From Patescibacteria group bacterium (GTDB lineage: Bacteria; Patescibacteriota; Patescibacteriia; UBA2196), in contig JAQTPI010000002.1 of assembly GCA_028748975.1 (NCBI GenBank), positions 1 through 49,212 of the forward strand: a DNA stretch of 49,212 nt. Direction: 5' to 3'. The number at the start of each line of letters is the position of its first letter. Position 1 is the first letter of the stretch. The translations under genes were made by a program, and so were the position numbers. Positions 1 through 49,212 of this stretch are shown one piece after another. The notes under the pieces were generated by a model that was not told the origin of the DNA, did no database searches, and worked only from the letters and a program-made list of their open reading frames with translations.

Positions 1-46
1 CCCCTCCCCGCCTTGACTGGCGAGGCAGGCTTATAAAGGAGGGGAG
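1..46. repeat. CCCCTCC-family element, partial at the window edge, with an inner GC-rich insert
   Basis: CCCCTCC...TTATAAAGGAGGGG. Confidence 0.55.
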
Positions 47-57
47 TTTCTATCGGT

Positions 58-1149
58 ATGAAAATCGCTTTAGTCCATGACATGCTGGTCCAAGAGGGCG
101 GACAGGAAAGAGTGTTAAGAGCGCTCCAGGAATTGTTTCCGGAAGCGCCGACTTTTGTTTTGATTTATGACCGCGATAAAAAAGAAAAATTTTACGCGGA
201 TAAAGATATTCGCCCCAGTTTTTTGCAGAATTTTCCATGGGTGGAAAAAAAATATCAATGGTATTTGCCTCTGATGTCTGCGGCCATGGAGGCCCATGAT
301 TTAGGCGGTTTTGATTTGATTTTGTCTTCCAGTTCTTCTTTTGCCAAAGGCGTGATCGCGGGTCCTGGCACAATTCATATTTGCTACTGCCACACACCCA
401 CGCGGTATTTGTGGTCCAATTGGCAGGGTTATGTGGAAGATCTGCCTTACCCGGATTTCATTAAGAAATTTTTGCCATTTTATCTTTCGCAGCTACGCCA
501 CTGGGATTGGAGCGCGGCGCAACGGGTGGACAAATTTTTGGCTAATTCCAAGACAGTTAAGGAACGCATCAAAAGATACTACGCGCGCGAAGCCGAGGTG
601 ATTTATCCGCCGGTGGACACGCAAAAATTTTTTATCGCGCCCCAAATCGGCAATTATTATTTGATGGGCGGCCGACTGGTGCCCTACAAGCGCTATGATT
701 TGGCGATTCGCGCTTTTAACAAATTAAATATTCCACTTAAAATTTTTGGCGTGGGGCCGGAATTAAATCGTCTCAAGGCAATGGCCAAAAAAAATATAGA
801 ATTTTTAGGCGAAATTAGCGAAACGGCCAAGGCCAAACTTTATGCCGAATGCCTGGCTTTCATTAATCCGCAGGAAGAAGATTTTGGCATCACCGCGGTG
901 GAGGCGATGGCCGCGGGCCGGCCGGTGATCGCGTATCGCGCTGGCGGGGCATTGGAGACGGTGAAAGAAAGGGAAACGGGCGTGTTTTTTAATGATCAGG
1001 AATGGGAAGATTTAGCCAACACCATCATTCATTTTCAGGCGGAAAAATTTAATCCAGCAATAATAAAAAATCACGCCGAGCAATTTGGGCGTGAGAAGTT
1101 TAAGGAAGGAATAAAAAAGTTTATTGATGAAATTATTGGAAAAAATTAA
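58..1149 (+). CDS. Glycosyltransferase family 4 (GT-B) protein
   Basis: N-terminal MKIALVHD..., C-terminal EDFGITAVEAMAAGRPVIA signature of GT4 enzymes. Confidence 0.92.
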   Translation: MKIALVHDMLVQEGGQERVLRALQELFPEAPTFVLIYDRDKKEKFYADKDIRPSFLQNFPWVEKKYQWYLPLMSAAMEAHDLGGFDLILSSSSSFAKGVIAGPGTIHICYCHTPTRYLWSNWQGYVEDLPYPDFIKKFLPFYLSQLRHWDWSAAQRVDKFLANSKTVKERIKRYYAREAEVIYPPVDTQKFFIAPQIGNYYLMGGRLVPYKRYDLAIRAFNKLNIPLKIFGVGPELNRLKAMAKKNIEFLGEISETAKAKLYAECLAFINPQEEDFGITAVEAMAAGRPVIAYRAGGALETVKERETGVFFNDQEWEDLANTIIHFQAEKFNPAIIKNHAEQFGREKFKEGIKKFIDEIIGKN

Positions 1150-3335
1150 TATTCAAAAACCCAGATCTTTCCGTTATTGATTTCGAAATATACTTTGGCA
1201 CTTTGTTTGGCGGCTGGAATAAGTTTTTTAAAATTGGTCCAATAATCGGCGAAGATGACAAAAACCGTGTCAACGCCGGTTATTTTTTTTGCCTCACTGA
1301 TAAATTCCGGCTTAATGCCCTGATAGGTAATATTTAAATAAATTTTGTATAGTGGGGAAGAGGTTGGTAGGGGATAATAAAAAGTTCCATTATAATATTT
1401 TTTAAAACCAAACTCTTGCAGGGCAGCGGCGGCGGTGGACTGGTTGGCCAGGACAAGATAGTTTTTATTAGCACTAAGGCCCTCAACAAGGCGCACGGCA
1501 GTCAAGTCATCAGCGGAGACGGCAAAACCTTTGTTTTTGATGATAGTATCGTAGCGCGGATAGACCAAGTATAAAATGGAAACAGCACAAAAAGCAGCGC
1601 CAATTAAAAGGAGAATAACTCCTTTTTTTGTTTTGATGGCGATTTCAAAAATGTAGGCCAGAGCGATTAAAACAAAAGGCAAAATGAAAAAATAGGCGGA
1701 GTGAACCAGGCGCAGGGGAAAAATATTTTGCTCGTAATTGATGACGGATTGAAAAGTAAAAAGTTTGAGTGCCAAAGCATTTATAAGTAGAATTAAAGAG
1801 GCGAGGATAAAAAATGATTTTGATGTTTTTTTGAACTTATAAAAACCAAAGATGGAAAGAATAATAACAAGCGGATAAAAAATTATTTTTAAAAGATAAA
1901 GTGAATGTAAAAAAGAATCAAAAGGAAGATAGAAAACGCTGTTTTTGGCAGAGATTAGAAGTTCGCGCAGATTTTGCCAATGGAAAGAAAGTTGAAAATT
2001 TGGGAGGATTAAGGAGGCGAGAAAAAAAGCGAGCGGAACGGCAACGATTGATAAAATTAATAGGATTAATAAAACTAATTTATTTTTTTGACGCAAGGAT
2101 AAAAAAAGACAAAAAGTTAGAGCGGAAATTCCGGCGAGAGGATGAATGAAGGTGATGGCCAGAGCGAGGAACCAGAGAAAGGGAGTGATTTTTTTATTGT
2201 CATTCCGAGGGAGCGAAGCGACCGAGGGAATCTCGGACGAGATCCCATCACCCCTCTCCGCCAACTGGCGGATCGGGGTTCGGGATGACATCCACGCAAA
2301 AGCAAAAAATACAAAACAGATAAGAAAAATATTTGCCAGATGCTGTGGAGTGGTGAAGAAGAAAGAAAAAAGAGTTAAGAGACCAGCGAAGACAGCGGAA
2401 AATTGGGCGGCGGATTTGGAAAAGTTATTTTTGACAAGGGTGAAGTAGGCGAGAGTCGGAATTAGAATTGAACCGAGTGCGGGAGCCAAAATTTTATCAA
2501 AAAAAGAAAAATTGATGGCAAAAAGTTTAGAAAAAATTATCACCAGAGAATATTGTCCGATGTAATAGGGGGTTTTGGGGAGCACGACACCTTCCAGAGA
2601 AATTATTTTTTCGGCGGCGCGGTGGACAAAGGGATCAAAGCCATAGCCGATTTTATAAACCACAAGCGCCACGGCGCTGGAAAGCAAAATGTATAAAAAA
2701 ATTAAGGGACCGTTTTTATTTTCTGGATGCTTGATAATTTTGTAGAAAAGAACTAATGATAACAAAAAATAGACAACGAAAAAATAGGAGGGAATGACTT
2801 GCCAAGGACTGACGATGACGGAAGTGGAGCGGTGGAATATAAGTATTAAAAGCAATAGAAGCAATAAAAGTACTATAAGTAATGATGATAGTGAAAATTT
2901 TGGAAAGTGTATTTTTTGTTGATTGTTAATTGTTAATTGCTTACTGTTTATTAGAATCGTTGGTAAAAGCAAAATTATGGCGATGTTCCAATCATGAAGG
3001 CCGATGAGGTAATAAAAAATTGAGCCGGTGATTATTAAATAGGTGCAAAGAAAGAGAAAGCCGAGGATTGGTTTAAAATAATCGTCATCCCGAGCGAAGC
3101 CCGCTTCGACCGCGAAGCGAGGCGAGCGATGGGATCTTTCGGATAAAGATTCCATCAGTCGTTCCGAATTTTCGGAACTCCTTCGGAATGACAATAAACC
3201 GCCAGTTTTAAAGGAAAAATAAAAAAGATAGGCAAGTCCAATGGGGACGCCAAGAAGCGGGCTTTTGAGCCATAAAACATTAATTACTGCGAGTATGGCT
3301 ACAAGAAATGATAATAAATGCTTGACAAATTTCAT
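1146..3335 (-). CDS. Large multi-pass membrane protein (possible GT-C-type glycosyltransferase) with two in-frame palindromic-element insertions
   Basis: 760-aa ORF; start moved to ATG at 3335 (MKFVKHLL); many hydrophobic segments and a GYGFDPFVH luminal motif; function inferred. Confidence 0.75.
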   Translation of the reverse strand: MKFVKHLLSFLVAILAVINVLWLKSPLLGVPIGLAYLFYFSFKTGGLLSFRRSSENSERLMESLSERSHRSPRFAVEAGFARDDDYFKPILGFLFLCTYLIITGSIFYYLIGLHDWNIAIILLLPTILINSKQLTINNQQKIHFPKFSLSSLLIVLLLLLLLLILIFHRSTSVIVSPWQVIPSYFFVVYFLLSLVLFYKIIKHPENKNGPLIFLYILLSSAVALVVYKIGYGFDPFVHRAAEKIISLEGVVLPKTPYYIGQYSLVIIFSKLFAINFSFFDKILAPALGSILIPTLAYFTLVKNNFSKSAAQFSAVFAGLLTLFSFFFTTPQHLANIFLICFVFFAFAWMSSRTPIRQLAERGDGISSEIPSVASLPRNDNKKITPFLWFLALAITFIHPLAGISALTFCLFLSLRQKNKLVLLILLILSIVAVPLAFFLASLILPNFQLSFHWQNLRELLISAKNSVFYLPFDSFLHSLYLLKIIFYPLVIILSIFGFYKFKKTSKSFFILASLILLINALALKLFTFQSVINYEQNIFPLRLVHSAYFFILPFVLIALAYIFEIAIKTKKGVILLLIGAAFCAVSILYLVYPRYDTIIKNKGFAVSADDLTAVRLVEGLSANKNYLVLANQSTAAAALQEFGFKKYYNGTFYYPLPTSSPLYKIYLNITYQGIKPEFISEAKKITGVDTVFVIFADYWTNFKKLIPAAKQSAKVYFEINNGKIWVFEY
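2198..2290. repeat. GTCAT...ATGAC element, 93 bp, in frame in the 1146-3335 CDS
   Basis: TGTCATTCCG...CGGGATGACA; translates as MSSRTPIRQLAERGDGISSEIPSVASLPRND. Confidence 0.9.
3083..3193. repeat. GTCAT...ATGAC element, 111 bp, in frame, with a nested 27-bp core (3100-3126)
   Basis: GTCATCCCGAG...CGGAATGAC. Confidence 0.9.
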
Positions 3336-3350
3336 AAGATGCGCTATACT
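3322..3350 (+). promoter_or_regulatory. Sigma70-type promoter of the 3406-4131 operon
   Basis: TTGACA (3322-3327), 17-bp spacer, TATACT (3345-3350). Confidence 0.7.
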
Positions 3351-3405
3351 TATAATACAAGAAAAATGGCTCTTTTTCAAATATGTTTGATAGGGGGACT
3401 GGAAG

Positions 3406-3618
3406 ATGAAGAAAGAGAGAAAAAACAAGAAGCAAAAAACGAGATGCCGCTATTGCAGAAAGAGTGGCGGCCGGATAAAGTACTACACAATTGCCGATGA
3501 TTTGGAAAACCCTAAACCATATCATCCCAAATGTAGGAAGAAGTTTAGATTAGAGGTTTTACAACAATTATGTTTAAACGATTTAGAGTGGAATAAGGCT
3601 GATAAAACAAACCATTAA
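3406..3618 (+). CDS. Small Cys/His-containing hypothetical protein (CxxC...HxxC, possible Zn finger)
   Basis: ORF downstream of the promoter, first of three co-oriented ORFs. Confidence 0.55.
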   Translation: MKKERKNKKQKTRCRYCRKSGGRIKYYTIADDLENPKPYHPKCRKKFRLEVLQQLCLNDLEWNKADKTNH

Positions 3619-3630
3619 ACAGGAGGCGGT

Positions 3631-3861
3631 ATGAAAAGAAACATGACGGTTGATATTAGGTTTGCGGAAGCTTGGAGGGGAGCCACAAAAGTTGTCATTC
3701 GTTCCGCTTTTGATGATTTTGTGGTTGTTATTCGCGGTCGATTTGAAGAAACAAAAAATAATTGCGATTTGGTAGAAGCAATTTTAAACAAGAATCAGAA
3801 TAGCAACGGAAAGCTTGCTACTGAAATCGCAAAGGGATTTAAAACTGAGATAGCGGGTTAA
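3631..3861 (+). CDS. Hypothetical protein, 76 aa
   Basis: AGGAGG at 3621-3626 before the ATG. Confidence 0.7.
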   Translation: MKRNMTVDIRFAEAWRGATKVVIRSAFDDFVVVIRGRFEETKNNCDLVEAILNKNQNSNGKLATEIAKGFKTEIAG

Positions 3862-3882
3862 ACCCAAACAGGAGGTGAAAAG

Positions 3883-4131
3883 ATGGGATATTTTTCAGCG
3901 ATGGACGGTTCGTTACACGTAGAAACGGAACCGATTCGAGGAAAGGGTGGTGAAGCCACCAGAACAAAAATAAAAATCACTGGCGACAAGTTGTATATTT
4001 GCGCGGAGATTGAGGGCTCTCCGTCGTGGCCAAAAATAAAAAAAGCTGTGGAGAATTTGGCCAAAAAAGGCCGGTTGGCTACCATGGATGTCGACCGGAG
4101 AATTGCCGAGGAACTGGAAAAACTCGGTTGA
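3883..4131 (+). CDS. Hypothetical protein, 82 aa
   Basis: AGGAGGTG SD at 3870; followed by a hairpin and U-tract. Confidence 0.72.
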   Translation: MGYFSAMDGSLHVETEPIRGKGGEATRTKIKITGDKLYICAEIEGSPSWPKIKKAVENLAKKGRLATMDVDRRIAEELEKLG

Positions 4132-4155
4132 AAATTTATTACGAGTAATTTAAAT

Positions 4156-4187
4156 GGGCTTGGCCAGCATTGGCAGGGCCCTTTTTT
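4156..4187 (+). terminator. Intrinsic terminator
   Basis: GGGC..GCCA/TGGC..GCCC hairpin followed by TTTTTT. Confidence 0.6.
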
Positions 4188-4216
4188 ATTTGGTTTTTTA
4201 GTGATAAGATTAAGAT

Positions 4217-5935
4217 ATGAATTGGTTTGAAAAAAATAAAGAAATTACCATCCTCGCTGTTGTGGGCGTGGTTTTCTTTTTGGTTTATTCTTTTTTGCCA
4301 TTGGCGCAGATGACACAAAGTCCAGTGCCAATGAGCGAAGTTTCCATGCGTTTTAATACGCCGGATGAAGTGACAAATAATTATTTTACTAATTTGTATG
4401 CTGACAGTGGCCAAATGTTTTATAAAGAGCCGTTGAATTTGCTGGTAGGTGGTATAATTTTTCCGCGCTGGGCCAGGACGATTGATGAGAAAATTACGCC
4501 TGGGACTTTTCAGGGCATAATTTTAATTTACGGCAATATTGCCAAAATTATCGGCCGAGCAACAATTCCTTTTTTAACCCCCTTTTTTGCCGCGCTCGGC
4601 GTGATATTTTTTTATCTTTTAGTAAAAGAATTTTGGGAAAAGAACGTGGCTTTTGTCTCCGCGCTTTTAATGTTTATTTTCCCGGGATTTTGGTATTATG
4701 CCTCGCGTACCATGTTTCATAACGTGTTATTTTTGGTGTGTCTTATTATAGGATTGTTTTTTTTAGTAAAATTAATAAAATCAAATAAAGATAGTGAAGA
4801 CGCGGAAGAACGCGGAATACTACGCGGAAGAACGCGGAAATTTCTAATAAGTATTTTTTGCGGGCTATTTTTTGGATTGGCGTTGATTACGAGAACTTCA
4901 GAGGTTGTTTGGATGGTTTTAATTGTTTTAATACTTTTAACTGTTTTAAAACCAAAGATAAAAGAATTTTGGCCATACGCGTTGATTAGTATTGTTATCT
5001 GCGCGTTGTGTTTTCTGCCCATACTTCATAATAATAAAATTTTTTATGGTTCGTATTTTTCTTTTGGTTATTCTTCTACTGTGACGACTGATTTGGAAGA
5101 TGTTTCTTCCGCGCGGCCAATTGGTCTGGTGCAAGCCCTGCTTTTACCATTTGGTTTCCATCCGATAATTATAGCTAAAGTTTTTTATAACTATATTTTG
5201 AAATTATTTTGGCCATGGCTGATCTTGTGGCTGGCAGGATTAATTTGGTTTTGGAAAAGCAAACCAAATAAAGAGCAAAAGTTATTTATTATTTCGTCGT
5301 TAGTTGTTAGTTGTTGGTTGATTGTTTATTATGGTTCCTGGAAGTTTTCTGATAATTTAGCCGGTTTCACAAGCATTGGTTCTTCCTATGTTAGATATTT
5401 TTTACCGGCTTTTGTTTTGGGTTTGCCTTTGGTGGCGTGGGGAATAGTAGAATTATCTAATAAGATCAATAAATTTGATAAAATCAATAAGAAAATCGTT
5501 TTTTGTTTATTGTTAATTGTTATTTGTTTATTGCCGTGTTTTAGTTATCGCCAGGTTTTTTGGAGCGGGCCCGAGGCGCTGATGGGCGTAAAAAATAGTT
5601 TGCTATCGTATCGCGAACAAGCGGCTGATGTTTTGAAAATTACCAAAGAAAATGATATTATTTTGGTTGATGTTTCGCAGGATAAAATTATTTTTCCGGA
5701 ACGGAAACACATAATCGTGCCGCAAGGCGGAGGCGAATTAAAACCAGTTAAAGCATTGTTAGAGATTACAAATGTTTGGTTTTTTTATCGTTCAGCCGAA
5801 GCAAACCCTGATTTTTTGAATGAGAAAAAATTTAAACCATATGGACTGGAGATTTATGACGGAAAGGAACTTAATGGCGGGGGAATGATTTTTAAAGTTA
5901 AGGAATTTGAAAGAAAACTCGGTGTGTCATCCTGA
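4217..5935 (+). CDS. ArnT/PMT-like (GT39/GT-C) membrane glycosyltransferase
   Basis: 572 aa polytopic protein, PDE motif after TM1, YVRYFLP motif; stop codon supplied by a repeat element. Confidence 0.78.
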   Translation: MNWFEKNKEITILAVVGVVFFLVYSFLPLAQMTQSPVPMSEVSMRFNTPDEVTNNYFTNLYADSGQMFYKEPLNLLVGGIIFPRWARTIDEKITPGTFQGIILIYGNIAKIIGRATIPFLTPFFAALGVIFFYLLVKEFWEKNVAFVSALLMFIFPGFWYYASRTMFHNVLFLVCLIIGLFFLVKLIKSNKDSEDAEERGILRGRTRKFLISIFCGLFFGLALITRTSEVVWMVLIVLILLTVLKPKIKEFWPYALISIVICALCFLPILHNNKIFYGSYFSFGYSSTVTTDLEDVSSARPIGLVQALLLPFGFHPIIIAKVFYNYILKLFWPWLILWLAGLIWFWKSKPNKEQKLFIISSLVVSCWLIVYYGSWKFSDNLAGFTSIGSSYVRYFLPAFVLGLPLVAWGIVELSNKINKFDKINKKIVFCLLLIVICLLPCFSYRQVFWSGPEALMGVKNSLLSYREQAADVLKITKENDIILVDVSQDKIIFPERKHIIVPQGGGELKPVKALLEITNVWFFYRSAEANPDFLNEKKFKPYGLEIYDGKELNGGGMIFKVKEFERKLGVSS

Positions 5936-6041
5936 GCGAAGGCCCCGTATCGCGGGGCTGAAGTCGAAGGATCCCTTAGACCTTTCAAATGAGAAAAGCG
6001 AAGGGATTCCTCGACTCCGCTTCGCTACGCTTGGAATGACA
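5925..6041. repeat. GTCAT...ATGAC element supplying the TGA of the upstream gene
   Basis: TGTCATCCTGAG...GGAATGACA. Confidence 0.9.
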
Positions 6042-6058
6042 AACATTATTTTTATTTT

Positions 6059-6637
6059 ATGAAATTGTGGAAAATAATTTTAATTCTTATAATTTTAGTC
6101 ACTTTCTGTTGGTTGTTTTATCTTGACTTCGTGCCGGGCAAAAATTTTTCAGTCAATTATAGTTTTTGCAAAAAAGAGGCCAAAGTGAGCGAATTGTCGC
6201 CGGGCGACCGACTTTTCCCAATTGAGAAATTTGATGGTTGGTGCCAGCAGAGAATTGCCGGAAGCCCGGTGTATTTTGACGTGCGAACGCCGCAATATTT
6301 TGACCGGGCGGTGGTGGAGGTTAAATATAAAAATCCAGCCGGACAAAAATTTCAGTTTGGGCCGCAAACGATTAAAAATGAATGGCAATGGCTTTTGATT
6401 GATATTAAAGAAATTGGGAAAGAAGGCGAATGGCAAATTGGCCGGGCGGAGTTTGATTTGCGCGGAGTTTATCAAAACTCGCCCATGATGCGCTGGCTGA
6501 TTTCCGCGCCGGAGATTGAAAAAGTTGGCCAGCCGATTATTATCAGTGAAATTAAAATTACTTTTGAAAAAGAGAAAGTTAATTTTGGCAATTTGGGCGA
6601 ACAGGTGAAAGATTATTTAAGAAAGATAGTTAGATAA
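6059..6637 (+). CDS. Hypothetical exported/membrane-anchored protein
   Basis: N-terminal hydrophobic anchor, 192 aa, in operon context. Confidence 0.78.
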   Translation: MKLWKIILILIILVTFCWLFYLDFVPGKNFSVNYSFCKKEAKVSELSPGDRLFPIEKFDGWCQQRIAGSPVYFDVRTPQYFDRAVVEVKYKNPAGQKFQFGPQTIKNEWQWLLIDIKEIGKEGEWQIGRAEFDLRGVYQNSPMMRWLISAPEIEKVGQPIIISEIKITFEKEKVNFGNLGEQVKDYLRKIVR

Positions 6638-6648
6638 TTTTTTAAAGT

Positions 6649-7362
6649 ATGAAAGTTAAAAAAATAAGTTTATACAAAAGATTGGATAAAAGAATAATTG
6701 GAGAATATTCTAGATTTAAGTTTGGGGACGAGAAAATGATTATAAAATATTCAAAAATGTTGGCAACTGTTATAAAAAAACAATTGAAAGATGGCAAAAA
6801 GTATATTATTTATACAACAAGTCAATCACCTTTAAACAAATATGTCAGACAAAGTTCTTTTGTTATGTCAGAGCGGGTTGCTAAATATTTAAACCTAAAA
6901 TTGATTGTTGGGCAATATAAATATTCATATAATAAGGAAACTTTTTATGATAATTCTGATGATTGGGAGCGGGATAATAGAAATATTCATAGACCACATC
7001 TAAATGGTAAAAAACAATTGCGCGGGGGTTATGATGTTTTGATGATAGATGATTCAATTGTGAGCGGAAGATCGCTGAAAGCTTCTGTTGATGAGCTGAA
7101 AAAAATCACAAAAAATGTAATGTTTTTTTCAATAATTAATTTAAAAAACAAGAGATATACCGAAGAAGAAGTGAATAATTTTTATTTTAAGAAAAAGGGA
7201 ATTATTTTTTTAAAAAGAATTCTTGAATCAAAGCATGCTTTTACAACTCAATTTATAAGAATTTTCGAAGAATTGGATTTGTATGAAAAGAAAATATTAT
7301 TAAAATCAATAAATAAAAACATAGCCGCCCAACTCAACAAAGCAATAAATATTTATGTCTAA
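6649..7362 (+). CDS. Type I phosphoribosyltransferase-like protein (AT-rich gene)
   Basis: VLMIDDSIVSGRSL matches the PRPP-binding motif of type I PRTases. Confidence 0.68.
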   Translation: MKVKKISLYKRLDKRIIGEYSRFKFGDEKMIIKYSKMLATVIKKQLKDGKKYIIYTTSQSPLNKYVRQSSFVMSERVAKYLNLKLIVGQYKYSYNKETFYDNSDDWERDNRNIHRPHLNGKKQLRGGYDVLMIDDSIVSGRSLKASVDELKKITKNVMFFSIINLKNKRYTEEEVNNFYFKKKGIIFLKRILESKHAFTTQFIRIFEELDLYEKKILLKSINKNIAAQLNKAINIYV

Positions 7363-7567
7363 ATTTATAAATAAAATTTTTATTGGTGGTTTGATTTTTT
7401 TTCTGGTATTTTTTGCTTTGGAGTTGGTGAAAGAAGGGTTTGTGTCAAATTATTTTGATTTAAATATAGTTTTATTAATTGTGGTTATTTTTGGTATAAT
7501 GAGTTTAATATTAAAAAGGTGTCATCCTGAGGACCCCGAGTACTCGGGGGACGAAGGATCTCACTAG
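7355..7567 (+). CDS. Small two-TM membrane protein; C-terminus derived from a palindromic element
   Basis: Overlaps the upstream stop; two hydrophobic helices; last ~15 aa (CHPEDPEYSGDEGSH) read from the element starting at 7520. Confidence 0.62.
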   Translation: MSKFINKIFIGGLIFFLVFFALELVKEGFVSNYFDLNIVLLIVVIFGIMSLILKRCHPEDPEYSGDEGSH

Positions 7568-7687
7568 TTGTCATCCCAGCGAAAGCTGGGATCCAGAAAA
7601 AACAACGACGTGGATTCCGGGTCAAGCCCGGAATGACAAACAGCTACGAGATTCCTCGGCCGATGCGTTATCGGCCTCGGAATGACA
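7520..7687. repeat. Nested GTCAT elements (inner dRS3-like element at 7569-7638)
   Basis: Two complete sets of TGTCAT...ATGACA termini, one inside the other. Confidence 0.9.
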
Positions 7688-7699
7688 ACCGCATAGTTT

Positions 7700-8113
7700 A
7701 TGGACAATTGTTTATTTTGCAAAATCATTGCCGGGGAAATTCCGGCCGAAAAGGTCTATGAAGATGAAAAAGTGCTGGCGATTTTGGATATTAAGCCGGT
7801 GAATCCCGGTGATGTTTTGATTATTACTAAAGAACACGCTGAAGATATGCTCGGCGCGAGCAAGGAAAACATTGAAGCAGCTATAATGGCGGCGCAAAAG
7901 ATGGGGCTGATTTTAAAGAAAGCACTTGGCGCTGGCGGAGTTAATATTCGCATTAATAATGGGGAGTTGGCCGAACAAATGATTAAACATGCCCATATTC
8001 ACGTTATTCCGCGTTTTGAAAACGATGGAAGAGTTGATTGGGTTGGGAAAGAATACGGCCCAGGCGAATTTGAAGCGATGGGAGAGAAAATACGGCAAGC
8101 ATTTAAGGAATAG
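7700..8113 (+). CDS. HIT family hydrolase
   Basis: CLFCKIIAGEIP start and HAHIHVIPR histidine triad. Confidence 0.93.
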   Translation: MDNCLFCKIIAGEIPAEKVYEDEKVLAILDIKPVNPGDVLIITKEHAEDMLGASKENIEAAIMAAQKMGLILKKALGAGGVNIRINNGELAEQMIKHAHIHVIPRFENDGRVDWVGKEYGPGEFEAMGEKIRQAFKE

Positions 8114-8213
8114 AAGTAATAAAAGTATTATAGTATTAAAAGTAAAAACGACCACAATCCGTGATCGTTTTTTATTACTATTATTACTTTTAATACTTTT
8201 ATTACTGTTATTG
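8109..8213. repeat. Inverted 9-mer array between the convergent HIT and PEGA genes
   Basis: (AATAAAAGT)n...(ACTTTTATT)n around AAAAACGA...TCGTTTTT. Confidence 0.7.
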
Positions 8214-9560
8214 TATCTGACTGACAAAGAAATTTTGTTCATCATTCAACCAATAAATTTTATCACCTTTTTCCGTGAGCCAGATTTGCTTGGCGGTTTT
8301 AAGCGCCGGTAAGTTGATGGTGTCGCGCGCGAAATTATTGGTGATTAATTCGGTGATAAAGAGTCCGTCAGAAGTTAAATATAAAAGATGGGTGGGCACG
8401 CCATACCACCAAAAGTTTTCAATTTTTGTACCGAGGCGGGCGATGAGTTGTTTGCGATTGTCTTCCACCAATCCTTCATAGGTCCAAATTTCATTATCAT
8501 TACCATAGATGAGGGGAGCGCTGTTGTTGTACCAGGAAATTTTATTAACATCATCAATGACAAGATTTTTTTCAGAAAATATTTTTTGTTTGATATCAAA
8601 AATATAAAGTTTATTCTTTTCTTTATCAATGATATTAACAATACCCGGCGGAGCTGGAAAAAAATTGTAGGCAGAGGAAAGGGGCAGATTGGCGGCCACA
8701 GCTTCGCTGCCAGAACCATTTTTAGAAGTAATCAAAAGTTCGGTTTGAGTATTGGTATTTTTTAGATAATAGATATTGTTTTCTCCAAGAGGCAGATAAA
8801 AATCAGCTATTTTGCCGGTGGTAATAAAAAGAGCTTGATTGGCAGTGACATCTATTTTTTCTAATCCCAAATTGGAGAGGGCATAAACCATTAAAGAATT
8901 ATCCGGGTCAAAAGCGATTTTTTGGCGACTGCTTTGAGAAGCGGGCAGTTGATATGTTTTGTCCGCGCCGAAAATATCCTGCGTTAAAAGCCGCCAGGCA
9001 CCATTATTTTTGAGAAGAAAATGGGTGCCATTGGAGTCGAGGATTAACGATTCCGGAGTAAAATTAATTAGGGTGATTTTTTTTAGAGAATCATTTTTTA
9101 GATTAAGCAGAAACAGTTCGGCACCAGTGTTTTTGTTGGTGGCAATAGCTATTTTATTTTCTGCCATTTCCGAGACGGCCGAAATTTTATCAGCCAATAT
9201 TTTTTCCGCGTTGATATTTTCTTTAAAAAGGCGGATGTATTGGGCAAAGGTTGTTTCGCCGGCATTAATTTTTAATTTTTTTGACCAGCTTAAATAGCCA
9301 TCTTTTTTAATTTCCACTTGATATTCACCGGGGAGAAGAGTTTTAATACGAGTGGTGGTTTGGTAAGATGTTTTTTCACTATTAAGATAGACGGTGGCTT
9401 TTTCCGGTTTGGATTCCAAAAATAAAACTCCGGCTTTTTGCCAGCCGAACTGACGCCAGTCAAATTTGTAGCCCTCGGCCAGTTTGAGCACGATGGGGGC
9501 AGAAGCAAAAAAGATTAAAAAGAAGACAAGATAGAGAAGGCGGCGGTGGGTTAGAGTCAT
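8208..9560 (-). CDS. PEGA-domain membrane-anchored protein
   Basis: N-terminal TM then PEGA-like LESKPEKATVYLN...LLPGEYQVEIKKDGY; start moved to ATG at 9560. Confidence 0.83.
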   Translation of the reverse strand: MTLTHRRLLYLVFFLIFFASAPIVLKLAEGYKFDWRQFGWQKAGVLFLESKPEKATVYLNSEKTSYQTTTRIKTLLPGEYQVEIKKDGYLSWSKKLKINAGETTFAQYIRLFKENINAEKILADKISAVSEMAENKIAIATNKNTGAELFLLNLKNDSLKKITLINFTPESLILDSNGTHFLLKNNGAWRLLTQDIFGADKTYQLPASQSSRQKIAFDPDNSLMVYALSNLGLEKIDVTANQALFITTGKIADFYLPLGENNIYYLKNTNTQTELLITSKNGSGSEAVAANLPLSSAYNFFPAPPGIVNIIDKEKNKLYIFDIKQKIFSEKNLVIDDVNKISWYNNSAPLIYGNDNEIWTYEGLVEDNRKQLIARLGTKIENFWWYGVPTHLLYLTSDGLFITELITNNFARDTINLPALKTAKQIWLTEKGDKIYWLNDEQNFFVSQIQ

Positions 9561-9747
9561 AAGAGTGAAATTTTCAATTTCCCAGCTTCGCCCGCGAAGC
9601 GAGGCGAGCAATTTTCAATTTTTAATAATCAATTAATTTGGCTTTTTGTGGGGGCGGAGAAATATTGGAGTACAGACAAATTTTAGCTCTTTTCAATTAA
9701 AAAATCAAACTTTTGTTTTTTAATTAGAGGTGGTATAATAAGGGGGT

Positions 9748-11091
9748 ATGAATTTTCCACAACTACGGAAACAAGATATAAACGCCGAAGATAAGAGGCG
9801 GTTTTTTAAAAAAGCGCTATTTTTTGTGCTGGCAATTGTTTTGGCCGTGGCGATTTTTTTGGCGGGCAAGGATATCGGGCAAAATCATAATAAAAATTCA
9901 GTAACGGGAGATGAAACACAAAACGTGGAATTGGGAGTAGTTAATGGCAAAAGTCAAAAATTACCAGATTGGGTCAAGGGTGATATTGATTTTGAACAAT
10001 TTTGGGCTGTGTGGAATAAAATTCAAACGGAATTTGTGGATAAACCCGTGCCGGAGAAAAAACTTTTTTATGGAGCGCTGATGGGATTGGTAGCTTCGCT
10101 TGGCGACCCTTATTCAATTTTTATGGAGCCGCAGGAGTCCAAAGATTTTCAGCAGGAATTAAAAGGCAGTTTTGAAGGCATTGGCGCGGAAATCGCGGTA
10201 AAAAATAATCAACTGACGGTTGTTTCGCCTTTGGTGGAATCACCGGCGGAAAAAGCCGGTCTGAAAGCGGGCGATAAAATTTTATATATTAATGATTTGA
10301 ACACGGCAGGATTAGATGTTAATGAGGCGGTGGCGAAAATCCGCGGCCCCAAAGGCACGCAAGTGACTTTGACTATTTGGCGCGACAATGAACCGAAAGA
10401 AAGAAAAATTACCATTACTCGAGATACTATTAAAATTGTTTCCGCTTCTTGGAAAATGGAAGAAAAAACGGTAACTAAAACCGTACAAAAAGACGGCCAG
10501 CCAGTGGAAGAAAAAGTAACTGAAAAAGTGGCGGTCATCAAGCTTTCTAATTTTAATGAAGACACTAACAGCCGACTAATAAAAGTTATTAATGAGATTT
10601 TGACTTCTGATGTTAGGGGAATTATTTTGGATTTACGCGGCAATCCTGGCGGATACATTGATCAGGCGATTGAGGTGGCTTCACACTGGCTGCCAGCCGG
10701 ACAAACCGTGGTTTCGGAAAGATTTGCCGATGATAAAAAACAGCAACACTTGGCCAGTGGCAAGGCGGAGTTGAAAGATTATAAGACAGTGGTTTTGATT
10801 AATGGCGGATCAGCTTCGGCTTCGGAAATCGTAGCGGGGGCGTTTCAGGATCATAAAATTGCCACAATTATTGGTGAACAAAGTTTTGGCAAGGGTTCAG
10901 TGCAAAATTTGGAAGATTATGCGGATGGTTCGGCCGTGAAATTAACCGTGGCGCGCTGGCTCACTCCCAACGGCACCACGATTGATAAACAGGGGATTAC
11001 ACCGGATATTAAAGTGGAATTGACGGAAGATGATTTTAATAATAATAAGGATCCGCAAATGGAGAAGGCGATGGAACTTCTAACGAAGTAA
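9748..11091 (+). CDS. ctpA: S41 family carboxyl-terminal processing protease
   Basis: PDZ domain (FEGIGAEI), DLRGNPGG, SASASEI catalytic Ser, GKGSVQ. Confidence 0.93.
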   Translation: MNFPQLRKQDINAEDKRRFFKKALFFVLAIVLAVAIFLAGKDIGQNHNKNSVTGDETQNVELGVVNGKSQKLPDWVKGDIDFEQFWAVWNKIQTEFVDKPVPEKKLFYGALMGLVASLGDPYSIFMEPQESKDFQQELKGSFEGIGAEIAVKNNQLTVVSPLVESPAEKAGLKAGDKILYINDLNTAGLDVNEAVAKIRGPKGTQVTLTIWRDNEPKERKITITRDTIKIVSASWKMEEKTVTKTVQKDGQPVEEKVTEKVAVIKLSNFNEDTNSRLIKVINEILTSDVRGIILDLRGNPGGYIDQAIEVASHWLPAGQTVVSERFADDKKQQHLASGKAELKDYKTVVLINGGSASASEIVAGAFQDHKIATIIGEQSFGKGSVQNLEDYADGSAVKLTVARWLTPNGTTIDKQGITPDIKVELTEDDFNNNKDPQMEKAMELLTK

Positions 11092-11103
11092 ATTTCAAGC
11101 TTC

Positions 11104-11216
11104 AAGCACCAATTTTCAAACAAATTTCAAATTTCAATGACCAAATTACAAACACGGCGGTTTAGAATTTGGAATTTAATATTTGTAATTTGTTTGTTAT
11201 TTGGGATTTGGTGCTT
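11104..11216. repeat. Heptamer-based long hairpin between ctpA and rplI
   Basis: AAGCACCAA...(AAATTTC)n...(GAATTTG)n...TTGGTGCTT. Confidence 0.7.
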
Positions 11217-11226
11217 AAAAAATTTT

Positions 11227-11718
11227 ATGAAAATAATTTTACTAAAAGACATTTCTAAACTTGGCAAAAAAGATGAAGTAAAAGAAGTAAATGACAGTTA
11301 TGCTTTCAACTTTTTGCTGCCGCAAAAAATGGCGGTGCGGGCGACGGCGGAATTAATCGCGGCGGCAGTGGCGCGGCAAAAAAGAGCGGAAACGGAAAAA
11401 GTTGTGCGCCACGATGAATTGGAAAGCGCGGCCGGAAAGTTGAATGGCAAAAAAATTATTATTGAAAAAGAGGCCTCGGCCAAAGGCAAGCTTTTTGCCT
11501 CCGTCAGCGCGGAAGAAATTTTAATGGCGATTAAAAAAGAATTAGGCGTGACTTTAGACTCGGAACATTTTAAAATTAAAGAGCACTTGAAAGAAGTTGG
11601 CATCCATGAGGTGCCACTCCAAGTCGGTGGTAAGAGAATTAGTATCACTGTCGAAATTAAAGCCAAGGAAGAAACCACCGCTACTAAAACCGCCAAAACC
11701 ACTAAAAAATTAAAATAA
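11227..11718 (+). CDS. rplI: 50S ribosomal protein L9
   Basis: MKIILLKDISKLGKKDEVKEV...YAFNFLLP, GKLFASV; upstream ORF extension is repeat-derived. Confidence 0.93.
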   Translation: MKIILLKDISKLGKKDEVKEVNDSYAFNFLLPQKMAVRATAELIAAAVARQKRAETEKVVRHDELESAAGKLNGKKIIIEKEASAKGKLFASVSAEEILMAIKKELGVTLDSEHFKIKEHLKEVGIHEVPLQVGGKRISITVEIKAKEETTATKTAKTTKKLK

Positions 11719-11720
11719 CC

Positions 11721-11758
11721 AAAAAGTCCCCCGATAAATATCGGGGGATTTCATTTTT
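11721..11758 (+). terminator. Hairpin after rplI (possible terminator or attenuator)
   Basis: TCCCCCGAT-AAAT-ATCGGGGGA flanked by A and T tracts. Confidence 0.5.
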
Positions 11759-11764
11759 AAAAAT

Positions 11765-13387
11765 ATGAAAAACACCAAATTCATTTTCATTACCGGCGGA
11801 GTTTGCTCGGGACTGGGCAAGGGGATTGCTTCGGCGTCCATTGGCGCGATTTTAAAAGCCACGGAACACAAAGTTTTTACGGTCAAGATGGATCCCTATT
11901 TAAATCCGGATCCGGGCACGATGAGTCCTTTTCAGCATGGCGAAGTTTTTGTGACCGATGACGGCTATGAGGCGGATTTGGACTTGGGACATTATGAAAG
12001 ATTTATTGACGAACCCTTGAGCCGCCAATCAAATTTAACCACCGGCCAAATTTACCAGCAAATTTTAGCGGAAGAAAGAAAAGGAAATTTTTTGGGCAAA
12101 ACAATTCAGGTGGTGCCGCACGTGACTGATAAAATTAAAGAGTTTATTTTTCGCGCGGCAAAAAAATCACAGACAGACTTTCTTTTAGTGGAAATTGGCG
12201 GAACGGTTGGCGATATTGAAGGTGAACCGTATTTGGAAGCTGGACGGCAAATTCACCACGAGCTTGGCGACGAGCAAGTAATGTTTATTCATTTGACACT
12301 GCTGCCATATTTGAAAGCATCCAATGAGTTGAAAACCAAACCGACACAGATGTCGGTCAAAGAATTACAAAGCCGGGGAATTCATCCGGATATGATTTTG
12401 GCGCGGGCGGATTATAAAATTGGCCGCGAGCTTTTGGATAAGATTGCTATGTTTTGCGATGTGAAACCGGAAGCGGTGATTCCGGCGCCGACGATTGAGA
12501 GTATTTATGAAGTGCCATTGAATTTTGAAAAGGCAAAAATATCTGAAATTATTTTTAAAAAATTCGGAATGCCGATTAGAAAATCAAACCTGAAACCATG
12601 GGAAGAGTTGCTGAAAAAAATTAAAAACGGCGGTAAAAAGACAATTACCATTGCTAAGGTAGGCAAATACACGGCGCATGGTGATGCCTATATTTCGGTG
12701 GATGAGGCGCTGAAAGCGGCCGGATTTGCGAACGATGTAAAAATAAAAATTATAGCAGTGGATTCGGAAAAGTTGGAGGAAAATGACGAAAATGAATGGC
12801 AGGTTTTGAAAAAGGCGGACGGAATTTTGGTGCCGGGCGGATTTGGCAAAAGGGGAGTGGAAGGGAAAATTTTGGCGGCCAAATTCGCGCGAGAAAATAG
12901 TGTTCCATATTTTGGGCTGTGTTTGGGGATGCAGATTTTGACAATTGAATTCGCGCGTTGGTGTTTAAAAACCAAAGACGCCAACAGCGAGGAATTTGAT
13001 GAGAAAACAAAAAATCCGGTGATTCACATTATGAAAGAGCAGAAAAAGAAAATGGCGCAAAGCGATTTTGGCGCCAGTATGCGTCTTGGTGCGTATCCTT
13101 GCGTTTTGGCAAAAAATTCCAAATCCTTCGCGGCGTATGGAGCGCCAAAAGTTTCCGAACGTCATCGCCATCGTTATGAATTTAATAATGATTACCGCGA
13201 GAAATTGGAGAAATGCGGTTTGACCATTGCCGGGGTTTCGCCGGACAAAAAATTGGTGGAAATTGTGGAAATTAAGAATCATCCGTGGATGGTCGGGGTG
13301 CAGTTTCATCCAGAATTCAAATCCCGGCCACTTAAGGCACACCCGCTTTTTAGAGAATTTGTGAGGGCGTGTTTGCGAAGAAAATAG
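11765..13387 (+). CDS. pyrG: CTP synthase
   Basis: FITGGVCSGLGKG, GLCLGMQ, QFHPEF motifs. Confidence 0.98.
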   Translation: MKNTKFIFITGGVCSGLGKGIASASIGAILKATEHKVFTVKMDPYLNPDPGTMSPFQHGEVFVTDDGYEADLDLGHYERFIDEPLSRQSNLTTGQIYQQILAEERKGNFLGKTIQVVPHVTDKIKEFIFRAAKKSQTDFLLVEIGGTVGDIEGEPYLEAGRQIHHELGDEQVMFIHLTLLPYLKASNELKTKPTQMSVKELQSRGIHPDMILARADYKIGRELLDKIAMFCDVKPEAVIPAPTIESIYEVPLNFEKAKISEIIFKKFGMPIRKSNLKPWEELLKKIKNGGKKTITIAKVGKYTAHGDAYISVDEALKAAGFANDVKIKIIAVDSEKLEENDENEWQVLKKADGILVPGGFGKRGVEGKILAAKFARENSVPYFGLCLGMQILTIEFARWCLKTKDANSEEFDEKTKNPVIHIMKEQKKKMAQSDFGASMRLGAYPCVLAKNSKSFAAYGAPKVSERHRHRYEFNNDYREKLEKCGLTIAGVSPDKKLVEIVEIKNHPWMVGVQFHPEFKSRPLKAHPLFREFVRACLRRK

Positions 13388-13415
13388 ATTATATGGTAAA
13401 ATTAAGATAAATAGC

Positions 13416-13453
13416 ACCACTACGTTTTTCACGATCGTGAAAAACGTAGTGGT
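13416..13453. repeat. Perfect 38-bp palindrome, left flank of the Cas2-like gene
   Basis: ACCACTACGTTTTTCACGA|TCGTGAAAAACGTAGTGGT. Confidence 0.95.
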
Positions 13454-13481
13454 AGGGTTTAAAAAATTATTATTTAAAAAC

Positions 13482-14009
13482 ATGATTACTTTCAAAGAAA
13501 GATTAACCGATTTAGTCTTGGAAATAATCTATGAATCTCGCAGGGTTTTGACCACCCATTCTTTAATGGAAGCGGTTTATTTTGATTTAACTGAAAAAAT
13601 AAAAAACGATCAGAAAAGAATAAAATTTGCGAGAAAAGAAAAAGAAAAAATTCAAAAAACCATATATCACTTGAGGAGAATGGGTTGTATAGAAATGAAT
13701 AATAATAAGATAATTAAATTATCAGTAAAAGGGAGAATAAAGATGATTTTATATAAATCTAGAAAAATAAGAAAAAAAGATACAAAGAGTTATTTTTATA
13801 TTTTAATTTTTGATATTCCTGAAAACATGAGAAAAATTAGAGACCTATTCCGGAGGGTTTTGTATAATTTTGGTTCAGATAAACTTCAAAAGAGTGTTTT
13901 CACCATAGAGAGCGAAGAAGCGTTTATTTTGATTAAGGATTTGATAAAAGAAAGTAAAATGAATGATTATGTAAAAATTTTGAAGTGTTCAAAAATTGAG
14001 AAAATTTAA
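13482..14009 (+). CDS. Stand-alone PaaX-type protein: wHTH-like N-terminus plus Cas2-like C-terminal domain
   Basis: ILIFDIPENMRKIRDLFRRVLYNFGSDKLQKSVF matches the Cas2/PaaX-C pattern (FDI..R...R..L..G..Q.SVF); IYHLRRMGCI...LSVKG resembles a wHTH wing. Confidence 0.75.
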   Translation: MITFKERLTDLVLEIIYESRRVLTTHSLMEAVYFDLTEKIKNDQKRIKFARKEKEKIQKTIYHLRRMGCIEMNNNKIIKLSVKGRIKMILYKSRKIRKKDTKSYFYILIFDIPENMRKIRDLFRRVLYNFGSDKLQKSVFTIESEEAFILIKDLIKESKMNDYVKILKCSKIEKI

Positions 14010-14021
14010 TATAATGATACT

Positions 14022-14054
14022 ACTACGTTTTTCACGATCGTGAAAAATGTAGTG
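14022..14054. repeat. Second copy of the palindrome, right flank of the Cas2-like gene
   Basis: ACTACGTTTTTCACGATCGTGAAAAATGTAGTG; one mismatch to 13419-13451. Confidence 0.95.
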
Positions 14055-14076
14055 ATTTTTATAGTGTTAAATAAAT

Positions 14077-14106
14077 AAAAAACAGCCGGTTTTGGCTGTT
14101 TTTTTT
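14077..14106. terminator. Bidirectional intrinsic terminator
   Basis: AAAAAACAGCC-GGTTTT-GGCTGTTTTTTT between convergent genes. Confidence 0.75.
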
Positions 14107-14120
14107 AATCTTTATTTTTA

Positions 14121-14393
14121 TTAAACAATAGAAATAAATTTGGTCCAGGTGAGCTTGCCGTCAAATTTGATTTTCTTGCGGCGGAAGAAGTGGACCTTGC
14201 CGGCTTTAACGGCGAAAAGAGTGTCATCACCGCCTTTTTTCACGCCAACTCCCGGATGAAATTTGGTGCCGCGCTGGCGCACTAAAATGGCGCCGGATTT
14301 GGCGATTTCACCTTCATATAATTTGACCCCCAAACGTTTGGAAACGGAATCGCGGCCTAAACGGGTGGAGCCCTGTGCTTTACGATGTGCCAT
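14121..14393 (-). CDS. rpmA: 50S ribosomal protein L27
   Basis: [24 protein letters not shown]...[10 protein letters not shown]. Confidence 0.97.
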
Positions 14394-14411
14394 ATGGTGT
14401 GTGGTTTGGTC

Positions 14412-14488
14412 GCTAAGTTTGCCAAATTTTCTTCTGTGGAACTCGCTTCGCTCAAACAGTCCTCGTGCGAAAATTTGCCAAACTTAGC
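14412..14488. repeat. Hairpin element in the rpmA leader, related to the 22512/36740 structured repeat
   Basis: 20-bp arms GCTAAGTTTGCCAAATTTTC / GAAAATTTGCCAAACTTAGC around the core GAACTC-GCTTCGC-TCAAACAG. Confidence 0.7.
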
Positions 14489-14517
14489 TCCCGGTAATTA
14501 TTTTTTTGATTGTTTTT

Positions 14518-14546
14518 ATTGTAGCAAAAGATTAAAAGAGTGTCAA
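14518..14546 (-). promoter_or_regulatory. Sigma70-type promoter of rpmA
   Basis: Minus strand TTGACA, 17 bp, TG-extended TACAAT. Confidence 0.65.
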
Positions 14547-14671
14547 ATTTGTGCGTTTGCAAAAAAAGATGTTTTGGAGTATAATATCATTAAAGCATAA
14601 AAACATTAAAACAAAGTGATAAAAATGGCCGTTTAATTAATGTTTTTATGTTTTAATGTTTTAATGTTTTT

Positions 14672-15055
14672 ATGTATTCCAAAATCGTTTTGGAACATTT
14701 CCAAAATCCGCACAATCAAGGGAAAATGGAAGAGGCCGACTGCGTCGGCCAGGTTGGCAATCCCGTGTGCGGGGATATTATGAAATTGTATTTGAAAATC
14801 CGCGTGGAAGATAGAGATAAGCCGGTGGAGGAGCGAGTGATTGAAGATATTAAATTTGAAACGCTTGGTTGCGGGGCGGCGATTGCTTCCACTTCCATGC
14901 TGACAGATTTGGTTAAAGGCAAAACAATCGGCGCGGCACTGAAAGTGACCAAGCAAGAAATAGCTGATGCGTTGGGTGGATTGCCGGCAGTTAAGATTCA
15001 TTGTTCGGTTTTAGCTACTGAAGCTTTGGAGGAAGCGGTAAAACAATTAAAATAA
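14672..15055 (+). CDS. iscU: Fe-S cluster scaffold protein IscU/NifU-N
   Basis: HFQNPHN, GNPVCGD, FETLGCGAAIAS, KIHCSVLA. Confidence 0.93.
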   Translation: MYSKIVLEHFQNPHNQGKMEEADCVGQVGNPVCGDIMKLYLKIRVEDRDKPVEERVIEDIKFETLGCGAAIASTSMLTDLVKGKTIGAALKVTKQEIADALGGLPAVKIHCSVLATEALEEAVKQLK

Positions 15056-15061
15056 CGATTC

Positions 15062-15132
15062 GTCATTCCGAGGGAGCGTAGCGACCGATGGAATCTTTAC
15101 TGAAAAGATCCCATCGTTGCGCTCGGGATGAC
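15062..15132. repeat. GTCAT...ATGAC palindromic element (minimal intergenic copy)
   Basis: GTCATTCCGAG...GGAATCT spacer AGATCCC...CTCGGGATGAC. Confidence 0.9.
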
Positions 15133-15147
15133 AGACAATTTACTACT

Positions 15148-15375
15148 ATGATTACAGAAAAAATAAAACAAGAATTAGAAGCCATTCGCCCGCATCTCCA
15201 AATGGACGGCGGGGATGTGGAATTCGTGGAATTTGACGAAGCCACGGGCGTTTTGAAATTGAAATTAACCGGTGCCTGTATCGGTTGCCCCATGAGCCAA
15301 ATGACTTTGCAAGATGGCGTTGGCCGGGCGATTAAGGAAAAAGTGCCGGAGGTGAAAGAGGTGGTGGCGATGTAA
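15148..15375 (+). CDS. NifU C-terminal domain (NfuA-like) protein
   Basis: IRPHLQMDGGDVE...GACIGCPMS (CxxC); start moved to ATG at 15148. Confidence 0.9.
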   Translation: MITEKIKQELEAIRPHLQMDGGDVEFVEFDEATGVLKLKLTGACIGCPMSQMTLQDGVGRAIKEKVPEVKEVVAM

Positions 15376-15473
15376 AAAAAATAATTCAATAATTTTAAAA
15401 CTTTTTAATAAATTGATAAAAATAAAAACGCCCAACCAGTAGTAATGGTTAGGGCGGTACAGATTAATGTCCT

Positions 15474-15605
15474 TTATTTCCCGTTTTTGATTTGATTGAA
15501 AAAGAACATGGCGCCGGCAAGTATAAGACAAAACGCAGTCTGTAAGCTGATTGGAGCTATGAAGGCCCCCGCGCAAATTAAAAGCACGCTGGCTGCTATT
15601 AACAT
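15474..15605 (-). CDS. Small hydrophobic protein, 43 aa (not in ORF track)
   Basis: AAGGAGGGAGG SD, ATG at 15605, MLIAASVLLICAGAF...; upstream TTGACA-17-TATAAT (15684-15656). Confidence 0.55.
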   Translation of the reverse strand: MLIAASVLLICAGAFIAPISLQTAFCLILAGAMFFFNQIKNGK

Positions 15606-15735
15606 AATAGAACCTCCCTCCTTTTTATGTGTGTGGAATTATAGATTGTGTTTTAATTATATCATGCCTAAAAATTTGTGTCAAGCGGCGTTGGATTTTC
15701 GCTTAAGACGGAAATGACACACAAAAAAATCGTAT

Positions 15736-15790
15736 AACCACCCCGGTCCGACATAACGTCGGACCACCCCTCCTTGAAAAGGAGGGGATA
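15736..15790. repeat. CCCCTCC-family double-hairpin element
   Basis: AACCACCCC-GGTCCGAC..GTCGGACC-ACCCCTCCTT-GAA-AAGGAGGGGATA. Confidence 0.85.
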
Positions 15791-15799
15791 ACGACGCGA

Positions 15800-15850
15800 C
15801 GAGATCTCTCGGCTCACAGCGACCCAAAAGGCCGCTCGGGATAAACTACA
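15800..15850 (-). repeat. GTAGTTTATCCCGAG half-element (other copies at 20722-20771 and 29411-29460)
   Basis: Shared GT(A/G)GTTTATCCCGAGCG...GAGCCGAG(A/G)GATCTCG. Confidence 0.8.
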
Positions 15851-15856
15851 AAAATT

Positions 15857-17047
15857 ATGAAACGAATATATTTTGACCACGCGGCGACGACGCCGGTTGA
15901 TAAAAAAGTAATGAAGGCGATGAAGCCGTATTTTTGCGATGTCTTTGGCAACCCGTCTTCACTCCATTCTTTTGGCCAAGAAGCGATGAAAGCAGTGGAC
16001 GAAGCGCGCAACAAGGTTGCTAAGTTTTTGAATTGCGACCGGGAAGAAGTAATTTTTACCAGCGGAGCGACCGAGGCAAATAACCTTGCAATACGAGGGG
16101 TACTGAAATCAGAAATTAGAAATCAGAAATCAGGAACAGACAATAAACTACATGTTATAACTACAGCGTTTGAACATCCGGCGGTTTTAGAAACGGTGAA
16201 AGATTTGGAAAAATCTGGTTTAATCGAAGCGAGCTATGTGATGCCGGGCGCTGATGGAATAGTGAAAACTGAAGATATTGAGAAAGAAATCAGAGATAAC
16301 ACAATTTTAGTTTCGGTGATGTATGTGAATAATGAAATTGGAACGATTCAGCCAATTAAAGAAATTAGCGAAGTTATCAAAAGAATGAATGAGGGCCGGC
16401 CGAATAAAATTTTATTTCACATCGACGCGGTGCAAGCGGCACTTTATTGCGAGATGAAAGTTGGGGAATTGGGCGTGGATTTGCTTGCCATGTCCGGACA
16501 TAAAATTTACGGGCCGAAAGGCATTGGCGTTTTGTATGTTAAAAAATCAGTAAAATTAAAACCAATCCAAACTGGCGGGCACCACGAGTTTGGACTTCGC
16601 GCGGGAACTTTGAATACGCCGTTAATTGCTGGTATGGGTCGGGCAGTAGAATTAATTAAAAAAAGAAACACCAAGAAAGTGGCGGAATCGCGCGATTATC
16701 TTTGGACTAAATTGCAAAGAAATATTTCCGGAATTAAATTGAATGGCGAGATGGTGCGCCGAGTGCCCAGTAATTTGAATGTCAGTATTTTGGGAGTGGA
16801 AGGCGAGGCACTTTTGCTTGGACTGGATATGGAAGGCATTGCCATTTCCACCGGTTCGGCCTGTTCTTCGGGGTCCTTGGAGCCATCACATGTTTTGATG
16901 GCGATTGGTTTAAGCCATGAGGAAGCGCACGGCAGTTTGCGGATTACTTTGGGCGAAGAAAACAATGAAAGCGAATGCGATGAATTGATAAAAAAATTAA
17001 CGCCCTTGGTGGAGCGTTTTAGGCAAATGGCGCCGAAAACAGAATGA
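15857..17047 (+). CDS. iscS: Cysteine desulfurase (IscS/NifS group I)
   Basis: YFDHAATTP, SGHKIYGPKG (PLP Lys), STGSACSSGS. Confidence 0.95.
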   Translation: MKRIYFDHAATTPVDKKVMKAMKPYFCDVFGNPSSLHSFGQEAMKAVDEARNKVAKFLNCDREEVIFTSGATEANNLAIRGVLKSEIRNQKSGTDNKLHVITTAFEHPAVLETVKDLEKSGLIEASYVMPGADGIVKTEDIEKEIRDNTILVSVMYVNNEIGTIQPIKEISEVIKRMNEGRPNKILFHIDAVQAALYCEMKVGELGVDLLAMSGHKIYGPKGIGVLYVKKSVKLKPIQTGGHHEFGLRAGTLNTPLIAGMGRAVELIKKRNTKKVAESRDYLWTKLQRNISGIKLNGEMVRRVPSNLNVSILGVEGEALLLGLDMEGIAISTGSACSSGSLEPSHVLMAIGLSHEEAHGSLRITLGEENNESECDELIKKLTPLVERFRQMAPKTE

Positions 17048-17107
17048 TTGGAAAGAGGAATTAGGGAATAAATAATTAATAGTTCCACAATAATAAATGA
17101 CTATTTA

Positions 17108-17884
17108 CTAGGCGCTAAGTAACTGTTTAAATTCTTCTTCATACATGTCGGCCAATTCGGAAGAGATTTCAGGCAGGGCGTTGGATTTTTCGGCAACCCA
17201 AACCATTTGTTGGTCGGTTTTAGAAAATATTTTTGGATAATCCTGGAGCAGAGCGCCAAAGCCCGCTCCTTTTTTTATTTGATTGGCCATGTCAAAAAGT
17301 GTTTGGCGATAGGCGCGATTTTTTACGGCTCTGGCAGTAATGTTTAGGGCGAACACTTGAGGAACACCCATTTTTAAGAGGCAAGAGAAAACGCGCCAAA
17401 AGCGGGCGGAATTTTCTTTTTGGGCGGCGCGTTTGTTGAAAAAACGAGTAAGCGCGGCGCGGCGTTTGGCCGAATTGAGCCGTTGTTCTTTTTGGAGAAG
17501 TAGAGCCAATTGCTGGAAAGAGTTTTTTAGATTATCATTTTCTTCACCAGCCGCGATAAGGCTGATAAAAATTTCGTCAAAAATTTTTGGATAGTTTTTA
17601 AGTGTGCCAGAAAGAGGTTTGCCGGCGTCTAGGTTTTTAAGGACGTCGGCTATAATTTTTTTAAGGGCGCGAGCGGGGGTTTGTTTTTCCAAAGCCGCGA
17701 GCGCTTTTTTCAAGGGCAGTTCGGCTTTGAGCATGGTGGCAAGGTGTTGAACCAGATAGATTTTTTGCGCCAAAGACACCTGCCCATAAATTTTGGCGGG
17801 AATTGGTTCGCGGCCGCCAACAGTTCTTTTTATGAGCGGCATAATTTCAACGGTCTGTTTTTTGATTTTATTATTGATTGACAT
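17108..17884 (-). CDS. pilC: PilC/GspF family protein, internally shortened
   Basis: Two GspF-like repeats (LATMLKAELPL...AAGEENDNL; LLKMGVP...VAEKSNAL) but no hydrophobic TM stretch. Confidence 0.75.
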   Translation of the reverse strand: MSINNKIKKQTVEIMPLIKRTVGGREPIPAKIYGQVSLAQKIYLVQHLATMLKAELPLKKALAALEKQTPARALKKIIADVLKNLDAGKPLSGTLKNYPKIFDEIFISLIAAGEENDNLKNSFQQLALLLQKEQRLNSAKRRAALTRFFNKRAAQKENSARFWRVFSCLLKMGVPQVFALNITARAVKNRAYRQTLFDMANQIKKGAGFGALLQDYPKIFSKTDQQMVWVAEKSNALPEISSELADMYEEEFKQLLSA

Positions 17885-17971
17885 GAAAAATTAGATATGC
17901 TAAATTATATTTGTTCATTTCACAACCAGGTAAAGGCCTCTGGGCCAAAAGGAGGAATGGTGAAAGAGATT
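17878..17971 (+). promoter_or_regulatory. 94-bp promoter/leader/RBS unit, copy 1
   Basis: TTGACA-17-TG-TAAATT, leader, AGGAGG, ATGGTGAAAGAGATT; near-identical to 18429-18522. Confidence 0.85.
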
Positions 17972-18379
17972 AACTCACGAAATTTTTGGACTTTTGTCTG
18001 GACCATCGCTATTTATAGCGTAGTGATGTATCTGATGAAAAATTATCTCTCGTCGTTTTTTGTGGCGAATATGGCGATAGCTGTAGTAATGACTATAATG
18101 ATTTTTATAGCCGTTTGTCGGAAGGATGGAGTGGGTCTGGCGGCAAGTTGTTCAGCCGTGTTTTCCGCCGCTTTGATGATAAACTACGTTACTTATCGAG
18201 TAGATCCGTTTGTTTTTGTATTTTCAGGGGCAGCATTGGTGTTTATGTTTTTGGCAGCTTTTGAAGCAGCAGAACAACAAAATGTTAAATATGGGAAAGT
18301 TTTTTTATCAATGATGGTTCAGGTGATTGCCAACATTGGCGCTTTTTGGGGTCTTGGATATCTTATTACAAAACCATAA
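17957..18379 (+). CDS. Small polytopic membrane protein (paralog 1)
   Basis: Start placed after AGGAGG (ATG 17957 or GTG 17960); about five hydrophobic segments. Confidence 0.72.
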   Translation: MVKEINSRNFWTFVWTIAIYSVVMYLMKNYLSSFFVANMAIAVVMTIMIFIAVCRKDGVGLAASCSAVFSAALMINYVTYRVDPFVFVFSGAALVFMFLAAFEAAEQQNVKYGKVFLSMMVQVIANIGAFWGLGYLITKP

Positions 18380-18387
18380 TCGGTATC

Positions 18388-18421
18388 TCTCCGTTTCGGT
18401 CAAACCGAACGGGGATTTTTA
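18388..18421 (+). terminator. Intrinsic terminator, copy 1
   Basis: CCGTTTCGGT-CAA-ACCGAACGG + T tract; repeated at 18932. Confidence 0.7.
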
Positions 18422-18428
18422 TTATCGC

Positions 18429-18522
18429 TTGACATGAAAAATCAGGTATGCTAAATTATATTTGTTCATTTCACAACCAGGTAAAGGCCTCTGGGCCAAA
18501 AGGAGGAATGGTGAAAGAGATT
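18429..18522 (+). promoter_or_regulatory. 94-bp promoter/leader/RBS unit, copy 2
   Basis: Direct repeat of 17878-17971. Confidence 0.85.
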
Positions 18523-18921
18523 GTAAGGTGGAATGTGTCGCTTTTTATTCTTGCCACCATCGTCTATGTCGTAGAGTTTTATTTTACAAAAGACATCAGA
18601 GCAGCAACGGTGATGCTCATGTTGCTTTCTTTTTTAGTGGCCTTGGTCTCAGCTCGGGGTAAGGATTGGGTGGGAGCTTCGGCAGCTTCAGCAGCATTTT
18701 TCTCCACCATTCCAATAAGGATAATCATCCCGCTGGTTTCTTTAGAAAATATTTCTTTGCTTTTGGTGGCCGTCTCATCTGTATTTTTGGCGGTCTTATT
18801 CATCTCTGAGATTAAGAAAAAAACAGATATTAAGAGCTGGAAGATTGTTTTACCGATGGTTTTGCAGATCGCTGCCAATCTCGGTGTTTTCTTGAATATC
18901 AAACATTTTATTGGCAAATAA
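18508..18921 (+). CDS. Small polytopic membrane protein (paralog 2)
   Basis: Same leader; weak similarity to paralog 1 (G.G.AAS.A..S; K.....M..Q..AN.G.F). Confidence 0.72.
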   Translation: MVKEIVRWNVSLFILATIVYVVEFYFTKDIRAATVMLMLLSFLVALVSARGKDWVGASAASAAFFSTIPIRIIIPLVSLENISLLLVAVSSVFLAVLFISEIKKKTDIKSWKIVLPMVLQIAANLGVFLNIKHFIGK

Positions 18922-18931
18922 GTTTTACGTT

Positions 18932-18969
18932 TCCCCGTTTCGGTCAAACCGAGATGGGGATTTTTTTTT
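18932..18969 (+). terminator. Intrinsic terminator, copy 2
   Basis: TCCCCGTTTCGGTCAAACCGAGATGGGGA + T tract. Confidence 0.7.
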
Positions 18970-19001
18970 ATTTATTTTTACTAGATTATTGAATTATTAG
19001 A

Positions 19002-20207
19002 TTATTCCTTCACCACCCTTATCACTTCTTCCAGCGTCGTAATTCCTTCTTTGGCTTTAAGCAAAGCGTCTTCGGCCAAAGTCAGCAGGCCTTTTTCTTT
19101 CGCTTTTTGGCGGATTTTTTCCGCGGGAATATTTTTCATAATCATTTCACCGATGGCGGTGTCAATTTCTAAAACTTCAAAAACACCAATTCGGCCAACA
19201 TAGCCGGTTTTCCCGCATTTCTGGCAACCCTTGCCTATGTAAAAACGTTGAGAAATCTTTTTCAACTCATCGTGTTTAAAATTTTTCTCCAGTTCCGCGA
19301 TCATTTTTTTGGAAGGTTTATGGGCAGCGCGGCAGTTTTCGCAAATTTTTCTGACTAAACGCTCCGCAATGATGACGTTGGTGGCGGAGGCAATCAGAAA
19401 TGGTTCAATTTTCATATTGATCAGATGTGACAGGGCAGTGGTGGTATTTTTGGCAGGAAGAGTAGAAAATAATTGGTGCCCGGTAATGGCGGCGTGGAGA
19501 GCGAGCTCGGCTGTTTTTTGGTCTTCAATTTCACCGACCATAATAATTTTTGGGTTTTGGCGGAGAAGAGCGCGGAGACCGGAAGCAAAAGTGTAGCCGA
19601 TTTTATGATTGATTTGCGATTGCTGGACGCGCGGCAGACAGTATTCAGACTGATCTTCAATGGTAGCGATTTTGGCGCCTGGTTTGTTTAAAAGGTTTAA
19701 AATAACATAGAGCGCGGTGGTTTTACCGCTGTGAGCGGGACCGGTAACTAAAATCAGGCCACTGGGTTTTTTAATGTTGCGTTTGATGGTTTCCAGGATC
19801 GACGGCTGGAAACCCAATTGTGCCAAAGTGAGCGTCGATGAGGACTCGTTTAAAAGGCGCAGAACAACTTTTTCGCCGTCAGAAACAGGAATGATGGAAA
19901 CATGGAAAGAAATTCGATGGTCATTGGTTTTCATTTGAAAATGGCCGTCCTGAGGCCGGCGATGTTCGCTTGGTTTTAAGTTGGCGAGAATTTTGATGCG
20001 GGCGACAAGGCCGGCCAGAGACTGGCGGGGCAGAGTCATGACTTCGCGTAAAACGCCGTCTACGCGGTAACGGACCGCCAGTTCGTCTTCCCGCGGTTCC
20101 AGATGGATGTTGGAGGCATTTTCAAAAATGGCGCATTCCAAAAGCGCGTTTAAAATTTTTGTAGCTGCCATTTTTTTAACTTTTTTTTCAAGTTTAGTTT
20201 GCGGCAT
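19002..20207 (-). CDS. pilB: GspE/PilB family secretion ATPase with degenerate motifs
   Basis: ASNIHLEP, RYRVDGVL, GPAHSGKTT Walker A, two CxxC pairs, GRIGVFE; start moved to ATG at 20207. Confidence 0.88.
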   Translation of the reverse strand: MPQTKLEKKVKKMAATKILNALLECAIFENASNIHLEPREDELAVRYRVDGVLREVMTLPRQSLAGLVARIKILANLKPSEHRRPQDGHFQMKTNDHRISFHVSIIPVSDGEKVVLRLLNESSSTLTLAQLGFQPSILETIKRNIKKPSGLILVTGPAHSGKTTALYVILNLLNKPGAKIATIEDQSEYCLPRVQQSQINHKIGYTFASGLRALLRQNPKIIMVGEIEDQKTAELALHAAITGHQLFSTLPAKNTTTALSHLINMKIEPFLIASATNVIIAERLVRKICENCRAAHKPSKKMIAELEKNFKHDELKKISQRFYIGKGCQKCGKTGYVGRIGVFEVLEIDTAIGEMIMKNIPAEKIRQKAKEKGLLTLAEDALLKAKEGITTLEEVIRVVKE

Positions 20208-20372
20208 AATCTTCAAAATTAACCACGAGTTTTATCCGGTAAAAATTTTGATTTATTTCTGATATAATTATACCATACTTTATTGTTTGACGAGAAGATT
20301 AATGTGCCGGGTGTTCTTTTTATTACCCCATTTATTACCATTTTTTTATCAAGGGTGATATAATAGAAATAT

Positions 20373-20717
20373 ATGCTACCGATATTTTTTCGCAATAAAG
20401 TCATCAAATGGAACTTGCTCGGCGGGGTGGTAATCAACCTGGCGGTTTGGATTTTTTTGTACTGGCAGGTGCAGCCGCAGGTTGACCCGATTTTTTTGCG
20501 CTATAACATCTATTTTGGCCCCAGTTTGATTGGCCCGTGGTGGCAAATTTTCTTTTTGCCGCTTTTTGGTTTGGGCGTGCTTTTGGCGAATTATATTTTG
20601 GCAGGGCTAGCATTTAAAAAAGAAAGGTTTGTTTCCTACTTTTTCGCCTATGGCGCCAGTTTAGTGCAGATACTTTTGGCAATCTTGGCGGTTTATTTGG
20701 TGGGGATAAATGGGTAA
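20373..20717 (+). CDS. Hypothetical membrane protein
   Basis: 114 aa, three hydrophobic segments, IFLRYNIYFG motif. Confidence 0.75.
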   Translation: MLPIFFRNKVIKWNLLGGVVINLAVWIFLYWQVQPQVDPIFLRYNIYFGPSLIGPWWQIFFLPLFGLGVLLANYILAGLAFKKERFVSYFFAYGASLVQILLAILAVYLVGING

Positions 20718-20842
20718 CCCCGTAGTTTATCCCGAGCGGCCTTTAGAGAAATTAGGAGCCGAGGGATCTCGTTTTTGATTTAAGATTTACGATTTATGAT
20801 TTAAGGATTATTTATTAACGAATTACGAATTAACGAATTTTT

Positions 20843-20871
20843 TGTCATCCCGGGCTTGACCCGGGATCCAG
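20843..20871. repeat. dRS3-like half element
   Basis: TGTCATCCCGGGCTTGACCCGGGATCCAG, matches the reverse complement of the right arm of the inner element at 7569-7638. Confidence 0.8.
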
Positions 20872-20922
20872 AAAATAAAAAACCCCGACATGGTGATCGG
20901 GGGATATGCCAACAGACAAGCT

Positions 20923-21174
20923 CTAATTTTTGAAAAGATATTTTCTCAAGTTTTCTTTTTTGATTTTGAAATAATCAGAACCCATTCGATCATCTTTAAT
21001 AATTGAGTCGTCAAAAAAAATAAGCGGGGATACGGTTATTTCCGTTCGATGTCCCCAATAATCTTTGTCAAATTCTTGGCGCACGAGCACAAATTCATCT
21101 GGTTTGGCAAGAGCCAATTGTGCGCCAGCAACAAATAATTTTACATAACCGTAGGGTATATTTGCCGGTTCCAC
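20923..21174 (-). CDS. Hypothetical protein, 83 aa
   Basis: AAGGAGG SD before GTG; own promoter at 21210-21252. Confidence 0.68.
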   Translation of the reverse strand: MEPANIPYGYVKLFVAGAQLALAKPDEFVLVRQEFDKDYWGHRTEITVSPLIFFDDSIIKDDRMGSDYFKIKKENLRKYLFKN

Positions 21175-21297
21175 CTGTAGCCTCCTTTTTGGTTAAATTG
21201 TTTTTTTTCTTGTAATTTAAGCGTAGCATGAGGCGAAAAGAGAGTCAAGTGGTAATTTTGTTTTTATGCTTTAATGCTAACATGCTAAAATGTTTTT

Positions 21298-21996
21298 ATG
21301 CTTCAACCAAATCCAGGCAAGAATTTAGAAATAGAAGTTAGGGGCAAGGTTTTTTGGCGTTATCCGATTAAGACAAAAATTATTACCAAAGATGATAAAT
21401 TGGAAGATGTAATTAAAGAATATGTGATGCCGCATTATGAAAAAGGGGATATTGTAGCGATGTCAGAAAGAATGGTGGCAGTGACGCAGGGAAGATTAAT
21501 CCATGAAAGTGAAATCAAGGCAAGCGGACTCGCAAAGTTTTTGGTGAAGTTTGTAAAAAAATGGCCCAATGACCCGGGTTTTCGGAATGCCAAAAAAATG
21601 CAGGTGGCGATTAATATGATTGGGGTGCCGCGCATGCTTTTGGCGGCATTTGTTTCGGCCATAACCAAGCCATTTGGCATTCGCGGTTTATTTTATAGAA
21701 TTTGCGGACATGGAGTTTCGGAAATTGATGGCTTTGCGCCGGGCACAATTCCACCGTATGACCAATACGCGGTTTTGGGGCCGGAAAATCCGCGCGGAGT
21801 TTGTAATAATTTGGCAAAAAAATTCGGCGTGGAAGCGGTGATTGTGGATGCCAATAATATTGACGTGGCAATACTCGGCACGAGCGATAATTTATCAATC
21901 ATGCCAGCTGAATTTCGTTTGGCTTTTTTGGATAATCCGATTGGGCAGGGCTTGGAGCAAACGCCGATTTGTATAGTCAGAAGGAAAATTGTATAA
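21298..21996 (+). CDS. F420-0:gamma-glutamyl ligase (CofE)-like domain protein
   Basis: YPIKTKII, AMSERMVAVTQGR, IVDANNI, IGQGLEQTP motifs. Confidence 0.75.
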   Translation: MLQPNPGKNLEIEVRGKVFWRYPIKTKIITKDDKLEDVIKEYVMPHYEKGDIVAMSERMVAVTQGRLIHESEIKASGLAKFLVKFVKKWPNDPGFRNAKKMQVAINMIGVPRMLLAAFVSAITKPFGIRGLFYRICGHGVSEIDGFAPGTIPPYDQYAVLGPENPRGVCNNLAKKFGVEAVIVDANNIDVAILGTSDNLSIMPAEFRLAFLDNPIGQGLEQTPICIVRRKIV

Positions 21997-22053
21997 TAAA
22001 GAGGAAATAAAAAAGCTCCAACCAGATAAAATTAGTTGGAGCGATGTCGGTTG

Positions 22054-22203
22054 TTATCTTGTGATTTTCGAAATACAAAGAAAGCCACTGGCCATTACGA
22101 TCAATATACCAACTTCCGGAAAATGTTGAAAGGCCAGTAAGATGCCTGCAGACATAAGAAATAGGTGGCCAACAAAATTATAGGCACGAGCTTTTCCCGA
22201 CAT
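22054..22203 (-). CDS. Small two-TM protein, 49 aa
   Basis: AAGGAGG SD, ATG at 22203. Confidence 0.6.
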   Translation of the reverse strand: MSGKARAYNFVGHLFLMSAGILLAFQHFPEVGILIVMASGFLCISKITR

Positions 22204-22216
22204 GTTTGCCTCCTTT

Positions 22217-22423
22217 TTATTTTTTGTTTCCAGACGGACCAAATATGCTTCGGCCGAATACGTCCTTGTGTTTAGACAGACCAAATATAGATCCGGCTAA
22301 AATGAAAAATAAGCCGGCCAGGCCAGTATTTTTTTGTATTAACATAAAACCACCGAGTACAAGAAATAAAGACGTGAGAGCGTTGGCAATATTAGAAAGG
22401 TTTTTGTCTGCATTTTGTGCCAC
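22217..22423 (-). CDS. Small two-TM protein, 68 aa
   Basis: AAGGAGG SD, GTG start, own promoter at 22462-22504. Confidence 0.62.
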   Translation of the reverse strand: MAQNADKNLSNIANALTSLFLVLGGFMLIQKNTGLAGLFFILAGSIFGLSKHKDVFGRSIFGPSGNKK

Positions 22424-22511
22424 GGTGCCTCCTTTTTAGATTAAATTGTTAGTTTCTTTATTTGTAATTTAAGCGTAGCATGAGGTGAAAAAGGAGTCAA
22501 GTGGAATTTAT

Positions 22512-22737
22512 GCTACTTTCTTTAGACAAAGAAAGTAGCTGAAAGAAACTGGCTCGCGAGCTGCGCGTTAGAGAAAATCAGGCTCGCCGTCGCTAATTTC
22601 CGAACTCGGTCCGATTCTGTCGTCTGCTGACTCCAGAATTGAGACCTCAAACAGGCGGAAATTTTCTTAACTGCGGTCAAGAACCGCTCCTGCTCGCCTT
22701 GATTTTCTAACTAACGCTCCGCTAAGCTCGCGCTGAC
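22512..22737. ncRNA. ~225-nt structured repeat, copy 1 (ncRNA or MITE-like element)
   Basis: Aligns with 36740-36965; nested stems with compensatory changes; transcription not shown. Confidence 0.55.
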
Positions 22738-22800
22738 CAAATCACAATAATCACAAGATGATTATTAGAAATTGAAAATTGAAAATTACAAATTAACTTT

Positions 22801-24807
22801 ATGGACAACTCCACCCTCAAAAAACTCATGGAAGAAGGGGAAGAGCTTTTGGACGAAGTGCAGGAAGATAAAGAATTGAAACAAATCCGACAGCATCCGT
22901 TTAAAAAGATGTGGGTTTTGCCGTTGATTATTTTTATCGTGGTCGTGGCACTCTTAGGCTTTGGCTATGTAAAATATTGGCTGCCGTTTAATTCCATCAT
23001 GAGCCAGTCAAACAAAGCGCAAGCGTCATTTCAATTGGCGCAGAAATATTTATTGCAGGGAGAATTTAAAGGCGCTTCTGACCAGTTGGAGCAAGCTGGC
23101 GTGGCTCTTAAGGCGGTAGAAAAGGGGATTGACGCTCTTGGTATGATGGCGCGGTTTGGACCTTTGGAAAAACAAAGGCAGGCCTTGAAAGCTATTGCGG
23201 TTTCCGGGCAAAATTTAAGTTCGGGACTGCGCCTAGTGACCAATTTGACCAATCAAATTATGCTGCCACTCGTGGGGCCGCAGAGCAAGAAATTCAGCGA
23301 CCTAACCGCGGCGGAAAAAAGAAATATTTTGAAAAAAGTTTATGAAGCGGCGCCAGATATTCAGGGCGCCAAAGCAGAGGTGGAATTGGCTAAATTACAG
23401 ATGGACCAAATTGACACCGAGGGGTTGCATCCGACGCTTTTGAGTTATGTCAAAGATTTGCGCACTAAACTTAATGAGGTAGATTTAATGTTAAGCCAGG
23501 CAGCGGTGATGGCGCGGACCGTGCCGACATTACTTGGTTATCCAGGCGAAAAGATATATTTGTTTTTATTGCAAAATAATGATGAACTGCGGCCGACGGG
23601 CGGATTCATCGGCACGGTGGGCATTGCCAAAATCAAAGACGCGGAAGTGGTTTCTTTTGAAACCAGAAATGTTTATGAAATGGACGTGAACGCGGAGAAA
23701 ATTGAAAAAATTACGCCGCCAAACCCGATTGCCAAATATTTGAAAGTTAAGGGCTGGTATTTGCGCGACGCCAATTGGTCGCCGGATTTTCCAACAGCCG
23801 TCAATCAGATTGAAAAACTTTTTCAGCGCGAAGCGCGATTGTCCGGCAGTCCTTTTTCGCCGCAGAATTTGGATGGCGTGATCGCCATTACGCCTAATAT
23901 GCTGGAAGATTTTCTAAAAGTTTCCGGCGCCATTGAAATTCGTGGTTTTGTTTTCAGCAGTGAAAATTTTACCGAACGTTTGGAATACTTGGTGGAAGTT
24001 GGTTATGATAAAATTGGCGAATCATACAGCACGCGCAAAAACATTATTGGGCTTTTGGGCTTGGAAATGATCAAGCGCTTCCAAAATTTGAAGATGGATC
24101 AATGGGTGGAACTCTTTGGAATTTTACAAAAAAATTTAAGCGAAAAACAAATGCTTTTGTCTTTTCACGACCCTCTTTTACAAGAAGAAATTAATCGGCA
24201 GAATTGGGGCGGGGAAGTGAGAAACACACCAATGGATTATTTTATGTTTATTGATGCCAATTTGGCGGCTTTAAAAACCGACCAATATGTGAAACGCGCT
24301 GTCAGTTATCAAATTGGCTTTAATAATAAAGGTGATTTAATTGCGCGGGCGTCCATGAATTATAATAACTTCGGAACTTTCACTTGGAAATCAACCCGTT
24401 ACCGGACTTATACCAGATTGTATGTGCCTGAGGGCTCAAAATTAATTAAAACCGAAGGATCAATGGCGGCGGACAAGTCCGTTACCGCGGGCAAAACCGA
24501 TGTTTATAATGAATTGGGAAAAACGGTTTTTGGCGCTTTCATTTCCATTGAACCGGGCGCAAGCGGTACTCTGACTTTTGAATATCAATTGCCGGAGCGC
24601 CTGAAAGAATTAATTTTGGACGGACATTACAGCTTACTGGCGCAAAAGCAGGCCGGCACTACTGGCCATGGTTTGGTTTTGAATTTGGTTTTCCCAAATA
24701 AAATTAAAGACGCCGTGCCGGCGGAAGCCAAAACAGAGTGGGGAAACAATTCCTATAAATTAACGACGGATTTGAGTATTGATCGAGAAATAAAAATAAA
24801 TTTTTAA
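22801..24807 (+). CDS. DUF4012-type membrane-anchored protein
   Basis: LLQNNDELRPTGGFIG, RDANWSPDFP, DANLAALKTD motifs. Confidence 0.85.
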   Translation: MDNSTLKKLMEEGEELLDEVQEDKELKQIRQHPFKKMWVLPLIIFIVVVALLGFGYVKYWLPFNSIMSQSNKAQASFQLAQKYLLQGEFKGASDQLEQAGVALKAVEKGIDALGMMARFGPLEKQRQALKAIAVSGQNLSSGLRLVTNLTNQIMLPLVGPQSKKFSDLTAAEKRNILKKVYEAAPDIQGAKAEVELAKLQMDQIDTEGLHPTLLSYVKDLRTKLNEVDLMLSQAAVMARTVPTLLGYPGEKIYLFLLQNNDELRPTGGFIGTVGIAKIKDAEVVSFETRNVYEMDVNAEKIEKITPPNPIAKYLKVKGWYLRDANWSPDFPTAVNQIEKLFQREARLSGSPFSPQNLDGVIAITPNMLEDFLKVSGAIEIRGFVFSSENFTERLEYLVEVGYDKIGESYSTRKNIIGLLGLEMIKRFQNLKMDQWVELFGILQKNLSEKQMLLSFHDPLLQEEINRQNWGGEVRNTPMDYFMFIDANLAALKTDQYVKRAVSYQIGFNNKGDLIARASMNYNNFGTFTWKSTRYRTYTRLYVPEGSKLIKTEGSMAADKSVTAGKTDVYNELGKTVFGAFISIEPGASGTLTFEYQLPERLKELILDGHYSLLAQKQAGTTGHGLVLNLVFPNKIKDAVPAEAKTEWGNNSYKLTTDLSIDREIKINF

Positions 24808-24880
24808 GAAGTGAGGAAAATATAGAAAATAAAAATACCCAGCTGATGATAAAGCTGGGTATTTGGTTATGAAAATGTTT

Positions 24881-25054
24881 TTATTCTTTTTTTGTCAATT
24901 CAACACTTAGATCGGATTTGGAAAAATGAAGTTTCCAAAGAGTATACATACAAAGAAAAAGTAGAACTAAACCGAACCAAGATTCGGCGGCCGAAAGAAT
25001 GATGCCGACAGGCAAAGCCAAGCAGGCGAGAACGAGCAGGAGTCTTTTAATCAT
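24881..25054 (-). CDS. Small two-TM protein, 57 aa
   Basis: ATG at 25054 overlaps the upstream stop. Confidence 0.55.
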   Translation of the reverse strand: MIKRLLLVLACLALPVGIILSAAESWFGLVLLFLCMYTLWKLHFSKSDLSVELTKKE

Positions 25055-25328
25055 TTTTGTATCTTTTGATTGGGTTTGGTAAAAAAATATCAGAACCACC
25101 CAAGACACAGGTTATAAATAATAAGACAAGAGTTAGTGCCAGATAGCCCATTCTTTCCCCTGGTTTAAAGGCGATAAAGACAAGGGAAGCAATCGTTAAA
25201 ATACCGGAAAACGCAGTGATGATGATACCTAATTTGGTTCTTTTTCTTAGCCATTCAACTCTTCTTACCTCTTTTATTTTTTTCTCGGGCAGGTTTATTT
25301 CCCGCATTCTTTCTTCAATGTTTTTCAT
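25047..25328 (-). CDS. Small membrane protein, 93 aa
   Basis: AAGGAGG SD, two TM segments. Confidence 0.68.
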   Translation of the reverse strand: MKNIEERMREINLPEKKIKEVRRVEWLRKRTKLGIIITAFSGILTIASLVFIAFKPGERMGYLALTLVLLFITCVLGGSDIFLPNPIKRYKND

Positions 25329-25339
25329 TTTTTCCTCCT

Positions 25340-25504
25340 TTAAAAAGTAATTTGTTTGGCTGTGGCAAAAAAATTTTCAAGCGCTTTTCCGCAGATAAGG
25401 CCCGCGATAATCCCCAATGGCCAGAAGGTGGCTAAAAGGATAAGGGTGGCTGGTAATGACAATAAAATAATCAGAGCGCAGATGAGTTGCTTGGTTGTAA
25501 ACAT
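25340..25504 (-). CDS. Small hydrophobic protein, 54 aa (not in ORF track)
   Basis: AGGAG SD; MFTTKQLICALIILL...; stop abuts the SD of the next gene. Confidence 0.55.
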   Translation of the reverse strand: MFTTKQLICALIILLSLPATLILLATFWPLGIIAGLICGKALENFFATAKQITF

Positions 25505-25642
25505 GTTTTTCTCCTATTTTTAATTTTTAAGGTGCAATTATTGATAAATTAATCTTAAATCTAAAAAGTTTTTTAGTCAAATTTTCAGTTAAATAAAAAA
25601 CCAACCAGCTTACTTGGAAGCGGTTGGTTGGAGTGTGCGTTT

Positions 25643-25819
25643 TCATTGATTGTGCCAGGAAGGCGGATCAAAAGCGTCCACCCAACAAAGATATTTGTCG
25701 CCAAATTTACGTATGGCTTGGAAGATTTTTTCTTCCCAACGAGTTCTTTTTTGTCCTCGCAGGTCGAGCGCGGGATAAGCGGCCATTAGGATGAAAATCG
25801 TTATTATCAGGATGTTCAC
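25643..25819 (-). CDS. Small protein, ~58 aa (not in ORF track)
   Basis: AGGAGG upstream, GTG/TTG start, N-terminal hydrophobic helix; upstream TTGACA-17-TAAATT (25899-25871). Confidence 0.45.
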   Translation of the reverse strand: MNILIITIFILMAAYPALDLRGQKRTRWEEKIFQAIRKFGDKYLCWVDAFDPPSWHNQ

Positions 25820-25946
25820 CAAGGTTCTCGTGTTTTCCTCCTTTTGATATGATGTTTTTTGATCAAATTAAATTTATACCCAAACTAAAAAAATGTCAAA
25901 TTTAAGTGGATAAGTGAAGTGTGGTATAATATAGATAATAAATATT

Positions 25947-26957
25947 ATGTGGTTTACTCCCAAAATTATTAAAAAAATTGAGAAAGCGGGCTTAATCGGC
26001 CGCGGGTGCAACAACTTTCCCGTGGCGAGAAAATGGGAAGCAGTAAGAAAGGCCCGGGGCAAAGAGAAGTTTGTGATCTGCAATATTTCCGAGTCCGAAC
26101 CCGGGGTTTTTAAGGACCGCCATATTTTGCGCCATCACCCAGAAAGAGTAATTGACGGCATGATTTTGGCTATGGATACTGTTGGCGCGAAAAATGGATT
26201 TATTTATTTAAATCCGGAATATTTTACCGAATTTAATGCCAAACTGCGAGAAATAATTGATTTGAAAATCGGTGGAATCGGCATGATTGAACTTTTTGAA
26301 AAACCTTTTCACGACTACATCGGCGGGGATGAAACCGCGCTTTTGAATTCGCTGGAAGGCAAGCGGGTGGAGCCGAGATTGAAACCGCCCTATCCGGTGA
26401 ATTTTGGTTTGGAGGGCAAACCCACCTTGATTAATAATTGTGAAACTTTTTATGCCATAAGTTTGATTGCTGAAAACAAATACAAAAATACCAAATTTTA
26501 TTCTCTGTCCGGCGCGGGCGTGGAAACAGCGGTAAAAGAATTGCCGGTGGACATTACTGTTAAAAAAATGCTCCAGGAATTCGACCACGAGCCGAGTGAA
26601 AAATATTTCTATCAAGTCGGCGGAGGAGCGGCTGGCACTTGCTATAATTTCAAGCAATTGAATAGAAAATTTGACGGCTTGGCTTCAGTTATAATTTATA
26701 GTATGGAAGAATCGCCTAAAAATGTGGTGATGAAGTGGCTGAATTTTTTTGAAGACGAATCCTGCGGACAGTGCGTGCCCTGCCGCGAAGGAACCTATCG
26801 TTTGAGGAATTTGATGAGAAAATATTTTGAAACAGAAAATTTAGATAAAGAAATTTTTGACGATTTGGTTTTCACTTTGGAAAATACTTCCTTTTGCGCG
26901 TTGGGCAAAGTTTCCACCAATGCGGTTTTGAGTTATTTGAAAAACGTGAGGAAATAA
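25947..26957 (+). CDS. NuoF/HydB-like FMN/NADH-binding subunit (short form)
   Basis: GRGCNNFP, NISESEPG, YIGGDETALLNSLEG, ESCGQCVPCREG...SFCALG (one 4Fe-4S). Confidence 0.88.
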   Translation: MWFTPKIIKKIEKAGLIGRGCNNFPVARKWEAVRKARGKEKFVICNISESEPGVFKDRHILRHHPERVIDGMILAMDTVGAKNGFIYLNPEYFTEFNAKLREIIDLKIGGIGMIELFEKPFHDYIGGDETALLNSLEGKRVEPRLKPPYPVNFGLEGKPTLINNCETFYAISLIAENKYKNTKFYSLSGAGVETAVKELPVDITVKKMLQEFDHEPSEKYFYQVGGGAAGTCYNFKQLNRKFDGLASVIIYSMEESPKNVVMKWLNFFEDESCGQCVPCREGTYRLRNLMRKYFETENLDKEIFDDLVFTLENTSFCALGKVSTNAVLSYLKNVRK

Positions 26958-26968
26958 AAAACTGTCTC

Positions 26969-27127
26969 CTATGAGACAGTTTCCGCCGGACAGTTTGTTG
27001 CCATCCATGTGATGAGAAGAGGGGATGTTCCCACGACGAACGGGGCGGCCGCTCCTTTTGTAAGAATTAACAGGCCCCATACGGCGATGGCTGTGACCCA
27101 GACTGCAACCTTTTCTCTTGTTTTCAT
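26969..27127 (-). CDS. Small membrane peptide, 52 aa
   Basis: AAGGAG SD, TTGACA-17-TATACT promoter (27190-27162). Confidence 0.55.
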   Translation of the reverse strand: MKTREKVAVWVTAIAVWGLLILTKGAAAPFVVGTSPLLITWMATNCPAETVS

Positions 27128-27294
27128 TTTTGTTTTTCTCCTTGTTTGTGATTGTGTGTTTAGTATATCATATTTAAAAATTATTGTCAAGCGATTTTTG
27201 GGGATAATTTTCGGAAAATGCCAAATTTTGGCTAAGATTAGCGGAAATTTAGCCACGAATTAATGCGAATTTAGGGCGAATTTTGCGAATAATT

Positions 27295-27410
27295 ACAACC
27301 CCTCTGTTCCGCTGTTGCGGAACACCTCCCCTTCGAAAGGGGAGGATAGCGACGCGGTTATCCCCTCCTTTCGAAGGAGGGGTGGCCGATAGCAATCGGC
27401 CGGGGTGGTT
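27295..27410. repeat. Pair of oppositely oriented CCCCTCC-family elements
   Basis: 27295-27348 and 27358-27410; similar pair at 42304-42427. Confidence 0.85.
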
Positions 27411-27463
27411 GTAATTTGCGTAAAATCGCGTATAAACTCGCGTGGAATCGCGATTATAAAGAA

Positions 27464-29407
27464 ATGAAAAAAATAAAATTCACAATCAACGGCAAAGAAT
27501 ATTTCGCGAAAAAAGGCGAGACGGTTTTGGATGTGGCTTTGCGCGAAAAAATTGAAATTCCACATTTGTGCAAGCATCCGGATCTGAAAATCAAAGGCAA
27601 CTGCCGGATGTGCTTGGTGGAGGCAGGCGGCCAAATTACCACCGCTTGTTCCACCGAAGTTCTGCCCGATTTGACAATCAAAACCAACACTAAAGAAGTG
27701 GAGCGCGGACGAAAAATAAATTTGGAATTGATTTTTTCCGAACACATTGAAAAATGTCCGACCTGCCTTTACCAAGACAATTGCACAATTTTAAAATATG
27801 CCGCCAAATATAATGTAAAAATCGCGCGGTTTGAAGACCGCAAGAAAAATTTTCCGGTTTGGCAGTTTTCCGATTCCATCCAATTTGATTCTTCCAAATG
27901 TATTGATTGCCGCAATTGCGAAGAGGTTTGCCGCGAAAAACAAGCGTGCAGTTTTTATGAAATTACGGAAGATAAGGGGGAAGACCAAATTATAAAACCC
28001 AAAGGGGAAGCAAACGGAAATCAGAAATTAGAAACCAGAAATCAGGGGGTAGACTTGTTAAAAAACGATCCGAATAAATTTGACTGCACCTATTGCGGGC
28101 AGTGCGTGACGCATTGTCCGGTCGGCGCCATTGCCGGTGTGTCGCACTGGCAGGCAGTGGAAAAATTATTACAAAATAAAAATGGCAAGGTTTTGATAGC
28201 GGAAATCGCGCCGTCAATTCGTGTTTCCATTGGCGAAGAATTCGGACAAGATTACGGCAAAATTATGACGGGACAATTGGCCGCTTCCATGAAAGCGCTT
28301 GGTTTTGATTATGCTTTTGATGTTAATTTGGGCGCGGATTTTACCACCTATGAAGAAGCTAAAGAATTGGTTAAATGGATTACCGAAGATAAACCGCGGC
28401 CGATGTTCACTTCCTGCTGTCCAGCTTGGGTGAAATTCGTGGAATTTTTCTATCCCGAATTTATTTCGCATTTAACTTCTGCCAATTCCCCTCACATGTG
28501 TTCCGGCCCGGTGATTAAAACTTTTTTTGCCGATTATTTGAAAAAAGACCCGCGCGATATTGAAATTGTTTCCATTATGCCTTGTACTTCCAAAAAACAC
28601 GAAATTGGTTTAGAAAAGCATCGAATTGATTTGGGCTGGTGTCTGGAACGGCTGGACTTGCCAAATATCGCCAGTGTTTGCCAAAGCCGCGGCGGATTGG
28701 CGGGGATTAAAGTGCCGGCGGTGGACCATATTTTGACCACGCGCGAATACGCATTTCTTTTGCATAAAAATAAAATTGATTTGCCAAATTTGAAACCAAT
28801 TGATTTGGACAGGCCACTCGGCGTGTCTTCCGGCGCCGGCGCGATTTATGGCGCTTCGGGCGGGGTCATGGAGTCCGCGCTCCGCAGCGCCGATTATTTT
28901 TTCCGTGTTTTAGACGAAACCGGTTCACTTGACCCGGTCATTAAGGGTGAAAATTATAAATTAAAGAAGAAAAGATTTTCTAAAATTTCTCAAAGCCGGA
29001 TTGAATTCAGAGAAGCGCGGGGACAGGCGGGAATTAAAACCGCACGCGTGAAAGTTGGGGGCAGAAAGTTAAATATCGCGGTGGCCAATGGCTTGGGTAA
29101 TGCCAAGAAAATTTTGGAAGATTTGAAAGCCGGCCGCGTCAAATATGATTATGTGGAGGTGATGGCCTGTCCCGGCGGCTGTATTGGCGGCGGAGGACAG
29201 CCGATTCCGACCAACGCGGAAATCAGAGCGAAGCGAGCGGCGGCTTTATATGAAATTGATAAAAATTTGCCAGTGCGCACGGCGCATGAAAATCCCAGTG
29301 TTTTGGAGGTTTATAACAAATATTTCAAAGGCGATGAAGAATTAATTGAGCATGTTTTGCATTCTAAGTTTAAAGTAAAGGAGCGCGAAGGTTACAAAGA
29401 GGTGTAG
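27464..29407 (+). CDS. hydA: [FeFe]-hydrogenase catalytic subunit (group A, M3-type architecture)
   Basis: 2Fe-2S (HLC..GNCRMC..TAC), HxxxCxxCxxxxxC, two 4Fe-4S (CIDCRNC, CTYCGQC), H-cluster motifs TSCCPAW, MPCTSKKHE, EVMACPGGCIGG; start moved to ATG at 27464. Confidence 0.93.
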   Translation: MKKIKFTINGKEYFAKKGETVLDVALREKIEIPHLCKHPDLKIKGNCRMCLVEAGGQITTACSTEVLPDLTIKTNTKEVERGRKINLELIFSEHIEKCPTCLYQDNCTILKYAAKYNVKIARFEDRKKNFPVWQFSDSIQFDSSKCIDCRNCEEVCREKQACSFYEITEDKGEDQIIKPKGEANGNQKLETRNQGVDLLKNDPNKFDCTYCGQCVTHCPVGAIAGVSHWQAVEKLLQNKNGKVLIAEIAPSIRVSIGEEFGQDYGKIMTGQLAASMKALGFDYAFDVNLGADFTTYEEAKELVKWITEDKPRPMFTSCCPAWVKFVEFFYPEFISHLTSANSPHMCSGPVIKTFFADYLKKDPRDIEIVSIMPCTSKKHEIGLEKHRIDLGWCLERLDLPNIASVCQSRGGLAGIKVPAVDHILTTREYAFLLHKNKIDLPNLKPIDLDRPLGVSSGAGAIYGASGGVMESALRSADYFFRVLDETGSLDPVIKGENYKLKKKRFSKISQSRIEFREARGQAGIKTARVKVGGRKLNIAVANGLGNAKKILEDLKAGRVKYDYVEVMACPGGCIGGGGQPIPTNAEIRAKRAAALYEIDKNLPVRTAHENPSVLEVYNKYFKGDEELIEHVLHSKFKVKEREGYKEV

Positions 29408-29571
29408 CCAGTGGTTTATCCCGAGCGATCCAAAGTACTTGGGGGAGCCGAGGGATCTCGGTTGAAGGTAATAAGTAACTAGTAATAAGTAATAAGGGCG
29501 ACAAAAAAATAAAATCGCCCCAGTTTGCAACTGAAGCGATAAGAGCGAATGTTTTTTGTAGTTTTGAAAAA

Positions 29572-29766
29572 TTAGGTTTCTAATACTTCGGTCGCACAAT
29601 GAGTACAATATTTGTCTTCGGGTCTTAATTCTTTTCCGCAAGTTTTACATTTTGGATAAATTATTTCTTTAAGCCTTCTGCCACAGCGATTACAGAAAAT
29701 AGCACCAAGACCAAATAACGTATCGCCATACCTTGTGCAAGCTCGATTTTCGCAAACTTTTGACAT
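29572..29766 (-). CDS. Double zinc-ribbon protein, 64 aa
   Basis: Four Cys pairs; GGGAG SD. Confidence 0.7.
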   Translation of the reverse strand: MSKVCENRACTRYGDTLFGLGAIFCNRCGRRLKEIIYPKCKTCGKELRPEDKYCTHCATEVLET

Positions 29767-29857
29767 TCCTTTCTCCCTTTCTGACTTTTTAGGCCATTTT
29801 GTGTGATTTATGAAGGTTCGATAATTACAGACTAATTATAGCGCAGTTTAAAATTTT

Positions 29858-30448
29858 ATGTCAATAGCTACAACTTTATCCAAAATTCGAGTTGGTTATC
29901 TGATTAAATTTATTTTACTTCTGGCGCTGGCTACTGGCGCGCCGATTTTGGGGATTCATTCGCAGTGGCTTACCGGACCGATTGTTAATATGGCTTTAAT
30001 TTTAAGCGTGTTTTTGGTCGGCGTGCGCGGGGCGGTTTTAATCGGGCTTTTGCCTTCCACCATCGCACTTGGCACGGGACTTTTGCCAGCGGCGCTCGCA
30101 CCCATGGTGCCTTTTATTATTATTTCAAATATAATTTTAGTATTTTGTATTTCTTTTTTCCGTCATTCCGAGGGAGGTCCGATGAATATCGGACCGACCG
30201 ATGGAATCTCGGTTGAAGACCCCATCGCTTCGCTCGGGATGACGAATAAAAAATACTGGCTTGGTTTACTTTTTGCCGCCGGCCTGAAATTTCTTTTCCT
30301 TTTCCTAACTTCCGGTATCGTGATAAAATTACTGTTGAATCAAAAGCTCGCGCTCCCCGTGGCACAAATGATGAGCTGGCCCCAGTTTTATACCGCGCTT
30401 ATTGGTGGAATTTTAGCGTTTGTGGTTTTGAAAATTTTAAAAAAATAA
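29858..30448 (+). CDS. ECF transporter S-component-like membrane protein with an in-frame element insertion
   Basis: QWLTGPIVNMAL...PFIIISN...KF.FLF...QFYTALIGG pattern of S components. Confidence 0.75.
   Translation: MSIATTLSKIRVGYLIKFILLLALATGAPILGIHSQWLTGPIVNMALILSVFLVGVRGAVLIGLLPSTIALGTGLLPAALAPMVPFIIISNIILVFCISFFRHSEGGPMNIGPTDGISVEDPIASLGMTNKKYWLGLLFAAGLKFLFLFLTSGIVIKLLLNQKLALPVAQMMSWPQFYTALIGGILAFVVLKILKK
30161..30244. repeat. GTCAT...ATGAC element, 84 bp, in frame in the ECF S-component gene
   Basis: Translates as RHSEGGPMNIGPTDGISVEDPIASLGMT. Confidence 0.9.
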
Positions 30449-30514
30449 TCAAAATTCTAACTGCCTTTAGGCAAGGTTTTGACCTCCCCTAAAGGGGGTT
30501 AGAAATTAAATTCT

Positions 30515-30772
30515 ATGGACAAAAATCTCAAACTCCAAATTTTGGAGCAAATGTCTGGTCTTGTCACCGCCGGACTAGGGTTGGTGGCGGCTTTGGCCTG
30601 GAACGAAGCCATTAAGAAAATGTTTGAAAAAATCTTCGGCAGCCAGTCCAATTTAATCGCCATGTTCGGCTACGCGGTTTTGGTCACGGTTTTGGTGGTT
30701 ATACTTTCCATGCGCATTGGTAAATTGGTGGCGAAGTTGAAATCCACGAATAATGCTAATGAGGGCGAATAG
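30515..30772 (+). CDS. Small two-TM protein (DUF5654-like)
   Basis: LVTAGLGLVAALAWNEAI...YAVLVT motif. Confidence 0.75.
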   Translation: MDKNLKLQILEQMSGLVTAGLGLVAALAWNEAIKKMFEKIFGSQSNLIAMFGYAVLVTVLVVILSMRIGKLVAKLKSTNNANEGE

Positions 30773-30838
30773 CGCGAATTTTGAAGGAATAAAAAAACCG
30801 GAGTAAGGATGTCTCCGGTTATCAAAATGTTGTGTAAA

Positions 30839-31078
30839 TTATTTTATCCGCACTGCTTCTATTAAATTTTTAAAGCCATTTTTAATTTCAAGTTCGGTGA
30901 CTGCTGTTAATTTTGTAAAATTGCCTTCAAGACTGGCAGCAAGGGTGAGAATTGCCTGGGATAAAGCAAGGGTTGCCGTAACCTGAGCTCCGGGAAAATT
31001 TTCTTGTTCAAGTTCACGCAAGCATTGTTCCTGAGACTCTTTTGTTTGATTTTCATAGACACACGAAAAGCTTTTCAT
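30839..31078 (-). CDS. Hypothetical protein, 79 aa
   Basis: AAGGAG SD; promoter TTGACA-17-TATACT (31176-31148). Confidence 0.65.
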   Translation of the reverse strand: MKSFSCVYENQTKESQEQCLRELEQENFPGAQVTATLALSQAILTLAASLEGNFTKLTAVTELEIKNGFKNLIEAVRIK

Positions 31079-31169
31079 TTACAGCTCCTTCCTTTTTTGG
31101 CTCAATTGAGCCGTTATTGTGAGTTGTTTATATGGTTGTGATTTTTAAGTATAGCATGTTTAATTTTTT

Positions 31170-32450
31170 ATGTCAAATCCGAAAATTAAGTCCATAAAAG
31201 CAATTAAAAATCTGAAAAATAAAACAGTGCTTGTGCGCTGTGATTTTGATGTTCCGTTGAAACAACAAACAACAAACAACAAACAACAAACGACAAAAAA
31301 GTCGTCAGTTGTAAGTTGTAAGTTGTCGGTTGCTGACGACTCGCGGCTGCGGGCGGCAACTCCGACGATAAAATATCTTTTATCAAAAGGCGCGAGAGTG
31401 GTTTTGATGGGACACCTTGGCAGACCGGGCGGAGTGGTGAAAAAGGAATTGTCACTTTTGCCGGTGAAAAATCGATTGGGAAAATTACTTGGTGAGAAAA
31501 TAAGTTTTATATCTGACGAGATCCCATCGCTCGCTACGCTCGCTCGGGATGACGGTCGGTTGATAATGTTGGAAAATCTGCGCTTCAATCCCGGCGAGGA
31601 GAAAAATGACCCTAAATTTGCCAAGAAATTGGCGAAATTGGGCGATATTTATGTTAATGAGGCCTTTGCCGTCTCGCACCGAAGCGCGGCTTCGGTGGAC
31701 GCCATAAAAAAGTTTTTGCCATCTTATGCCGGTTTGAATTTGGAGCAGGAAATTTTACATCTGTCGGCGGTTCTAAACAAACCGCAAAAACCAATGGTGG
31801 CCATCATCGGCGGCGCGAAGATTGAAACTAAACTGCCAATGATCAAACAATTTTTGAAATCCGCGGATTACATTTTAATCGGCGGGGGAGTGGCGAATGA
31901 TTTTTTGAAAGCAAGGGGTTATGAGATTTATGGGTCGTTGGTGGACGATGATTATATAAATGAAGCCGGTAAAATATTAAAGAAATCAGAAATCGGAAAT
32001 CAGAAATCAGGAGAAGCAAAGTTAATTTTGCCAATAGATGTTGTTTGGTCTGACAATAAAATCAGGAGTTTATCCGCCGGAGCGTCTAAAGGGACGCCGG
32101 GGAGCGCAGGCGGAAAAACTCCAAAAATTTTGGATATCGGGCCGAAAACAATTTGGTTGTTTAGTGGTATAATTAAGAAAGCCAAGACGATTGTCTGGAA
32201 CGGTCCCATGGGCTATTTTGAAGACAAAAAATTTGCAACGGGCACAGAGAAAATAGCTGAAGTAATTTTGGCTAATAAAAAAGCGCAAAGAATAATTGGT
32301 GGTGGTGAAACAGGGGAAGTAATACAAAAAATAATCAGAAATCAGAAATCAGAAATTAGGAAAAATATTTTTATTTCCATTGGTGGTGGCGCCATGCTAG
32401 AGTATCTTGGAGGTAAAAAATTACCCGGATTGGATAAATTAATTAAATAG
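31170..32450 (+). CDS. pgk: Phosphoglycerate kinase (four repeat-derived segments)
   Basis: VRCDFDVP, HLGRP, LENLRF, GGAKIETK, WNGPMG, GGGET, SIGGGA. Confidence 0.96.
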   Translation: MSNPKIKSIKAIKNLKNKTVLVRCDFDVPLKQQTTNNKQQTTKKSSVVSCKLSVADDSRLRAATPTIKYLLSKGARVVLMGHLGRPGGVVKKELSLLPVKNRLGKLLGEKISFISDEIPSLATLARDDGRLIMLENLRFNPGEEKNDPKFAKKLAKLGDIYVNEAFAVSHRSAASVDAIKKFLPSYAGLNLEQEILHLSAVLNKPQKPMVAIIGGAKIETKLPMIKQFLKSADYILIGGGVANDFLKARGYEIYGSLVDDDYINEAGKILKKSEIGNQKSGEAKLILPIDVVWSDNKIRSLSAGASKGTPGSAGGKTPKILDIGPKTIWLFSGIIKKAKTIVWNGPMGYFEDKKFATGTEKIAEVILANKKAQRIIGGGETGEVIQKIIRNQKSEIRKNIFISIGGGAMLEYLGGKKLPGLDKLIK

Positions 32451-32453
32451 TTT

Positions 32454-32614
32454 TGTCATTCCGACCGAAGCCAGAACGATAGAGAGGGCGGAGTGCCCGC
32501 CCGAACGACTGACGTTGTTCAGTCGGGCGGGGAGGAATCCCTTATATTTCCCATATGAGATAGGCGAAGGGATCCCTTGGCTCTAAGCGACCCTAAAGGC
32601 CGTTCGGGATGACA
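32454..32614. repeat. GTCAT...ATGAC element carrying a nested 36-bp hairpin (32496-32531)
   Basis: TGTCATTCCG...CGGGATGACA termini; CCCGCCCGA...TCGGGCGGG inside the left arm. Confidence 0.88.
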
Positions 32615-32624
32615 ACTACTTTAT

Positions 32625-33914
32625 ATGAAAAAATTTGTTATAGAAAAAATCACCGCTCGTGAAATTCTTGATTCGCGCGGCAACCCGACAGTGGAAACCA
32701 CGGTGATTTTGGATTGCGGAATTAAGACTAAAGCCTCGGTGCCTTCCGGCGCTTCCACTGGGGAGCATGAAGCGTTTGAATTGCGCGATAATGACAAAAA
32801 AAGATACGGCGGATTGGGAGTTTTGAAAGCGTGCGCCAGCGTGGAAAAAATCAGCCGTAAATTAAAAGGCATGAATATTTTGGAGCAGAAAAAAATTGAC
32901 GAAGCCATGATTGAACTTGATGGTACGGATAATAAATCTAAATTCGGCGCCAACGCAATCTTATCAGTATCATTGGCTTGCGCCCGCGCCGGAGCACTGG
33001 TGGCGGGAGTAGAACTTTATGAATATTTGCGGAAGATTTACGAATTACGAATTACGAATTACGAATTACCAATCCCAATGTTCAACATTTTTAACGGCGG
33101 CAAACACGCGGACACAAATTTGAATTTGCAGGAATTCATGATCGTGCCGATTGGCCTTAAGAATTTTTCCGAGCAACTTCGCGCGGGGGCGGAAATTTTT
33201 CATGCTTTGGGCGAGGTCTTGAAAAAAAACCATCTGGATACTGATGTGGGCAATGAGGGTGGTTACGCGCCAAACATTGATAACACTATGCAGGCGTTTG
33301 ATTTAATTATGGAAGCGATTGTAAAGGCCGGCTATAAACCTGGCGCGGAAGTGGCACTGGCGCTGGATGTGGGCGCTTCGGAATTATATGATGAAGAAAA
33401 ACGGCTTTATACTTTTGATTTAGATGATTATTATCTTATGGCTTCGCAATTAATTTCCCTTTATCGCGATTGGGCGACAAAATATCCGATTATTTCCATT
33501 GAAGACGGGCTCGCGGAAAATTCTTGGGAAGATTGGGAGGAATTGACCAAAGAATTTGCGCGTTTCAAACCGCACGCCAGTTTTGATAAAATGTTACTCG
33601 TGGGCGATGATTTTTTTACTACCAATGCCAAACGGCTGGAAGCCGGCGTAAAAAGAAGCGCGGGCAACGCGGTAATTTTGAAACCAAACCAGATTGGGAC
33701 TTTGTCAGAGGCGATTGAGTTTGCCAAAGTTGCCAGAGAAAATAATTATACGATTGTGGTGAGCCACCGTTCCGGTGAAACCTGCGATGATTTTATTGCG
33801 GATTTGGCGGTGGCGATTAGTTCTGAGTTTGTAAAATTCGGGTCGCTGTCGAGGGGGGAGAGGGTAACGAAGTATAATCGGCTGTTGGAGATTTTTTCAG
33901 TAGTGTTATTCTGA
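32625..33914 (+). CDS. eno: Enolase
   Basis: REILDSRGNPTVE, VPSGASTG, ILKPNQIG, SHRSGET; stop supplied by an element half. Confidence 0.97.
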   Translation: MKKFVIEKITAREILDSRGNPTVETTVILDCGIKTKASVPSGASTGEHEAFELRDNDKKRYGGLGVLKACASVEKISRKLKGMNILEQKKIDEAMIELDGTDNKSKFGANAILSVSLACARAGALVAGVELYEYLRKIYELRITNYELPIPMFNIFNGGKHADTNLNLQEFMIVPIGLKNFSEQLRAGAEIFHALGEVLKKNHLDTDVGNEGGYAPNIDNTMQAFDLIMEAIVKAGYKPGAEVALALDVGASELYDEEKRLYTFDLDDYYLMASQLISLYRDWATKYPIISIEDGLAENSWEDWEELTKEFARFKPHASFDKMLLVGDDFFTTNAKRLEAGVKRSAGNAVILKPNQIGTLSEAIEFAKVARENNYTIVVSHRSGETCDDFIADLAVAISSEFVKFGSLSRGERVTKYNRLLEIFSVVLF

Positions 33915-34046
33915 TCCGCCGGCTAGCGGAGAAGGATTTCGGAAAAAATCAAATAGAATAATTCAATAATCTAATAAAAATATTTTCGCCGCCAGGCGAT
34001 TTTATTTTTTCTATAAATATCACGATCGTGGTATACGTGGAAAAAT

Positions 34047-34088
34047 AAAATTATACAAAACGTGCGACCGTACGTTTTGTATAATTTT
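34047..34088. repeat. AT-rich inverted repeat with 17-bp arms
   Basis: AAAATTATACAAAACGT-GCGACCGT-ACGTTTTGTATAATTTT. Confidence 0.8.
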
Positions 34089-34156
34089 TATAAAATAAAT
34101 AATAAAATAAAAAGCCGCCGAGCGCGAAGCGCTCGGCGGAGGTGTTATAAACGTGA

Positions 34157-34648
34157 TCAACTGTATTCCGGGTGGAAGATGTATCCGAAATGTGGAAATT
34201 TGATTGCTTTTTCCACAATCGCTTCTTTCCACCATTCCAGATTGTCGCTTTCCCGTCCTTCTTTGACCCAATGGTTATGGATGATTAAAAACATGTTGAC
34301 TGTCCGGAAACAATTGAGAGTCGCTTCCAGAGCAATAACCATCTTTTTGTGCCCCTTTTTACGCTGGAAAACAATTTCTTGCTCCAGCGTCGCTATCTTC
34401 CCTTTAACCAGGAAGGGCGATCCCTTTACCGGCGCGATGTATTTTTCCACCACCGCATGGACGATTAATTTTTCATCGTCCGAAAGAACCGGTTCGGATT
34501 TTTGGCCGGCACGCGAGTGGGCGAGAATCAATATCTCCGTTTCCATGTTGCTTTTTTCGCGTTCCATCTTTTGTGACGCTACGATGCCCAGATTTTTCGG
34601 CAGTTTATCTTTTACTGCCGCAAATGCTTCGGCCAGATCTCCGGCCAT
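34157..34648 (-). CDS. Hypothetical protein, 163 aa
   Basis: AAGGAGG SD; downstream GC-rich hairpin at ~34113-34140. Confidence 0.75.
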   Translation of the reverse strand: MAGDLAEAFAAVKDKLPKNLGIVASQKMEREKSNMETEILILAHSRAGQKSEPVLSDDEKLIVHAVVEKYIAPVKGSPFLVKGKIATLEQEIVFQRKKGHKKMVIALEATLNCFRTVNMFLIIHNHWVKEGRESDNLEWWKEAIVEKAIKFPHFGYIFHPEYS

Positions 34649-34663
34649 GGTTTTTCCTCCTTT

Positions 34664-34837
34664 TTATTCGGTTTCATGGTTTGGTGAAGTTTCTTGGGCG
34701 ATGAGATACAACATGTTAAATTCATCGCTGCCTGGTTGGGGTTGTGCCGTTTCCGGCTGTTGTTCAACCACTTCTCGCATTTTAGGCGGAAGCTTGTCAG
34801 AGACTTTTTGCAGAGCTTCAGCTAGAGCTGAATTCAT
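34664..34837 (-). CDS. Small protein, 57 aa (not in ORF track)
   Basis: TAAGGAG SD; MNSALAEALQKVSDKLPP resembles the N-terminus of the next gene; promoter at 34916-34889. Confidence 0.62.
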   Translation of the reverse strand: MNSALAEALQKVSDKLPPKMREVVEQQPETAQPQPGSDEFNMLYLIAQETSPNHETE

Positions 34838-35000
34838 GATTTTCTCCTTAATTTAGATGATTTTAGGTTTAAAAGAACCAATTAATTCATTATAGCAAAA
34901 CCACAGATTTTGTCAAGTGGATAACTTTTATGATATTTTTTTGGATTTTCTATTTTCATTTGAGCGTGCTATAATTAAAGGAAGAAAATAACACAAAATT

Positions 35001-36668
35001 ATGAAGAAAAAAATAAAAGACAAAAATAACCACCCCTCCGCCAGCTGGCGGACCCTCTCCTTAAAAAGGAGAGGAGGAAAAAAGCAGCCGCCGGTAGTTT
35101 TGGCGATTTTGGATGGCTGGGGAATTAATCATGATTACATTGGTAACGCCATTACGCGCGCCAAAACCCCGACCTATAAAATGCTTTTGGAGAAATTTCC
35201 CAATACCAAACTGCGCGCTTCGGGCCGAGCAGTTGGTTTGCCGCCAACTCAAGACGGCAATTCGGAAGCAGGGCACCTGAATTTGGGCGCTGGTCGGGTG
35301 GTGGAGCAGGATACGGTCATTATCTCAAAATTGATTACCGCCGGAACTTTTTTTAAGAATCCGGCACTGAAAGCGAGCATCAAACAGGTGAAAAAGTATA
35401 AAAGCAAGGTCCATCTCATGGGCTTGCTTTCGGGCTGGGAATCCGCCCATACTGACCCTGATCATCTTTTGGCGCTGTTAACTTTTTATCGCCAAGAAGG
35501 AATAAAAAAGGTTTATTTGCATCTTTTCACCGATGGTCGCGATTCTTTTCAATATGGCGCCTTAAAATTTTTAAAACAATTAGAAAATGAATTTAAAGAC
35601 GGGGAGGTGATCGCGAGCGTCACGGGCCGTTATTACGCCATGGACCGGACGAAAAAATGGGAACGCACGGAGGCGGCTTACAATGCGCTGGTTTTGGGCA
35701 AAGGGCAATATTATGCCAAAAGCGCGGAAGAAGCCATCAAACGGGCCTATGACCGCGACGAGACCGATGAATTCATTTTGCCGACCGTGATTGTTAAAGA
35801 TGGCAAATGTGACAAAAGAGGAATTTGCATCAGCGGCGAACCAATCGCCAAAATCGAAGACAATGACGCGGTGGTGTTTTTCAATTTGCGGTCCGACCGT
35901 TCGCGGCAATTGTCCAAAGTTTTTGTCCAAAAGAATTTTAATGATCTGAACCCCGGTGCTTTCAAACGCACCAAGGTTTTGAAGAATTTACTTTTTGTTG
36001 CCATGACTGATTTTGGCCCGGATTTGGACACCATTCTTTCTATTTCACCCTCGCAGGATGTTAAAGAAACTTTGCCCATGGCGCTGACTGGTTTGCGCCA
36101 GCTCTACATCGCGGAGACGGAAAAATATGTTCACGTGACTTATTTCTTTAATGGTGGTTATGCCGAACCGGTTAACAAGGAAGAACGTTTAATGGTATCC
36201 TCGCCCGATGTTTCTTCTTATGATAAAATACCAGAAATGTCAGCTAAAGAAATTACCGATATAATTTTAAATGATTTGAAGAATAATAAATATGATTTCA
36301 TTTTGGTAAATTATGCCAACCCCGATATGGTTGGCCACACCGGCAATTTGGCTGCCGGGATTAAAGCCTGCGGCTTTGTTGATGGTTGTTTAGGGAAACT
36401 TTATGAAGAAATTAAAAATAAAAAAGGGATGCTTTTGGTGGTGGCGGACCATGGCAACGCGGAAGAAATGATTGATGAAAAAACCGGCGAGATTGATACC
36501 CAGCACTCCTCTTATCCGGTGCCGTTTATTATTGCTGATCTGCGTGATGGCGTGAAAAGATATAAATTAAGAAAGGATGGAATTTTGGGCAACGTGGCGC
36601 CGACAATTTTGGATTTGCTAAATAAAAAGAAACCAAAGGAAATGACGGAGGGTTCTTTGGTTTTGTAG
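35001..36668 (+). CDS. gpmI: 2,3-bisphosphoglycerate-independent phosphoglycerate mutase, copy 1
   Basis: ILDGWG, GNSEAGH, FTDGRD, GRYYAMDR, ETEKY, NPDMVGHTG, ADHGNAE. Confidence 0.95.
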   Translation: MKKKIKDKNNHPSASWRTLSLKRRGGKKQPPVVLAILDGWGINHDYIGNAITRAKTPTYKMLLEKFPNTKLRASGRAVGLPPTQDGNSEAGHLNLGAGRVVEQDTVIISKLITAGTFFKNPALKASIKQVKKYKSKVHLMGLLSGWESAHTDPDHLLALLTFYRQEGIKKVYLHLFTDGRDSFQYGALKFLKQLENEFKDGEVIASVTGRYYAMDRTKKWERTEAAYNALVLGKGQYYAKSAEEAIKRAYDRDETDEFILPTVIVKDGKCDKRGICISGEPIAKIEDNDAVVFFNLRSDRSRQLSKVFVQKNFNDLNPGAFKRTKVLKNLLFVAMTDFGPDLDTILSISPSQDVKETLPMALTGLRQLYIAETEKYVHVTYFFNGGYAEPVNKEERLMVSSPDVSSYDKIPEMSAKEITDIILNDLKNNKYDFILVNYANPDMVGHTGNLAAGIKACGFVDGCLGKLYEEIKNKKGMLLVVADHGNAEEMIDEKTGEIDTQHSSYPVPFIIADLRDGVKRYKLRKDGILGNVAPTILDLLNKKKPKEMTEGSLVL

Positions 36669-36739
36669 TTTTTCTTTCGCCACCTTTTTTAGTAAAAGGT
36701 GGCGCCAAAAAGCGCCGCCAGCAAAAAAGTGATTCCTAC

Positions 36740-36965
36740 GCCACTTTCTTTGGACAAAGAAAGTGGCTGAAAGAAACTGGCGAGCGAGCTGCGCGTTAGA
36801 GAAAATCTAAGGCTCGCCCTCGCTAATTTCCGAACTCAGCCGAAGAGAATAATCTGCTGATTATTCTTTCGGCTTCAAACAGGCGGAAATTTTTTCTACT
36901 GCGGTAGAAAACCGCTCCGTCTCGCCTTGATTTTCTTGCTAACGCTCCGCTAGGCTCGCAGCTAC
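36740..36965. ncRNA. ~225-nt structured repeat, copy 2, preceded by an extra P1-like hairpin at 36679-36712
   Basis: Aligns with 22512-22737. Confidence 0.55.
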
Positions 36966-37030
36966 GAAGTCGCAATAATCGCAGTAATTCCTTGAGTTTT
37001 GTTTTAATGCTTTAATGTTAAAATGCTAAT

Positions 37031-38617
37031 ATGAACGACAATTTACAACCTAAATTTCCCAAGCCAGTGGTGCTAGCCATTCTTGACGGCTGGGGCATTG
37101 CGGCGCCGTCGGTGAGCAATGCCATTTCACAGGCCAAGACGCCGAATTTTGATAAATTGACCGCCAATTATTTTTGTACCACCCTTCAGGCCTCGGGTCT
37201 TTCCGTAGGTCTGCCTTATGGTGAAATGGGCAATTCGGAAGTGGGCCATTTGAATTTGGGCGCGGGCAAAATTGTTTATCAAAATTTGCCGCGCATCAAT
37301 CGCGCCATTTTGGACGGTGAGTTTTTTGATAATGTTATTTTTTTGAAAGCTTTGGCGCAAGTTAAAAAACAAAAAAGCAAATTGCATCTTTTGGGACTAA
37401 TTTCCACTGGTGGCGTGCACGCCTCGCTTGACCATCTTTACGCGCTTTTGGAATTGGCTAAAAAACAGAAGATAGAGAAAGTTTTTGTTCATTGTATTTT
37501 GGATGGTCGTGACATGGCCTATAATTCGGGCCAGGGATTGTTGCAAGAATTAAAAAATAAAATGAAAGAAATCGGGGTGGGCGAGATTGCTTCGGTCGTT
37601 GGCCGATTTTATGCCATGGACCGCGACAATCATTTTGAAAGAACGGAAATTGCTTACCGGCTTTTAACCGACGGGTCGGCGGAAAAAAGAACCAAAGATG
37701 TTTTGCAGTCGGTGCAGGAATTTTATGATACTAAAATTTATGATGAAGAAATGAAACCGATTGTGGTGGTTAATGAAAATGATGAGCCAATTGGCAAAGT
37801 TGAGAATAAAGACGCGGTTATTTTTTTTAATTTTCGGCCAGATCGCGCGCGGCAATTGACCAAGGCTTTCGTTTTGCCTGGCTGGGAAAAATTCACCAGG
37901 ATTTATCTGCCGGATCTGTATTTTGTAACCTTGACACAATATGAAAAACAATTGCCTTCGGAAGTGGCTTATCCGCCGGAGACGGTGAAAGAAACCTTGG
38001 CGCAGGTTTTAAGCGAGCAGGGTTTGAAACAGCTGCGCCTGGCAGAAACGGAAAAATACGCGCATGTCACCTATTTTTTTAATGGCGGAAAAGAGGAAAA
38101 ATTGGTTGGCGAGGAAAGAGAAATGATCCCGTCTTTGCGCGTGGAGTCATACGCGGAAAAACCAGAAATGTCGGCCCTCACCATTAAAGAACGGGCGCTG
38201 AAAGAGATAAATGCCAAAAATTTTGATCTGATCACGCTTAATTTTGCCAATCTGGATATGGTGGGGCACACCGGCGATATGAAAGCGACCATTAAGGCGA
38301 CGGAAATAGTTGATAAATGTTTGGGTGAATTGGCAGCGGCAACTTTAGCGGCTGGCGGTATTTTAATTGTTACTGCTGACCATGGCAACGCGGAAGAATT
38401 GATTAATACTAAGACCGGGGAAATTGATAAAGAGCATTCATGCTCGCCGGTGCCGTTTGTTTTAGTTGGTGAAAATTATAAAACACATTCGGAAGGGGGA
38501 GTGATTAATTTGTCGCTGTTGACGCCGGCTGGAGTTTTGGCTGATGTGGCGCCGACGATTTTGAAAATTATGGGATTGGAGCAGCCGAAGGAGATGACAG
38601 GACGGAGTTTGGTGTAA
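37031..38617 (+). CDS. gpmI: 2,3-bisphosphoglycerate-independent phosphoglycerate mutase, copy 2
   Basis: ILDGWG, GNSEVGH, GGVH, LDGRD, ETEKYAHVT, NLDMVGHTG, ADHGNAE. Confidence 0.96.
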   Translation: MNDNLQPKFPKPVVLAILDGWGIAAPSVSNAISQAKTPNFDKLTANYFCTTLQASGLSVGLPYGEMGNSEVGHLNLGAGKIVYQNLPRINRAILDGEFFDNVIFLKALAQVKKQKSKLHLLGLISTGGVHASLDHLYALLELAKKQKIEKVFVHCILDGRDMAYNSGQGLLQELKNKMKEIGVGEIASVVGRFYAMDRDNHFERTEIAYRLLTDGSAEKRTKDVLQSVQEFYDTKIYDEEMKPIVVVNENDEPIGKVENKDAVIFFNFRPDRARQLTKAFVLPGWEKFTRIYLPDLYFVTLTQYEKQLPSEVAYPPETVKETLAQVLSEQGLKQLRLAETEKYAHVTYFFNGGKEEKLVGEEREMIPSLRVESYAEKPEMSALTIKERALKEINAKNFDLITLNFANLDMVGHTGDMKATIKATEIVDKCLGELAAATLAAGGILIVTADHGNAEELINTKTGEIDKEHSCSPVPFVLVGENYKTHSEGGVINLSLLTPAGVLADVAPTILKIMGLEQPKEMTGRSLV

Positions 38618-38625
38618 CAAGCAAG

Positions 38626-38831
38626 TGTCATTCTGATCCGCCCTAGGCGGAGAAGAATCTCGTAATTTTATAGAACAGATATATAGAACAGATATAGGGA
38701 TATAAAGACATAAAGAAATACATAAACAAAGCCTTTTATATCCTTATTTCCTTATATCTTTATTATTTACCTTTTCAGTCACGAGATCCTTCACTTCGTC
38801 CCGAATACCCGGGACTTCGTTCAGGATGACA
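38626..38831. repeat. GTCAT...ATGAC element with an AT-rich 9-mer array in its spacer
   Basis: TGTCATTCTGA...GAATCT left arm; AGATCCTTCA...TCAGGATGACA right arm. Confidence 0.8.
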
Positions 38832-38843
38832 ATCATAAAGAAT

Positions 38844-40376
38844 ATGCTTAAAAAAATCGTTACTTTTCTCTTGTTTTTATATATTTTCTTGTTTTTACCG
38901 TTGCCCACGCAGGCGGCGGTAAATTTAGTTCGGACGCCGAGCAATACGGCGGTGTATTTTGTGGATGCCAGTAACGTTCGCCATGCTTTTCCCAACCAAA
39001 AAATTTACGAAAGTTGGTTTGGTAATGATTTCAAAAAAATTAGTTTTGTTTCGGAAGAAGCTTTGGCAAAACTGCCTTTGGGTAAAAACGTGGTTTTGAA
39101 AGCGGGAAAATATTTAGTAAAAATTCCTTCGGCCCCAGATGTTTACGCGGTGGAACCGGGCGGAACCTTGCGGCATATTGAAAGCGCGGAAGCGATGGAA
39201 ACAATTTATGGAAAGAATTGGCAACAAAAATTGATTGATTTGTCGGAAGTTTTTTTTGACGATTATGTTTTGGGCGCGCCGATTAAATTCGGCCATCAGA
39301 TTCCTGACGGCGTGGTTTATAAACTTATTAATAAAAATAATTATTACTACAAAACAGCCGGTCATTTGCAGAAATTTGCTTCTTGGCAGGATGTTTTGGC
39401 TAATGGCTATAATCAAAACGATGTGGTGGAAAACATTACTAGTTTCTTTTTGCACGGCGCGGAAATCGAGGGTTATGATGAAAATATTAATAATTTAGCG
39501 GCAGAAAATAATCTGGCCAGATATGATTGTGAGAATAAAAATTTAAGAGCCGCTTTTATTTTTGTTTATGACGGCACGTATAATTTGGAAGAAGTGGAAA
39601 AAATGAAAGCCATTAAAAATCGATTGCCGGAATATTTTAATTGGACGACGGACGGCTTGTCGCAATTAACTTTGGATAATGATATTTTTTTGATAAAAAA
39701 AGAAAATTATCATATTTTTGAGAGTAAATTGAGTTTGTCGCAGCTGGCTTTTGATTTTTATAAGCAACATTCCGATGTTTATGATTTTCTTTTCATTTTT
39801 GATAATTTCAGCGAGCCAAGCAAAATTATCGCCGAATATTATGCCGTGACCAACCAAATTGCCGGCATTCAAAAGCCGATTCTGAAAGCCGAAGTGCAGT
39901 ATGGCAGTTTGGGAAAATTAAAAGGCGTGATAAAAATGTTTAGTGTTAACAGCCATCTTTTCGGCAGTGACAGCGAACAAAATATCACCCTTAACAACAT
40001 AATTCATGAAATGCTTCACCAGTGGAGCGGGGTGTTTACTTTTTTGAATGATAAAAAAGAAGAAGATACTTCGTTGTATAATGAAAAACTCAAACATTGG
40101 TCAAATTATGTTAATTTTGTATCTCCCTTAGGCGGTTATGGCTGGAGGGATAACGGTGACGGTACTTTCACACAAACTTATGTGAACCAGAAAATTAAAC
40201 TTTCTAATTTGGATTTGTATGGCATGGGGCTTTTGCCACAGCGCGGCATTGGCGAAATTTTTTATATCGTGCCGGAGAATTCTTTAATCACCGATACAAT
40301 TTCTGCCAAAAAAGTTGTGGTCAGCGCGGATAGTTTGGTTAAGGCGATGGGGAAGTGGCAATGTTTGGTAAAATAA
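38844..40376 (+). CDS. Secreted protein with a putative zinc-metalloprotease domain
   Basis: Signal peptide (..PTQA), CPR-type N-terminal repeat region (VYFV..RHAF), IIHEMLHQW HEXXH motif. Confidence 0.72.
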   Translation: MLKKIVTFLLFLYIFLFLPLPTQAAVNLVRTPSNTAVYFVDASNVRHAFPNQKIYESWFGNDFKKISFVSEEALAKLPLGKNVVLKAGKYLVKIPSAPDVYAVEPGGTLRHIESAEAMETIYGKNWQQKLIDLSEVFFDDYVLGAPIKFGHQIPDGVVYKLINKNNYYYKTAGHLQKFASWQDVLANGYNQNDVVENITSFFLHGAEIEGYDENINNLAAENNLARYDCENKNLRAAFIFVYDGTYNLEEVEKMKAIKNRLPEYFNWTTDGLSQLTLDNDIFLIKKENYHIFESKLSLSQLAFDFYKQHSDVYDFLFIFDNFSEPSKIIAEYYAVTNQIAGIQKPILKAEVQYGSLGKLKGVIKMFSVNSHLFGSDSEQNITLNNIIHEMLHQWSGVFTFLNDKKEEDTSLYNEKLKHWSNYVNFVSPLGGYGWRDNGDGTFTQTYVNQKIKLSNLDLYGMGLLPQRGIGEIFYIVPENSLITDTISAKKVVVSADSLVKAMGKWQCLVK

Positions 40377-40426
40377 AAAACGCACGTGTTTGTTGGCCGC
40401 GCGTGCGTTTAAAATAATTTTTGAAT

Positions 40427-40753
40427 TTAACTTCGTTTACTTTTTAGTCTTAGTCTATCAATTCGTCTATCAATTTGCCAACTCAATCTGATGATGACGC
40501 TGATACCTATTAAAAACCCCAAATTGTACCAGTCACCATTGTTGTGCACTTCGTAGAAATGCACGCTATGGTCGGAAAGAGACGCGAGGAAAGCGATTGG
40601 TGCAATCAGACCATGCCAATAGCCGGTCCAAAATCCGGCGACGCTTCCTTTTGCTGAAGGCGTATTCACGGAAGGATTGGGGCCGGCGCAGCTCATCAGA
40701 AATAACACAGTGAGAAGCACTAAAAATAAGCATATTTTTTTCTTCCGCGTCAT
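40427..40753 (-). CDS. Putative lipoprotein/membrane protein
   Basis: LMSC lipobox; AGFW.G.WHG...YEV.N.G..Y..GF motif; promoter at 40865-40837. Confidence 0.75.
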   Translation of the reverse strand: MTRKKKICLFLVLLTVLFLMSCAGPNPSVNTPSAKGSVAGFWTGYWHGLIAPIAFLASLSDHSVHFYEVHNNGDWYNLGFLIGISVIIRLSWQIDRRIDRLRLKSKRS

Positions 40754-40917
40754 TTGTACCCCCCTGAATTATTGTTGTGAATTTCACTAAGATTAGACCA
40801 ATTGGCTTGTCCAATAGGCATCCTGGTGTTAAGAGTATTATAGTGCCGGTGGAAAATTTTGTCAAGTATTGATTGTTTTTCCCTTATTACTAGTTACTTA
40901 TTACTTGTTACTTTTCT

Positions 40918-41808
40918 ATGCCTGAATTACCCGAAGTAGAAACAATTAAACTGGAATTAAACAAGGTTTTAAGGAATAAAAAAATTAAAGCCGTGGTTTT
41001 GAATTTGCCCAAGCAAGTTCATGGCGACAGAAAGAAGTTTTTGAAAGTCGTTGTTGGCGCGAAAATTAAGGCGGTGGGACGGCGGGCTAAGACTTTAATT
41101 ATTACTCTAAAAAATAAAAAATATTTAATATTTCATTTGAAAATGACCGGGCAACTTATTTATCAGGGAAATCGGGGAGATCAGGGAGATCAGGGAGATC
41201 AGGGAGGAAAACTTTATGGCGGCGGGCATCCGATTAAGCAAGACTTAAAAAATTTACCAAACAAATTTTCGCACGTGATTTTTAATTTCAGCGATGGCTC
41301 GCATTTATTTTTTAATGACACGCGCCAATTCGGCTGGGTAAAATTGGTTGAGGAAAAAGAATTGGCTAATATGAGTGCCGAATACGGGCCAGAACCTTTG
41401 GAGAAAAATTTTACGCCTGAATATTTCAGTGATTTTTTAGCACGGCGAGCCACGGCCATTAAACCGCTTTTGATGGAACAAAAATTTATTGCCGGCCTTG
41501 GCAATATTTATGCCGCCGAAGCCTGTTTTTGCGCCGGAATTTCTCCCAAGCGCTCTGCTAATAAAATAAAACCAAAGGAAATAAAAAAACTTTATAATTG
41601 CATTAAAAAAATTTTAAAGCTGGCCATTGCCAAAAAAGGCACTTCCGCTGACAATTATGTTGACGCTTTCGGCCGGCAAGGTAATATGATAAACTACTTG
41701 AAAGTCTATGGACGGAAAGGGAAAAAATGTTTCCGCTGTGGCGCGCTTTTGCATGAAATCCGCCAGGGTTCCCGCGCCACGGTTTTTTGCGGGAAGTGTC
41801 AGAAATAA
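40918..41808 (+). CDS. mutM: Formamidopyrimidine-DNA glycosylase
   Basis: MPELPEVET, HLKMTG, GLGNIYAAE, C-terminal CxxC...CxxC zinc finger. Confidence 0.96.
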   Translation: MPELPEVETIKLELNKVLRNKKIKAVVLNLPKQVHGDRKKFLKVVVGAKIKAVGRRAKTLIITLKNKKYLIFHLKMTGQLIYQGNRGDQGDQGDQGGKLYGGGHPIKQDLKNLPNKFSHVIFNFSDGSHLFFNDTRQFGWVKLVEEKELANMSAEYGPEPLEKNFTPEYFSDFLARRATAIKPLLMEQKFIAGLGNIYAAEACFCAGISPKRSANKIKPKEIKKLYNCIKKILKLAIAKKGTSADNYVDAFGRQGNMINYLKVYGRKGKKCFRCGALLHEIRQGSRATVFCGKCQK

Positions 41809-41860
41809 AAAAGTCCCGACATACGATGGCGGGACTTGGGGTATTGATATTATACACCCC

Positions 41861-42175
41861 TTATCTATGAAAGAGGAAAATAGAAAACTTTTTAAGTATA
41901 AACGAAGAAAACCTGTATTTGAGAGGCAAAACATACACAGTTGTTGACCAGTTGTTTACTTTTGCTTTAGACGAGGGGTTATCTTCTCGATTTAAATGAT
42001 GAAGTATTTGGCAAATGGTATAGTGAATATCGGGTGTTTGTCGTAATGTACAGAAAAGTGTTTCCCCGACCGATAATGGCCGTTCGCTGTTTAAGAGGAA
42101 ACCCCCGCGTTCAGAGGGACTGAACCAAAGACCTTTCCAACGCCATTTTTGTGGTTGAATTACATATTTGTACAT
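41861..42175 (-). CDS. Hypothetical protein, 104 aa
   Basis: GGGGAGGTG SD; promoter TTGACA-17-TATAAT (42292-42264). Confidence 0.62.
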   Translation of the reverse strand: MYKYVIQPQKWRWKGLWFSPSERGGFLLNSERPLSVGETLFCTLRQTPDIHYTICQILHHLNREDNPSSKAKVNNWSTTVYVLPLKYRFSSFILKKFSIFLFHR

Positions 42176-42303
42176 CTTTCACCTCCCCTTATTTTGTTGT
42201 TTTTTGGTCTAAATAAGCCAGATTTGGTTGGTCGTTTGTGGATAAATTTTATTATCTATTTCAATTATAGCATGTTTATTTTTTTGTGTCAAATGTCCGT
42301 TGG

Positions 42304-42427
42304 TTATCCCCTCCTTTCGAAGGAGGGGTGCGAGCCAGCAGGCGAGTGGGGTGGTTGTGGTTTGTATTTTTTTACAACCCCTCCGTTCCGTTGCTACGGA
42401 ACACCTCCCCTTCGAAAGGGGAGGATA
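42304..42427. repeat. Pair of CCCCTCC-family elements
   Basis: 42304-42356 and 42374-42427, near-identical to the 27295-27410 units. Confidence 0.85.
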
Positions 42428-42492
42428 ATCGCGGTGTAATTCGCGTAAATTTGTGTTCATATTTGTGTAGATTTGTGTGTAAAACTTTTATT

Positions 42493-43227
42493 ATGTTAGA
42501 ACGCCTGCAAAAAATTTTAGCTCGTCAGGGGATTGCTTCTCGCCGCGGGGCGGAGGAGCTGATTTTGGCTGGAAAAATTAAGGTGAATGGCAGGATAGCA
42601 AAAATAGGAGAAAAATATGATGAGGAAGAGGATGAAATTGAGGTGGATGGGAAGAAGCTAATGAAAAATGAAAAACGAAAAATGAAAAATAATGGAAATT
42701 CAAATTTTGTATACTATTTACTTAATAAGCCACGCGGTTATGAATGTTCTTTGGTAGCTCGCCACGGCGATAAATTGGCAGTGGATTTGGTGCCGAAATT
42801 TCCCAGAGTTTGGACGGTTGGCCGGCTGGATAAAAATAGCCGCGGACTACTCATTTTAACTAATGACGGCAAACTGACTGAAGAATTGACGCACCCGAAA
42901 TTTGAACACGAAAAAGAATATGAAGTATTGGTGAATAAACCATTGACTAATGATTTTTTTCGCCGAATGCAAAAAGGCGTGGCACTTTCCGAAGGGTTGG
43001 CGCGCGCCGACAAAATCCGCCAGCTCGGAGATAAGAAATTTTCTTTAACTTTGCATCAGGGCTGGAAAAGGCAGATTAGAAGAATGTGCGAAAGTTTGGG
43101 GTATCGGACGATTGATTTGGTGAGGGTGAGGGTGGGGAAGTGGAGGCTTGGAAATTTACGCGAAGGTAAGTTTCGCAAGATTAATGGGTGTCATCCTGAG
43201 GAGCGAGAGCGACGAAGGATCTCGTAG
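42493..43227 (+). CDS. RsuA/RluB family rRNA pseudouridine synthase
   Basis: S4 domain ERLQKILARQGIASRR, LNKPRG, GRLDKNSRGLL (catalytic Asp), RQIRRMC; start moved to ATG at 42493. Confidence 0.93.
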   Translation: MLERLQKILARQGIASRRGAEELILAGKIKVNGRIAKIGEKYDEEEDEIEVDGKKLMKNEKRKMKNNGNSNFVYYLLNKPRGYECSLVARHGDKLAVDLVPKFPRVWTVGRLDKNSRGLLILTNDGKLTEELTHPKFEHEKEYEVLVNKPLTNDFFRRMQKGVALSEGLARADKIRQLGDKKFSLTLHQGWKRQIRRMCESLGYRTIDLVRVRVGKWRLGNLREGKFRKINGCHPEERERRRIS

Positions 43228-43327
43228 TTAAAGTAATAAATAATAAAGATATAAGGAAATAAGGATATAAAAGGCTGGTCGCCTATATCTTTATATCTCT
43301 ATATCCTTATATCTTTTTCATAAAATA

Positions 43328-43804
43328 ATGATTTTATATATTAATACCACTGCATCTGATAAAATTATTTTAGCGTTGGCTGATAAAACCGGCTCGGTTT
43401 TGAAATTTAAAAAAATTAAAGCGCCGCATCAGCAGTCGGAGAAATTATTATTTGCGATAGAAAAGTTATTAAATTATCAGATTACTCGCCTCGCTTCCTG
43501 TCTCGCCTTCGGCTCGCCGAGGCGGACGCGGTCGAAGCGGGTTAAATTATCCGGAGTTATTATTGTTTCTGGTCCGGGCGGTTTTACTTCGCTTCGGATT
43601 GGCATCGCCACAGCTAATGCTTTGGCTTGGGCTTGCCAAATTCCGATAATTGGTATAGAATGTAATCATGATTTAAATCATGATTTTAATCATGACAAGG
43701 ATTTAATCAAAAAAGGCGCGGCTAAACTGGCAAAAATACGCGGTTTTAAGCAAGTTTTGCCGAAATATGGCCAAGAACCGAATATTGGAAAAAATAAAAA
43801 ATAG
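43328..43804 (+). CDS. tsaB: tRNA threonylcarbamoyladenosine biosynthesis protein TsaB (short form)
   Basis: LYINT, GPGGFTSLRIGIATANAL, P.YG.EPNI. Confidence 0.88.
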   Translation: MILYINTTASDKIILALADKTGSVLKFKKIKAPHQQSEKLLFAIEKLLNYQITRLASCLAFGSPRRTRSKRVKLSGVIIVSGPGGFTSLRIGIATANALAWACQIPIIGIECNHDLNHDFNHDKDLIKKGAAKLAKIRGFKQVLPKYGQEPNIGKNKK

Positions 43805-43839
43805 AAATATTCTTTTCAAACAAATAATGAGGAGGAAAA

Positions 43840-44208
43840 ATGATCAAGAAGGCAAAAAAGTATTCCAAAAATCCAAACGAATTTTTTGTTAGCAGTATTT
43901 CCAACGAAACAATTACTCAACGAGTGACTATAAGACGGATCAATGGCAAGGCGATCTATCCACCACGAATAATTTATCGCCCTGTTTGTGATGTGGTGTT
44001 AATTAATGGTGCAATTGGTCGTCTGGTGAATTGGGAAGCAAAGATTTTTAAAGGTAAAGAAGGTAGCCGTGGTTTTCCCTTAGTGAGAATATCAATTGAT
44101 AAAAGTATAGACAAAAAACGCGGCGGTAAAAAGCAAATGGAGGAAGGGGAGATCAAAAAATTAAGGAATTTGGTCTATAATTTTTTGGTAGAACACAGAT
44201 ATTTTTAA
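43840..44208 (+). CDS. Hypothetical protein, 122 aa
   Basis: GAGGAGG SD. Confidence 0.65.
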   Translation: MIKKAKKYSKNPNEFFVSSISNETITQRVTIRRINGKAIYPPRIIYRPVCDVVLINGAIGRLVNWEAKIFKGKEGSRGFPLVRISIDKSIDKKRGGKKQMEEGEIKKLRNLVYNFLVEHRYF

Positions 44209-44230
44209 AAATAAGAAAGAAGGAGAAAAG

Positions 44231-44440
44231 ATGGAAAGCGAAACATTATGGAAGCAGGCGCATAGACTTAGTATTTTGTGTGAAGCAATGGACACCGAAC
44301 TTGCTATGTGGAAAAGACGAAATCATCAGGCAGTAATAAAAAATATTCAAGACACTTTTGCCGTAGAAACTTTTGATAACGACACCATATATTACATGAC
44401 CAGAAGAATAGATTTTGAAATTTTAGCCAAGCAGAAATAG
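44231..44440 (+). CDS. Hypothetical protein, 69 aa
   Basis: AAGGAG SD; terminator at 44460-44486. Confidence 0.62.
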   Translation: MESETLWKQAHRLSILCEAMDTELAMWKRRNHQAVIKNIQDTFAVETFDNDTIYYMTRRIDFEILAKQK

Positions 44441-44459
44441 ACAACAAAAAAATATTTAT

Positions 44460-44486
44460 CCCTTGCTAAACAGGCAAGGGTTTTTT
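44460..44486 (+). terminator. Intrinsic terminator
   Basis: CCCTTGC-TAAACAG-GCAAGGG-TTTTTT. Confidence 0.7.
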
Positions 44487-44573
44487 ATTTATTTGACACC
44501 TAAATACAGATGTATTAAAATGAATAATAGAATACAATTTAATGCCAACATGTTAAAATGCTAAAAAGTTTTT

Positions 44574-46256
44574 ATGGCTTTATCTACATCAGCTAAAAAT
44601 CGCTATAAATTAACGGCCATCATCGTTTTGGCCGTCTTTTGCGGTTTAGTTGCTTATTATAAGGATATGCCCGCGGGCACGCCTTTGGAAAAATTTTGGA
44701 ACAGCACTAAATACAAATTGGGCCTGGATTTGCAAGGCGGCACACACCTTGTTTATCAGGCAGATACTTCTAAAATTGAAGCCCGCGATCAGGCTTCGGC
44801 GGTAGAAGGCGTGCGCGACGTGATTGAGCGCCGCGTCAATGCCTTTGGCGTGTCCGAGCCGGTGGTGCAAACCAATAATGTCGGCGGTGAATATCGCGTG
44901 ATTGTGGAGTTGGCTGGCGTTAAAGACGTCAAACAGGCAATTGACATGATTGGCAAGACGCCACTTTTGGAATTTAAGGAACAAAACCCAAACTATAATC
45001 CGGATCTAACACCGGCGGAACAAAAACAAATTGATGATTACAATAAAGACGCGGAAAAACGCGCGCAGGATATTTTACGCAAGGTTTTAGTACCGGGCGC
45101 CAATTTTGAAAATTATGCTAAACAATATTCTGAAGACGCCGGTTCCAAAGATTCAGGTGGCGATTTGGGTTTTGCCAAGCGCGGACAGTTTGTGACCGAA
45201 TTTAATAATGAACTTTTTGATGTTTTAAAGGACGGACAAATTGGCCGGACTTTGGTCAAAACTTCTTTTGGCTATCATATTATCAAAAGAATTGAATCAC
45301 GGGGCGAGGGTGAAAATTTGGAAGTCCACAGCGAACATATTTTAATTAAAACCGAAAACGCGGAAGCGGTGAAACAAGCAAAAGATGCTTGGGTCAACAC
45401 GCAGCTTTCCGGCCGTCATTTGAAGCGCGCGGAGTTGCAATTTGACCAGCAAACTGGCGAGCCGCAGGTGGCTTTGGAATTTAATGACGAGGGTAAAGCG
45501 CTTTTTGCCGCCATTACCGAACGCAATGTGGGCAAACCAGTGGCGATATTTTTGGATGGTACCGCCATCTCCGTGCCCACAGTCAACGAACCGATTACGG
45601 AAGGCAAGGCCGTGATTACCGGACGCTTTGATGTCAAAGAAGCCAAGCAATTGGTGAATAATTTAAGCGCTGGCGCTCTGCCCGTGCCAATTACTTTAAT
45701 GTCGCAGGAAACAGTCGGAGCATCGCTTGGTCAAGAATCACTGGATAAAAGTTTATTTGCTGGCTTGATTGGTATTTTGGCCGTGGCCCTATTTATGATT
45801 ATTTTTTATCGTTTACCTGGTATTTTTTCAGTTTTGGCTTTAATAGTTTATACTTTGATCAACTTGGCGATTTATCAAATTTTTGGAATTACTTTGTCTT
45901 TGGCCGGCATAGCTGGCTTTATTCTCTCTGTCGGCATGGCCGTGGACGCGAACGTTTTGATTTTTGAACGCATGAAAGAAGAGATTCGCGCGGGCCGTGA
46001 ATTGACTTCAGCCACGGAAGAAGGTTTCAAACGCGCTTGGACTTCCATTCGCGATTCCAATGTTTCTTCTTTAATTACTTGCGCGGTTTTGTATTTCATC
46101 GGCACTTCGGTCGTGAAAGGTTTTGCTTTAACCCTTGCCATTGGCGTTTTGACTTCCATGTTTTCGGCCATCACCGTGACGCGCACATTCTTGAAAACAA
46201 TTATTAATATAAAAAGAGTCAGAGAAAGCCATCGGTTGTTTGGAGTAAAAAAGTAA
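44574..46256 (+). CDS. secD: Protein translocase subunit SecD with an embedded PpiC/rotamase domain
   Basis: LGLDLQGG, RRVNAFGVSEP, parvulin-like SEDAGSKDSGGDLG...FGYHII, GMAVDANVLIFER. Confidence 0.96.
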   Translation: MALSTSAKNRYKLTAIIVLAVFCGLVAYYKDMPAGTPLEKFWNSTKYKLGLDLQGGTHLVYQADTSKIEARDQASAVEGVRDVIERRVNAFGVSEPVVQTNNVGGEYRVIVELAGVKDVKQAIDMIGKTPLLEFKEQNPNYNPDLTPAEQKQIDDYNKDAEKRAQDILRKVLVPGANFENYAKQYSEDAGSKDSGGDLGFAKRGQFVTEFNNELFDVLKDGQIGRTLVKTSFGYHIIKRIESRGEGENLEVHSEHILIKTENAEAVKQAKDAWVNTQLSGRHLKRAELQFDQQTGEPQVALEFNDEGKALFAAITERNVGKPVAIFLDGTAISVPTVNEPITEGKAVITGRFDVKEAKQLVNNLSAGALPVPITLMSQETVGASLGQESLDKSLFAGLIGILAVALFMIIFYRLPGIFSVLALIVYTLINLAIYQIFGITLSLAGIAGFILSVGMAVDANVLIFERMKEEIRAGRELTSATEEGFKRAWTSIRDSNVSSLITCAVLYFIGTSVVKGFALTLAIGVLTSMFSAITVTRTFLKTIINIKRVRESHRLFGVKK

Positions 46257-46268
46257 ATTATAAATTTT

Positions 46269-47192
46269 ATGCATTTACAAATCGTAAAAAATCGCAATAA
46301 ATTTTTCATCTTTTCCGGCGTGCTGGTGGTTTTGAGTATTGTCAGTTTGTCTATTTGGGGATTAAAACCAAGCATTGATTTTACCGGCGGGGCTTTGATG
46401 GAAGTGAGAATTTCGGGCGAGATGAAAATTTCCGCGCCGGAGTTGAGTGATAAACTTGTTAAACAAAATTCGGCTTTGGGTGAAATTCGCGTGCAGCCGG
46501 TGGGGACCGACGGCTATCTTTTGCGGACCCGGCATTTAAGCGAGACAGAACATCAAAATCTTTTAGCAAATATTGCTTCATCTGCCGGAGTGGAAAAAAG
46601 CCAGGTGGAAGAAAAAAGATTTGAAAGCATCGGGCCGGTCATCGGCGGGGAATTGCGCGTGAAGGCTTTTTGGGCCGTGGGTTTGGCTTCACTTTTCATT
46701 ATTCTTTACATTGCTTACGCTTTTCGCAAGGTTTCTAAACCAGTGGCTTCTTGGAAATACGGCTTGGGCGCGGTCATTGCCGTGCTCCATGATCTTTTGA
46801 TTGTGACTGGTTGTTTTTCAGTGTTTGGACACTTTTTCGGTTTTGAAGTTGATTTGCTTTTTGTCTCGGCACTTTTAACTGTTTTGGGTTTTTCCGTCCA
46901 TGACACCATCGTGGTTTATGACCGTACGCGCGAAAATTTAATTTATAATCCGCAAAAAACTTTTGAAGACACAGTCAATAAGGCGACCAATGACACTATG
47001 ACGCGTTCCATCAACACTTCTTTGACGGTGTTTATCGTGCTTTTGGCGCTTTACGTTTTGGGCGGCGCTTCCATCAGCAATTTTGTGCTGGCGCTTTTAA
47101 TCGGCGTGGTTTTCGGAACTTACTCGTCAATTTTTGTAGCTTCAACATTACTCGTGGTTTGGTATCAGTTAGGACGAAGGGGTAATAAGTAA
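46269..47192 (+). CDS. secF: Protein translocase subunit SecF
   Basis: IDFTGG, IGPVIG, GFSVHDTIVVYDRTRE, GTYSSIF. Confidence 0.96.
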   Translation: MHLQIVKNRNKFFIFSGVLVVLSIVSLSIWGLKPSIDFTGGALMEVRISGEMKISAPELSDKLVKQNSALGEIRVQPVGTDGYLLRTRHLSETEHQNLLANIASSAGVEKSQVEEKRFESIGPVIGGELRVKAFWAVGLASLFIILYIAYAFRKVSKPVASWKYGLGAVIAVLHDLLIVTGCFSVFGHFFGFEVDLLFVSALLTVLGFSVHDTIVVYDRTRENLIYNPQKTFEDTVNKATNDTMTRSINTSLTVFIVLLALYVLGGASISNFVLALLIGVVFGTYSSIFVASTLLVVWYQLGRRGNK

Positions 47193-47440
47193 CTAGTAAT
47201 AAGTAATAAAAAATAACGAAAATAAGGAAATAGGGATATAAGGAAATAAAGTTATTTTTATTTTATTATTTAATTAGTCACCGTTTTATGGTGGCTTTTT
47301 TTATTTTCCAAAAATACCATTATTTTTGTTATACTATAATGCGTTGATCGTCGCATATGATATAACACTTTTTAGCTTTTTTTCGGTTTTGTATTTTTAT
47401 GTTTTAATGCTTTTATGCTTTAATGTTAAAATGATTTTAT

Positions 47441-47469
47441 TTGACACCAAAAACTATATCTGGTATACT
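47441..47469 (+). promoter_or_regulatory. Sigma70-type promoter upstream of the sigma-like gene
   Basis: TTGACA, 17 bp, TATACT. Confidence 0.6.
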
Positions 47470-47614
47470 TACTATTAGTATTATTAATAAAAACTAAAAT
47501 AAGCTACAAAAATGGCTTATTTTAGCCAATTTTACTAAATTTCAATTTATCAGTGTAAAGCGTTTTTAGGCGGTTTATGCGGAAAAATTTAAATTTAGTA
47601 AGCTATATATTTTT

Positions 47615-48709
47615 ATGACCGAAAACAAAAAGGAAAAATTATCCCAAATTAAATGGGAAGAAATCGTCACCAATCTCTTGTCTTTAATTAAGACTCGCGA
47701 GGCGGAAATTTTGCGCCTGCGTTTTGGTTTGGATGGGGAAGAGCAAACCTTGGAAAGCATCGGCCAGAAAATGGGTTTGACCCGCGAGCGCGTGCGCCAA
47801 ATTGAAAACAACGCCCGTGCCAATGTCATTAAACATAAAGATTTTCAAGGATTGATTGATCCAGTTAAAGATGTCATGGTGAGCGCTCTGGAAGAACAGG
47901 GCGGCGTTTCCAGCCGCGATCGCGTGGCGCGTTCGGTTATTTTGGAAGAAGAAATTAACAAGAATCGTAAATTTTTGGAATTTTTAATTGATAATTTTGT
48001 GGATGAAATTAAAGACATTAAACACGAGCATTTTTTGGACGGCTGGTATTTGAATGAAGAAAATTTAAGTTTGGCGGCCGGACTGATTGAAGAAACAAAA
48101 AAATTAGTGGCCGAACGCAACAAACTGATGATGGAGGAAGACTTGCTTAAAGAAATGACCAAGCTGCCGAGTTATGCCAATAATAAAGAAAAGATAGACG
48201 CTTTGGTGGAGAAAAATCAGGGTGATTTGAATAAAGTATTTTTATCCTATTTGGATTTGGCGCGCGGTTTGGACAAAACCCCGTTTCAGCAATGGGGATT
48301 GACCGATTGGCGCCATGTCAGACCGAGACGGGTGAATGATAAAATTTATTTGATTTTAGACTGGTATAAAAAGCCGATGCATTTTCGGGAAATTGCTCAA
48401 AAGATTAACGAGGTTTATAAAAACGACAAGCCGTCGCACCCGGCCACTGTCCATAATGATTTGATTTCTGATGAACGCTTTGTTTTAATCGGCCGCGGAG
48501 TTTACGCCCTGAAAGAATGGGGCTATGAAGGCGGCACGGTGGCGGACATCGTGGAGCGTGTTTTGAATGAAAAAGGCCCGCTTTCCCGCGAAGAAGTGAT
48601 TACGGAAGTTTTGAAACAGCGCGATGTCAAAACCAACACCATCCTTCTGGCCTTAAGCGATAAAGAGGCGTTTGAGAAAGTGGAGGGAAAATATAGAATC
48701 AAAAAATAA
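47615..48709 (+). CDS. Sigma-70 region-4 HTH plus HARE-HTH (RNAP delta-like) domain protein
   Basis: LRFGL...TLESIGQKMGLTRERVRQIE; P.HFREIA...ATVHNDLISDERFVLIGRGVYALKEWG. Confidence 0.82.
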   Translation: MTENKKEKLSQIKWEEIVTNLLSLIKTREAEILRLRFGLDGEEQTLESIGQKMGLTRERVRQIENNARANVIKHKDFQGLIDPVKDVMVSALEEQGGVSSRDRVARSVILEEEINKNRKFLEFLIDNFVDEIKDIKHEHFLDGWYLNEENLSLAAGLIEETKKLVAERNKLMMEEDLLKEMTKLPSYANNKEKIDALVEKNQGDLNKVFLSYLDLARGLDKTPFQQWGLTDWRHVRPRRVNDKIYLILDWYKKPMHFREIAQKINEVYKNDKPSHPATVHNDLISDERFVLIGRGVYALKEWGYEGGTVADIVERVLNEKGPLSREEVITEVLKQRDVKTNTILLALSDKEAFEKVEGKYRIKK

Positions 48710-48846
48710 TTTAATAATTTGATAATCTGATAATTTAATGAACCAAATTATCTTTTCATCACCGCTTCCTTATAAAGATAGGGGAGCGTGACGAGAAAAA
48801 TAATTTCTTTTAGAGAATAAACCAGCAAAAAAGGAGGAACAAAACG

Positions 48847-49212
48847 ATGGTGAAAGAAAATTCGAAGCAGACAGTGGTTAGTTTGGGCGGCGGCGGCATC
48901 CTTACCATCCTTATGATTATTGCTTTTCCACTTGGTTTTTTTATGGCGGAGCAAGAGATGAAAAGCCGGGGAGCTCTTCCACCCCAAACCATTTATCAGC
49001 AAAACAATTATACGGTTCAAAAAGCTTTAAATATGGCTGGCGAATGGTGTATAGAAATTAAGATGGTTGGCTGGCAGCCTTGCGATGAAGTATTTATACC
49101 TCCGATGGATTTAGCCGATGAAAAAAGTCTAGCTAATTATGCATGTCAAGATCATTGCGATCTTTTAACCAAGACACTTATACCGTATTTTTGGAAAAAA
49201 GGAAAATTAATA
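48847..49212 (+). CDS. Hypothetical membrane-anchored protein, partial (runs off the window; not in ORF track)
   Basis: AAGGAGG SD, MVKENSKQTVVSLGGGGILTILM..., open frame to the window end. Confidence 0.65.
   Translation, partial: MVKENSKQTVVSLGGGGILTILMIIAFPLGFFMAEQEMKSRGALPPQTIYQQNNYTVQKALNMAGEWCIEIKMVGWQPCDEVFIPPMDLADEKSLANYACQDHCDLLTKTLIPYFWKKGKLI

Follow-up and report, generated by a model that had tools for sequence, protein, structure and literature searches.

CGTC-like palindromic repeats lie in frame within a membrane-protein gene of a Patescibacteria genome

In-frame insertion of Rickettsia palindromic elements (RPEs) into genes was reportedly first described by Ogata et al. in 2000, and REPIN/RAYT systems are the subject of Nunvar (2010) and Bertels and Rainey (2011). 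The closest described system to the elements analyzed here is the CGTC-tagged REP superfamily, defined by Di Nocera, De Gregorio and Rocco (2013; BMC Genomics 14:522; PMC3733652). Its members carry an unpaired CGTC tag (or TGTC or CCTC) at one end of a hairpin, an 8-9 bp stem whose first pairs are A-T and T-A, a 4-5 nt loop (other loop lengths occur as exceptions), and a short unpaired tail that is mostly CCA (PMC3733652). CGTC REPs occur predominantly as inverted dimers, often heterodimers, with variable spacers and no dedicated flanked transposase, and they have been reported in five phyla, Patescibacteria not among them (PMC3733652). Rickettsia RPE-4 and RPE-6 belong to this superfamily, RPE-6 being CGTC-1 and RPE-4 CGTC-4 in R. 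conorii, and Neisseria dRS3 repeats are counted among the CGTC-1 REPs; the classic RPE-1 is longer and is treated separately (PMC3733652).

We analyzed a window of 49,212 nt from a Patescibacteria group bacterium (JAQTPI010000002.1, positions 1-49,212); the contig is at least 117 kb long, and these 49 kb are the part covered. Logan contigs recovered through neighboring genes were all short. The gene of interest (1146..3335, minus strand) is an intact ORF encoding a polytopic membrane protein of 729 amino acids from its ATG, a member of an uncharacterized CPR family. Its homologues carry the source names Patescibacteria, Falkowbacteria, Kuenenbacteria and Parcubacteria, which supports the CPR affiliation. 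The protein has no match in Pfam, and one homologue matches DUF6541 weakly. An AF2 model (pLDDT 90.3, pTM 0.92) gave STT3 as its top Foldseek match (6s7t_A; E 5.7e-3, TM 0.35), with AglB and AftA next, suggesting a weak structural resemblance to GT-C glycosyltransferases. The protein aligns full-length with its homologues and keeps the family's invariant residues over 729 codons, and identity to one homologous gene (L004) is 58% at third codon positions and 73% in amino acids. Judged by alignment, codon-position pattern and AF2 model, the gene is intact; it probably still works.

Within this ORF lie two palindromic elements, B (2198..2290, 93 bp; tGTCATTCCGAG...TTCGGGATGACa) and A (3083..3193, 111 bp; cGTCATCCCGAG...CTTCGGAATGACa), both in frame and stop-free as the original prediction held. 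Their ends read (C/T)GTCAT...ATGAC(R), bearing out the predicted termini of GTCATYCCG...CGGRATGAC type; from GTCAT to ATGAC, B and A span 91 and 109 nt, and the flanking Y/R base brings them to 93 and 111 nt. Element B encodes residues 349-379 (MSSRTP...SLPRND), reading AW[MSSRTPIRQLAERGDGISSEIPSVASLPRND]NKK in the host frame, and element A encodes residues 49-85 (SFRRSS...GFARDD), reading LL[SFRRSSENSERLMESLSERSHRSPRFAVEAGFARDD]DYF; translation of ORF 1146-3335 reproduces both insert peptides exactly as first reported. In each element two hairpin modules stand in inverted orientation, tags facing outward, and both elements are heterodimers. In element B the left module (2199..2235, plus strand) reads GTC AT TCC GA GG [GA GC GAA GC GA] CC GA G GGA AT CTCG, and the different right module (2238..2289, minus strand) reads GTCATCCCGAA [CCCCGATCCGCC AGTT GGCGGAGAGGGG] TGATGGGATCTCG. 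In element A the left module (3084..3139, plus strand) reads GTCATCCCGAG...GCGATGGGATCTTT with a nested GCGAAGCGGGCTTCGC-like hairpin, and the right module (3148..3192, minus strand) reads GTCATTCCGAAGGA [GTTCCGAA AATT TTCGGAAC] GACTGATGGAATC. GC content is 51-62% in the elements versus 40.5% in the window, and as single-stranded DNA both B and A fold better than shuffled sequences (z -3.8 and -5.2, respectively).

Hydropathy places both inserts between hydrophobic segments, and the lowest-pLDDT blocks of the otherwise confident AF2 model fall exactly at residues 51-80 and 351-380 (pLDDT 55-61 within the element B insert and 47-70 within that of element A). The two analyses agree on a loop position, in line with the proposal that hydrophilic peptides were added between transmembrane segments, and it is most likely that the inserts are translated, forming loop extensions with little order. 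Window positions 17-3113 are matched at 100% identity by an independent Logan assembly (L005), which therefore contains the element at 2199-2289 whole; over this span the structure is not an assembly error. The Logan contig stops inside element A, which is the usual behavior of repeats. A plasmid BLAST search with element B returned a single, uninformative 35-nt match, and a comparison of positions 2100-3300 with Rfam returned a lone weak match to SscA (E 0.53) that we took as chance.

The same type of module recurs across the window, mostly between genes and far above chance. The terminal motif GTCATYCCGRR (one mismatch allowed) occurs 22 times versus 3.85 +/- 1.95 in shuffled sequences, with 0/100 shuffles reaching 22, and a whole-module pattern occurs eight times versus zero expected. 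Modules are arranged as seven dimers, one tetramer and three singles. GTC opens 21/21 modules, preceded in most by C or T (tGTCAT at 2198; cGTCAT at 3083, 15061 and 30161), and AT...AT closing pairs are found in every one. Clean 8-bp stems are confined to three modules, at 20844 (loop/tail CTTGA/CCAG), 7570 (GAAA/CCAG) and 7610 (CTTGA/CCAC); the other stems, including all four in elements A and B, have 5-6 pairs followed by what we read as GA/AG mismatches. Long modules contain nested, variable hairpins and end in CTC, CCT or CTT tails. These inner hairpins differ between copies yet stay self-complementary (GC/GC, CCCCGAG/CTCGGGG, GGTCCGAT/ATCGGACC, GGCCGAT/ATCGGCC, CCGCC/GGCGG, GTTCCGAA/TTCGGAAC), and whole elements of the family fold with z-scores of -3.8 to -5.3 versus shuffles.

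Among intergenic copies, the first bases of a dimer at 5926..6040 give the last codons and TGA stop of ORF 4217-5935, and a cluster of four modules at 7521..7686 includes two canonical short CGTC REPs (GTC ATCCCAGC GAAA GCTGGGAT CCAG and GTC ATTCCGGG CTTGA CCCGGAAT CCAC). A dimer at 15062..15132 lies 7 nt downstream of a NifU gene, and a single canonical module at 20844..20871 (plus strand) reads tGTC ATCCCGGG CTTGA CCCGGGAT CCAG. Farther along, a long dimer at 32455..32613 fills the spacer between the phosphoglycerate kinase (PGK) and enolase genes, two modules at 38627..38830 flank an AT-rich spacer between an iPGM gene and ORF 38826-40376, and a single module at 43190..43224 (plus strand) gives the last 12 codons of ORF 42286-43227. 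Two further copies lie inside genes: a dimer at 30162..30243, in frame within an ECF-S-like membrane gene (29858-30448), and a single module at 31517..31553 (minus strand) inside the PGK gene, reading DEIPSLATLARDD. Each of the window's four intragenic copies has a length divisible by three and is free of stops in the frame in which it is read; the long intergenic copies, in contrast, are interrupted by stops in five frames or in all six. Divisibility by three is no intrinsic feature of the family, since just 3/7 intergenic elements fall in that length class. Across the whole window, no Rfam family was matched at gathering thresholds, and a tRNA and tmRNA search found none. We also considered a hammerhead ribozyme, prompted by CUGA.GA...GAA-like strings, and rejected it: most copies have CCGAG rather than CUGA, and Rfam gave no match.

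By tag, stem, loop, tail and dimer architecture, the modules appear to fit the CGTC-tagged REP superfamily, with most departing from its consensus. Both share a CGTC/TGTC tag, an AT-first stem, mostly inverted dimers with variable spacers and common heterodimers, positions in frame within genes or a short way beyond their 3' ends, and the lack of a visible dedicated transposase, the last a weak likeness given the incomplete genome. The full set of 8-bp stem, 4-5 nt loop and CCA tail is seen only in modules 20844, 7570 and 7610; unlike CGTC REPs, most window copies have GA/AG-interrupted stems, nested hairpins and CTC, CCT or CTT tails, and the host is a member of the Patescibacteria. RPE-6 and RPE-4 are likewise palindromic, lie in frame in intact genes (many encoding membrane proteins) and add 20-35 hydrophilic residues, with terminal peptides of similar kind (SF.R...R.ND; VIP...GMT;.HS...). 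Intragenic CGTC-1 dimers of R. conorii read SFPRKRES...DSRFRGND and those of S. wittichii read RHAGGGR...ASAGMT; the terminal peptides in the window (SFRR...ARDD, SSR...PRND and RHSEGG...SLGMT) use the same frames and the same kinds of terminal residue. Like RPEs, elements A and B are in-frame insertions in an intact ORF and absent from orthologues. The fit to the superfamily that contains RPE-4 and RPE-6, together with these matching terminal peptides, makes the RPE analogy close to literal. The genus and phylum differ, however, and the interiors are unrelated as far as peptides show; compared by encoded terminal peptides, the window elements would be at most members of the same superfamily, not of an RPE family. 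Small size, a palindromic form and an occasional in-frame position are also found in dRS3 and other MITEs (Correia, Nezha, ERIC). The terminal inverted repeats of MITEs, however, come from a parent IS, and their insertion duplicates the target site; no parent IS or duplication is seen here.

The closest orthologues of the host protein (P0002 and P0004; 69-76% identical, 663 amino acids) are without both inserts. They have short Lys/Asn loops instead (site B, ..F K N N K F L W..; site A, ..G K K L F N S E E N W..), so that the alignment called for by the original prediction yields the empty sites it anticipated, with a net gain of 31 amino acids at each. The inserts are absent from 119/119 other listed homologues. 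Presence of the inserts is specific to this lineage, and elements A and B would have entered after it split from its nearest sampled relatives. None of the sequences compared is an exact empty-site allele at >95% identity. With the nearest relative at about 74% DNA identity, and with different flanking loop residues at site A, the exact junctions are not reconstructable; no target-site duplication is evident at the elements, whose flanks merely extend the palindrome by a T...A or C...G pair. Orthologues of the host gene carry three more module-derived inserts (a single module at site A in P0005, CCHPER.. in P0009 and ..GRMT in P0113), and in-frame copies are found in the two other window genes and in relatives. 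The frames used differ among inserts (the ECF-S-like copy, RHSEGGPMNIGPTDGISVEDPIASLGMT, uses a different frame from A and B), which argues that no particular peptide is under selection.

Overall, we consider it very probable (about 0.85) that elements A and B are copies of a dispersed, non-coding, GC-rich CGTC-type palindromic repeat that were inserted in frame into loops and tolerated there. In the basic module a (C/T)GTC tag precedes a hairpin with an AT-first stem, which in this genome is usually lengthened by GA/AG mismatches and carries a variable nested hairpin, and two facing modules with tags outward make one element. Copies probably entered AT-rich, Lys/Asn-coding stretches of the host gene after the split from the nearest sampled relatives, plausibly by transposition through a single-stranded hairpin intermediate with an enzyme supplied in trans, although no such enzyme was found. 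Two things would explain their survival: each keeps the host gene in register and free of stops, and the landing sites are short inter-helix loops able to tolerate about 31 extra hydrophilic residues. The empty sites and the many recurrences of the same DNA repeat elsewhere in the window support the RPE-like reading put forward originally; of its broader claim, that such a process is creating new protein loops, repeat origin, empty sites and class likeness stand, and we infer the insertion mechanism and the translation.

Could the elements instead be strict REPINs, that is, REP doublets copied by a single-copy RAYT (an IS200-like HUH tyrosine transposase) encoded elsewhere in the genome? Like REPINs, they are dispersed and high in copy number, with two inverted REP hairpins behaving as a single unit, and an inverted-hairpin doublet with a conserved unpaired 5' tag is the architecture that RAYTs recognize in GTAG REPs (PMC3733652). 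The tag here is (C/T)GTC rather than GTAG, however, and no RAYT with CGTC repeats at its flanks turned up in the published survey (PMC3733652). Moreover, where REPINs have a cognate REP-flanked RAYT, Pfam searches of about 33 ORFs found no transposase of any kind and no IS in the window, and a search of all ORFs of at least 60 amino acids in the window and 128 module-bearing loci (942 kb in total), by phmmer with nine published RAYT/TIRYT sequences and with a profile built from them, gave no RAYT/IS200-like ORF even at E 10. We therefore regard this origin as improbable. We give still less credence to the inserts being missing from the mature protein, whether through pseudogene decay or through removal or bypass of the hairpins at the RNA level. 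The inserts are indeed the sole low-confidence parts of the AF2 model, but the in-frame, open state of the four intragenic copies, set against the stopped intergenic ones, is a constraint expected only under translation; the frame is intact with invariant residues kept, and no known small splicing element in Rfam matches. Least credible of all is that the loops are ancestral and were lost in relatives, or that the elements are an assembly chimera: repeats can mislead assemblers and the Logan contig does end inside element A, but the inserts are found in 1/120 proteins, the same DNA recurs between genes, the GC content is foreign to this gene, and the independent assembly is identical through element B, both its junctions and the left junction of element A.

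A possibility we hold more open, though still well short of even odds, is that selection on DNA or RNA preserves the intragenic hairpins (for mRNA stability, pausing or as a protein-binding site), or are homogenized between copies, while also being translated. It is compatible with an insertion origin, adding a function or a conversion process. The ECF-S-like gene is 85.7% identical in nucleotides to that of a relative (L128), in which the 8-bp inner stem changes from GGTCCGAT/ATCGGACC to GGCCCAGT/ATTGGGCC through two double compensatory changes and one G.T, mostly at third codon positions. The chance probability of this pattern is about 0.04-0.08, given five transitions in a 16-nt stem, and the element-wide identity of 90.5% versus 85% is not a significant difference. 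In the PGK module, 13/14 third codon positions are identical in a related genome versus 57% in the rest of the gene (binomial p about 0.004), and the module represents no net insertion, so simple insertion does not explain every intragenic copy. Two orthologues of the ECF-S-like gene (L129 and L130) carry a different dimer subfamily within the same nucleotide boundaries, a pattern that recombination replacing one copy by another would produce, and the persistent self-complementarity of the varying inner hairpins also speaks for upkeep of the hairpins. Against this, each comparison involves just two sequences, no Rfam family matches, and elements A and B are shared with no orthologue, the support coming from the other two genes. 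It is doubtful, but conceivable, that CGTC-type elements of these reduced CPR genomes stay "alive" within genes, with hairpins kept by compensation or conversion, cassettes swapped at fixed boundaries, and short Lys/Asn loops of membrane proteins serving as recurrent landing pads; if so, such loops would be a source of loop diversity in cell-envelope proteins.

Scanning a genome collection with a general pattern gave at least 120 matches in many phyla, and among the matches listed 63/117 have Watson-Crick-matched stems versus 25% expected. The same scan of viral sequences also gave at least 120 matches, which among those listed are mostly chance-like. An exact 34-mer module variant had one match in metagenomes, in L128, suggesting that individual variants are lineage-specific. 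A literature search found no report of in-frame palindromic repeats, REPs or MITEs in Patescibacteria. In-frame palindromic repeats are known from other bacteria; what is new here, real and well supported, is the Patescibacteria (CPR) host. The genomes of Patescibacteria are very small and thought to be strongly streamlined, which makes a high load of palindromic repeats unexpected. These repeats show that what is best known from Rickettsia also occurs in a distant phylum that is similarly reduced and host-dependent, and their many naturally filled and empty sites could be used to study the movement of CGTC repeats, for which no transposase is known. They also warn annotators that many odd loop inserts and C-terminal tails of CPR proteins are repeat-derived. 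Of the 21 modules in 49 kb, some lie in frame in the genes for a membrane protein, an ECF-type transporter component and phosphoglycerate kinase.

ORF 1146-3335, on the minus strand, codes for a hydrophobic protein of 729 aa, and the original prediction that two palindromic elements lie in frame within it, each a multiple of 3 in length, was confirmed by our reading of the ORF, by motif enrichment, and by an independent assembly. Element B (2198-2290, 93 bp; tGTCATTCCGAG...TTCGGGATGACa) codes for MSSRTPIRQLAERGDGISSEIPSVASLPRND, residues 349-379 of the host protein, and element A (3083-3193, 111 bp; cGTCATCCCGAG...CTTCGGAATGACa) codes for SFRRSSENSERLMESLSERSHRSPRFAVEAGFARDD, residues 49-85. 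Both are open in the gene's frame, which reads them as xxG TCA TYC CGA ... CGG RAT GAC. GC content rises to 51-62% in the elements compared to 40.5% for the window, and in their flanks the palindrome is extended only by T...A or C...G. The independently assembled Logan contig L005 is 100% identical to positions 17-3113 of the window; it includes element B with both of its junctions, and its end falls inside element A.

We identified 159 homologues of the host protein (E ≤ 0.001) and compared the best 120 of these, comprising 119 proteins plus the window's own; all named members of this set are from Patescibacteria. The orthologue alignment bears out the predicted gain of new loops. The closest listed homologues, P0002 (663 aa) and P0004 (673 aa), are 69-76% identical to the window protein and possess short Lys/Asn loops at both sites (..AFVF-KNNK-FLW.. 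at site B and ..GKKLFNSEENW.. at site A), where the window protein has 31 additional residues each. Inserts A and B occur in 0 of the 119 other homologues among the best 120 of 159, and their uniqueness to the window protein indicates, by parsimony, that they were gained in the window's lineage. Since the nearest relative is just ~74% identical in DNA, the pre-insertion sequence and any target duplication are beyond reconstruction. Other family members contain repeats of their own: P0005 has one CGTC module at site A (GTCATTCCCGC...GCGGGAATC), and P0003 and P0005 (from loci L003 and L002) share an unrelated in-frame palindrome, GAATTTTTGCC-GAGGACTGTCTGAGCGCCGTAGGCGCGAGTTCCGCAG-AAAAAAATTC, reading ..EDCLSAVGASSAE.. 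and occupying the same loop as element B. Further repeat-derived inserts are found in P0009 (CCHPERMERSG..) and P0113 (..GRMT).

The window protein retains the family's invariant residues over its full length. An AlphaFold2 model built with 67 sequences has a mean pLDDT of 90.3 and a pTM of 0.92, with the lowest-pLDDT blocks corresponding to the inserts: residues 51-80 (69, 70, 47) and 351-380 (58, 55, 61). In this model insert A partly extends the flanking helices and insert B forms a coil. Hydropathy sets each insert between hydrophobic segments, in agreement with their predicted placement between transmembrane segments. The recipient loops are Lys/Asn-rich in orthologues, which by the positive-inside rule suggests that they are cytoplasmic, and this composition would correspond to A-rich codons at the DNA level. 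The fold weakly resembles GT-C glycosyltransferases (STT3 6s7t_A, E 5.7e-3, TM 0.35), and the adjoining genes encode a GT4 glycosyltransferase and a PMT_2/STT3-like protein; Pfam gave no match for the host protein family except a sub-threshold DUF6541 in one homologue.

The elements belong to a larger repeat family. The terminal motif matches 22 times in the window versus 3.85 expected (0 of 100 shuffles reach 22), and a whole-hairpin-module pattern matches 8 times versus 0 expected. A relaxed search with inspection revealed 21 modules, each starting with (C/T)GTC, AT, and a pyrimidine triplet (TCC, CCC or CCT), and closing with the purine complement of that triplet, AT and C. Three of the 21 are simple: those at 20844 (tGTC ATCCCGGG CTTGA CCCGGGAT CCAG), 7610-7637 on the minus strand (GTC ATTCCGGG CTTGA CCCGGAAT CCAC), and 7570 (GTC ATCCCAGC GAAA GCTGGGAT CCAG). 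In the non-simple modules, GAG/CGA comes after the outer stem and may form tandem G.A mismatches; next is a nested hairpin whose sequence varies between copies but is self-complementary in every one. An element consists of two facing modules with tags outward, and both A and B are heterodimers of this kind; the dimers, as single-stranded DNA, fold much more stably than shuffles do (z -3.8 to -5.3).

Most copies are found downstream of genes, at a distance of a few bases. Four are intragenic, and two supply a gene's last codons: at 5926-5935, GTGTCATCCTGA provides ..V S S and the TGA stop of the PMT_2/STT3-like ORF 4217-5935, and at 43190-43227, module 43190 provides the last 12 codons of the pseudouridine synthase-like ORF 42286-43227. 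CCT-type modules contain TGA in one frame, and in the window are found solely at gene ends or in intergenic DNA. Besides A and B, the intragenic copies are a dimer in a loop of the ECF-S-like membrane gene 29858-30448 and a single module in the phosphoglycerate kinase (PGK) gene; in the relative L002, a module lies inside a 392-aa ORF. Separate insertion events together use all three forward frames, and thus no particular peptide is favored. The filter on intragenic copies appears to be a stop-free state together with landing in a tolerant loop.

In-frame palindromic repeats are established in Rickettsia, where Ogata and colleagues reportedly described them in 2000. CGTC-tagged REPs (Di Nocera et al, 2013; PMC3733652) carry CGTC, or in many cases TGTC, as their terminal tag; their 8-9 bp stems begin with A-T and T-A pairs, the loops measure 4-5 nt, and the tail is CCA. 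They occur mostly as inverted dimers, often heterodimers, downstream of genes and at times within them. Our three simple modules match this class on every defining point, whereas the long modules share the tag, AT-first stem, and dimer arrangement but differ in loop and tail. The class includes Neisseria dRS3 (CGTC-1) and two R. conorii Rickettsia palindromic elements (RPEs), RPE-6 (CGTC-1) and RPE-4 (CGTC-4) (PMC3733652). Intragenic R. conorii dimers, which lie in penicillin-binding protein 1C, an antiporter subunit, and MurB, read SFLRKQES...DSRFRGND and SFPRKRES...DSRFRGND, and those of S. wittichii read RHAGGGR...PASAGMT and VIPAKAGI...PAFAGMT (PMC3733652). By comparison, insert A reads SFRR...FARDD, insert B reads SSR...LPRND, and the ECF-S-like gene's dimer reads RHSEGG...ASLGMT. 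The RPE analogy is therefore supported by shared CGTC architecture and by the R. conorii-like reading of the inserts, and by architecture the window elements share a superfamily with some of the RPEs.

In the syntenic relative L128 (ECF-S gene, small gene, PGK, NUDIX, enolase), the ECF-S gene contains the same dimer in the same place and PGK the same module, so both insertions predate the split; elements A and B have no counterpart of this kind. Within the ECF-S dimer (30162-30243), the inner stem of 8 bp is GGTCCGAT/ATCGGACC in the window and GGCCCAGT/ATTGGGCC in L128; the two versions are separated by two double compensatory changes plus one G.T. Third codon positions of the PGK module are identical at 13 of 14 sites versus 57% elsewhere in the gene (p ~0.004 by our own arithmetic). 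Two further loci, L129 and L130, have a different dimer subfamily at identical boundaries (TTTTTTC|YGTCAT...ATGAC|RAATA) in the ECF-S-like gene. With two sequences per comparison, these data are only suggestive that intragenic copies are constrained, or are homogenized or replaced, at the nucleic-acid level. The ECF-S loop is an insertion hot spot across its family: other members have unrelated inserts, among them the homologue P0197 with a canonical dimer (VIPGLTRNP...DSRFRGND), and a short K/N loop is present in over 50. The PGK copy (31517-31553 in PGK 31170-32450) is a complete CGTC-type module reading DEIPSLATLARDD; it aligns colinearly with residues native to solved PGKs and is thus not a net insertion, which simple insertion does not account for. 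Two other in-frame palindromes in this gene, at 31262-31330 ((CAACAAA)n facing (TTGTAAG)n, reading QQTTNNKQQTTKKSSVVSCKLSVA) and 32066-32123 (GGAGTTTATCCGCC...GGCGGAAAAACTCC, reading RSLSAGASKGTPGSAGGKTP), are either reduced in length or missing from the PGK of L128.

As to mobility, the ~33 ORFs of the window are housekeeping genes, and Pfam detected no transposase domain in any of them. It is unlikely that a strict RAYT/REPIN mechanism moves the elements: queries with nine RAYT/TIRYT sequences from the literature, and with a profile derived from them, had no match in the window or in 128 loci (942 kb), though these null results rest on 49 kb of this genome and are weak evidence. Published CGTC repeats show the same absence of a dedicated transposase (PMC3733652). 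Most likely, a trans-acting enzyme would insert a hairpin-forming single strand into AT-rich DNA.

Scanning a single genome from each species for a general module pattern returned at least 120 matches, 117 of them distinct among those listed, in Bacteroidota, Chloroflexota, Ignavibacteriota, Acidobacteriota, Verrucomicrobiota, Planctomycetota, Nitrospirota, Roizmanbacteria, and others. Stem triplets are Watson-Crick-matched in 63 of the 117 versus 25% expected, which, across so many phyla, argues that the superfamily is very widespread. One particular 34-nt module variant had a single match, L128, among 241 million metagenome records. In-frame REPs are established in several phyla (PMC3733652), and our literature search found no paper that connects Patescibacteria with REPs or MITEs. 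The finding is real and the original interpretation is supported; it extends known in-frame palindromic repeats to a new phylum, with elaborated hairpins.

Other features of the window include a long composite at 38627-38830, in which two modules flank an AT-rich spacer. A 63-nt part of this spacer has an inverted copy at 43214-43276 (87% complementary), beside the single module 43190, and the copies at 38627-38830 and 43190-43321 enclose ~4.4 kb containing ORF 38826-40376, an Fpg gene, and the pseudouridine synthase gene. The [FeFe]-hydrogenase large-subunit gene (27416-29407), in which we saw no CGTC module, matches Fe_hyd_lg_C over 335 residues against a 245-position profile, suggesting a large subunit with ~90 extra residues. 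Finally, an AT-rich, 128-nt imperfect palindrome at 11093-11220, with 61-nt arms that are 72% complementary, overlaps the start predicted for the ribosomal protein L9 gene, whose Pfam L9 domain begins at residue 31.

Follow-up and report, generated by a model that had tools for sequence, protein, structure and literature searches.

Several described systems of short palindromic repeats bear on the elements analysed here. The closest is that of the SRM/NTS repeats and SsnA, in which Ssn, a single-strand-specific GIY-YIG nuclease, binds hairpins of this kind as single-stranded DNA and makes its cut just before them on the upstream side (Chenal, 2025; PMC11893778), the only source of this biochemistry; repeat spreading by Ssn is a hypothesis in that paper too, and Patescibacteria go unmentioned in it. 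The CGTC superfamily of REPs, including Neisseria dRS3 and Rickettsia RPE-4 and RPE-6, was reported without a RAYT, and a dedicated enzyme was not found there (Di Nocera, 2013; PMC3733652). Further likenesses exist to NIMEs (dRS3-RS-dRS3), in which two inverted hairpins surround a variable spacer in copy-number-variable arrays, and which were thought to be Neisseria-specific (PMC1797815); to REPIN/RAYT systems, where the enzyme gene is single-copy, passes down vertically and has its own hairpin repeats on either side, the inverted dimer is probably what moves and single-stranded DNA hairpins are recognised by the enzyme; and to Rickettsia RPE-1, palindromic repeats that lie in frame in protein-coding genes and are tolerated as extra peptide segments.

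The stretch of DNA analysed here (49,212 nt, hereafter the window) resembles SRM/NTS-SsnA (PMC11893778) in the (C/T)GTCAT head of its repeats, their AT-initiated palindromic stem and the C after the palindrome, and the hundreds of copies per genome of that system are listed as a further likeness. In contrast, the host is a Patescibacterium, most units are long composites missed by the published pattern, 4 of 15 loci lie wholly in genes (compared with 2 % in N. meningitidis; PMC11893778), and no ssn gene was seen in the window. The short units fit the description of CGTC-tagged REPs (PMC3733652), having a TGTC/CGTC head, an 8–9 bp AT-starting stem, a 4–5 nt loop and a CCA tail; shared with these REPs are also the prevalence of inverted dimers (8 of 15 loci in the window) and in-frame intragenic copies, encoding 20–30 amino acids. 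The long form, on the other hand, lies outside their stem and loop sizes. Unlike NIMEs, the window copies are isolated dimers rather than long arrays and lack the exact dRS3 consensus; the comparison with REPIN/RAYT sets a GIY-YIG hydrolase against an HUH tyrosine transposase and a YGTC head against GTAG; and RPE-1 elements are longer (about 100–150 bp) and unrelated in sequence, with no nuclease link known. The best explanation overall, which we regard as probable, is that the elements are Ssn-related motifs, of the class of Neisseria NTS/dRS3, CGTC/TGTC-tagged REPs and Rickettsia RPE-4/6. This very widespread repeat class and its association with GIY-YIG genes are already published; new in the window are the Patescibacteria host, a long form missed by the published pattern, in-gene copies and a syntenic relative that lacks these copies.

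Two forms of a directional hairpin

The window contains 25 hairpin units at 15 loci, comprising eight head-out dimers (one with a nested inner dimer) and seven solo units, which occupy 2.6 % of its length, an unusually high density and far above chance. Allowing up to one mismatch, GTCATYCYGAG was found 20 times in the window against 0.94 expected, a count reached in 0 of 100 shuffles, and a search for complete long-form units (head, then 6–36 nt, then tail) gave 15 matches against 0.02 expected. The original prediction of a dispersed GTCAT...ATGAC family with 13 or more copies was borne out: every site it listed exists, although most starts had been placed 1 base too low, the consensus GTCATYCYGAG...CTCRGRATGAC holds and, as it stated, there is no cognate transposase in the window, where no ORF carries a transposase or nuclease domain. 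It had overlooked the position of three full copies and one solo unit within ORFs, the existence of a short form (an 8-bp hairpin) beside a long composite one, and the occurrence of the family outside candidate-phyla (CPR) bacteria.

Each unit is a directional hairpin with a (C/T)GTC head, a stem starting AT and a TC(C/T) tail. The short form has an 8-bp stem and a 4–5 nt loop, whilst the long form combines a variable inner hairpin and a GA/GA internal loop with a 5-bp foot (ATYCY/RGRAT). Of the 25 units, 21 have a head of the CGTC-superfamily type, (C/T)GTCAT; in all 21 the palindrome is preceded by YGTC and followed by C, and identical flanks occur on 113 distinct units adjoining GIY-YIG genes; two window units have a GTAG head and one a GTGG head (15800–15843, 20722–20772 and 29411–29461). 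Compensatory changes preserve the hairpin, with 115 of 150 matches fully paired and 18 different stems represented. Dimers fold well (z-scores −3.9 to −5.2); solo long units are unstable alone (folding z about 0).

The published SRM search sequence, HGTCWYN(0-2)YYVSBRHN(0-5)WNVSBRGN(0-2)RNCYNB, is matched by 7569–7596 and 20843–20871, both short-form (0.13 expected from shuffles), and by none of 15 long-form units, which have head and tail in common with it around an interior of 6–60 nt. As the long composite motif is missed by this pattern, genome counts based on it are underestimates. The exact dRS3 core, ATTCCC-N8-GGGAAT, is absent from the window compared with 79 occurrences in the GIY-YIG loci L121–L200, and Rfam covariance models gave no relevant match at E ≤ 1 over the whole window. 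Each of the eight full copies adjoins a pyrimidine at its left end and a purine at its right end, which extends the palindrome, and no target-site duplication was seen as a direct repeat around any of them, unlike in classical DDE-transposon-derived MITEs.

Copies between and within genes

Copies occupy tiny spacers between same-direction genes or sit in frame within genes. Four of the 15 loci (three dimers and one solo) are wholly inside ORFs with the frame kept, five further copies contribute two stop codons, one start codon and two C-terminal tails, and the inserts added to real proteins measure 28–36 residues; translation of the in-gene copies most likely yields additional loops. Two long-form head-out dimers lie in frame in the gene for a 729-aa membrane protein (1146–3335, − strand). 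The dimer at 2199–2289 (units 2199–2236, +, and 2237–2289, −) encodes SSRTPIRQLAERGDGISSEIPSVASLPRND, a segment missing from most orthologs, and that at 3084–3192 (units 3084–3140, +, and 3144–3192, −) encodes SFRRSSENSERLMESLSERSHRSPRFAVEAGFARDD, missing from 11 of 11 aligned orthologs. A third long-form dimer (30162–30243), a putative insertion, encodes RHSEGGPMNIGPTDGISVEDPIASLGMT in frame in a 196-aa membrane protein gene (29858–30448, +). The solo long-form unit at 31519–31553 (−) lies within the phosphoglycerate kinase (PGK) gene (31170–32450) and leaves its net length unchanged, the PGK stretch DEIPSLATLARDDG aligning with GDEVKAAVDRLNEGD of PDB entry 1php.

At gene ends, the long-form dimer at 5926–6040, with ATCCCTT-type inner ends, gives the TGA stop to gene 4217–5935; the orthologous spacer in the syntenic relative L203 is 10 nt long and has no unit. 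A diverged solo unit (GTGTTATTCTGAT...GAAGGATTTCGG; 33904–33945, +) likewise gives the TGA stop to the enolase gene (32625–33914), and the ATG of gene 38826–40376 comes from the ATGAC end of a long-form dimer whose AT-rich centre spans 123 nt (38627–38830). The solo long-form unit at 43190–43222 (+), followed by an AT-rich hairpin module, contributes the C-terminal tail CHPEERERRRIS to a pseudouridine synthase (42286–43227), and ORF 7355–7567 is lengthened by 15 codons by the composite at 7521–7686. Here long-form outer units (7521–7561, +, and 7649–7686, −) surround a nested short-form dimer (7570–7637), the units of which are 7570–7596 (+; stem ATCCCAGC, loop GAAA, tail CCAG) and 7611–7637 (−); word depth of 7611–7641 in the source metagenomes was 5,000–9,600×. 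The shortest long-form dimer (15062–15132) separates a NifU_N gene (14672–15055) from a NifU-C gene (real start about 15148), and a long-form dimer whose left arm is expanded (32455–32613) fills the gap that separates the genes for PGK and enolase. Solo long-form units with a GTAGTTTAT head are found at 15800–15843 (−), directly upstream of the NifS gene (15857), and at 20722–20772 (+), 5 nt past the stop of 20373–20717, and one with a GTGGTTTAT head at 29411–29461 (+), 4 nt past the stop of an FeFe-hydrogenase gene (27416–29407); the solo short-form unit at 20844–20871 (+) has an 8-bp stem ATCCCGGG, loop CTTGA and tail CCAG.

On sequence comparison with the syntenic L203 and with orthologous proteins, the window copies are insertions. 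L203 has no unit across the region matching 58–17047 of the window, relatives bear units at other sites, and those at 48–69 % protein identity differ from the window at every site. Presence/absence differences between relatives, which the original prediction had called for, are therefore evident from the ortholog protein alignment and the unit-free L203; no empty-site variants were found in the three source metagenomes, as contigs, which drop rare variants. The long-form copies are diverged from each other, with a word depth of only 2–3× genome level, and thousands of exact copies of the short-form hairpin occur in the same community.

A small GIY-YIG gene flanked by the hairpins in other bacteria

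Linkage was assessed at 80 metagenome loci chosen solely by similarity to the GIY-YIG protein (∼95 aa), with a strict hairpin sought within 150 nt of the gene on each side. A left GTCAT hairpin was present upstream in 37 of 70 cases (53 %; median distance 17 nt) and a right hairpin downstream in 49 of 72 (68 %; median 10 nt), with about 0.023 per side expected by chance. Both sides were flanked in 25 of 62 (40 %), an independent recovery of the motif-ssn-motif architecture, for which the published figures are 71 % with a nearby motif and 42 % with motifs on both sides (PMC11893778). The same association was found for the window's long form at six further loci; genes of the L077-type GIY-YIG subfamily, 47 % identical to the short-form type, are flanked by GTCATTCAGAG..GAAGAATCT and AGATTCTTCAG..CTGAATGAC in Algibacter, Winogradskyella, Salegentibacter, Flavivirga and one Bacteroidota MAG. 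Among the 120 loci listed, GIY-YIG was the sole recurrent enzyme-like small-ORF family adjoining long-form units. Where present in other genomes the gene takes the place of the dimer's spacer, and identical Ssn proteins occupy one fixed locus per species, and thus the gene is unlike a multi-copy insertion sequence; arrays differ in copy number between strains (L228 vs L229, L234 vs L235). In a genome scan the motif turned up in at least 15 bacterial phyla, at 120 or more loci; it is pan-bacterial rather than a CPR feature.

The enzyme of these other bacteria looks active, as judged from its match to Pfam PF01541 (E = 6.7e-18), its invariant Tyr7, Tyr18, Arg28, His32, Glu65 and Asn84, and a model of pLDDT 95, for which the best structural matches were UPF0213 and Slx1. 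With regard to the gene family that the elements flank, the answer is a small GIY-YIG gene between GTCAT and ATGAC hairpins in other bacteria; of the two enzyme types originally proposed, this favours GIY-YIG and leaves HUH/RAYT unsupported. The copies are non-autonomous, as predicted, with no enzyme encoded in the window. No GIY-YIG gene or remnant was found there, including the ORFs adjoining its copies, nor in the Patescibacteria loci L057, L107 and L201–L205 (about 80 kb).

If the elements are Ssn-related motifs, a single-domain GIY-YIG nuclease of ∼95 aa (Ssn) would bind the unit as single-stranded DNA and cut a few bases upstream of the unit's head, the matching Ssn presumably being encoded in this genome outside the window. 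Single-stranded DNA of both strands would be cleaved at the dimer's outer ends, host repair or template switching might then copy the repeats, much as proposed with RAYT for REPINs, and incoming single-stranded DNA may be a target of the system, as it is in Neisseria. Counted against this explanation are that no strand-transfer chemistry is known for GIY-YIG enzymes, that Ssn occupies one fixed locus per species, that no GIY-YIG gene was found in the Patescibacteria DNA covered, that the long form is missed by the published pattern and that empty-site variants were not found in the source metagenomes.

Alternative explanations and consequences for annotation

Palindromic repeats in an inverted-dimer arrangement would also be expected of REP/REPIN elements dependent on an HUH Y1 transposase (RAYT) whose gene lies elsewhere, and the three GTAG/GTGG variant units (20722, 15843 on the − strand, and 29411) resemble the GTAG tag of RAYT-linked REPs. 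This is nevertheless highly improbable, as 21 of the 25 units have the (C/T)GTCAT head of the superfamily reported without RAYT (PMC3733652), no Y1 transposase (Y1_Tnp) is present in the window and GIY-YIG was the sole recurrent flanked enzyme-like ORF among the 200 loci listed. The position of copies 4–9 nt past stops and 11–18 nt before the next start in same-direction gene runs, together with the stable dimer folds (z −3.9 to −5.2) and the argument of Di Nocera et al. that many REPs are transcribed (PMC3733652), would suit elements that are primarily RNA under selection (inter-cistronic stabilisers, terminator-like) and not mobile DNA. We consider such an origin unlikely given that there is no Rfam match, solo long units have z about 0, solo orientation relative to flanking genes is without strong bias (24 co-oriented vs 18 opposed), copies lie within genes and at sites that differ in relatives, and RNA is not bound by SsnA (PMC11893778); an RNA role is in any case compatible with Ssn-related motifs.

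There is also a small chance that the repeats are relics of a past Ssn, or were gained by recombination, with no enzyme acting on them now. The ssn gene is missing from the about 130 kb of Patescibacteria DNA examined, 19 % of repeat-rich genomes have no Ssn homolog (PMC11893778), and the divergence of the long-form copies and their 2–3× word depth point the same way; however, 2.6 % of the window is occupied by units with hairpins and heads intact, relatives at 48–69 % protein identity differ at every site, and the short-form hairpin has thousands of exact matches in the community. Taking the elements as Ssn-related motifs, we put forward tentatively, as possible but doubtful, that in Patescibacteria such repeats are a routine source of protein change, with in-frame translated dimers that have their own Ssn lineage and a cognate Ssn that polices imported single-stranded DNA. 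The long-form 'cloverleaf' dimers would then be a subclass served by that lineage and would supply lineage-specific membrane-protein loops, a surface segment of PGK even being replaced, and the host cells would be obligately DNA-scavenging importers of single-stranded DNA.

For annotation, the repeats create or extend ORFs through stops, a start, tails and inserts, and they need masking as Ssn-related motifs if gene callers and homology tools are to treat them correctly. The window also contains type IV pilus/competence-type genes (PilB-like, 19002–20216; PilC-like, 17108–17884; and a weak ComF-like PRTase, 6649–7362), and a single-strand DNA nuclease system may therefore be relevant to DNA uptake.

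Anatomy of the hairpin family

A search of the whole window for the head motif GTCATYCYGAG, allowing up to one mismatch, returned 20 matches where 0.94 were expected, and complete units (a head, 6–36 nt of interior and a tail, RDRGRATYY) were matched 15 times against an expectation of 0.02. By reading the window sequence we curated 25 units at 15 loci, which comprise eight head-out dimers and seven solo units and sum to 1,281 bases (2.6 % of the window). All of the sites listed in the original prediction exist, although most start one base higher than was given there. Each unit is directional, with a (C/T)GTC head followed by a stem beginning with AT and then a TC(T/C) tail, and occurs in one of two forms. 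Short-form units (7570–7596, 7611–7637 and 20844–20871) have an 8-bp stem and a 4–5 nt loop; the long form is built from a foot of 5 bp (ATYCY/RGRAT), an internal loop conserved as GAG...CGA, and an inner hairpin that varies. In a dimer, a unit is joined through a spacer to the reverse complement of another unit such that both heads point outward, and the dimer at 7521–7686 is an outer pair around a second, smaller dimer.

When folded as single strands, the long dimers formed a four-way structure (z-scores −3.9 to −5.2) in which the termini pair as an outer stem and the inner ends as a central hairpin, with two side arms. The short dimer folded into two separate hairpins, and solo long units had no stable fold alone. 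In 8/8 full copies, the base adjoining the left end was a pyrimidine and that adjoining the right end a purine, and no target-site duplication was found at any of the eight. Rfam and tRNA scans of the window gave no relevant match, and the CYGAG...CGAR tandem G-A motif was considered as a possible hammerhead-like or kink-turn-like structure, an idea rejected because most copies lack the CUGANGA core.

Two variants of the long form were also observed. The units at 20722, 29411 and 15843 (− strand) have a normal long-form body but carry GTAGTTTAT or GTGGTTTAT in place of GTCAT; these heads are the tag of the RAYT-linked REP superfamily, here on a CGTC-type body, and the inner hairpin of these units (CGGCCTTT..GAGCC) is shared with the unit at 32570–32613. 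Additionally, the same AT-rich stretch of ∼45 nt, TAAATAATAAAGATATAAGGAAATAAGGATATAAAAGGCT, folding as an imperfect hairpin, comes after a long-form unit at 38661–38783 and again at 43226–43321, and this recurrence suggests a longer shared module joined to the unit's inner side.

Genomic context and comparison with relatives

The window ORFs are all housekeeping genes, including those for glycosyltransferases, CTP synthase, ribosomal proteins L9 and L27, NifU, NifS, pilus ATPase and platform proteins, FeFe hydrogenase, phosphoglycerate kinase (PGK), enolase, two iPGM copies, Fpg, SecDF and a sigma factor. The domain search detected no transposase, HUH or GIY-YIG domain in any of them, bearing out the earlier claim that the window holds no cognate transposase. 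Between enolase and the first iPGM gene lies ∼1 kb (33915–35000) with no convincing gene; none of the ORFs there, on either strand, matches Pfam, and GC skew falls locally.

Copies occupy tiny spacers between same-direction genes, lying 4–9 nt past the stop codon and 11–18 nt before the next start codon. Others touch coding sequence, a point missing from the original prediction: two dimers (2199–2289 and 3084–3192) are in frame within the gene for a 729-aa membrane protein (1146–3335, − strand), one is in frame within the gene for a 196-aa membrane protein (29858–30448, + strand), and one solo unit lies within the PGK gene. Copies at 5926 and 33904 supply stop codons, a copy supplies the start codon at 38826, and those at 7521 and 43190 supply C-terminal tails. 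Three or four of the six frames are stop-free in intragenic dimers, compared with none or one in intergenic dimers; moreover, each of the three intragenic dimers has a length of 3n+1 bases, which becomes 3n once the flanking Y and R are added.

Compared with orthologues of the 729-aa protein and with the spacers of a colinear relative, the copies are insertions, whereas the one within the gene for the 196-aa protein is a putative insertion. Of the two inserts in the 729-aa protein, the first is absent from 11/11 aligned orthologues and the second from most of the 11, two of which have a different insert at that position. Unit-encoded peptides (e.g. VIPSEAGDL, VIPTPHLRGKDL and CHPERMERSGVSRRIL) occur elsewhere in several of these orthologues, and two such cases were checked in DNA. 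A second Patescibacteria genome of UBA2196 (L203) is colinear with window positions 58–17047 and contains zero hairpin units in that region; its orthologous spacers measure 10 and 13 nt, compared with elements of 115 and 166 nt in the window. The PGK unit differs in that it takes the place of a native surface segment without adding length. In the source metagenomes, represented by Logan contigs, which break at repeats, no clean deletions marking empty sites were found. Two genes are also missing from the colinear UBA2196 region, one for a phosphoribosyltransferase whose weak ComF-like match falls below the Pfam cut-off (6649–7362) and the other for a 190-aa protein with a PaaX-type Cas2-like domain (13437–14009).

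Short tandem arrays within genes, which have no relation to the hairpin units, are another source of in-frame inserts. The heptamer GAAATCA is present in ∼4 copies in NifS (16105–16133), hydrogenase (28017–28045) and PGK (31981–32010 and 32333–32356), encoding EIRNQKS-like peptides. AAACAAC is repeated five times in PGK (31260–31297), TTACGAA five times in enolase (33038–33073) and a 9-mer five times in Fpg (41162–41206), the last specifying GDQGDQGDQ.

An already described repeat and nuclease system

The window repeats belong to an already described system and do not constitute a new one; exactly this system has been reported by Chenal et al. (2025; PMC11893778). In Neisseria, the NTS (CGTCATTCCCGCGMAVGCGGGAATCYRG) is an oriented superset of dRS3, and ssnA is a 94-aa GIY-YIG gene; NTS or Ssn-related motifs (SRMs) flank 71 % of homologues and lie on both sides of 42 %. 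SsnA binds the hairpin solely as single-stranded DNA and cuts just upstream, is inactive on double-stranded DNA, RNA and the opposite strand, and reduces transformation by NTS-bearing DNA; that study puts forward the hypothesis that a domesticated NTS-ssnA-NTS element mobilizes the repeats (PMC11893778). The same hairpins had been classed as CGTC-tagged REPs, which include dRS3 and Rickettsia RPE-4 and RPE-6, have in-frame intragenic copies and had no known enzyme (Di Nocera et al., 2013; PMC3733652). Bentley et al. (2007; PMC1797815) regarded such arrays as Neisseria-specific. The published SRM pattern is matched by two window units but by no long-form unit, and the window lacks the exact dRS3 core. 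Some local interest lies in the Patescibacteria host, the long composite motif outside the published pattern and the frequency of in-frame copies.

The repeat system is not specific to candidate-phyla bacteria (CPR). Scanning one genome per species, we found the long-form unit at ≥ 120 loci, and the matches listed include Bacteroidota, Chloroflexota, Acidobacteriota, Verrucomicrobiota, Planctomycetota, Nitrospirota, Cyanobacteria, Proteobacteria, Chlorobiota, Gemmatimonadota and Patescibacteria, among others. In the three landfill metagenomes that contain the window, the short hairpin at 7611–7641 reached a summed word depth of 5,000–9,600×, compared with 4–13× for the genome; among contigs matching 7480–7720 it was present on 150–230, and its flanks varied among the loose ends displayed.

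Linkage to GIY-YIG genes in other bacteria

GIY-YIG ORFs of ∼95 aa were found among the units in three of 120 loci listed, and in one of these (L090) they lie between a left and a right unit. For an unbiased test of linkage we used 80 metagenome loci picked through the GIY-YIG protein alone, and scored strict hairpins (GTCA(T/C) plus a perfect stem) within 150 nt of the gene. These were present upstream in 37/70 loci (median distance 17 nt), downstream in 49/72 (median 10 nt) and on both sides in 25/62, whilst background density predicts a rate of ∼0.023 per side. Among 150 matches selected solely on GTC-AT-N16-AT-C, all six inner pairs were complementary in 115, with 18 different stems. A GIY-YIG subfamily 47 % identical to the first type is linked to the long form, its gene having GTCATTCAGAG-..-GAAGAATCT upstream and AGATTCTTCAG-..-CTGAATGAC directly past the stop codon in Algibacter, Winogradskyella, Salegentibacter, Flavivirga and a Bacteroidota MAG; the copy number of the adjacent arrays varies between strains. 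Across 127 small ORFs adjoining long-form units, GIY-YIG was the sole recurrent enzyme-like family among the matches listed; ORFs between distant head/tail pairs were set aside as enzyme candidates, being too noisy. The original prediction had proposed an HUH/RAYT- or GIY-YIG-type enzyme encoded elsewhere, and its GIY-YIG option pointed in the right direction, given the hairpin-flanked genes of other bacteria; for HUH, the window offers no domain. Neither the window nor ∼80 kb of other Patescibacteria DNA yielded an ssn gene (that for the single-domain nuclease, Ssn), and a tblastn search of the window and CPR loci for remnants of GIY-YIG pseudogenes was negative.

The GIY-YIG protein matches PF01541, has invariant catalytic-type residues and gave a confident model, the nearest solved folds being UPF0213 BH0048 and Slx1. 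It forms 8,397 clusters at 50 % identity (E-value ≤ 1 × 10−10); cluster look-ups named Cloacimonadota, Actinomycetota, Margulisbacteria, Planctomycetota and Kapaibacterium (Bacteroidota), with no CPR taxon among them, and Alphaproteobacteria names came from the homologue search. We considered whether identical Ssn proteins in several contexts demonstrate transposition, and rejected this, as each was confined to a single fixed locus per species. For the same reason, ssn resembles a domesticated RAYT more closely than an insertion sequence. Ssn proteins of one cluster (≥ 90 % identical) carry the label Cloacimonadota in one MAG and Actinomycetota in another, reflecting either recent horizontal transfer or a binning error.

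In other bacteria, some ssn elements (L090, L190 and L154) are bracketed by duplications of a host gene end. That in L090 spans 46 nt (3290–3340 versus 3700–3750), and thus one side regains an intact copy of the target gene; simple cut-and-paste does not obviously account for this pattern. Tandem partial heads or tails, consisting of outer flank, GTCAT and half a stem repeated two to four times, accompany complete units at seven loci (L136, L149, L152, L133, L126, L077 and L229), and look as if they arose by recurrent breakage or slippage at the hairpin apex. Finally, in L128 (upstream of the GIY-YIG gene) and in L107 (3876–4008), units are nested within the loops of others; these are intermediates between the short and long forms.

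Follow-up and report, generated by a model that had tools for sequence, protein, structure and literature searches.

The window (the whole stretch of DNA that was analyzed, 49,212 nucleotides, C2:1-49212) is part of a Patescibacteria genome of 904 kb with 41% GC, which comprises 23 contigs and is 98.9% complete. Within it, the 3' end of a gene for a small membrane protein runs into a palindromic element (7520-7687) that is delimited, as read directly from the sequence, by TGTCAT (7520-7525) and ATGACA (7682-7687). This outer element holds a complete second element of 70 bp (7569-7638) with the same ends (TGTCAT at 7569-7574, ATGACA at 7633-7638), positioned exactly in its center. An earlier sequence-only reading of the window had proposed this arrangement, and its coordinates are exact when the flanking T and A are counted. 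Together, the two elements form a composite of four hairpin units in the order > > < <. The features of the locus are the following:

7355-7567, + strand: small membrane ORF (70 aa), whose C-terminal 16 residues (RCHPEDPEYSGDEGSH) come from the outer left arm
7520-7562, + strand: outer left arm, a type C unit resembling an Ssn-related motif (SRM) (TGTCATCCTGAGGACCCCGAGTACTCGGGGGACGAAGGATCTC; tag T-GTC, palindrome AT...AT, then C-TC)
7563-7568, + strand: left linker of the composite (ACTAGT), the short junction, which holds the TAG stop codon (7565-7567) of the small membrane ORF
7569-7596, + strand: inner left unit, NTS/dRS3-like (TGTCATCCCAGCGAAAGCTGGGATCCAG; 8-bp stem, GAAA loop, CCA tail)
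7597-7609, no strand assigned: spacer of the inner dimer, 13 nt (AAAAAACAACGAC)
7610-7638, - strand: inner right unit (minus-strand reading TGTCATTCCGGGCTTGACCCGGAATCCAC)
7639-7647, + strand: right linker of the long junction type (AACAGCTAC; reverse complement CTCGTAG-CTG-TT), a type common to most composites
7648-7687, - strand: outer right arm, a type C unit (minus-strand reading TGTCATTCCGAGGCCGATAACGCATCGGCCGAGGAATCTC; internal hairpin GGCCGAT-N5-ATCGGCC)
7700-8113, + strand: HIT-family gene, starting 13 nt past the composite, given as context only

The outer left arm carries an internal hairpin as well (CCCCGAG-TA-CTCGGGG). It is 98% identical to the arm C10:23463:R and 90% identical to an arm of the empty element C2:110231, and the outer right arm shares 95% identity with an arm of the empty element C11:24311 and with C12:118:L. 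Folded as single-stranded DNA, a 178-nt stretch adopts concentric hairpins (-41.4 kcal/mol, z = -5.5 vs. shuffles). The arrangement exceeds chance, as GGAATGAC occurs in the window in nine copies (1.2 expected) and GGGATGAC in eight (0.7 expected), which makes the tag octamers about ten-fold over-represented. Orthologues of the membrane ORF in two relatives (G018 and G007) end without the tail that the outer arm provides; no element at all is present in the orthologous interval of the former or at the gene end of the latter. Both junctions between the outer and the inner element were found in independent Logan contigs of run SRR22315508, so that the nesting is not an artifact of this one assembly. 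The Logan contigs end inside the inner spacer (the end of L030 and the start of L029 correspond to window positions 7596 and 7613, respectively), which could be due to a repeat-induced graph break or to variation in an A-run.

All four units share one layout, i.e., a T-GTC tag, an AT...AT palindrome and a C directly 3' of it. The GTC directly 5' and the C directly 3' of the palindrome (4/4 units) are invariant across the repeat families A-D, and T precedes GTCAT at position -1 in 97-98% of the units scored genome-wide (flank logos). The CGTC/TGTC-tagged REP superfamily, to which the Neisseria dRS3 repeat belongs, is characterized by a stem of 8-9 bp that starts from AT, a loop of 4-5 nt and a CCA tail (PMC3733652). 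Both inner units fall within this stem, loop and tail definition, the left one as ATCCCAGC-GAAA-GCTGGGAT-CCA and the right one as ATTCCGGG-CTTGA-CCCGGAAT-CCA. The outer arms are a variant in which the tag and the AT...AT base are kept, but the stems are extended, internal hairpins are present and the tail is CTCG. The earlier suggestion that the inner left arm keeps the geometry of dRS3 holds, as its ATCCCA-N8-TGGGAT compares with ATTCCC-N8-GGGAAT in dRS3/NTS. In 2025, repeats of the dRS3 class received a new definition as NTS or Ssn-related motifs (SRM), single-stranded DNA hairpins that are bound by small GIY-YIG nucleases named Ssn and cleaved by them at a distance of a few nucleotides on the 5' side of the tag (PMC11893778). 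For SsnA, the three nucleotides before the palindrome are critical for cleavage and the C after it is critical for binding (Chenal et al. 2025, PMC11893778). The published SRM expression (HGTCWYN(0-2)YYVSBRHN(0-5)WNVSBRGN(0-2)RNCYNB) retrieves 41 sites in the genome, where simulated genomes give 0-3, and one of the 41 is the inner left unit (7569-7596), an exact match. Owing to deviating loop and stem lengths, the literal expression misses the inner right unit as well as the two outer arms. The assignment of the locus to nested hairpin dimers of the Ssn type, within the dRS3/NTS class, is considered secure. The sequence-only reading had recognized the likeness to dRS3, while it missed both the membership in the Ssn-related motif class and the copy of the outer family that carries an ssn gene (see below). 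Two other assignments were considered and rejected. A hammerhead-like interpretation of CCUGAGGA...CGAAGG in the outer arm fails as other copies have CCGAGG, a stem I is absent and no Rfam ribozyme matches, and an integron attC site lacks both the GTTRRRY core and a cassette context. A scan of the window against Rfam 15 gave nothing at or above the gathering threshold; the only weak hit, to the Francisella sRNA model FtrB, which contains a dRS3-like hairpin, scored 20 bits vs. a threshold of 66.

Around 190 tagged hairpin units occur in the genome, which form around 90 pairs with the tags outward and belong to several families. Type A, to which the inner element belongs, is an NTS-like dimer of 63-69 bp that combines a few hairpin modules in mixed pairs; nearly all of its copies (19 strict, about 24 in total) have different left and right modules. 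Type C, represented here by the outer element, has arms of the form GTCATYCYGA...GRGRATCTCG that are joined at a small palindrome (ATCTCGTACGAGAT) and often contain an extra internal hairpin. Arms like those of type C also enclose other palindromes, an ssn gene, or a cargo of about 110 bp, an inverted repeat of GATATAAGG-type 9-mers that is observed in either orientation (38627-38830, C7:39231, C20:175, C1:87051, C5:21914, and further C3:30832, C9:17741, C5:31789 and C6:41096). Small palindromes (CCGCC..GGCGG, CCCGA..TCGGG and CCGAT..ATCGG) are about nine-fold enriched in the arms, where they sit at the hairpin tips and constitute a third level of nesting. These small GC-rich palindromes each have around 57-60 copies genome-wide and are present inside type A units too. 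A variant arm family, in which GTAGTTT replaces the GTC tag (GTAGTTTATCCCGAGCG...GAGGGATCTCGT), was also observed; it has around ten copies in the genome, mostly single arms. The window contains the following members of these families:

2199-2289, no strand assigned: un-nested dimer of the same superfamily (center GGAATCTCGGACGAGATCCC)
7534-7549, 7660-7678 and 32496-32531: examples of small GC-rich palindromes
15849 (- strand), 20722 (+ strand) and 33900 (+ strand): GTAGTTT-tagged arms
20844-20871, + strand: single type A unit, a half copy (GTCATCCCGGGCTTGACCCGGGATCCAG)
38627-38830, no strand assigned: element with the same arm type and another cargo (GTCAT...AATCTCGT / ACGAGATCC...ATGAC around a GATATAAGG-type 9-mer array)

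The half copy had been described before and is present as such, and so are the further nestings that the sequence-only reading had pointed out in the window (3084-3192, 32455-32613 and 38627-38830). Identical arms of 38-45 nt occur with different partners or cargo (C12:118:R = C2:110231:L = C1:121982:L, and C7:753:L = C9:6586:R), which makes the exchange of modules evident and indicates that the single arm, and not the whole dimer, behaves as the unit of copying or conversion.

The composite in the window is not unique. Seven full composites of a type A dimer in a type C dimer are found in the genome (C2:7555 in the window, C1:12016, C7:753, C7:12867, C7:21870, C12:118 and C16:1415), and in all seven the inner dimer sits at the same central point of the outer one. 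Three more type A dimers and one type A half-unit adjoin a single arm at a similar junction; two of these arms, each with an attached type A dimer, are GTAGTTT-tagged (C7:~16910 and C9:~120). The side-by-side order ><>< was never seen in the genome, in contrast to >><< in the seven composites. Under a random model in which 24 type A dimers are placed in the DNA outside long ORFs with 21 type C elements as targets, the binomial probability that at least seven of the 24 fall anywhere within a type C element is 2e-9 or lower, and the chance of landing in the 22-nt type C centers is 1e-13. The frequency of nesting, with seven cases at one fixed position, is thus far above that of random insertion, a comparison that had been proposed as a check. 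The accompanying claim that the elements target one another is upheld for type A inside type C (seven times), but a type C element inside a type A dimer was not found anywhere in the genome. The targeting is one-directional, and the claim is therefore overstated.

Paralogues of both partners allow the composites to be compared with their parts. Empty type C elements comprise nine copies with the tight center CTCGTACGAG (one mismatch allowed) and five with a long center of 9-11 nt. Brought into one orientation, the composites have the form ATCTCGTAG-YNG-TTT-[GTCAT..ATGAC]-A-W-ACG-ACGAGAT; taking out the inner unit leaves a center of ATCTCGTAG..ACGAGAT, like that of the five long-center empty copies. 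In the closest pair of a filled and an empty element (C7:21870 and C9:16034, respectively), an arm is 96% identical too. More generally, the arms of filled elements share 85-100% (mostly 93-100%) identity with the nearest arm elsewhere, which mostly belongs to an empty element or to one with another cargo. The un-nested copies of the outer family that had been anticipated do exist as paralogues, for instance C11:24281-24361, in which the right arm shares 95% identity with the outer right arm of the window composite. Similarly, the inner sequence occurs independently, as had been expected from its half copy. The inner dimer of the window is nearest to the stand-alone copy C8:18021-18083 (87% identity, with both hairpin modules the same) and shares 90% identity with a stand-alone dimer from another genus (G003:C2:100342-100412). 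The boundaries of the inner unit are sharp. Two inner copies (C7:12883 and C12:136) share 96% identity exactly from TGTCAT to ATGACA, whereas they have unrelated linkers and outer arms and lie in opposite orientation relative to the CTCGTAG junction. Their identity ends right at T-GTCAT and not around 4 nt outside GTCAT, the boundary that would be expected from an upstream cut by Ssn; the breakpoints can be placed only to within about 3 nt. In favor of such an outer boundary, G is present at position -4 in 62% of the flanks of type C elements. Most composites have conserved and asymmetric linkers, CTCGTAG-YNG-TTT on the long side and A-W-ACG on the short one; both linkers are absent from the stand-alone type A copies and from the tight empty type C copies. 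These linkers suggest either that a special long-center subfamily of type C served as the target or that the composites had a shared ancestor that was later remodeled by module exchange.

Two small GIY-YIG genes are encoded in the genome (C4:54779-55090 and C4:31025-31336). The first encodes a protein of 103 aa (PF01541, E = 8e-14) and is located between a left and a right type C arm; within C4:54723-55205, these arms with their ssn-like gene are followed by a 36-bp mini element. The region C2:109519-109660 equals this element minus the gene, which is deleted between two direct repeats of GGGATCTCG. Judging from this correspondence, the ssn-carrying type C element and C2:109519-109660 are a putative parent and its miniature in one genome. 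The second gene is flanked by degenerate related arms. Homologues of ssn are present in 41 out of 61 relatives. The homologue in G003 (65% identity) is flanked by C/D-type arms, and the homologue in G013 lies between type A units with their tags outward, one of which has the CCCAGCGAAAGCTGGG module of the inner left unit. As ssn is thus found within type C arms here and within type A units in G013, both the inner and the outer level of the nest are gene-less miniatures of SRM-ssn-SRM cassettes. Type A units border neither of the two ssn-like genes of this genome, as both have C/D-type arms; type A would consequently need to be mobilized in trans or be a relict. Comparison of the ssn-like protein with NCBIfam and the PDB yielded no specific family and no PDB relative.

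Conventional transposases were considered as well. The Y1_Tnp profile (PF01797) found nothing in the 98.9%-complete genome, with matches in 32 of the 61 relatives and in control genomes. These matches among the relatives (G001-G060) are RAYT/IS200-like, and many are ORFs of 200-230 aa. Profiles for IS110, TnpB, rve and DDE_Tnp_1 likewise gave no match in the genome, and RAYT/IS200, IS110, TnpB, rve and DDE_Tnp_1 were rejected as mobilizing enzymes for their absence. The inner and the outer element have inverted termini, but no direct repeat flanks either of them and a related DDE transposase is missing from the genome, which places them outside the classical definition of a MITE. As the junction sequences fit no simple duplication, neither a duplicated target site nor a TA target at the tight center CTCG-TA-CGAG was retained as an explanation.

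Several known systems resemble the composite in part. The closest is the NTS/SRM repeat with SsnA (Chenal et al. 2025, Nat Commun 16:2388, PMC11893778), which has the same (C/T)GTC tag, the AT-initiated palindrome followed by C and, in common with type A, the CYRG/CCAG tail. In both cases, single-domain GIY-YIG genes of around 100 aa have tags-outward units on both sides, and many gene-less copies exist. Such a gene with the motif on either side is found in this genome (on C4), in G013 (type A units) and in G003 (C/D arms). In the published system, the protein is a member of the CDD family cd10448 and cleaves single-stranded DNA only, beside its motif. Unlike the published motifs, the type C arms have extra internal hairpins and no match to the SRM expression, and the paper describes no SRM dimer family nested at a fixed point of another. 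The host differs as well, being a Patescibacteria genome of 0.9 Mb in which the nuclease is predicted from sequence. The CGTC-tagged REPs (Di Nocera, De Gregorio & Rocco 2013, BMC Genomics 14:522, PMC3733652) share the tag, stem, loop and tail, and are mostly dimers, with frequent heterodimers. Their superfamily includes Neisseria dRS3 and Rickettsia RPE-4/6 and has no dedicated transposase (PMC3733652). REP dimers within longer palindromes have already been reported for H. neapolitanus CGTC-1, A. variabilis GTAG-15 and T. roseum GTAG-23 (PMC3733652). Empty versions of the target palindrome were not found in H. neapolitanus or A. variabilis, whereas many empty copies exist here. Moreover, the enclosing palindrome is here itself a tagged REP/SRM dimer family with one copy that carries ssn, and the inner unit also occurs alone. 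REPINs and BIMEs, which are associated with RAYT (Bertels & Rainey 2011, PMC3116915; Ton-Hoang et al. 2012, PMC3333891), have in common that inverted hairpin doublets act as non-autonomous units, that heterodimers and mosaic clusters with linker motifs occur, and that the hairpins are presumably recognized as single strands. They differ in their tag (GTAG instead of GTC), in the Y1 transposase and in the alternation of BIMEs as opposed to the order > > < <. Insertion sequences that target REPs (IS1397, ISKpn1, and IS110/IS1111 members such as ISPpu9; Tobes & Pareja 2006, PMC1525189; PMC12288879) are also placed site-specifically inside a resident palindromic repeat. They are, however, protein-coding and use DDE or DEDD transposases, while the insert is here a 70-bp hairpin dimer and the genome encodes no such transposase. 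Finally, in the NIMEs of Neisseria, as they are cited in PMC3733652 and PMC11893778, hairpins of the dRS3 class bracket short repeats in intergenic mosaics; those are presented there as linear arrays of RS units between dRS3 copies, in contrast to complete dimers that are concentric at a fixed center. The repeat class, its nuclease partner and REP dimers within palindromes are thus already known. New are the concentric nesting of two SRM families at a fixed position, the coexisting empty sites and the ssn-bearing parent, in a genome free of transposases.

The composite junction and the tight type C center appear only in this genome among 101 relatives. A scan of all GTDB species for the tight center retrieved mostly single chance palindromes. 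Real type C dimers were observed in an unrelated, GC-rich MAG of the Gammaproteobacteria (JANNKD01; L145:4978-5043 and L147:2161-2227) with the framework TGTCATYCCGAG...GGRATCTCGTACGAGATCCC...GGGATGACA, and such dimers are present in 0 out of 100 Patescibacteria relatives. The distribution of these sequences points to a lateral acquisition of type C, which would then have expanded within this lineage. At the locus itself, the only other assembly that contains it (from one run, SRR22315508, identified by an exact-protein look-up) has the nested form. In metagenome contigs, the best homologue of the flanking HIT gene is only 59% identical. Empty sites are accordingly known as paralogues and not as alleles of the 7520-7687 locus.

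We consider it fairly probable that the nesting arose by insertion of the inner Ssn-type miniature dimer, with a preference for this site, into the center of the outer dimer. From the paralogues and the published properties of SsnA, we infer the direction of insertion and the following order of events. The outer dimer, itself a miniature of the ssn-enclosing type C element, would first have landed at the 3' end of the small membrane-protein gene and replaced its C-terminus. A discrete TGTCAT...ATGACA unit would then have been copied, without target duplication, into the short central palindrome or loop of the outer element (ATCTCGT...ACGAGAT), and like insertions would have been repeated in other type C copies. 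In this scheme, the elements would act as single-stranded DNA hairpins: a nuclease of the Ssn type may bind the hairpin and nick it immediately on the 5' side of the GTC tag, the copy may be made by the replication or repair machinery of the host, and the unpaired center of a folded resident element may be the favored single-stranded acceptor. The involvement of the ssn-like nuclease is suggested by the linkage of its gene to the repeats together with published enzymology. Two properties of these enzymes argue against mobility through Ssn, as GIY-YIG nucleases only cut and do not ligate, and a tags-outward dimer is cut by SsnA at just one outer boundary per strand. The C/D-type arms, in place of type A units, around both ssn-like genes of this genome count against it as well. 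The conserved linkers in most composites argue against insertion as such, since they could mean common descent.

A more far-reaching proposition, which we put forward tentatively as a possibility, is that SRM dimers and SRM-ssn-SRM cassettes might constitute a true class of transposable elements. They would rely on a GIY-YIG nickase of around 100 aa for single-stranded DNA and on host replication or repair, would produce no target duplication and would prefer the unpaired apex of folded SRM elements. If true, this would explain the three levels of organization, with small palindromes placed in the loops of arms, type A dimers in the centers of type C, and genes or arrays between the arms. The order > > < < would also allow two same-strand cuts by Ssn to free single arms as hairpin oligonucleotides, and the freed arms could convert other copies, resulting in identical arms with many partners.

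Alternatively, the mosaic of four units may have arisen once and been amplified as a whole, as a BIME-type cluster with fixed linkers, after which gene conversion or module exchange diversified its arms and modules. In favor of it, most composites have junction linkers that are conserved and asymmetric, the arms are exchanged as modules, with identical arms next to different partners, and this genome alone among 101 relatives has the composite. This origin nevertheless seems rather unlikely to us. The pair of inner copies with 96% identity resides in unrelated arms and linkers, in opposite orientation, and the identity stops at TGTCAT and ATGACA. Furthermore, the nearest relatives of inner dimers often stand alone, and the empty long-center paralogues look like composites from which the inner unit is missing.

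It is also conceivable, though improbable, that the nesting is functional and kept by selection, either because four Ssn hairpins (two per strand), stacked between two genes, strongly mark the DNA for single-strand restriction or because the structured RNA or DNA is a signal that acts on the neighboring genes. In N. meningitidis, NTS repeats that flank genes lower the integration of transforming DNA through SsnA. The strong predicted structure (z = -5.5), the distance of 13 nt to the HIT start codon and the supply of a stop codon to the upstream ORF would be in line with such a role. Against it, a scan found no terminator-like site within the composite, Rfam gave no match at threshold, and the orthologous intervals of relatives do without the element. 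The composites neighbor genes that are unrelated, and the genome contains empty and filled versions as well as ones with another cargo, as selfish insertions would give. A functional role would be compatible with a mobile origin. Chance juxtaposition or an assembly artifact can practically be dismissed: despite the metagenome-type assembly in 23 contigs and the Logan contigs that break inside the inner element, both junctions are reproduced in independent Logan contigs, and seven composites have the same architecture (P <= 2e-9 under random placement).

The locus is relevant to the question of how CGTC-tagged REPs (dRS3/NTS and RPE-type repeats) spread, for which Ssn nucleases have only recently been proposed as partners. 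The genome offers a natural test set, comprising a 70-bp unit that is defined to the base, a defined acceptor (the type C center), filled and empty paralogues, and an ssn-carrying parent with its deletion derivative, in the absence of any conventional transposase. At the same time, the locus illustrates how repeats remodel genes in ultra-small genomes, as the outer element gives a membrane protein its C-terminus and its stop codon.

Follow-up and report, generated by a model that had tools for sequence, protein, structure and literature searches.

The slot between pyrG and rpmA in the 49,212-nucleotide stretch of Patescibacteria DNA analysed here (the window) holds a short Cas2-like gene with a palindrome at either end. 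The recurrence of this layout in CPR relatives points to an undescribed protein-repeat partnership that is not part of CRISPR. With modest confidence, we take the unit to represent a module that is widespread in Patescibacteria and composed of a minimal PaaX-type protein and its cognate palindrome, in which a dimer of the protein would bind the palindrome and the upstream site would be an auto-operator. A first-pass annotation of this DNA had proposed a palindrome-gene-palindrome unit with a protein active on its own flanking sequences, and the family-wide layout described below lends support to such an arrangement.

The first-pass annotation gave the coordinates of both palindromes exactly and placed the gene correctly, 28 nt 3' of the first palindrome and 12 nt 5' of the second, between pyrG and the bidirectional terminator common to rpmA (Table 1). 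A NifU gene is also among the neighbours of the cassette. The upstream palindrome is loop-less and has the sequence ACCACTACGTTTTTCACGATCGTGAAAAACGTAGTGGT. The gene is AT-rich, as had been noted, with a G+C content of 23-29% against ~44% in pyrG and 50% in rpmA. The 20-nt core common to the two palindromes, TTTTTCACGATCGTGAAAAA, occurs exactly twice in the 49 kb for an expectation of 0.04, and none of 100 shuffled sequences has two occurrences. Folded as single-stranded DNA, the upstream palindrome reaches -18.2 kcal/mol (z = -9.5) and the downstream copy -10.4 kcal/mol (z = -5.4). The direct repeat runs 18 nt further left than first described (13398-13451 versus 14001-14054, 81%); this extension, including a -10-like box before the downstream copy, is not kept in the closest homologous locus, L002, and is probably not meaningful. 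The terminator is the right edge of an insert-like segment and lies outside the repeat system; similarity to the relative L057 at the nucleotide level restarts at 14111. Searches for known RNA families and tRNAs gave no hit in the window.

Table 1. Cassette, neighbouring genes and orphan palindromes with their positions in the window
Feature	Position	Strand	Remarks
CTP synthase gene (pyrG)	11765-13387		left neighbour of the cassette
Promoter-like site	13373-13402	+	-35 TTGCGA, spacer of 18 nt, extended -10 TGGTAAAAT at 13394-13402; from a consensus scan
Upstream cognate palindrome	13416-13453	.	perfect, 38 bp, core CGATCG at 13432-13437; proposed binding site and auto-operator
Cas2-like gene	13482-14009	+	175 aa, minimal PaaX-type; ATG at 13482, TAA at 14007-14009
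Downstream palindrome copy	14022-14053	.	32 bp, one G·T mismatch, core CGATCG at 14035-14040; followed by ATTTTTAT
Bidirectional intrinsic terminator	14077-14104	.	common to rpmA; kept in L002
L27 gene (rpmA)	14121-14393	-	right neighbour of the cassette
Decayed orphan palindrome	34005-34046	.	centre CACGATCGTG (34021-34030), 13/20 flank pairs
Orphan palindrome with other arms	34047-34088	.	AAAATTATACAAAACGTG-CGACCG-TACGTTTTGTATAATTTT; 17/20 flank pairs; -15 kcal/mol, z -7.4

The promoter-like site is a consensus match whose conservation is known from one other sequence, that of L002, in which the TGnTAAAAT block and the AAGATA after it are kept and the outer palindrome arms are not. Transcription would start near 13409-13410 and the upstream palindrome would thus extend from about +7 to +44.

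The window protein is modelled by AlphaFold2 (70 sequences, pLDDT 89) as a winged helix-turn-helix (residues ~4-80), a linker helix (82-95) and a Cas2-fold domain (105-169). The N-terminal wHTH recognised in the first-pass annotation is borne out by this model (helices 4-19, 25-32 and 34-66, β-hairpin 70-80) and by a conserved wing motif, L-T/S-x-K-G. pLDDT exceeds 90 from residue 40 and is only 60-67 for the first two helices; none of the Pfam HTH models matches the protein. The Cas2-like motif FDIPE…QKSVF is present as described, and the domain that carries it is Pfam PaaX_M (PF20803), matched by residues 106-172 with an E-value of 4e-9 and 36.8 bits for a cut-off of 24; relatives of the protein match PaaX_M with E-values from 1e-8 to 4e-26. 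The score against the cas2 model TIGR01573 (25.4 bits) is narrowly over the curated cut-off of 24.5. In the family alignment F110-D111 is invariant, while I112-P113-E114, R120, R124 and Q136-K137-S138-V139-F140 are conserved. Y128, considered as a conserved nucleophile tyrosine, was rejected since it is not conserved across the wider family. The structural neighbours of the model are Cas2 and VapD, its best Foldseek matches being Cas2 chains of Cas1-Cas2 complexes (probability 1.0, TM score on the target ~0.5-0.6). Motif alignment to SSO1404 reveals a common β1 Asp and a common Q-x-SVF motif. The PaaX_C domain (PF08223) is absent from the window protein, which stops at residue 175 directly after the Cas2-like domain. 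Family member L024, which is likewise bracketed by palindromes, has both PaaX_M and PaaX_C and can be aligned to E. coli PaaX (8a39, E 1e-7). The window protein is better described as a minimal PaaX-type protein with Cas2 motifs kept than as a Cas2, and the family, judged by its motifs, stands between Cas2 and PaaX. Purifying selection acts on the gene, with a dN/dS of 0.135 between the window and L002 and of 0.147 in a second orthologue pair.

The family has thousands of members, which fall into ~4,700 clusters when grouped at 50% identity, and individual genomes carry several copies; some sources call relatives 'Cas2'. A survey of homologues for flanking palindromes, suggested in the first-pass annotation, was carried out on 46 homologous loci from Patescibacteria gathered irrespective of their flanks (344 kb, 479 CGRYCG sites, with L046:3768 reassigned in the count). 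Flank complementarity of these sites is bimodal, and 78 of them have at least 12 of 20 pairs. Seventy-four of these 78 strong sites are found at the start or the stop of a Cas2-like gene, positions that represent 9% of the DNA. CGRYCG-centred palindromes occur at one gene end at least in 44 of the 46 loci and at both ends in 27. The upstream palindrome has a counterpart at the same position in 33 loci and the downstream one has a counterpart directly 3' of the stop codon in 38. A separate palindrome scan places 45 of 57 long palindromes at most 200 nt from a Cas2-like gene, and perfect palindromes as long as 44-54 bp exist among the homologous loci. Half-sites have a purine at position -8 (87%, never C), A/T at -7 and -6 (91-97%), T at -5 (66%) and A at -1 (60%), and merely 16 of 174 carry GTAG/CGTC-like tags as in REPs. 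At 45 of the 46 loci the AT content of the Cas2-like gene exceeds that of its flanks.

Variation of the palindrome with the protein, which the first-pass annotation had proposed as a test, is seen in arms that are paralogue-specific and change in a compensatory way. One MAG codes for five paralogues that have five distinct arm sequences around a common core. The window palindrome and that of L002 have the same inner 22 bp, and their outer arms differ on both sides, compensatorily. Arm distance correlates with protein distance (Mantel r 0.22, p 0.0005), a weak signal that is inseparable from shared ancestry; the partial correlation of arm distance with the N-terminal half of the protein (p 0.005) slightly exceeds that with the C-terminal half (p 0.035). 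In L008 and L041 the upstream and downstream copies differ at 13-20 of 42 positions, yet each copy is still perfect or nearly so, with 0-3 arm mismatches. The difference in L008 is apparently an indel mirrored in both arms. Both cases suggest selection for, or regeneration of, the symmetry as such, for example via a hairpin or cruciform.

The two orphan palindromes of the window sit between convergent gene ends, away from promoters. The one with other arms lies between eno and iPGM, and both occupy a slot in which the relative L042 carries a cassette. The former has no Cas2-like gene beside it, the sole Cas2-like ORF of the window being that of the cassette. The decayed orphan, whose right arm resembles the L007 palindrome, is at best a relic since its fold energy is no better than that of shuffled sequences. 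A third perfect copy is found at L012:135 and more orphans at L013:5496 and in L048, L050, L051 and L053. Orphans number roughly one in every 75 kb of the DNA sampled, far below the density of typical REPs. In-frame copies also occur inside ORFs that are intact, namely murC, murD and two others, with two reading frames represented. The murC copy is located in a loop of variable length, so that the boundaries of a clean insertion are not definable; a homologue at 93% identity has the copy and homologues at 65% are without it.

The first-pass annotation reckoned with a gene that is not fixed at this locus and with empty sites that retain one palindrome. The former is the case: in L057, a relative whose pyrG and rpmA are 83-92% identical to those of the window at the nucleotide level, the slot is filled with unrelated DNA. 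No empty pyrG-rpmA site with a leftover palindrome was found. L057 and L059 keep the pyrG-rpmA synteny with other DNA and no palindrome in the slot, and L058 and L060 have different neighbours. The 680-bp non-coding filler of L057 has no Rfam match, and its 163-aa gene, considered as kin of the 163-aa ORF found beside the window orphans, proved unrelated and was rejected. Orthologue pairs across two MAGs keep several neighbouring genes (L007-L008, L015-L017) or one (L009-L010), each paralogue having its own arms. Any mobility of the cassette as a whole is rare, because orthologues hold their loci over deep divergence. The protein of L001, at the gatB locus, shares 58% with the pyrG-locus protein, 53% with the map-locus protein and 44% with the two other gatB-locus proteins.

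A role as part of CRISPR was rejected: no CRISPR-like array was found across the 49-kb window and no Cas1 domain among 27 of its ORFs scanned against Pfam, in agreement with the first-pass annotation on both points. Another defence system was rejected too, as Cas2 models are the sole matches of the window protein in a PADLOC scan. The same holds for a phage origin, since no family member was found in 2.9 million viral contigs and no copy of the palindrome core in IMG/VR contigs. The neighbours annotated at homologous loci are housekeeping genes. No paa genes were found among the window ORFs scanned, and the neighbours of the cassette are pyrG, rpmA, nifU, iscS and ribosomal or glycolytic genes.

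In the mechanism that we favour, the protein would dimerise via its Cas2-fold domain, like the homologous PaaX domain. The dimer would sit on the double-stranded palindrome with its Cas2-like part over the CGRYCG centre, and the two winged helices would read positions -10 to -5 of the half-sites together with the paralogue-specific outer arms. Since the upstream palindrome of the window lies just downstream of the conserved extended -10 promoter, a dimer bound there would shut off its own gene. The copy after the stop codon could act as a second site, either for a loop that encloses the gene and represses it or as a roadblock to read-through. Palindromes seem to be copied to other places as well, intergenic and in frame within genes, so that protein and repeat would form a vertically inherited partnership with the organisation of REPIN-RAYT systems; an activity that keeps and occasionally spreads the palindromes would most economically be assigned to the cognate protein. 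Some observations fit this explanation poorly. A simple auto-operator needs no near-universal copy after the stop codon, perfect palindromes of 44-54 bp likely exceed the footprint of a winged-helix dimer, and duplex binding alone does not explain the symmetry of the L008 and L041 copies. Furthermore, copies within essential genes are unlike operators, and the orphans are few.

REPIN-RAYT-like mobilisation is a tentative possibility that extends the auto-operator explanation without excluding it. Here a Cas2-fold nuclease would nick or cut the CGRYCG centre of an extruded hairpin or cruciform, palindromes of 30-50 bp and rarely the whole cassette would be copied or moved, and binding and autoregulation would be secondary. 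Cognate bracketing, several paralogues per genome each with its own repeat and vertical inheritance are all seen here and are properties described for RAYTs and REPINs. The in-frame orphans in intact ORFs and the L008 and L041 copies, divergent and each still palindromic, argue in the same direction, as do mismatches that cluster beside the palindrome core, where a hairpin loop would tolerate them. The family has also kept FDIPE and QKSVF/W, lost in E. coli PaaX and M. tuberculosis Rv0674, its genes are almost always AT-richer than their flanks, and the L001 protein is closer to pyrG- and map-locus proteins than to those of its own gatB locus. However, neither target-site duplications nor defined boundaries of an insertion were found, the murC copy in its variable loop does not allow a clean insertion to be demonstrated, and the module has no linked enzyme for joining (Cas1, HUH or recombinase). 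The rarity of orphans, the stability of orthologous loci and the absence of the family from the viral contigs also speak against mobilisation, and the conserved Asp may be structural. It is somewhat more doubtful still that the Cas2-fold domain is catalytic, the winged helices placing the dimer on a hairpin or cruciform and cleavage at the CGRYCG centre regenerating, copying or moving palindromes of 30-50 bp, occasionally with the whole cassette, independently of Cas1 or HUH.

At the opposite end, the protein could be an ordinary autoregulated PaaX-family repressor with nothing mobile about it, the downstream copy and the orphans being extra operators or chance by-products. The PaaX_M domain, the L024 protein that aligns to E. 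coli PaaX, the palindromic site adjoining a conserved promoter, the stable loci and purifying selection are consistent with this idea, which is nevertheless improbable: identical sequences of 30-38 bp within unrelated ORFs cannot arise in place, the copy at the stop codon is nearly universal, palindromes reach 54 bp, the window orphans lie between convergent gene ends and not at a promoter, paa genes are not nearby and the slot varies between close relatives. Two inverted arms around a 6-bp centre also fit the core sites of a host tyrosine recombinase with its 6-bp crossover region, in a dif-module-like cassette whose Cas2-like gene would be cargo or accessory. Strongly asymmetric sites are directly oriented in L003, L006, L016, L028 and L032, the L050 orphan is 380 nt from a XerC-like gene, and the L048 orphan joins the arm types of the two L049 flanks as a crossover product would. 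We regard this scheme as very improbable because a single protein family makes up the cargo throughout (74 of 78 sites), arm differences between the paralogues of one genome are unreadable by a single host recombinase, pairs are inverted at L001 and L017, and the differing L008 and L041 copies are each perfect palindromes and not hybrids. A function as mRNA hairpins, stabilising the 5' end and serving at the 3' end as terminator or processing site, with a Cas2-type RNase as possible reader, is scarcely credible. In the window the upstream copy would be in the transcribed 5' leader, and the downstream copy was flagged as terminator-like, its one mismatch being G·T on the sense strand; with ATTTTTAT after it, this copy is not an intrinsic terminator in the sense of a hairpin followed by a T-run. 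Across the family a T-run (5 or more T among the following 8 nt) follows only 19% of downstream copies, mismatches show no sense-strand wobble bias (28 G·T versus 25 A·C), the sense strand carries both CGGTCG and CGACCG cores, and the orientation of the upstream copy relative to the downstream one is direct in 13 loci and inverted in 8, with 12 in which the two cannot be told apart. RNA-hairpin function was rejected family-wide on these grounds: free copy orientation, unbiased mismatches and few T-runs indicate that the palindromes act at the level of DNA and not of RNA.

The auto-operator module provides a hypothesis for a large unexplained family that has several copies per genome in bacteria with very few regulators. 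CPR 'Cas2' annotations of this kind should not count as CRISPR remnants. The matched pairs of protein and 38-bp site, with their diversified specificity, form a natural series for the reading of DNA by a winged helix and a Cas2 dimer. If the catalytic reading were true, the family would be a new class of DNA-mobilising enzyme and a living example of a Cas2-type protein tied to palindromic repeats outside CRISPR, which would bear on the source of Cas2 and repeats in CRISPR adaptation and on the origin of PaaX repressors. Full-text searches of the literature gave no prior description of a palindrome-bracketed Cas2-like gene, and this invariant genomic signature of the family appears undescribed so far.

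PaaX is a dimer on palindromic operators. Its representatives from E. coli (8a39) and M. tuberculosis (Rv0674, 3kfw) share with the window protein the Cas2-like PaaX_M domain and, ahead of it, an N-terminal winged helix. The window protein differs in the lack of a C-terminal ligand domain and of nearby paa genes and in the FDIPE and QKSVF motifs, which both PaaX and Rv0674 have lost. Its family further differs in palindromes of 30-54 bp that flank its own gene on both sides and in several paralogues per genome. With Cas2 (SSO1404, chains of Cas1-Cas2) and VapD the window protein shares the ferredoxin-like β-α-β-β-α-β fold, the β1 Asp motif and the Q-x-SVF motif. Unlike Cas2, it is fused to a winged helix, has about twice the size and scores higher with PaaX_M than with Cas2 models, and neither cas1 among the ORFs scanned nor a CRISPR array in the window accompanies it. 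The dif modules of Acinetobacter plasmids are genes bracketed by XerC/XerD sites and share with the present unit the layout of one gene between two short sites with inverted arms around a 6-bp centre. They carry varied cargo and conserved arms used by one host recombinase, whereas here one cargo family is found with paralogue-specific arms. The palindromic elements of Rickettsia, 100-150 bp long, resemble the copies described here as short palindromic repeats in frame within intact coding genes. Intragenic REPs, reported in PMC3733652, have the same likeness; a linked and bracketed cognate gene of the present kind is not known for either. A parallel organisation is that of REPIN-RAYT systems, with the properties set out in PMC3116915, PMC3733652 and 10.1101/2022.05.22.493013: one gene bracketed by cognate short palindromic repeats, paralogues each with their own repeat, vertical and long-lived inheritance, and repeat copies elsewhere, including inside genes. 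The window protein, however, is no HUH/Y1 transposase of the IS200/IS605 family, its repeats are zero-loop full palindromes with a CGRYCG centre where those of RAYTs are tagged stem-loops, and orphans are few here and number hundreds there. The family may thus represent a second, independent and persistent protein-repeat partnership beside REPIN-RAYT.

A recheck of the window sequence bore out the layout described in the first-pass annotation, in which two copies of a palindrome bracket a winged-helix/Cas2-like gene, with palindrome coordinates, ORF and distances as claimed there (see table). The 20-nt core TTTTTCACGATCGTGAAAAA is common to both palindromes and absent from the rest of the window; 0.04 occurrences are expected by chance. 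Folded as single strands, the upstream copy reaches -18.2 kcal/mol (z = -9.5) and the downstream copy -10.4 kcal/mol (z = -5.4). The G+C content of the ORF is 23-29% versus 44-50% for its neighbours, and the cassette adjoins genes for CTP synthase, L27 and NifU. No CRISPR-like array was detected in the window and no Cas1 domain in its 27 scanned ORFs, in line with the earlier statement that neither lies nearby; the window likewise has no tRNA or Rfam match. The inner palindrome (13422-13447) reads GTTTTTCAC-GATC-GTGAAAAAC and resembles the parS consensus (TGTTTCAC/GTGAAACA) split by GATC. This likeness is missing in other family palindromes. The cassette of homologous locus L012 adjoins a ParA-like gene.

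Features of the cassette, orphan palindromes and other repeats in the window
Feature	Position	Description
Extended -10 TGGTAAAAT	13394-13402	before upstream palindrome, with -35-like TTGCGA
Upstream palindrome	13416-13453	38 bp, perfect, loop absent
Bracketed ORF	13482-14009	175 aa; 28 nt from upstream, 12 nt from downstream palindrome
Downstream palindrome copy	14022-14053	32 bp, single G·T mismatch
Bidirectional terminator	14077-14104	
Orphan, decayed	34005-34046	centred on CACGATCGTG at 34021-34030
Orphan, nearly intact	34047-34088	core CGACCG, 17/20 pairs, z -7.4
Inverted repeat, 20 nt	14412-14431/14469-14488	95% complementary, 37 nt apart
TTAATGYT/TAAAATGY arrays	14638-14675; 21256-21301; 36997-37034; 44532-44569; 47381-47442	8-nt unit
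GC-rich ~126-bp element (families D6, D14)	27293-27418; 42302-42427	opposite arrangement; half copy 15735-15790
GAAATCA heptamer runs (family D2)	16087-16136; 27999-28048; 31964-32013; 32306-32355	
106-nt repeat (family D4)	17866-17971; 18417-18522	96% identity
~250-bp repeat (families D5, D11)	22509-22755; 36737-36983	83-92% identity

Protein sequence analysis places PaaX_M, the "Cas2-like" central domain of PaaX in Pfam, at residues 106-172 (E 4e-9); the score against the NCBIfam cas2 model is barely over the cut-off, and PADLOC returns Cas2 models only. A confident AlphaFold2 model (pLDDT 89, 70 family sequences in the alignment) starts with three helices and a β-hairpin in winged-helix topology, helices 1-2 being of low confidence, followed by a linker helix and a β-α-β-β-α-β domain. 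Its closest solved structures are the Cas2 chains of Cas1-Cas2 integrases and then VapD, with PaaX and Rv0674 also retrieved by the first model. Residues F110, D111, R120, R124, Q136 and S138 are invariant in 70 diverse members and I112, P113 and E114 nearly so, a set that is the Cas2 signature. This signature is lost from E. coli PaaX and M. tuberculosis Rv0674, both aligned to family member L024, which additionally has a PaaX_C domain. The family is therefore intermediate between Cas2 and PaaX, and we name its members minimal PaaX-type proteins retaining Cas2 motifs. In an exhaustive profile search, E ≤ 1e-3 was reached by 4,705 clusters (50% identity) and E ≤ 1e-10 by 1,716; most of the 150 top scorers have lengths of 140-200 aa.

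Flanking palindromes are a trait of this family. Four initial homologues occupy other loci, behind gatB or behind secY-adk-map, and one further homologue lies at pyrG-rpmA-nifU; all are bracketed by paired 37-42-nt palindromes with core (C)ACGATCG and differing arms. Scanning one genome per species gave 41 further loci, labelled mostly as Patescibacteria or its candidate phyla and in some cases as "uncultured Gammaproteobacteria", a label we regard as mistaken; from several genomes there are 3-5 paralogues each. Every CGRYCG hexamer in 46 non-redundant loci (344 kb) was scored by the number of complementary pairs among the 20 flanking it; the scores are bimodally distributed, background sites peaking at 5 and a separate group at 12-20. 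Sites with at least 12 pairs number 78, of which 74, including L046:3768 after reassignment, are at the start or stop of a Cas2-like gene, that is, in 9% of the DNA. The palindromes that the first-pass annotation proposed to look for beside homologues are present in 44 of 46 loci as at least one strong CGRYCG-centred site at gene start or stop. Both sites are found in 27 loci, or in 33 once the threshold is relaxed; in this laxer set core-to-core spacing is mostly 525-750 nt and the downstream core usually lies 10-30 nt beyond the stop. The centre is without exception CGATCG, CGGCCG or CGGTCG/CGACCG. Of the 57 long palindromes that an independent palindrome scan detected, 45 lay no more than 200 nt from the gene. 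A single family member is present per locus.

The arms are paralogue-specific: five paralogues in one MAG have five different arms. The window and L002, the same locus in a relative, share 77% protein identity and the inner 22 bp of the palindrome, while the outer arms changed compensatorily (ACCACTACG/CGTAGTGGT versus TTCCACTG/CAGTGGAA). Several half-site positions are conserved throughout the family: purine at -8 (87%, never C), A/T at -7 and -6 (91-97%), T at -5 (66%) and A at -1 (60%). Arm mismatches concentrate at positions 1-5 beside the core and are scarce at 10-14. The orientation of the upstream copy relative to the downstream one is free: direct at 13 loci, inverted at 8, with 12 where the two cannot be told apart. 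Protein distance correlates weakly with arm distance (Mantel r 0.22, p 0.0005), slightly more so for the N-terminal than the C-terminal half, a correlation that shared ancestry alone could yield. Perfect palindromes are as long as 44-54 bp, and the two copies of loci L008 and L041 differ at 13-20 of 42 positions although each by itself is a perfect or near-perfect palindrome with 0-3 arm mismatches, the difference in L008 being apparently an indel mirrored in both arms. Such lengths, and copies diverged yet symmetric, exceed a normal operator. The extended -10 block is kept in L002, although the neighbouring outer arms differ. Given its position, the upstream palindrome falls at about +7 to +44 of the predicted promoter, where bound protein would block transcription of its own gene. 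In other members, such as L042, the start codon is inside the right palindrome arm.

Palindromes are also found as orphans, with no family gene beside them. Both window orphans occupy the gap on which eno and a 163-aa ORF without Pfam match converge, in the eno-iPGM slot that holds a full cassette in L042. At L012 the cassette palindrome recurs as a third perfect copy, 3.6 kb away from the gene. A metagenome scan with the window's inner palindrome matched six contigs. One (L049) has a bracketed family gene, and the copy stands alone in four of the remaining five: inside an intact murC (L048), inside murD and a 453-aa ORF (L053), inside a 275-aa ORF (L051) and between genes (L050); the match in L052 is at the contig end and unplaceable. 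Copies in ORFs read in two frames, as …TFFTIVKNV… or …HVFHDREK…. The arms of the L053 copies are common to L049, both contigs coming from one metagenome. A 93%-identity homologue shares the murC copy, 65%-identity homologues lack it, and it sits in a variable-length loop whose insertion boundaries are not definable. Identical stretches of 30-38 bp found in genes that are unrelated cannot have evolved there; something copies the palindromes.

The murC orphan (L048 2103-2148) combines the left-arm type of one L049 flank (ATGACACG) with the right-arm type of the other (TGTGGTAT), the flanks compared being 2073-2118 and 2636-2681. A crossover between these flanks would give such a hybrid; it may be due to chance, with three distinguishing positions and different samples. 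Differing family-type palindromes are paired 40-110 bp apart, gene-free between, in L019 (430-475 and 518-561) and L050 (10335 and 10443), matching the arrangement of window 34005-34088.

Orthologue pairs from two MAGs share neighbours behind gatB (L007-L008) and behind eno (L015-L017), and a single one in L009-L010; the neighbour proteins are merely about 50-72% identical. These conserved neighbours, together with dN/dS values of 0.135 (window versus L002) and 0.147 (L003 versus L006), suggest long residence of the cassette. Other observations point to turnover. Contig L057 is about as close to the window as L002 (pyrG 83% and rpmA 92% at the nucleotide level, L27 protein 96%), and its pyrG-rpmA slot holds 680 bp of unrelated GC-rich non-coding DNA (1998-2678) and an unrelated 163-aa gene, with no palindrome; in L059 a NADAR-domain gene fills the slot. 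Fixation at this locus, which the first-pass annotation had named as counting against its reading, is therefore not what we find. The window lacks the cassettes that relatives have behind eno, fpg and secDF. The L001 protein, encoded at the gatB locus, shares 58% identity with the window protein and 53% with L006, versus 44% with the other gatB-locus proteins. In 45 of 46 loci the A+T content of the gene exceeds that of its flanks, by a mean of 7.8 points. Viral contigs yielded no family member or core copy. The 680-bp segment of L057, without Rfam match, may be an unrecognised structured RNA.

Other repeats populate the window. The start codons of nifU, iPGM, secD and other genes are preceded, directly or within about 170 nt, by the TTAATGYT/TAAAATGY arrays, which have the look of a leader or promoter motif specific to the lineage. 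The arms of the ~126-bp element are inverted copies of each other, with a hairpin in each; it looks REPIN- or MITE-like and has no relation to the CGRYCG palindromes. GAAATCA runs add short repeated peptides within the coding regions of a cysteine desulfurase-like gene, a hydrogenase gene and pgk (twice). The second iPGM and a DUF4012 gene, not related to each other, each follow a copy of the ~250-bp repeat, and the 106-nt repeat spans tandem paralogous ORFs (17897-18379 and 18448-18921). The inverted repeat in the divergent rpmA-nifU intergenic region may be an operator. Downstream of pgk and eno, cofactor-independent phosphoglycerate mutase is encoded by two paralogues in tandem (35001-36668 and 37031-38617).

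The most economical reading is that the protein dimerises through its Cas2-fold domain, that binding of the dimer to the cognate palindrome represses the protein's own promoter, and that the palindromes form a small dispersed family, kept and now and then propagated along with the protein. Action of the palindromes as RNA hairpins fits worse, being contradicted by family-wide statistics: sense-strand mismatches are balanced (28 G·T versus 25 A·C) and a T-run follows just 19% of downstream copies, which puts their function at the DNA level. A module of the Xer/dif type also fits worse; the site geometry is compatible, but the cargo is a single family and the arms are paralogue-specific. Alternatively, the Cas2-type Asp could be catalytic, giving a new enzymatic class. 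The retained Cas2 motifs, the regenerated symmetry of the palindromes and their copies within ORFs favour this, whereas the stability of the loci and the missing joining enzyme speak against it, and we consider it unlikely while granting it some weight.

A full-text literature search found no description of a palindrome-bracketed Cas2-like gene and no paper mentioning PaaX and Cas2 jointly. We favour binding and autorepression by a dimer and class the system as a protein-repeat partnership, with predicted autoregulation. Its organisation matches that described for REPIN-RAYT systems, in which the gene is bracketed, each paralogue has its own repeat type, inheritance is vertical and copies also occur inside genes (PMC3116915, PMC3733652, 10.1101/2022.05.22.493013). 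Two features set it apart from them: a protein with no relation to HUH transposases and a small number of orphans.

What the first reader, a model, noticed from the sequence alone, without database searches (positions are those of the whole stretch)
16105..32360. A conserved 30-nt GAAATCA x4 block sits in frame in three unrelated enzymes
Seen: iscS 16105-16134 GAAATCAGAAATTAGAAATCAGAAATCAGG; hydA 28017-28046 GAAATCAGAAATTAGAAACCAGAAATCAGG (one difference); pgk 31982-32011 GAAATCAGAAATCGGAAATCAGAAATCAGG and 32333-32360. The peptides are KSEIRNQKSG, GNQKLETRNQG and KSEIGNQKSG. Local slippage would not reproduce the same imperfect unit and the same GG end at distant loci. Inference: heptamer blocks are copied as units by an unknown mechanism and tolerated in surface loops.
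Basis: partly seen in the sequence, partly recalled or inferred. Interest (0 to 1): 0.7.

Follow-up and report, generated by a model that had tools for sequence, protein, structure and literature searches.

The report
In-frame heptamer microsatellites in enzyme loops
Four short runs of the 7-base unit GAAATCA sit in frame inside three housekeeping enzymes of an uncultured Patescibacteria (CPR) bacterium. They behave as slippage-type heptanucleotide repeats that grow in three-unit (21-base) steps inside tolerant protein loops, not as a 30-base cassette pasted between genes, but why one genome reuses one unit at several genes is still unexplained.

Summary
(GAAATCA)x4 blocks lie in frame in a cysteine desulfurase, a [FeFe]-hydrogenase and twice in phosphoglycerate kinase (14 motif hits against 1.07 expected). 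They belong to a wider pattern. Period-7 tandem arrays are the dominant repeat class in this window and its relatives, and most lie inside genes. Of 120 related PGKs, 27 carry peptides that can only come from tandem heptamers.

Orthologue DNA argues against a copied 30-nt cassette:
- At the iscS site a relative has three decayed units. The window has exactly +21 nt (unit 1 expanded by three copies). A second relative also has exactly +21 nt, but expanded the neighbouring unit (GGAGCTG x4).
- At the hydA site, orthologous arrays share a left boundary but differ in unit: GAAATCA, GAAACTR, GAGACAA.
- The "GG" end there is a conserved glycine codon.
- The shared imperfect unit is a C>T at one of only four Cs.

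The best explanation is in-situ slipped-strand turnover in three-unit steps, inside loops that tolerate insertions. This is a coding-region variant of the known bacterial heptanucleotide repeats.

One point is unexplained. Arrays at different genes in one genome share the same unit (GAAATCA x4 here, GAGACAA x2 in the closest relative). Some exchange between loci, or a genome-specific bias, cannot be excluded.

The parts
16105..16134 (+). (GAAATCA)x4 + GG array in the cysteine desulfurase (IscS/NifS-like) gene; peptide KSEIRNQKSG (aa 84-93).
   Evidence: One search shows it is +21 nt relative to L125.
15857..17047 (+). Host gene 1: class-V aminotransferase / cysteine desulfurase.
   Evidence: Pfam PF00266, E 1.9e-80. 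PDB IscS homologues show a 7-residue gap at the array.
28017..28046 (+). GAAATCA GAAATTA GAAACCA GAAATCA GG array in the [FeFe]-hydrogenase gene; peptide GNQKLETRNQG. It lies between the two CxxCxxCxxxC motifs of the ferredoxin-like domain.
   Evidence: Orthologous arrays in L250, L129 and L123.
27464..29407 (+). Host gene 2: group A [FeFe]-hydrogenase HydA-like. The mechanical ORF starts at TTG 27416; ATG 27464 matches the homologues.
31982..32011 (+). GAAATCA GAAATCG GAAATCA GAAATCA GG array in pgk (site 1); peptide KSEIGNQKSG (aa 272-281).
   Evidence: Relatives carry other units at the same site.
32331..32360 (+). ATAATCA GAAATCA GAAATCA GAAATTA GG array in pgk (site 2); peptide IIRNQKSEIR (aa 388-397).
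   Evidence: At the same site L120 has AAAGTCA x5, L121 has ATTATCAG x4, L129 has AATGAAA x4, and L123 has the same unit as the window.
31170..32450 (+). Host gene 3: phosphoglycerate kinase. It carries four heptamer arrays and one GC-rich hairpin insert.
   Evidence: Pfam PF00162, E 2.2e-117. Alignment A1. AlphaFold model.
31260..31326 (+). Same class, different unit: (AAACAAC)x5.4 followed by (AGTTGTA)x4. This inverted pair of arrays is in frame in pgk (aa 31-54).
   Evidence: The fold is -27.7 kcal/mol, z -5.5. The orthologous site in L129 has (GAGACAA)x4.
33033..33069 (+). Same class: (GAATTAC/TTACGAA)x4-5 in the enolase gene. It has the same length as a decayed array in the relatives.
42660..42690 (+). 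Same class: (AATGAAA)x4.4 in a pseudouridine synthase gene (S4 + PseudoU_synth_2).
5293..5528 (+). Same class: T-rich heptamer arrays (GTTAGTT at 5293-5320; TTGTTTA at 5496-5528) in a membrane glycosyltransferase-like ORF. They encode hydrophobic stretches.
2916..2939 (-). Same class: (TTGTTAA)x3.4 on the + strand, lying in a minus-strand 760-aa ORF.

Best explanation
The four blocks are heptanucleotide simple-sequence repeats, that is, long-unit microsatellites, embedded in frame in loop-coding parts of essential genes of a Patescibacteria (CPR) genome.

How they behave:
- They stay for long periods at fixed, insertion-tolerant sites.
- They turn over in place by slipped-strand mispairing. 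A unit within an older, decayed array is re-amplified.
- Because the unit is 7 nt, only changes of three units (21 nt = 7 aa), or compensated combinations, survive in an essential gene. One seed plus three copies gives the typical 'four units, about 30 nt'.
- Every reading frame of a heptamer array gives the same 7-aa cycle (EIRNQKS). That cycle is polar and free of stop codons on the sense strand only, because the complement contains TGA. This explains the orientation.
- The peptides are most likely neutral or slightly deleterious passengers in surface loops.

Shown here: the existence, frame and loop position of the arrays; the 21-nt step at iscS; the orthology and unit drift at hydA, pgk and eno; and the lineage-wide prevalence.

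Inferred: slippage as the enzymatic cause, and the neutrality of the peptides.
For: 1. Period 7 dominates the tandem repeats. The window has 13 arrays at period 7 against 0-4 at periods 4-12. Under a stricter score the count is 6 against 0-2 in the window and 5 against 0-1 in unbiased relatives. In the window, 10 of 12 arrays lie in long ORFs.
2. iscS codon alignment. L125 (78% aa identity) reads CTG|AAATCAG|AAACTGG|AAACAAA|CCG. The window reads CTG|AAATCAG|AAATTAG|AAATCAG|AAATCAG|GAACAGA|CAATAAA|CTA, which is exactly +21 nt. L127 (85%) reads TTG|AAGTCGG|GAGCTGG x4|AGATAAA|CCG, also exactly +21 nt, but with the second unit amplified. L126 (86%) has an array-free loop.
3. hydA. All arrays follow GGN-GAR. 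The window has GAAATCA x4, L250 (88%) has GAAACTR x5, L129 (89%) has GAGACAA x4 and L123 (72%) has GAAATYA x5. The GG after the array is a conserved Gly codon (GGG/GGA/GGC) before (V/A)DLLKND.
4. Enolase. The window's four identical GAATTAC units have the same length and register as GAATTAG GAATTAA GAATTAT GGxxTAC in L129 and L121.
5. pgk sites 1, 2 and N carry different units in each relative. L120's ATTAAAGC x4 is visibly seeded from the native flank ATCATTAAAG.
6. 27 of 120 CPR PGKs, 3 of 120 IscS and 1 of the 119 other HydA homologues (P0242) contain at least 8 aa that exactly match a three-frame heptamer translation. Three such hits occurred in 20x shuffled PGK and IscS proteins.
7. The arrays fall at gaps against PDB homologues and in the low-pLDDT segments of the PGK model.
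8. The GAAATCA blocks have no secondary structure (z -0.5 to +1.4).
9. Literature read here: heptanucleotide repeats are the most abundant long-unit SSR class in many bacteria, and slippage with a roughly 7-nt polymerase contact has been proposed (Mrazek 2007, as summarised in PMC4679880 and PMC4692102).
Against: 1. Simple local slippage does not explain why different genes in one genome carry the same unit.
   - The window has GAAATCA at 4 of about 10 coding arrays.
   - L129 has perfect (GAGACAA)x4 in both hydA and pgk.
   - Sample 3300037067 has GAAACTG at both iscS (L125) and hydA (L250), if the two contigs come from one organism.
   - Exact unit sharing is about 4-7% of within-genome pairs against about 1% between genomes. 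My estimate of chance sharing for A-rich composition is about 0.3% (this is my own calculation, not a tool result).
   - Single GAAATCA words are not enriched (5 observed, 6.4 expected). GAAATCA is not a general attractor: viral contigs give 8 arrays against 16, 3 and 5 for composition-matched units.
2. Stepwise +7 or +14 intermediates would be frameshifts in essential genes, so three units must be gained in effectively one event.
3. No copy-number polymorphism was seen in three metagenome samples. Only contigs were available, and contigs hide rare variants.
4. The window and the more distant L123 share GAAATYA at hydA and pgk site 2, while closer relatives do not. This needs either many independent replacements or convergence.
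Confidence: 0.6

Rival explanations
1. Copying between loci. Arrays at different genes exchange sequence by ectopic gene conversion or template switching between nearby arrays, or pre-formed arrays are written into break sites from a genome-specific template. Dispersed arrays in one genome would then evolve in concert.
For: - Arrays within a genome are more alike than orthologous arrays between genomes. Window iscS against hydA is 29/30, while window hydA against L250 or L129 hydA differs in the unit.
- L129 has identical (GAGACAA)x4 plus G in two genes 2.7 kb apart.
- The four window arrays lie within 16 kb.
- The same (GAAATCA)4GG form occurs in DNA polymerase I of a Kuenenbacteria MAG (L085). 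An identical 30-mer occurs in a glycosyltransferase-like ORF of a metagenome contig (L150).
- A one-step in-frame birth is easier by insertion than by stepwise slippage.
Against: - The iscS site shows a native seed and a +21-nt difference, not +30.
- The hydA GG is a native Gly codon.
- There are no shared flanks, target duplications or terminal structure.
- Homogenisation is not genome-wide: the window's pgk N-terminal, enolase and pseudouridine-synthase arrays use other units.
- Tracts of 28 nt are at the lower limit for RecA-type conversion (my own knowledge).
- The shared variant is statistically weak (about 1 in 4).
Confidence: 0.22
2. The repeat is kept because it does something. The EIRNQKS peptide could be a functional surface module, or the DNA or RNA motif could be a protein-binding or regulatory site.
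For: - The same 7-aa cycle occurs in several enzymes, and at orthologous hydA and pgk sites in a relative with only 68-72% protein identity (L123).
- The literature has proposed translational or cold-shock-protein binding roles for intergenic heptamer repeats (PMC4679880).
Against: - Closest relatives carry unrelated units or no array at the same sites, so neither the peptide nor the motif is conserved.
- The sites are low-confidence loops.
- There is no RNA structure.
- Many different units occur in the same protein family.
Confidence: 0.07
3. A miniature mobile element that inserts in frame, like the Rickettsia palindromic elements or a MITE.
For: - In-frame insertion in unrelated housekeeping proteins resembles RPEs.
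- The relatives do carry a GC-rich palindromic sequence (CCACGGGATCCCTC...) in three different reading frames in HydA, enolase and IscS. Such elements therefore exist in this clade.
Against: - The GAAATCA blocks have no inverted repeat, no conserved ends, no target duplication and no fold.
- They are tandem units whose number and sequence vary by orthologue.
Confidence: 0.03
4. An assembly or sequencing artefact.
For: Short-read assemblers can mis-resolve tandem repeats, and Logan contigs break at several arrays.
Against: - Contigs from three independent runs span all four arrays with zero differences.
- The reading frames stay open.
- The same kind of arrays occurs in MAGs from many studies and in isolate genomes.
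Confidence: 0.01

Closest known systems
Heptanucleotide long simple-sequence repeats (LSSRs) of bacteria (Mrazek, Guo & Shah 2007, as summarised in PMC4679880 and PMC4692102)
   Same: Both are tandem direct repeats of a 7-nt unit with a few copies per array. They occur at many loci per genome, and period 7 is favoured over neighbouring periods. Slippage is the proposed cause.
   Different: In the literature these repeats are mainly intergenic. Units that are multiples of three are the ones expected inside genes. Here most arrays lie inside essential enzyme genes and change in 21-nt steps.
Genome-specific heptamer families: TAACTGA in Beggiatoaceae, Cyanobacteria and Bacteroidetes (PMC4679880); GGGAATC in Xanthomonas and GGGGAYT in Nostoc (PMC4692102); STRR repeats of Calothrix/Nostoc
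   Same: One favoured heptamer recurs at many loci of one genome. Four units are preferred in the Xanthomonas/Nostoc case. Inverted pairs of arrays occur. The mechanism that spreads them is unknown.
   Different: [quoted passage not shown] GAAATCA cannot form a G-quadruplex. In the present case there is direct orthologue evidence for in-situ three-unit expansion.
Rickettsia palindromic elements (RPEs) inserted in frame in protein genes (Ogata et al. 2000; from my own knowledge, not read here)
   Same: Both are DNA-level repeats found in frame in unrelated housekeeping proteins, at surface positions that tolerate extra residues.
   Different: RPEs are palindromic mobile elements of about 100-150 bp with conserved sequence. 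The blocks here are 28-30 nt of tandem units with no palindrome or conserved ends.
Low-complexity insertions in loops of housekeeping proteins of AT-rich genomes such as Plasmodium falciparum (my own knowledge)
   Same: In both cases, slippage-generated, polar (N/K/E-rich) inserts accumulate in the surface loops of conserved enzymes in a lineage with biased composition.
   Different: Those inserts come mostly from 3-nt or codon-level repeats. Here the unit is 7 nt, which gives a 7-aa cycle that reads all three frames of the unit.
Phase-variable contingency loci with SSRs (for example heptanucleotide repeats at Haemophilus hmw genes; PMC8262952, listed but not read)
   Same: Both involve tandem short units that are prone to slippage.
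   Different: Contingency loci switch surface or virulence genes on and off through changes of one unit. Here the hosts are essential metabolic enzymes, and no length variants were seen.

Membership tests
Bacterial heptanucleotide SSRs (LSSR / STRR-like) | Head-to-tail repeats of a 7-nt unit, three or more copies | tested here: met
   TRF reports period 7 with 3.4-4.3 copies at all four sites; my own scan agrees.
Bacterial heptanucleotide SSRs (LSSR / STRR-like) | Period 7 over-represented relative to neighbouring periods in the same genome | tested here: met
   13 arrays at period 7 against 0-4 at periods 4-12 in the window. Under the stricter score, relatives have 5 against 0-1. Viral contigs instead favour period 6 (57 against 8).
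Bacterial heptanucleotide SSRs (LSSR / STRR-like) | Copy number changes by whole units between related genomes (slippage signature) | tested here: met
   At iscS the window and L127 are each exactly +3 units against L125. At hydA there are 4 units in the window and L129 against 5 in L250 and L123.
Bacterial heptanucleotide SSRs (LSSR / STRR-like) | Predominantly intergenic and under-represented in coding DNA (as described in PMC4692102 and PMC4679880) | tested here: not met
   10 of 12 window arrays and 11 of 13 arrays in relatives lie in long ORFs; the coding fraction is 0.79-0.87. This is a typical property of the family, not a defining feature.
Bacterial heptanucleotide SSRs (LSSR / STRR-like) | Length polymorphism within a population | tested here: inconclusive
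   Contigs from three runs show no indels at the arrays, but contigs drop rare variants and no raw reads were available.
In-frame mobile palindromic elements (RPE-like / MITE-like) | Inverted-repeat (hairpin) structure of the element | tested here: not met
   MFE is 0 to -3.5 kcal/mol, with z from -0.49 to +1.43, for the four blocks plus flanks.
In-frame mobile palindromic elements (RPE-like / MITE-like) | Conserved ends or target-site duplication shared by copies | tested here: not met
   The 5' flanks are unrelated (GTACT, AAACG, TTAAA, AAAAT). The 3' GG is a native Gly codon at hydA.
In-frame mobile palindromic elements (RPE-like / MITE-like) | Filled and empty sites differ by the whole element | tested here: not met
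   The iscS filled and unfilled states differ by 21 nt, and the unfilled state retains a unit.
Phase-variable contingency locus | SSR placed so that one-unit changes switch a non-essential surface or virulence gene | tested here: not met
   The hosts are IscS, HydA, PGK and enolase, with the arrays in mid-gene. No variant lengths were seen.
G-quadruplex-forming heptamer repeats (GGGAATC / GGGGAYT type) | Four G-tracts of three or more G | tested here: not met
   The unit GAAATCA has a single G.

The most novel reading that the evidence does not exclude
In this clade of Patescibacteria, dispersed in-frame heptamer arrays do not evolve independently. A process acting across loci keeps arrays in different essential genes of one genome on the same unit while orthologous arrays in sister genomes diverge.
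- Candidate processes are ectopic conversion or template switching between arrays, or a genome-specific sequence-directed enzyme that seeds or extends one heptamer.
- The units seen are GAAATCA here, GAGACAA in the closest relative and GAAACTG in another.
- If true, this would be concerted evolution of coding microsatellites. It would give a handle on the long-unexplained spread of genome-specific heptamer families such as TAACTGA, GGGAATC and STRR.
Probability: 0.2. Interest if true: 0.7.

Novelty: new variant of a known kind. Interest (0 to 1): 0.4.

Why it matters
Heptanucleotide repeats are a known but poorly understood feature of bacterial genomes. They have been described almost entirely as intergenic. 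Here they are common inside essential enzymes of an uncultured CPR lineage: about a quarter of related PGKs carry one.

The orthologue series shows how a repeat whose unit is not a multiple of three can live in a gene. It changes in three-unit, 7-amino-acid steps at a few tolerant loops.

- This offers a simple source of loop-length and surface variation in reduced genomes.
- It warns against reading such inserts as functional motifs or mobile elements during MAG annotation and alignment.
- The sharing of a unit within a genome gives a concrete, testable entry point to the old question of how genome-specific heptamer families spread.

Tried and rejected
1. A 30-nt cassette copied as a unit. 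Rejected for iscS and hydA from the orthologue codon alignments.
2. Seed abundance. Single GAAATCA words outside the arrays are not enriched (5 observed, 6.4 expected).
3. GAAATCA as a universal 'attractor' heptamer. In viral contigs (GAAATCA)3 gives 8 loci. Composition-matched, stop-free controls give 16, 3 and 5.
4. A universal purine-rich RRRRWTY heptamer family. The non-ascertained arrays show almost no purine asymmetry (mean 4.83 against 4.69 for the null).
5. A general preference for four units. In an unbiased sample of GAAATCA...GG arrays the copy numbers fall monotonically: 3 units 44, 4 units 39, 5 units 18.
6. 'GG' as a block terminus. In metagenomes the GG is often the start of a variant unit (GGAATCA, GGAGTCA). 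At hydA it is a Gly codon.
7. Hairpin or RNA motif. No fold was found.
8. Source genome look-up. The window's PGK is not on record in the contig index, so a genome-wide count was not possible.
9. Population length variation. Only contigs were available and no indels were seen.
10. Literature searches for heptamer repeats in CPR or Patescibacteria coding regions found nothing specific.
Their counts are lower bounds and their taxon mix is not a census.

Full report
**Observation.**
- 16105-16134: GAAATCAGAAATTAGAAATCAGAAATCAGG.
- 28017-28046: differs at one base.
- 31982-32011: differs at two bases.
- 32331-32360: ATAATCA GAAATCA GAAATCA GAAATTA GG.

Pairwise identity is 25-29 of 30. A two-unit probe with up to 2 mismatches finds 14 matches against 1.07 expected, and none of 100 shuffles reached 14.

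The host ORFs are a class-V aminotransferase / cysteine desulfurase (15857-17047), a group-A [FeFe]-hydrogenase (27464-29407) and phosphoglycerate kinase (31170-32450). All blocks are in frame. Contigs from three independent landfill-metagenome runs span the arrays with no differences.

**Context in the window.** The blocks are not isolated. Tandem Repeats Finder and my own scan show that period 7 is the dominant tandem period. The window has 13 arrays at period 7 against 0-4 for periods 4-12. Several units are involved:
- AAACAAC x5 plus an inverted AGTTGTA x4 in pgk.
- GAATTAC x4-5 in enolase.
- AATGAAA x4 in a pseudouridine synthase.
- T-rich units in a membrane glycosyltransferase-like ORF.

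Ten of 12 arrays lie in long ORFs, against a coding fraction of 0.79-0.87. Pfam annotation shows an ordinary chromosomal region with NifU, IscS, type IV pilus genes, NuoF-HydA, PGK, enolase, two iPGM, Fpg and SecDF. No transposase or reverse transcriptase is present. Homologues place the organism in the Patescibacteria / CPR, near Kuenenbacteria-like Parcubacteria.

**Position in the proteins.** Against solved structures, each block coincides with an alignment gap:
- IscS: KSEIRNQKSGTDNK against KAYQRR---G----K.
- HydA: between the two ferredoxin-type cysteine motifs.
- PGK: two 5-residue gaps.

An AlphaFold model of the PGK has mean pLDDT 82.4. Its lowest confidence falls in the array-bearing stretches: the residue 31-50 blocks score 60 and 45, 271-280 scores 69, 301-320 scores 55 and 65, and 391-400 scores 68. 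Most other 10-residue blocks score between about 85 and 97. 'Tolerated in loops' is therefore supported. Solvent exposure could not be computed.

**Orthologue evidence at iscS.** Four relatives with 78-86% identical IscS were retrieved with their DNA. In 7-nt register after the conserved Leu codon:

| Genome | Sequence |
|---|---|
| L125 | AAATCAG / AAACTGG / AAACAAA |
| Window | AAATCAG / AAATTAG / AAATCAG / AAATCAG / GAACAGA / CAATAAA |
| L127 | AAGTCGG / GAGCTGG x4 / AGATAAA |

- The window and L127 are each exactly 21 nt (three units, seven residues) longer than L125.
- The window amplified unit 1. L127 amplified unit 2, which differs from L125's unit 2 by two transitions.
- L126 keeps an array-free loop (KYQGGGK). 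From memory it resembles E. coli IscS, but this was not checked here.
- The GAAATCA seed and the following G are therefore native to the site, and the net change is 3 x 7, not a 30-nt cassette.

**Orthologue evidence at hydA, pgk and eno.** Synteny (nuoF-hydA-...-pgk-eno) is conserved in L120, L121, L123/L124, L129 and L250.

*hydA.* All arrays begin right after GGN-GAR and end before a conserved Gly codon followed by (V/A)DLLKND.

| Genome (HydA aa identity) | Array |
|---|---|
| Window | GAAATCA GAAATTA GAAACCA GAAATCA |
| L250 (88%) | GAAACTA GAAACTG GAAACTA GAAACTG GAAACTC |
| L129 (89%) | GAGACAA x4, perfect |
| L123 (72%) | GAAATTA GAAACCA AAAACTA GAAATTA GAAATCA |

- L120 and L121 carry GC-rich palindromic inserts at this site instead.
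- More distant HydA proteins lack the whole segment.
- The 'GG' end is the native glycine codon.

*pgk site 2.*

| Genome | Array |
|---|---|
| Window | AATCAGA x4 |
| L120 | AAAGTCA x5 |
| L121 | ATTATCAG x4 (period 8) |
| L129 | AATGAAA x4 |
| L123 | same unit as the window |

*pgk site 1.*
- L120's ATTAAAGC x4 is visibly seeded by the native ATCATTAAAG.
- L121 has AATGTCA x4.
- L129 has only AATCAGAAA.

*Enolase.* The window's four identical units occupy the same length and register as four decayed units in L129 and L121. This is homogenisation without a change in length.

**Prevalence.** I built a dictionary of all 8-residue strings that arise from three-frame translation of a tandem heptamer.
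- It finds such peptides in 27 of 120 PGK homologues, 3 of 120 IscS homologues and one HydA homologue other than the window's own protein.
- Twenty-fold shuffled PGK and IscS proteins gave 3 hits in total.
- The hits cluster at a few PGK positions (around residues 28-40, 100-125, 270-300 and 335-400). They use many units: AAAAGTC, AAACAAG, AAAATTC, AGATTCC, AAATGTC and others.

- Matches came from Acidobacteriota, Bacteroidota, Verrucomicrobiota, Planctomycetota, Proteobacteria, Patescibacteria and some isolates.
- Many lie next to other heptamer arrays or form inverted pairs.
- Among them, (GAAATCA)4GG lies in DNA polymerase I of a Kuenenbacteria MAG (L085). The exact iscS 30-mer lies in a glycosyltransferase-like ORF (L150).

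- Shared imperfect unit. Five of the seven substitutions in the four blocks are transitions, and three of those are C>T. Each unit has only one C. Two arrays that each have one C>T therefore share the unit with probability about 1/4, or 2/28 if any position is allowed.
- The GG end. It is a native Gly codon at hydA. At iscS it is the first bases of the next, decayed unit (GGAACAG, orthologous to GAAACTG and GGAGCTG). In metagenomes the GG is often the start of a variant unit, GGAATCA or GGAGTCA.
- Orientation. The complement TGATTTC contains TGA, so an antisense array of three or more units always meets a stop codon.
- Four units, about 30 nt. This equals one seed plus the smallest in-frame gain. 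In arrays not selected for coding, the copy number simply declines from 3 upwards.

**What remains unexplained.** The same unit at several genes of one genome is not chance.
- GAAATCA accounts for 4 of about 10 coding arrays in the window.
- The closest relative, L129, has perfect (GAGACAA)x4 in both hydA and the pgk N-terminal site. The window has GAAATCA and AAACAAC at those two sites.
- Sample 3300037067 has GAAACTG at both iscS and hydA.
- Exact sharing is several-fold commoner within genomes than between them.
- Seed abundance does not account for it, nor does a general preference for GAAATCA or purine asymmetry.
- Also, +7 and +14 intermediates would be frameshifts in essential genes.

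This pattern looks like concerted evolution among dispersed arrays. It matches the unexplained genome-specific heptamer families in the literature: TAACTGA, GGGAATC, GGGGAYT and STRR (PMC4679880, PMC4692102). I therefore keep an inter-locus process as the main rival, at about 0.2.

**Comparison with known systems.** The blocks meet the defining features of bacterial heptanucleotide SSRs: a 7-nt tandem unit, an excess of period 7, and whole-unit changes between relatives. They depart from the usual description by being mostly coding. In viral contigs the expected pattern holds: a period-6 array gives 57 loci, against 8 for period 7 and 5 for period 8. That makes the dominance of period 7 inside this lineage's genes notable. 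The blocks fail the tests for an RPE- or MITE-like element, having no palindrome, no conserved ends and no whole-element difference between filled and empty sites. They also fail the tests for contingency loci and for G-quadruplex repeats.

**Verdict.** The finding is a coding-region variant of a known repeat class, with a clear 21-nt-step mechanism and one open question: why arrays within a genome share a unit. Interest is 0.4.

Noticed in passing
window 31255-31335 (pgk codons 31-54): An inverted pair of heptamer arrays, (AAACAAC)x5 and (GTTGTAA)x4 around ACGAC-AAAAAA-GTCGT, lies in frame in pgk. It folds into a strikingly periodic hairpin of five 5-bp helices separated by 2x2 loops (-27.7 kcal/mol, z -5.5; no shuffle folded as well). 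The closest relative has only (GAGACAA)x4 at this site.
   Followed up: partly
window 32065-32122 (pgk codons about 300-318): A GC-rich hairpin-forming insert encodes SLSAGASKGTPGSAGGKTP (-30.8 kcal/mol, z -3.3). It is absent from all five syntenic relatives, which are 20 codons shorter here. It falls in a low-pLDDT segment (308-313 below 50).
   Followed up: partly
L120 hydA and eno; IscS genes of L125, L127 and L128: A GC-rich palindromic sequence (core CCACGGGATCCCTC / CGGGATCCCTCG...CGGGAC) is inserted in different enzymes and is read in all three frames: TGSLASLGT in HydA, HGIPHP in enolase, RDPSSSR in IscS. It looks like a genuine in-frame REP/RPE-like element of this clade, distinct from the heptamer arrays.
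   Followed up: partly
window 20700-20900 (intergenic): This stretch holds GATTTAA x4 and ATTAACGA arrays plus GC-rich hairpins (TCCCGGGCTTGACCCGGGA; CCCCGACATGGTGATCGGGG). Its depth in the three landfill metagenomes is 360-525x, against about 5-15x for its neighbours. The sequences are therefore shared by many genomes or copies. No tRNA gene is present in the window.
   Followed up: partly
window 41162-41206 (Fpg/MutM gene 40918-41808): A period-9 array, ATCAGGGAG x5, lies in frame in formamidopyrimidine-DNA glycosylase (peptide QGNRGDQGDQGDQGG). It is one of the few arrays in the window's coding DNA whose period is a multiple of three.
   Followed up: no
window 33033-33069 (enolase): Four identical GAATTAC units replace, at equal length and register, the decayed GAATTAG GAATTAA GAATTAT GGxxTAC of two relatives. 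This is homogenisation of an old array with no net change in length.
   Followed up: yes
window 5293-5528 (ORF 4217-5935, STT3/PMT_2-like membrane protein): T-rich heptamer arrays (GTTAGTT, TTGTTTA) encode hydrophobic stretches (SLVVSCWLIV, IVFCLLLIVICLL) in a membrane protein. A-rich units encode polar loops in the soluble enzymes. This suggests that the protein context filters which units survive.
   Followed up: no
L121 5531-5857 and 11270-11608; L125 9101-9379: Small free-standing GIY-YIG nuclease genes sit next to hydA, between pgk and eno, and between the NifU genes in relatives. They are absent from the corresponding places in the window. No link to the repeats was tested.
   Followed up: no
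L026, L031, L064, L077, L100 (unclassified 'bacterium' and Thermodesulfobacteriota MAGs): A recurring intergenic module: a short hairpin (GTAGCCGTTCACGGCTT), then GAAATTR x3, then a spacer, then the inverted array. It occurs several times per contig, sometimes upstream of a small ORF. It appears to be a structured repeat family built from heptamer arrays.
   Followed up: no
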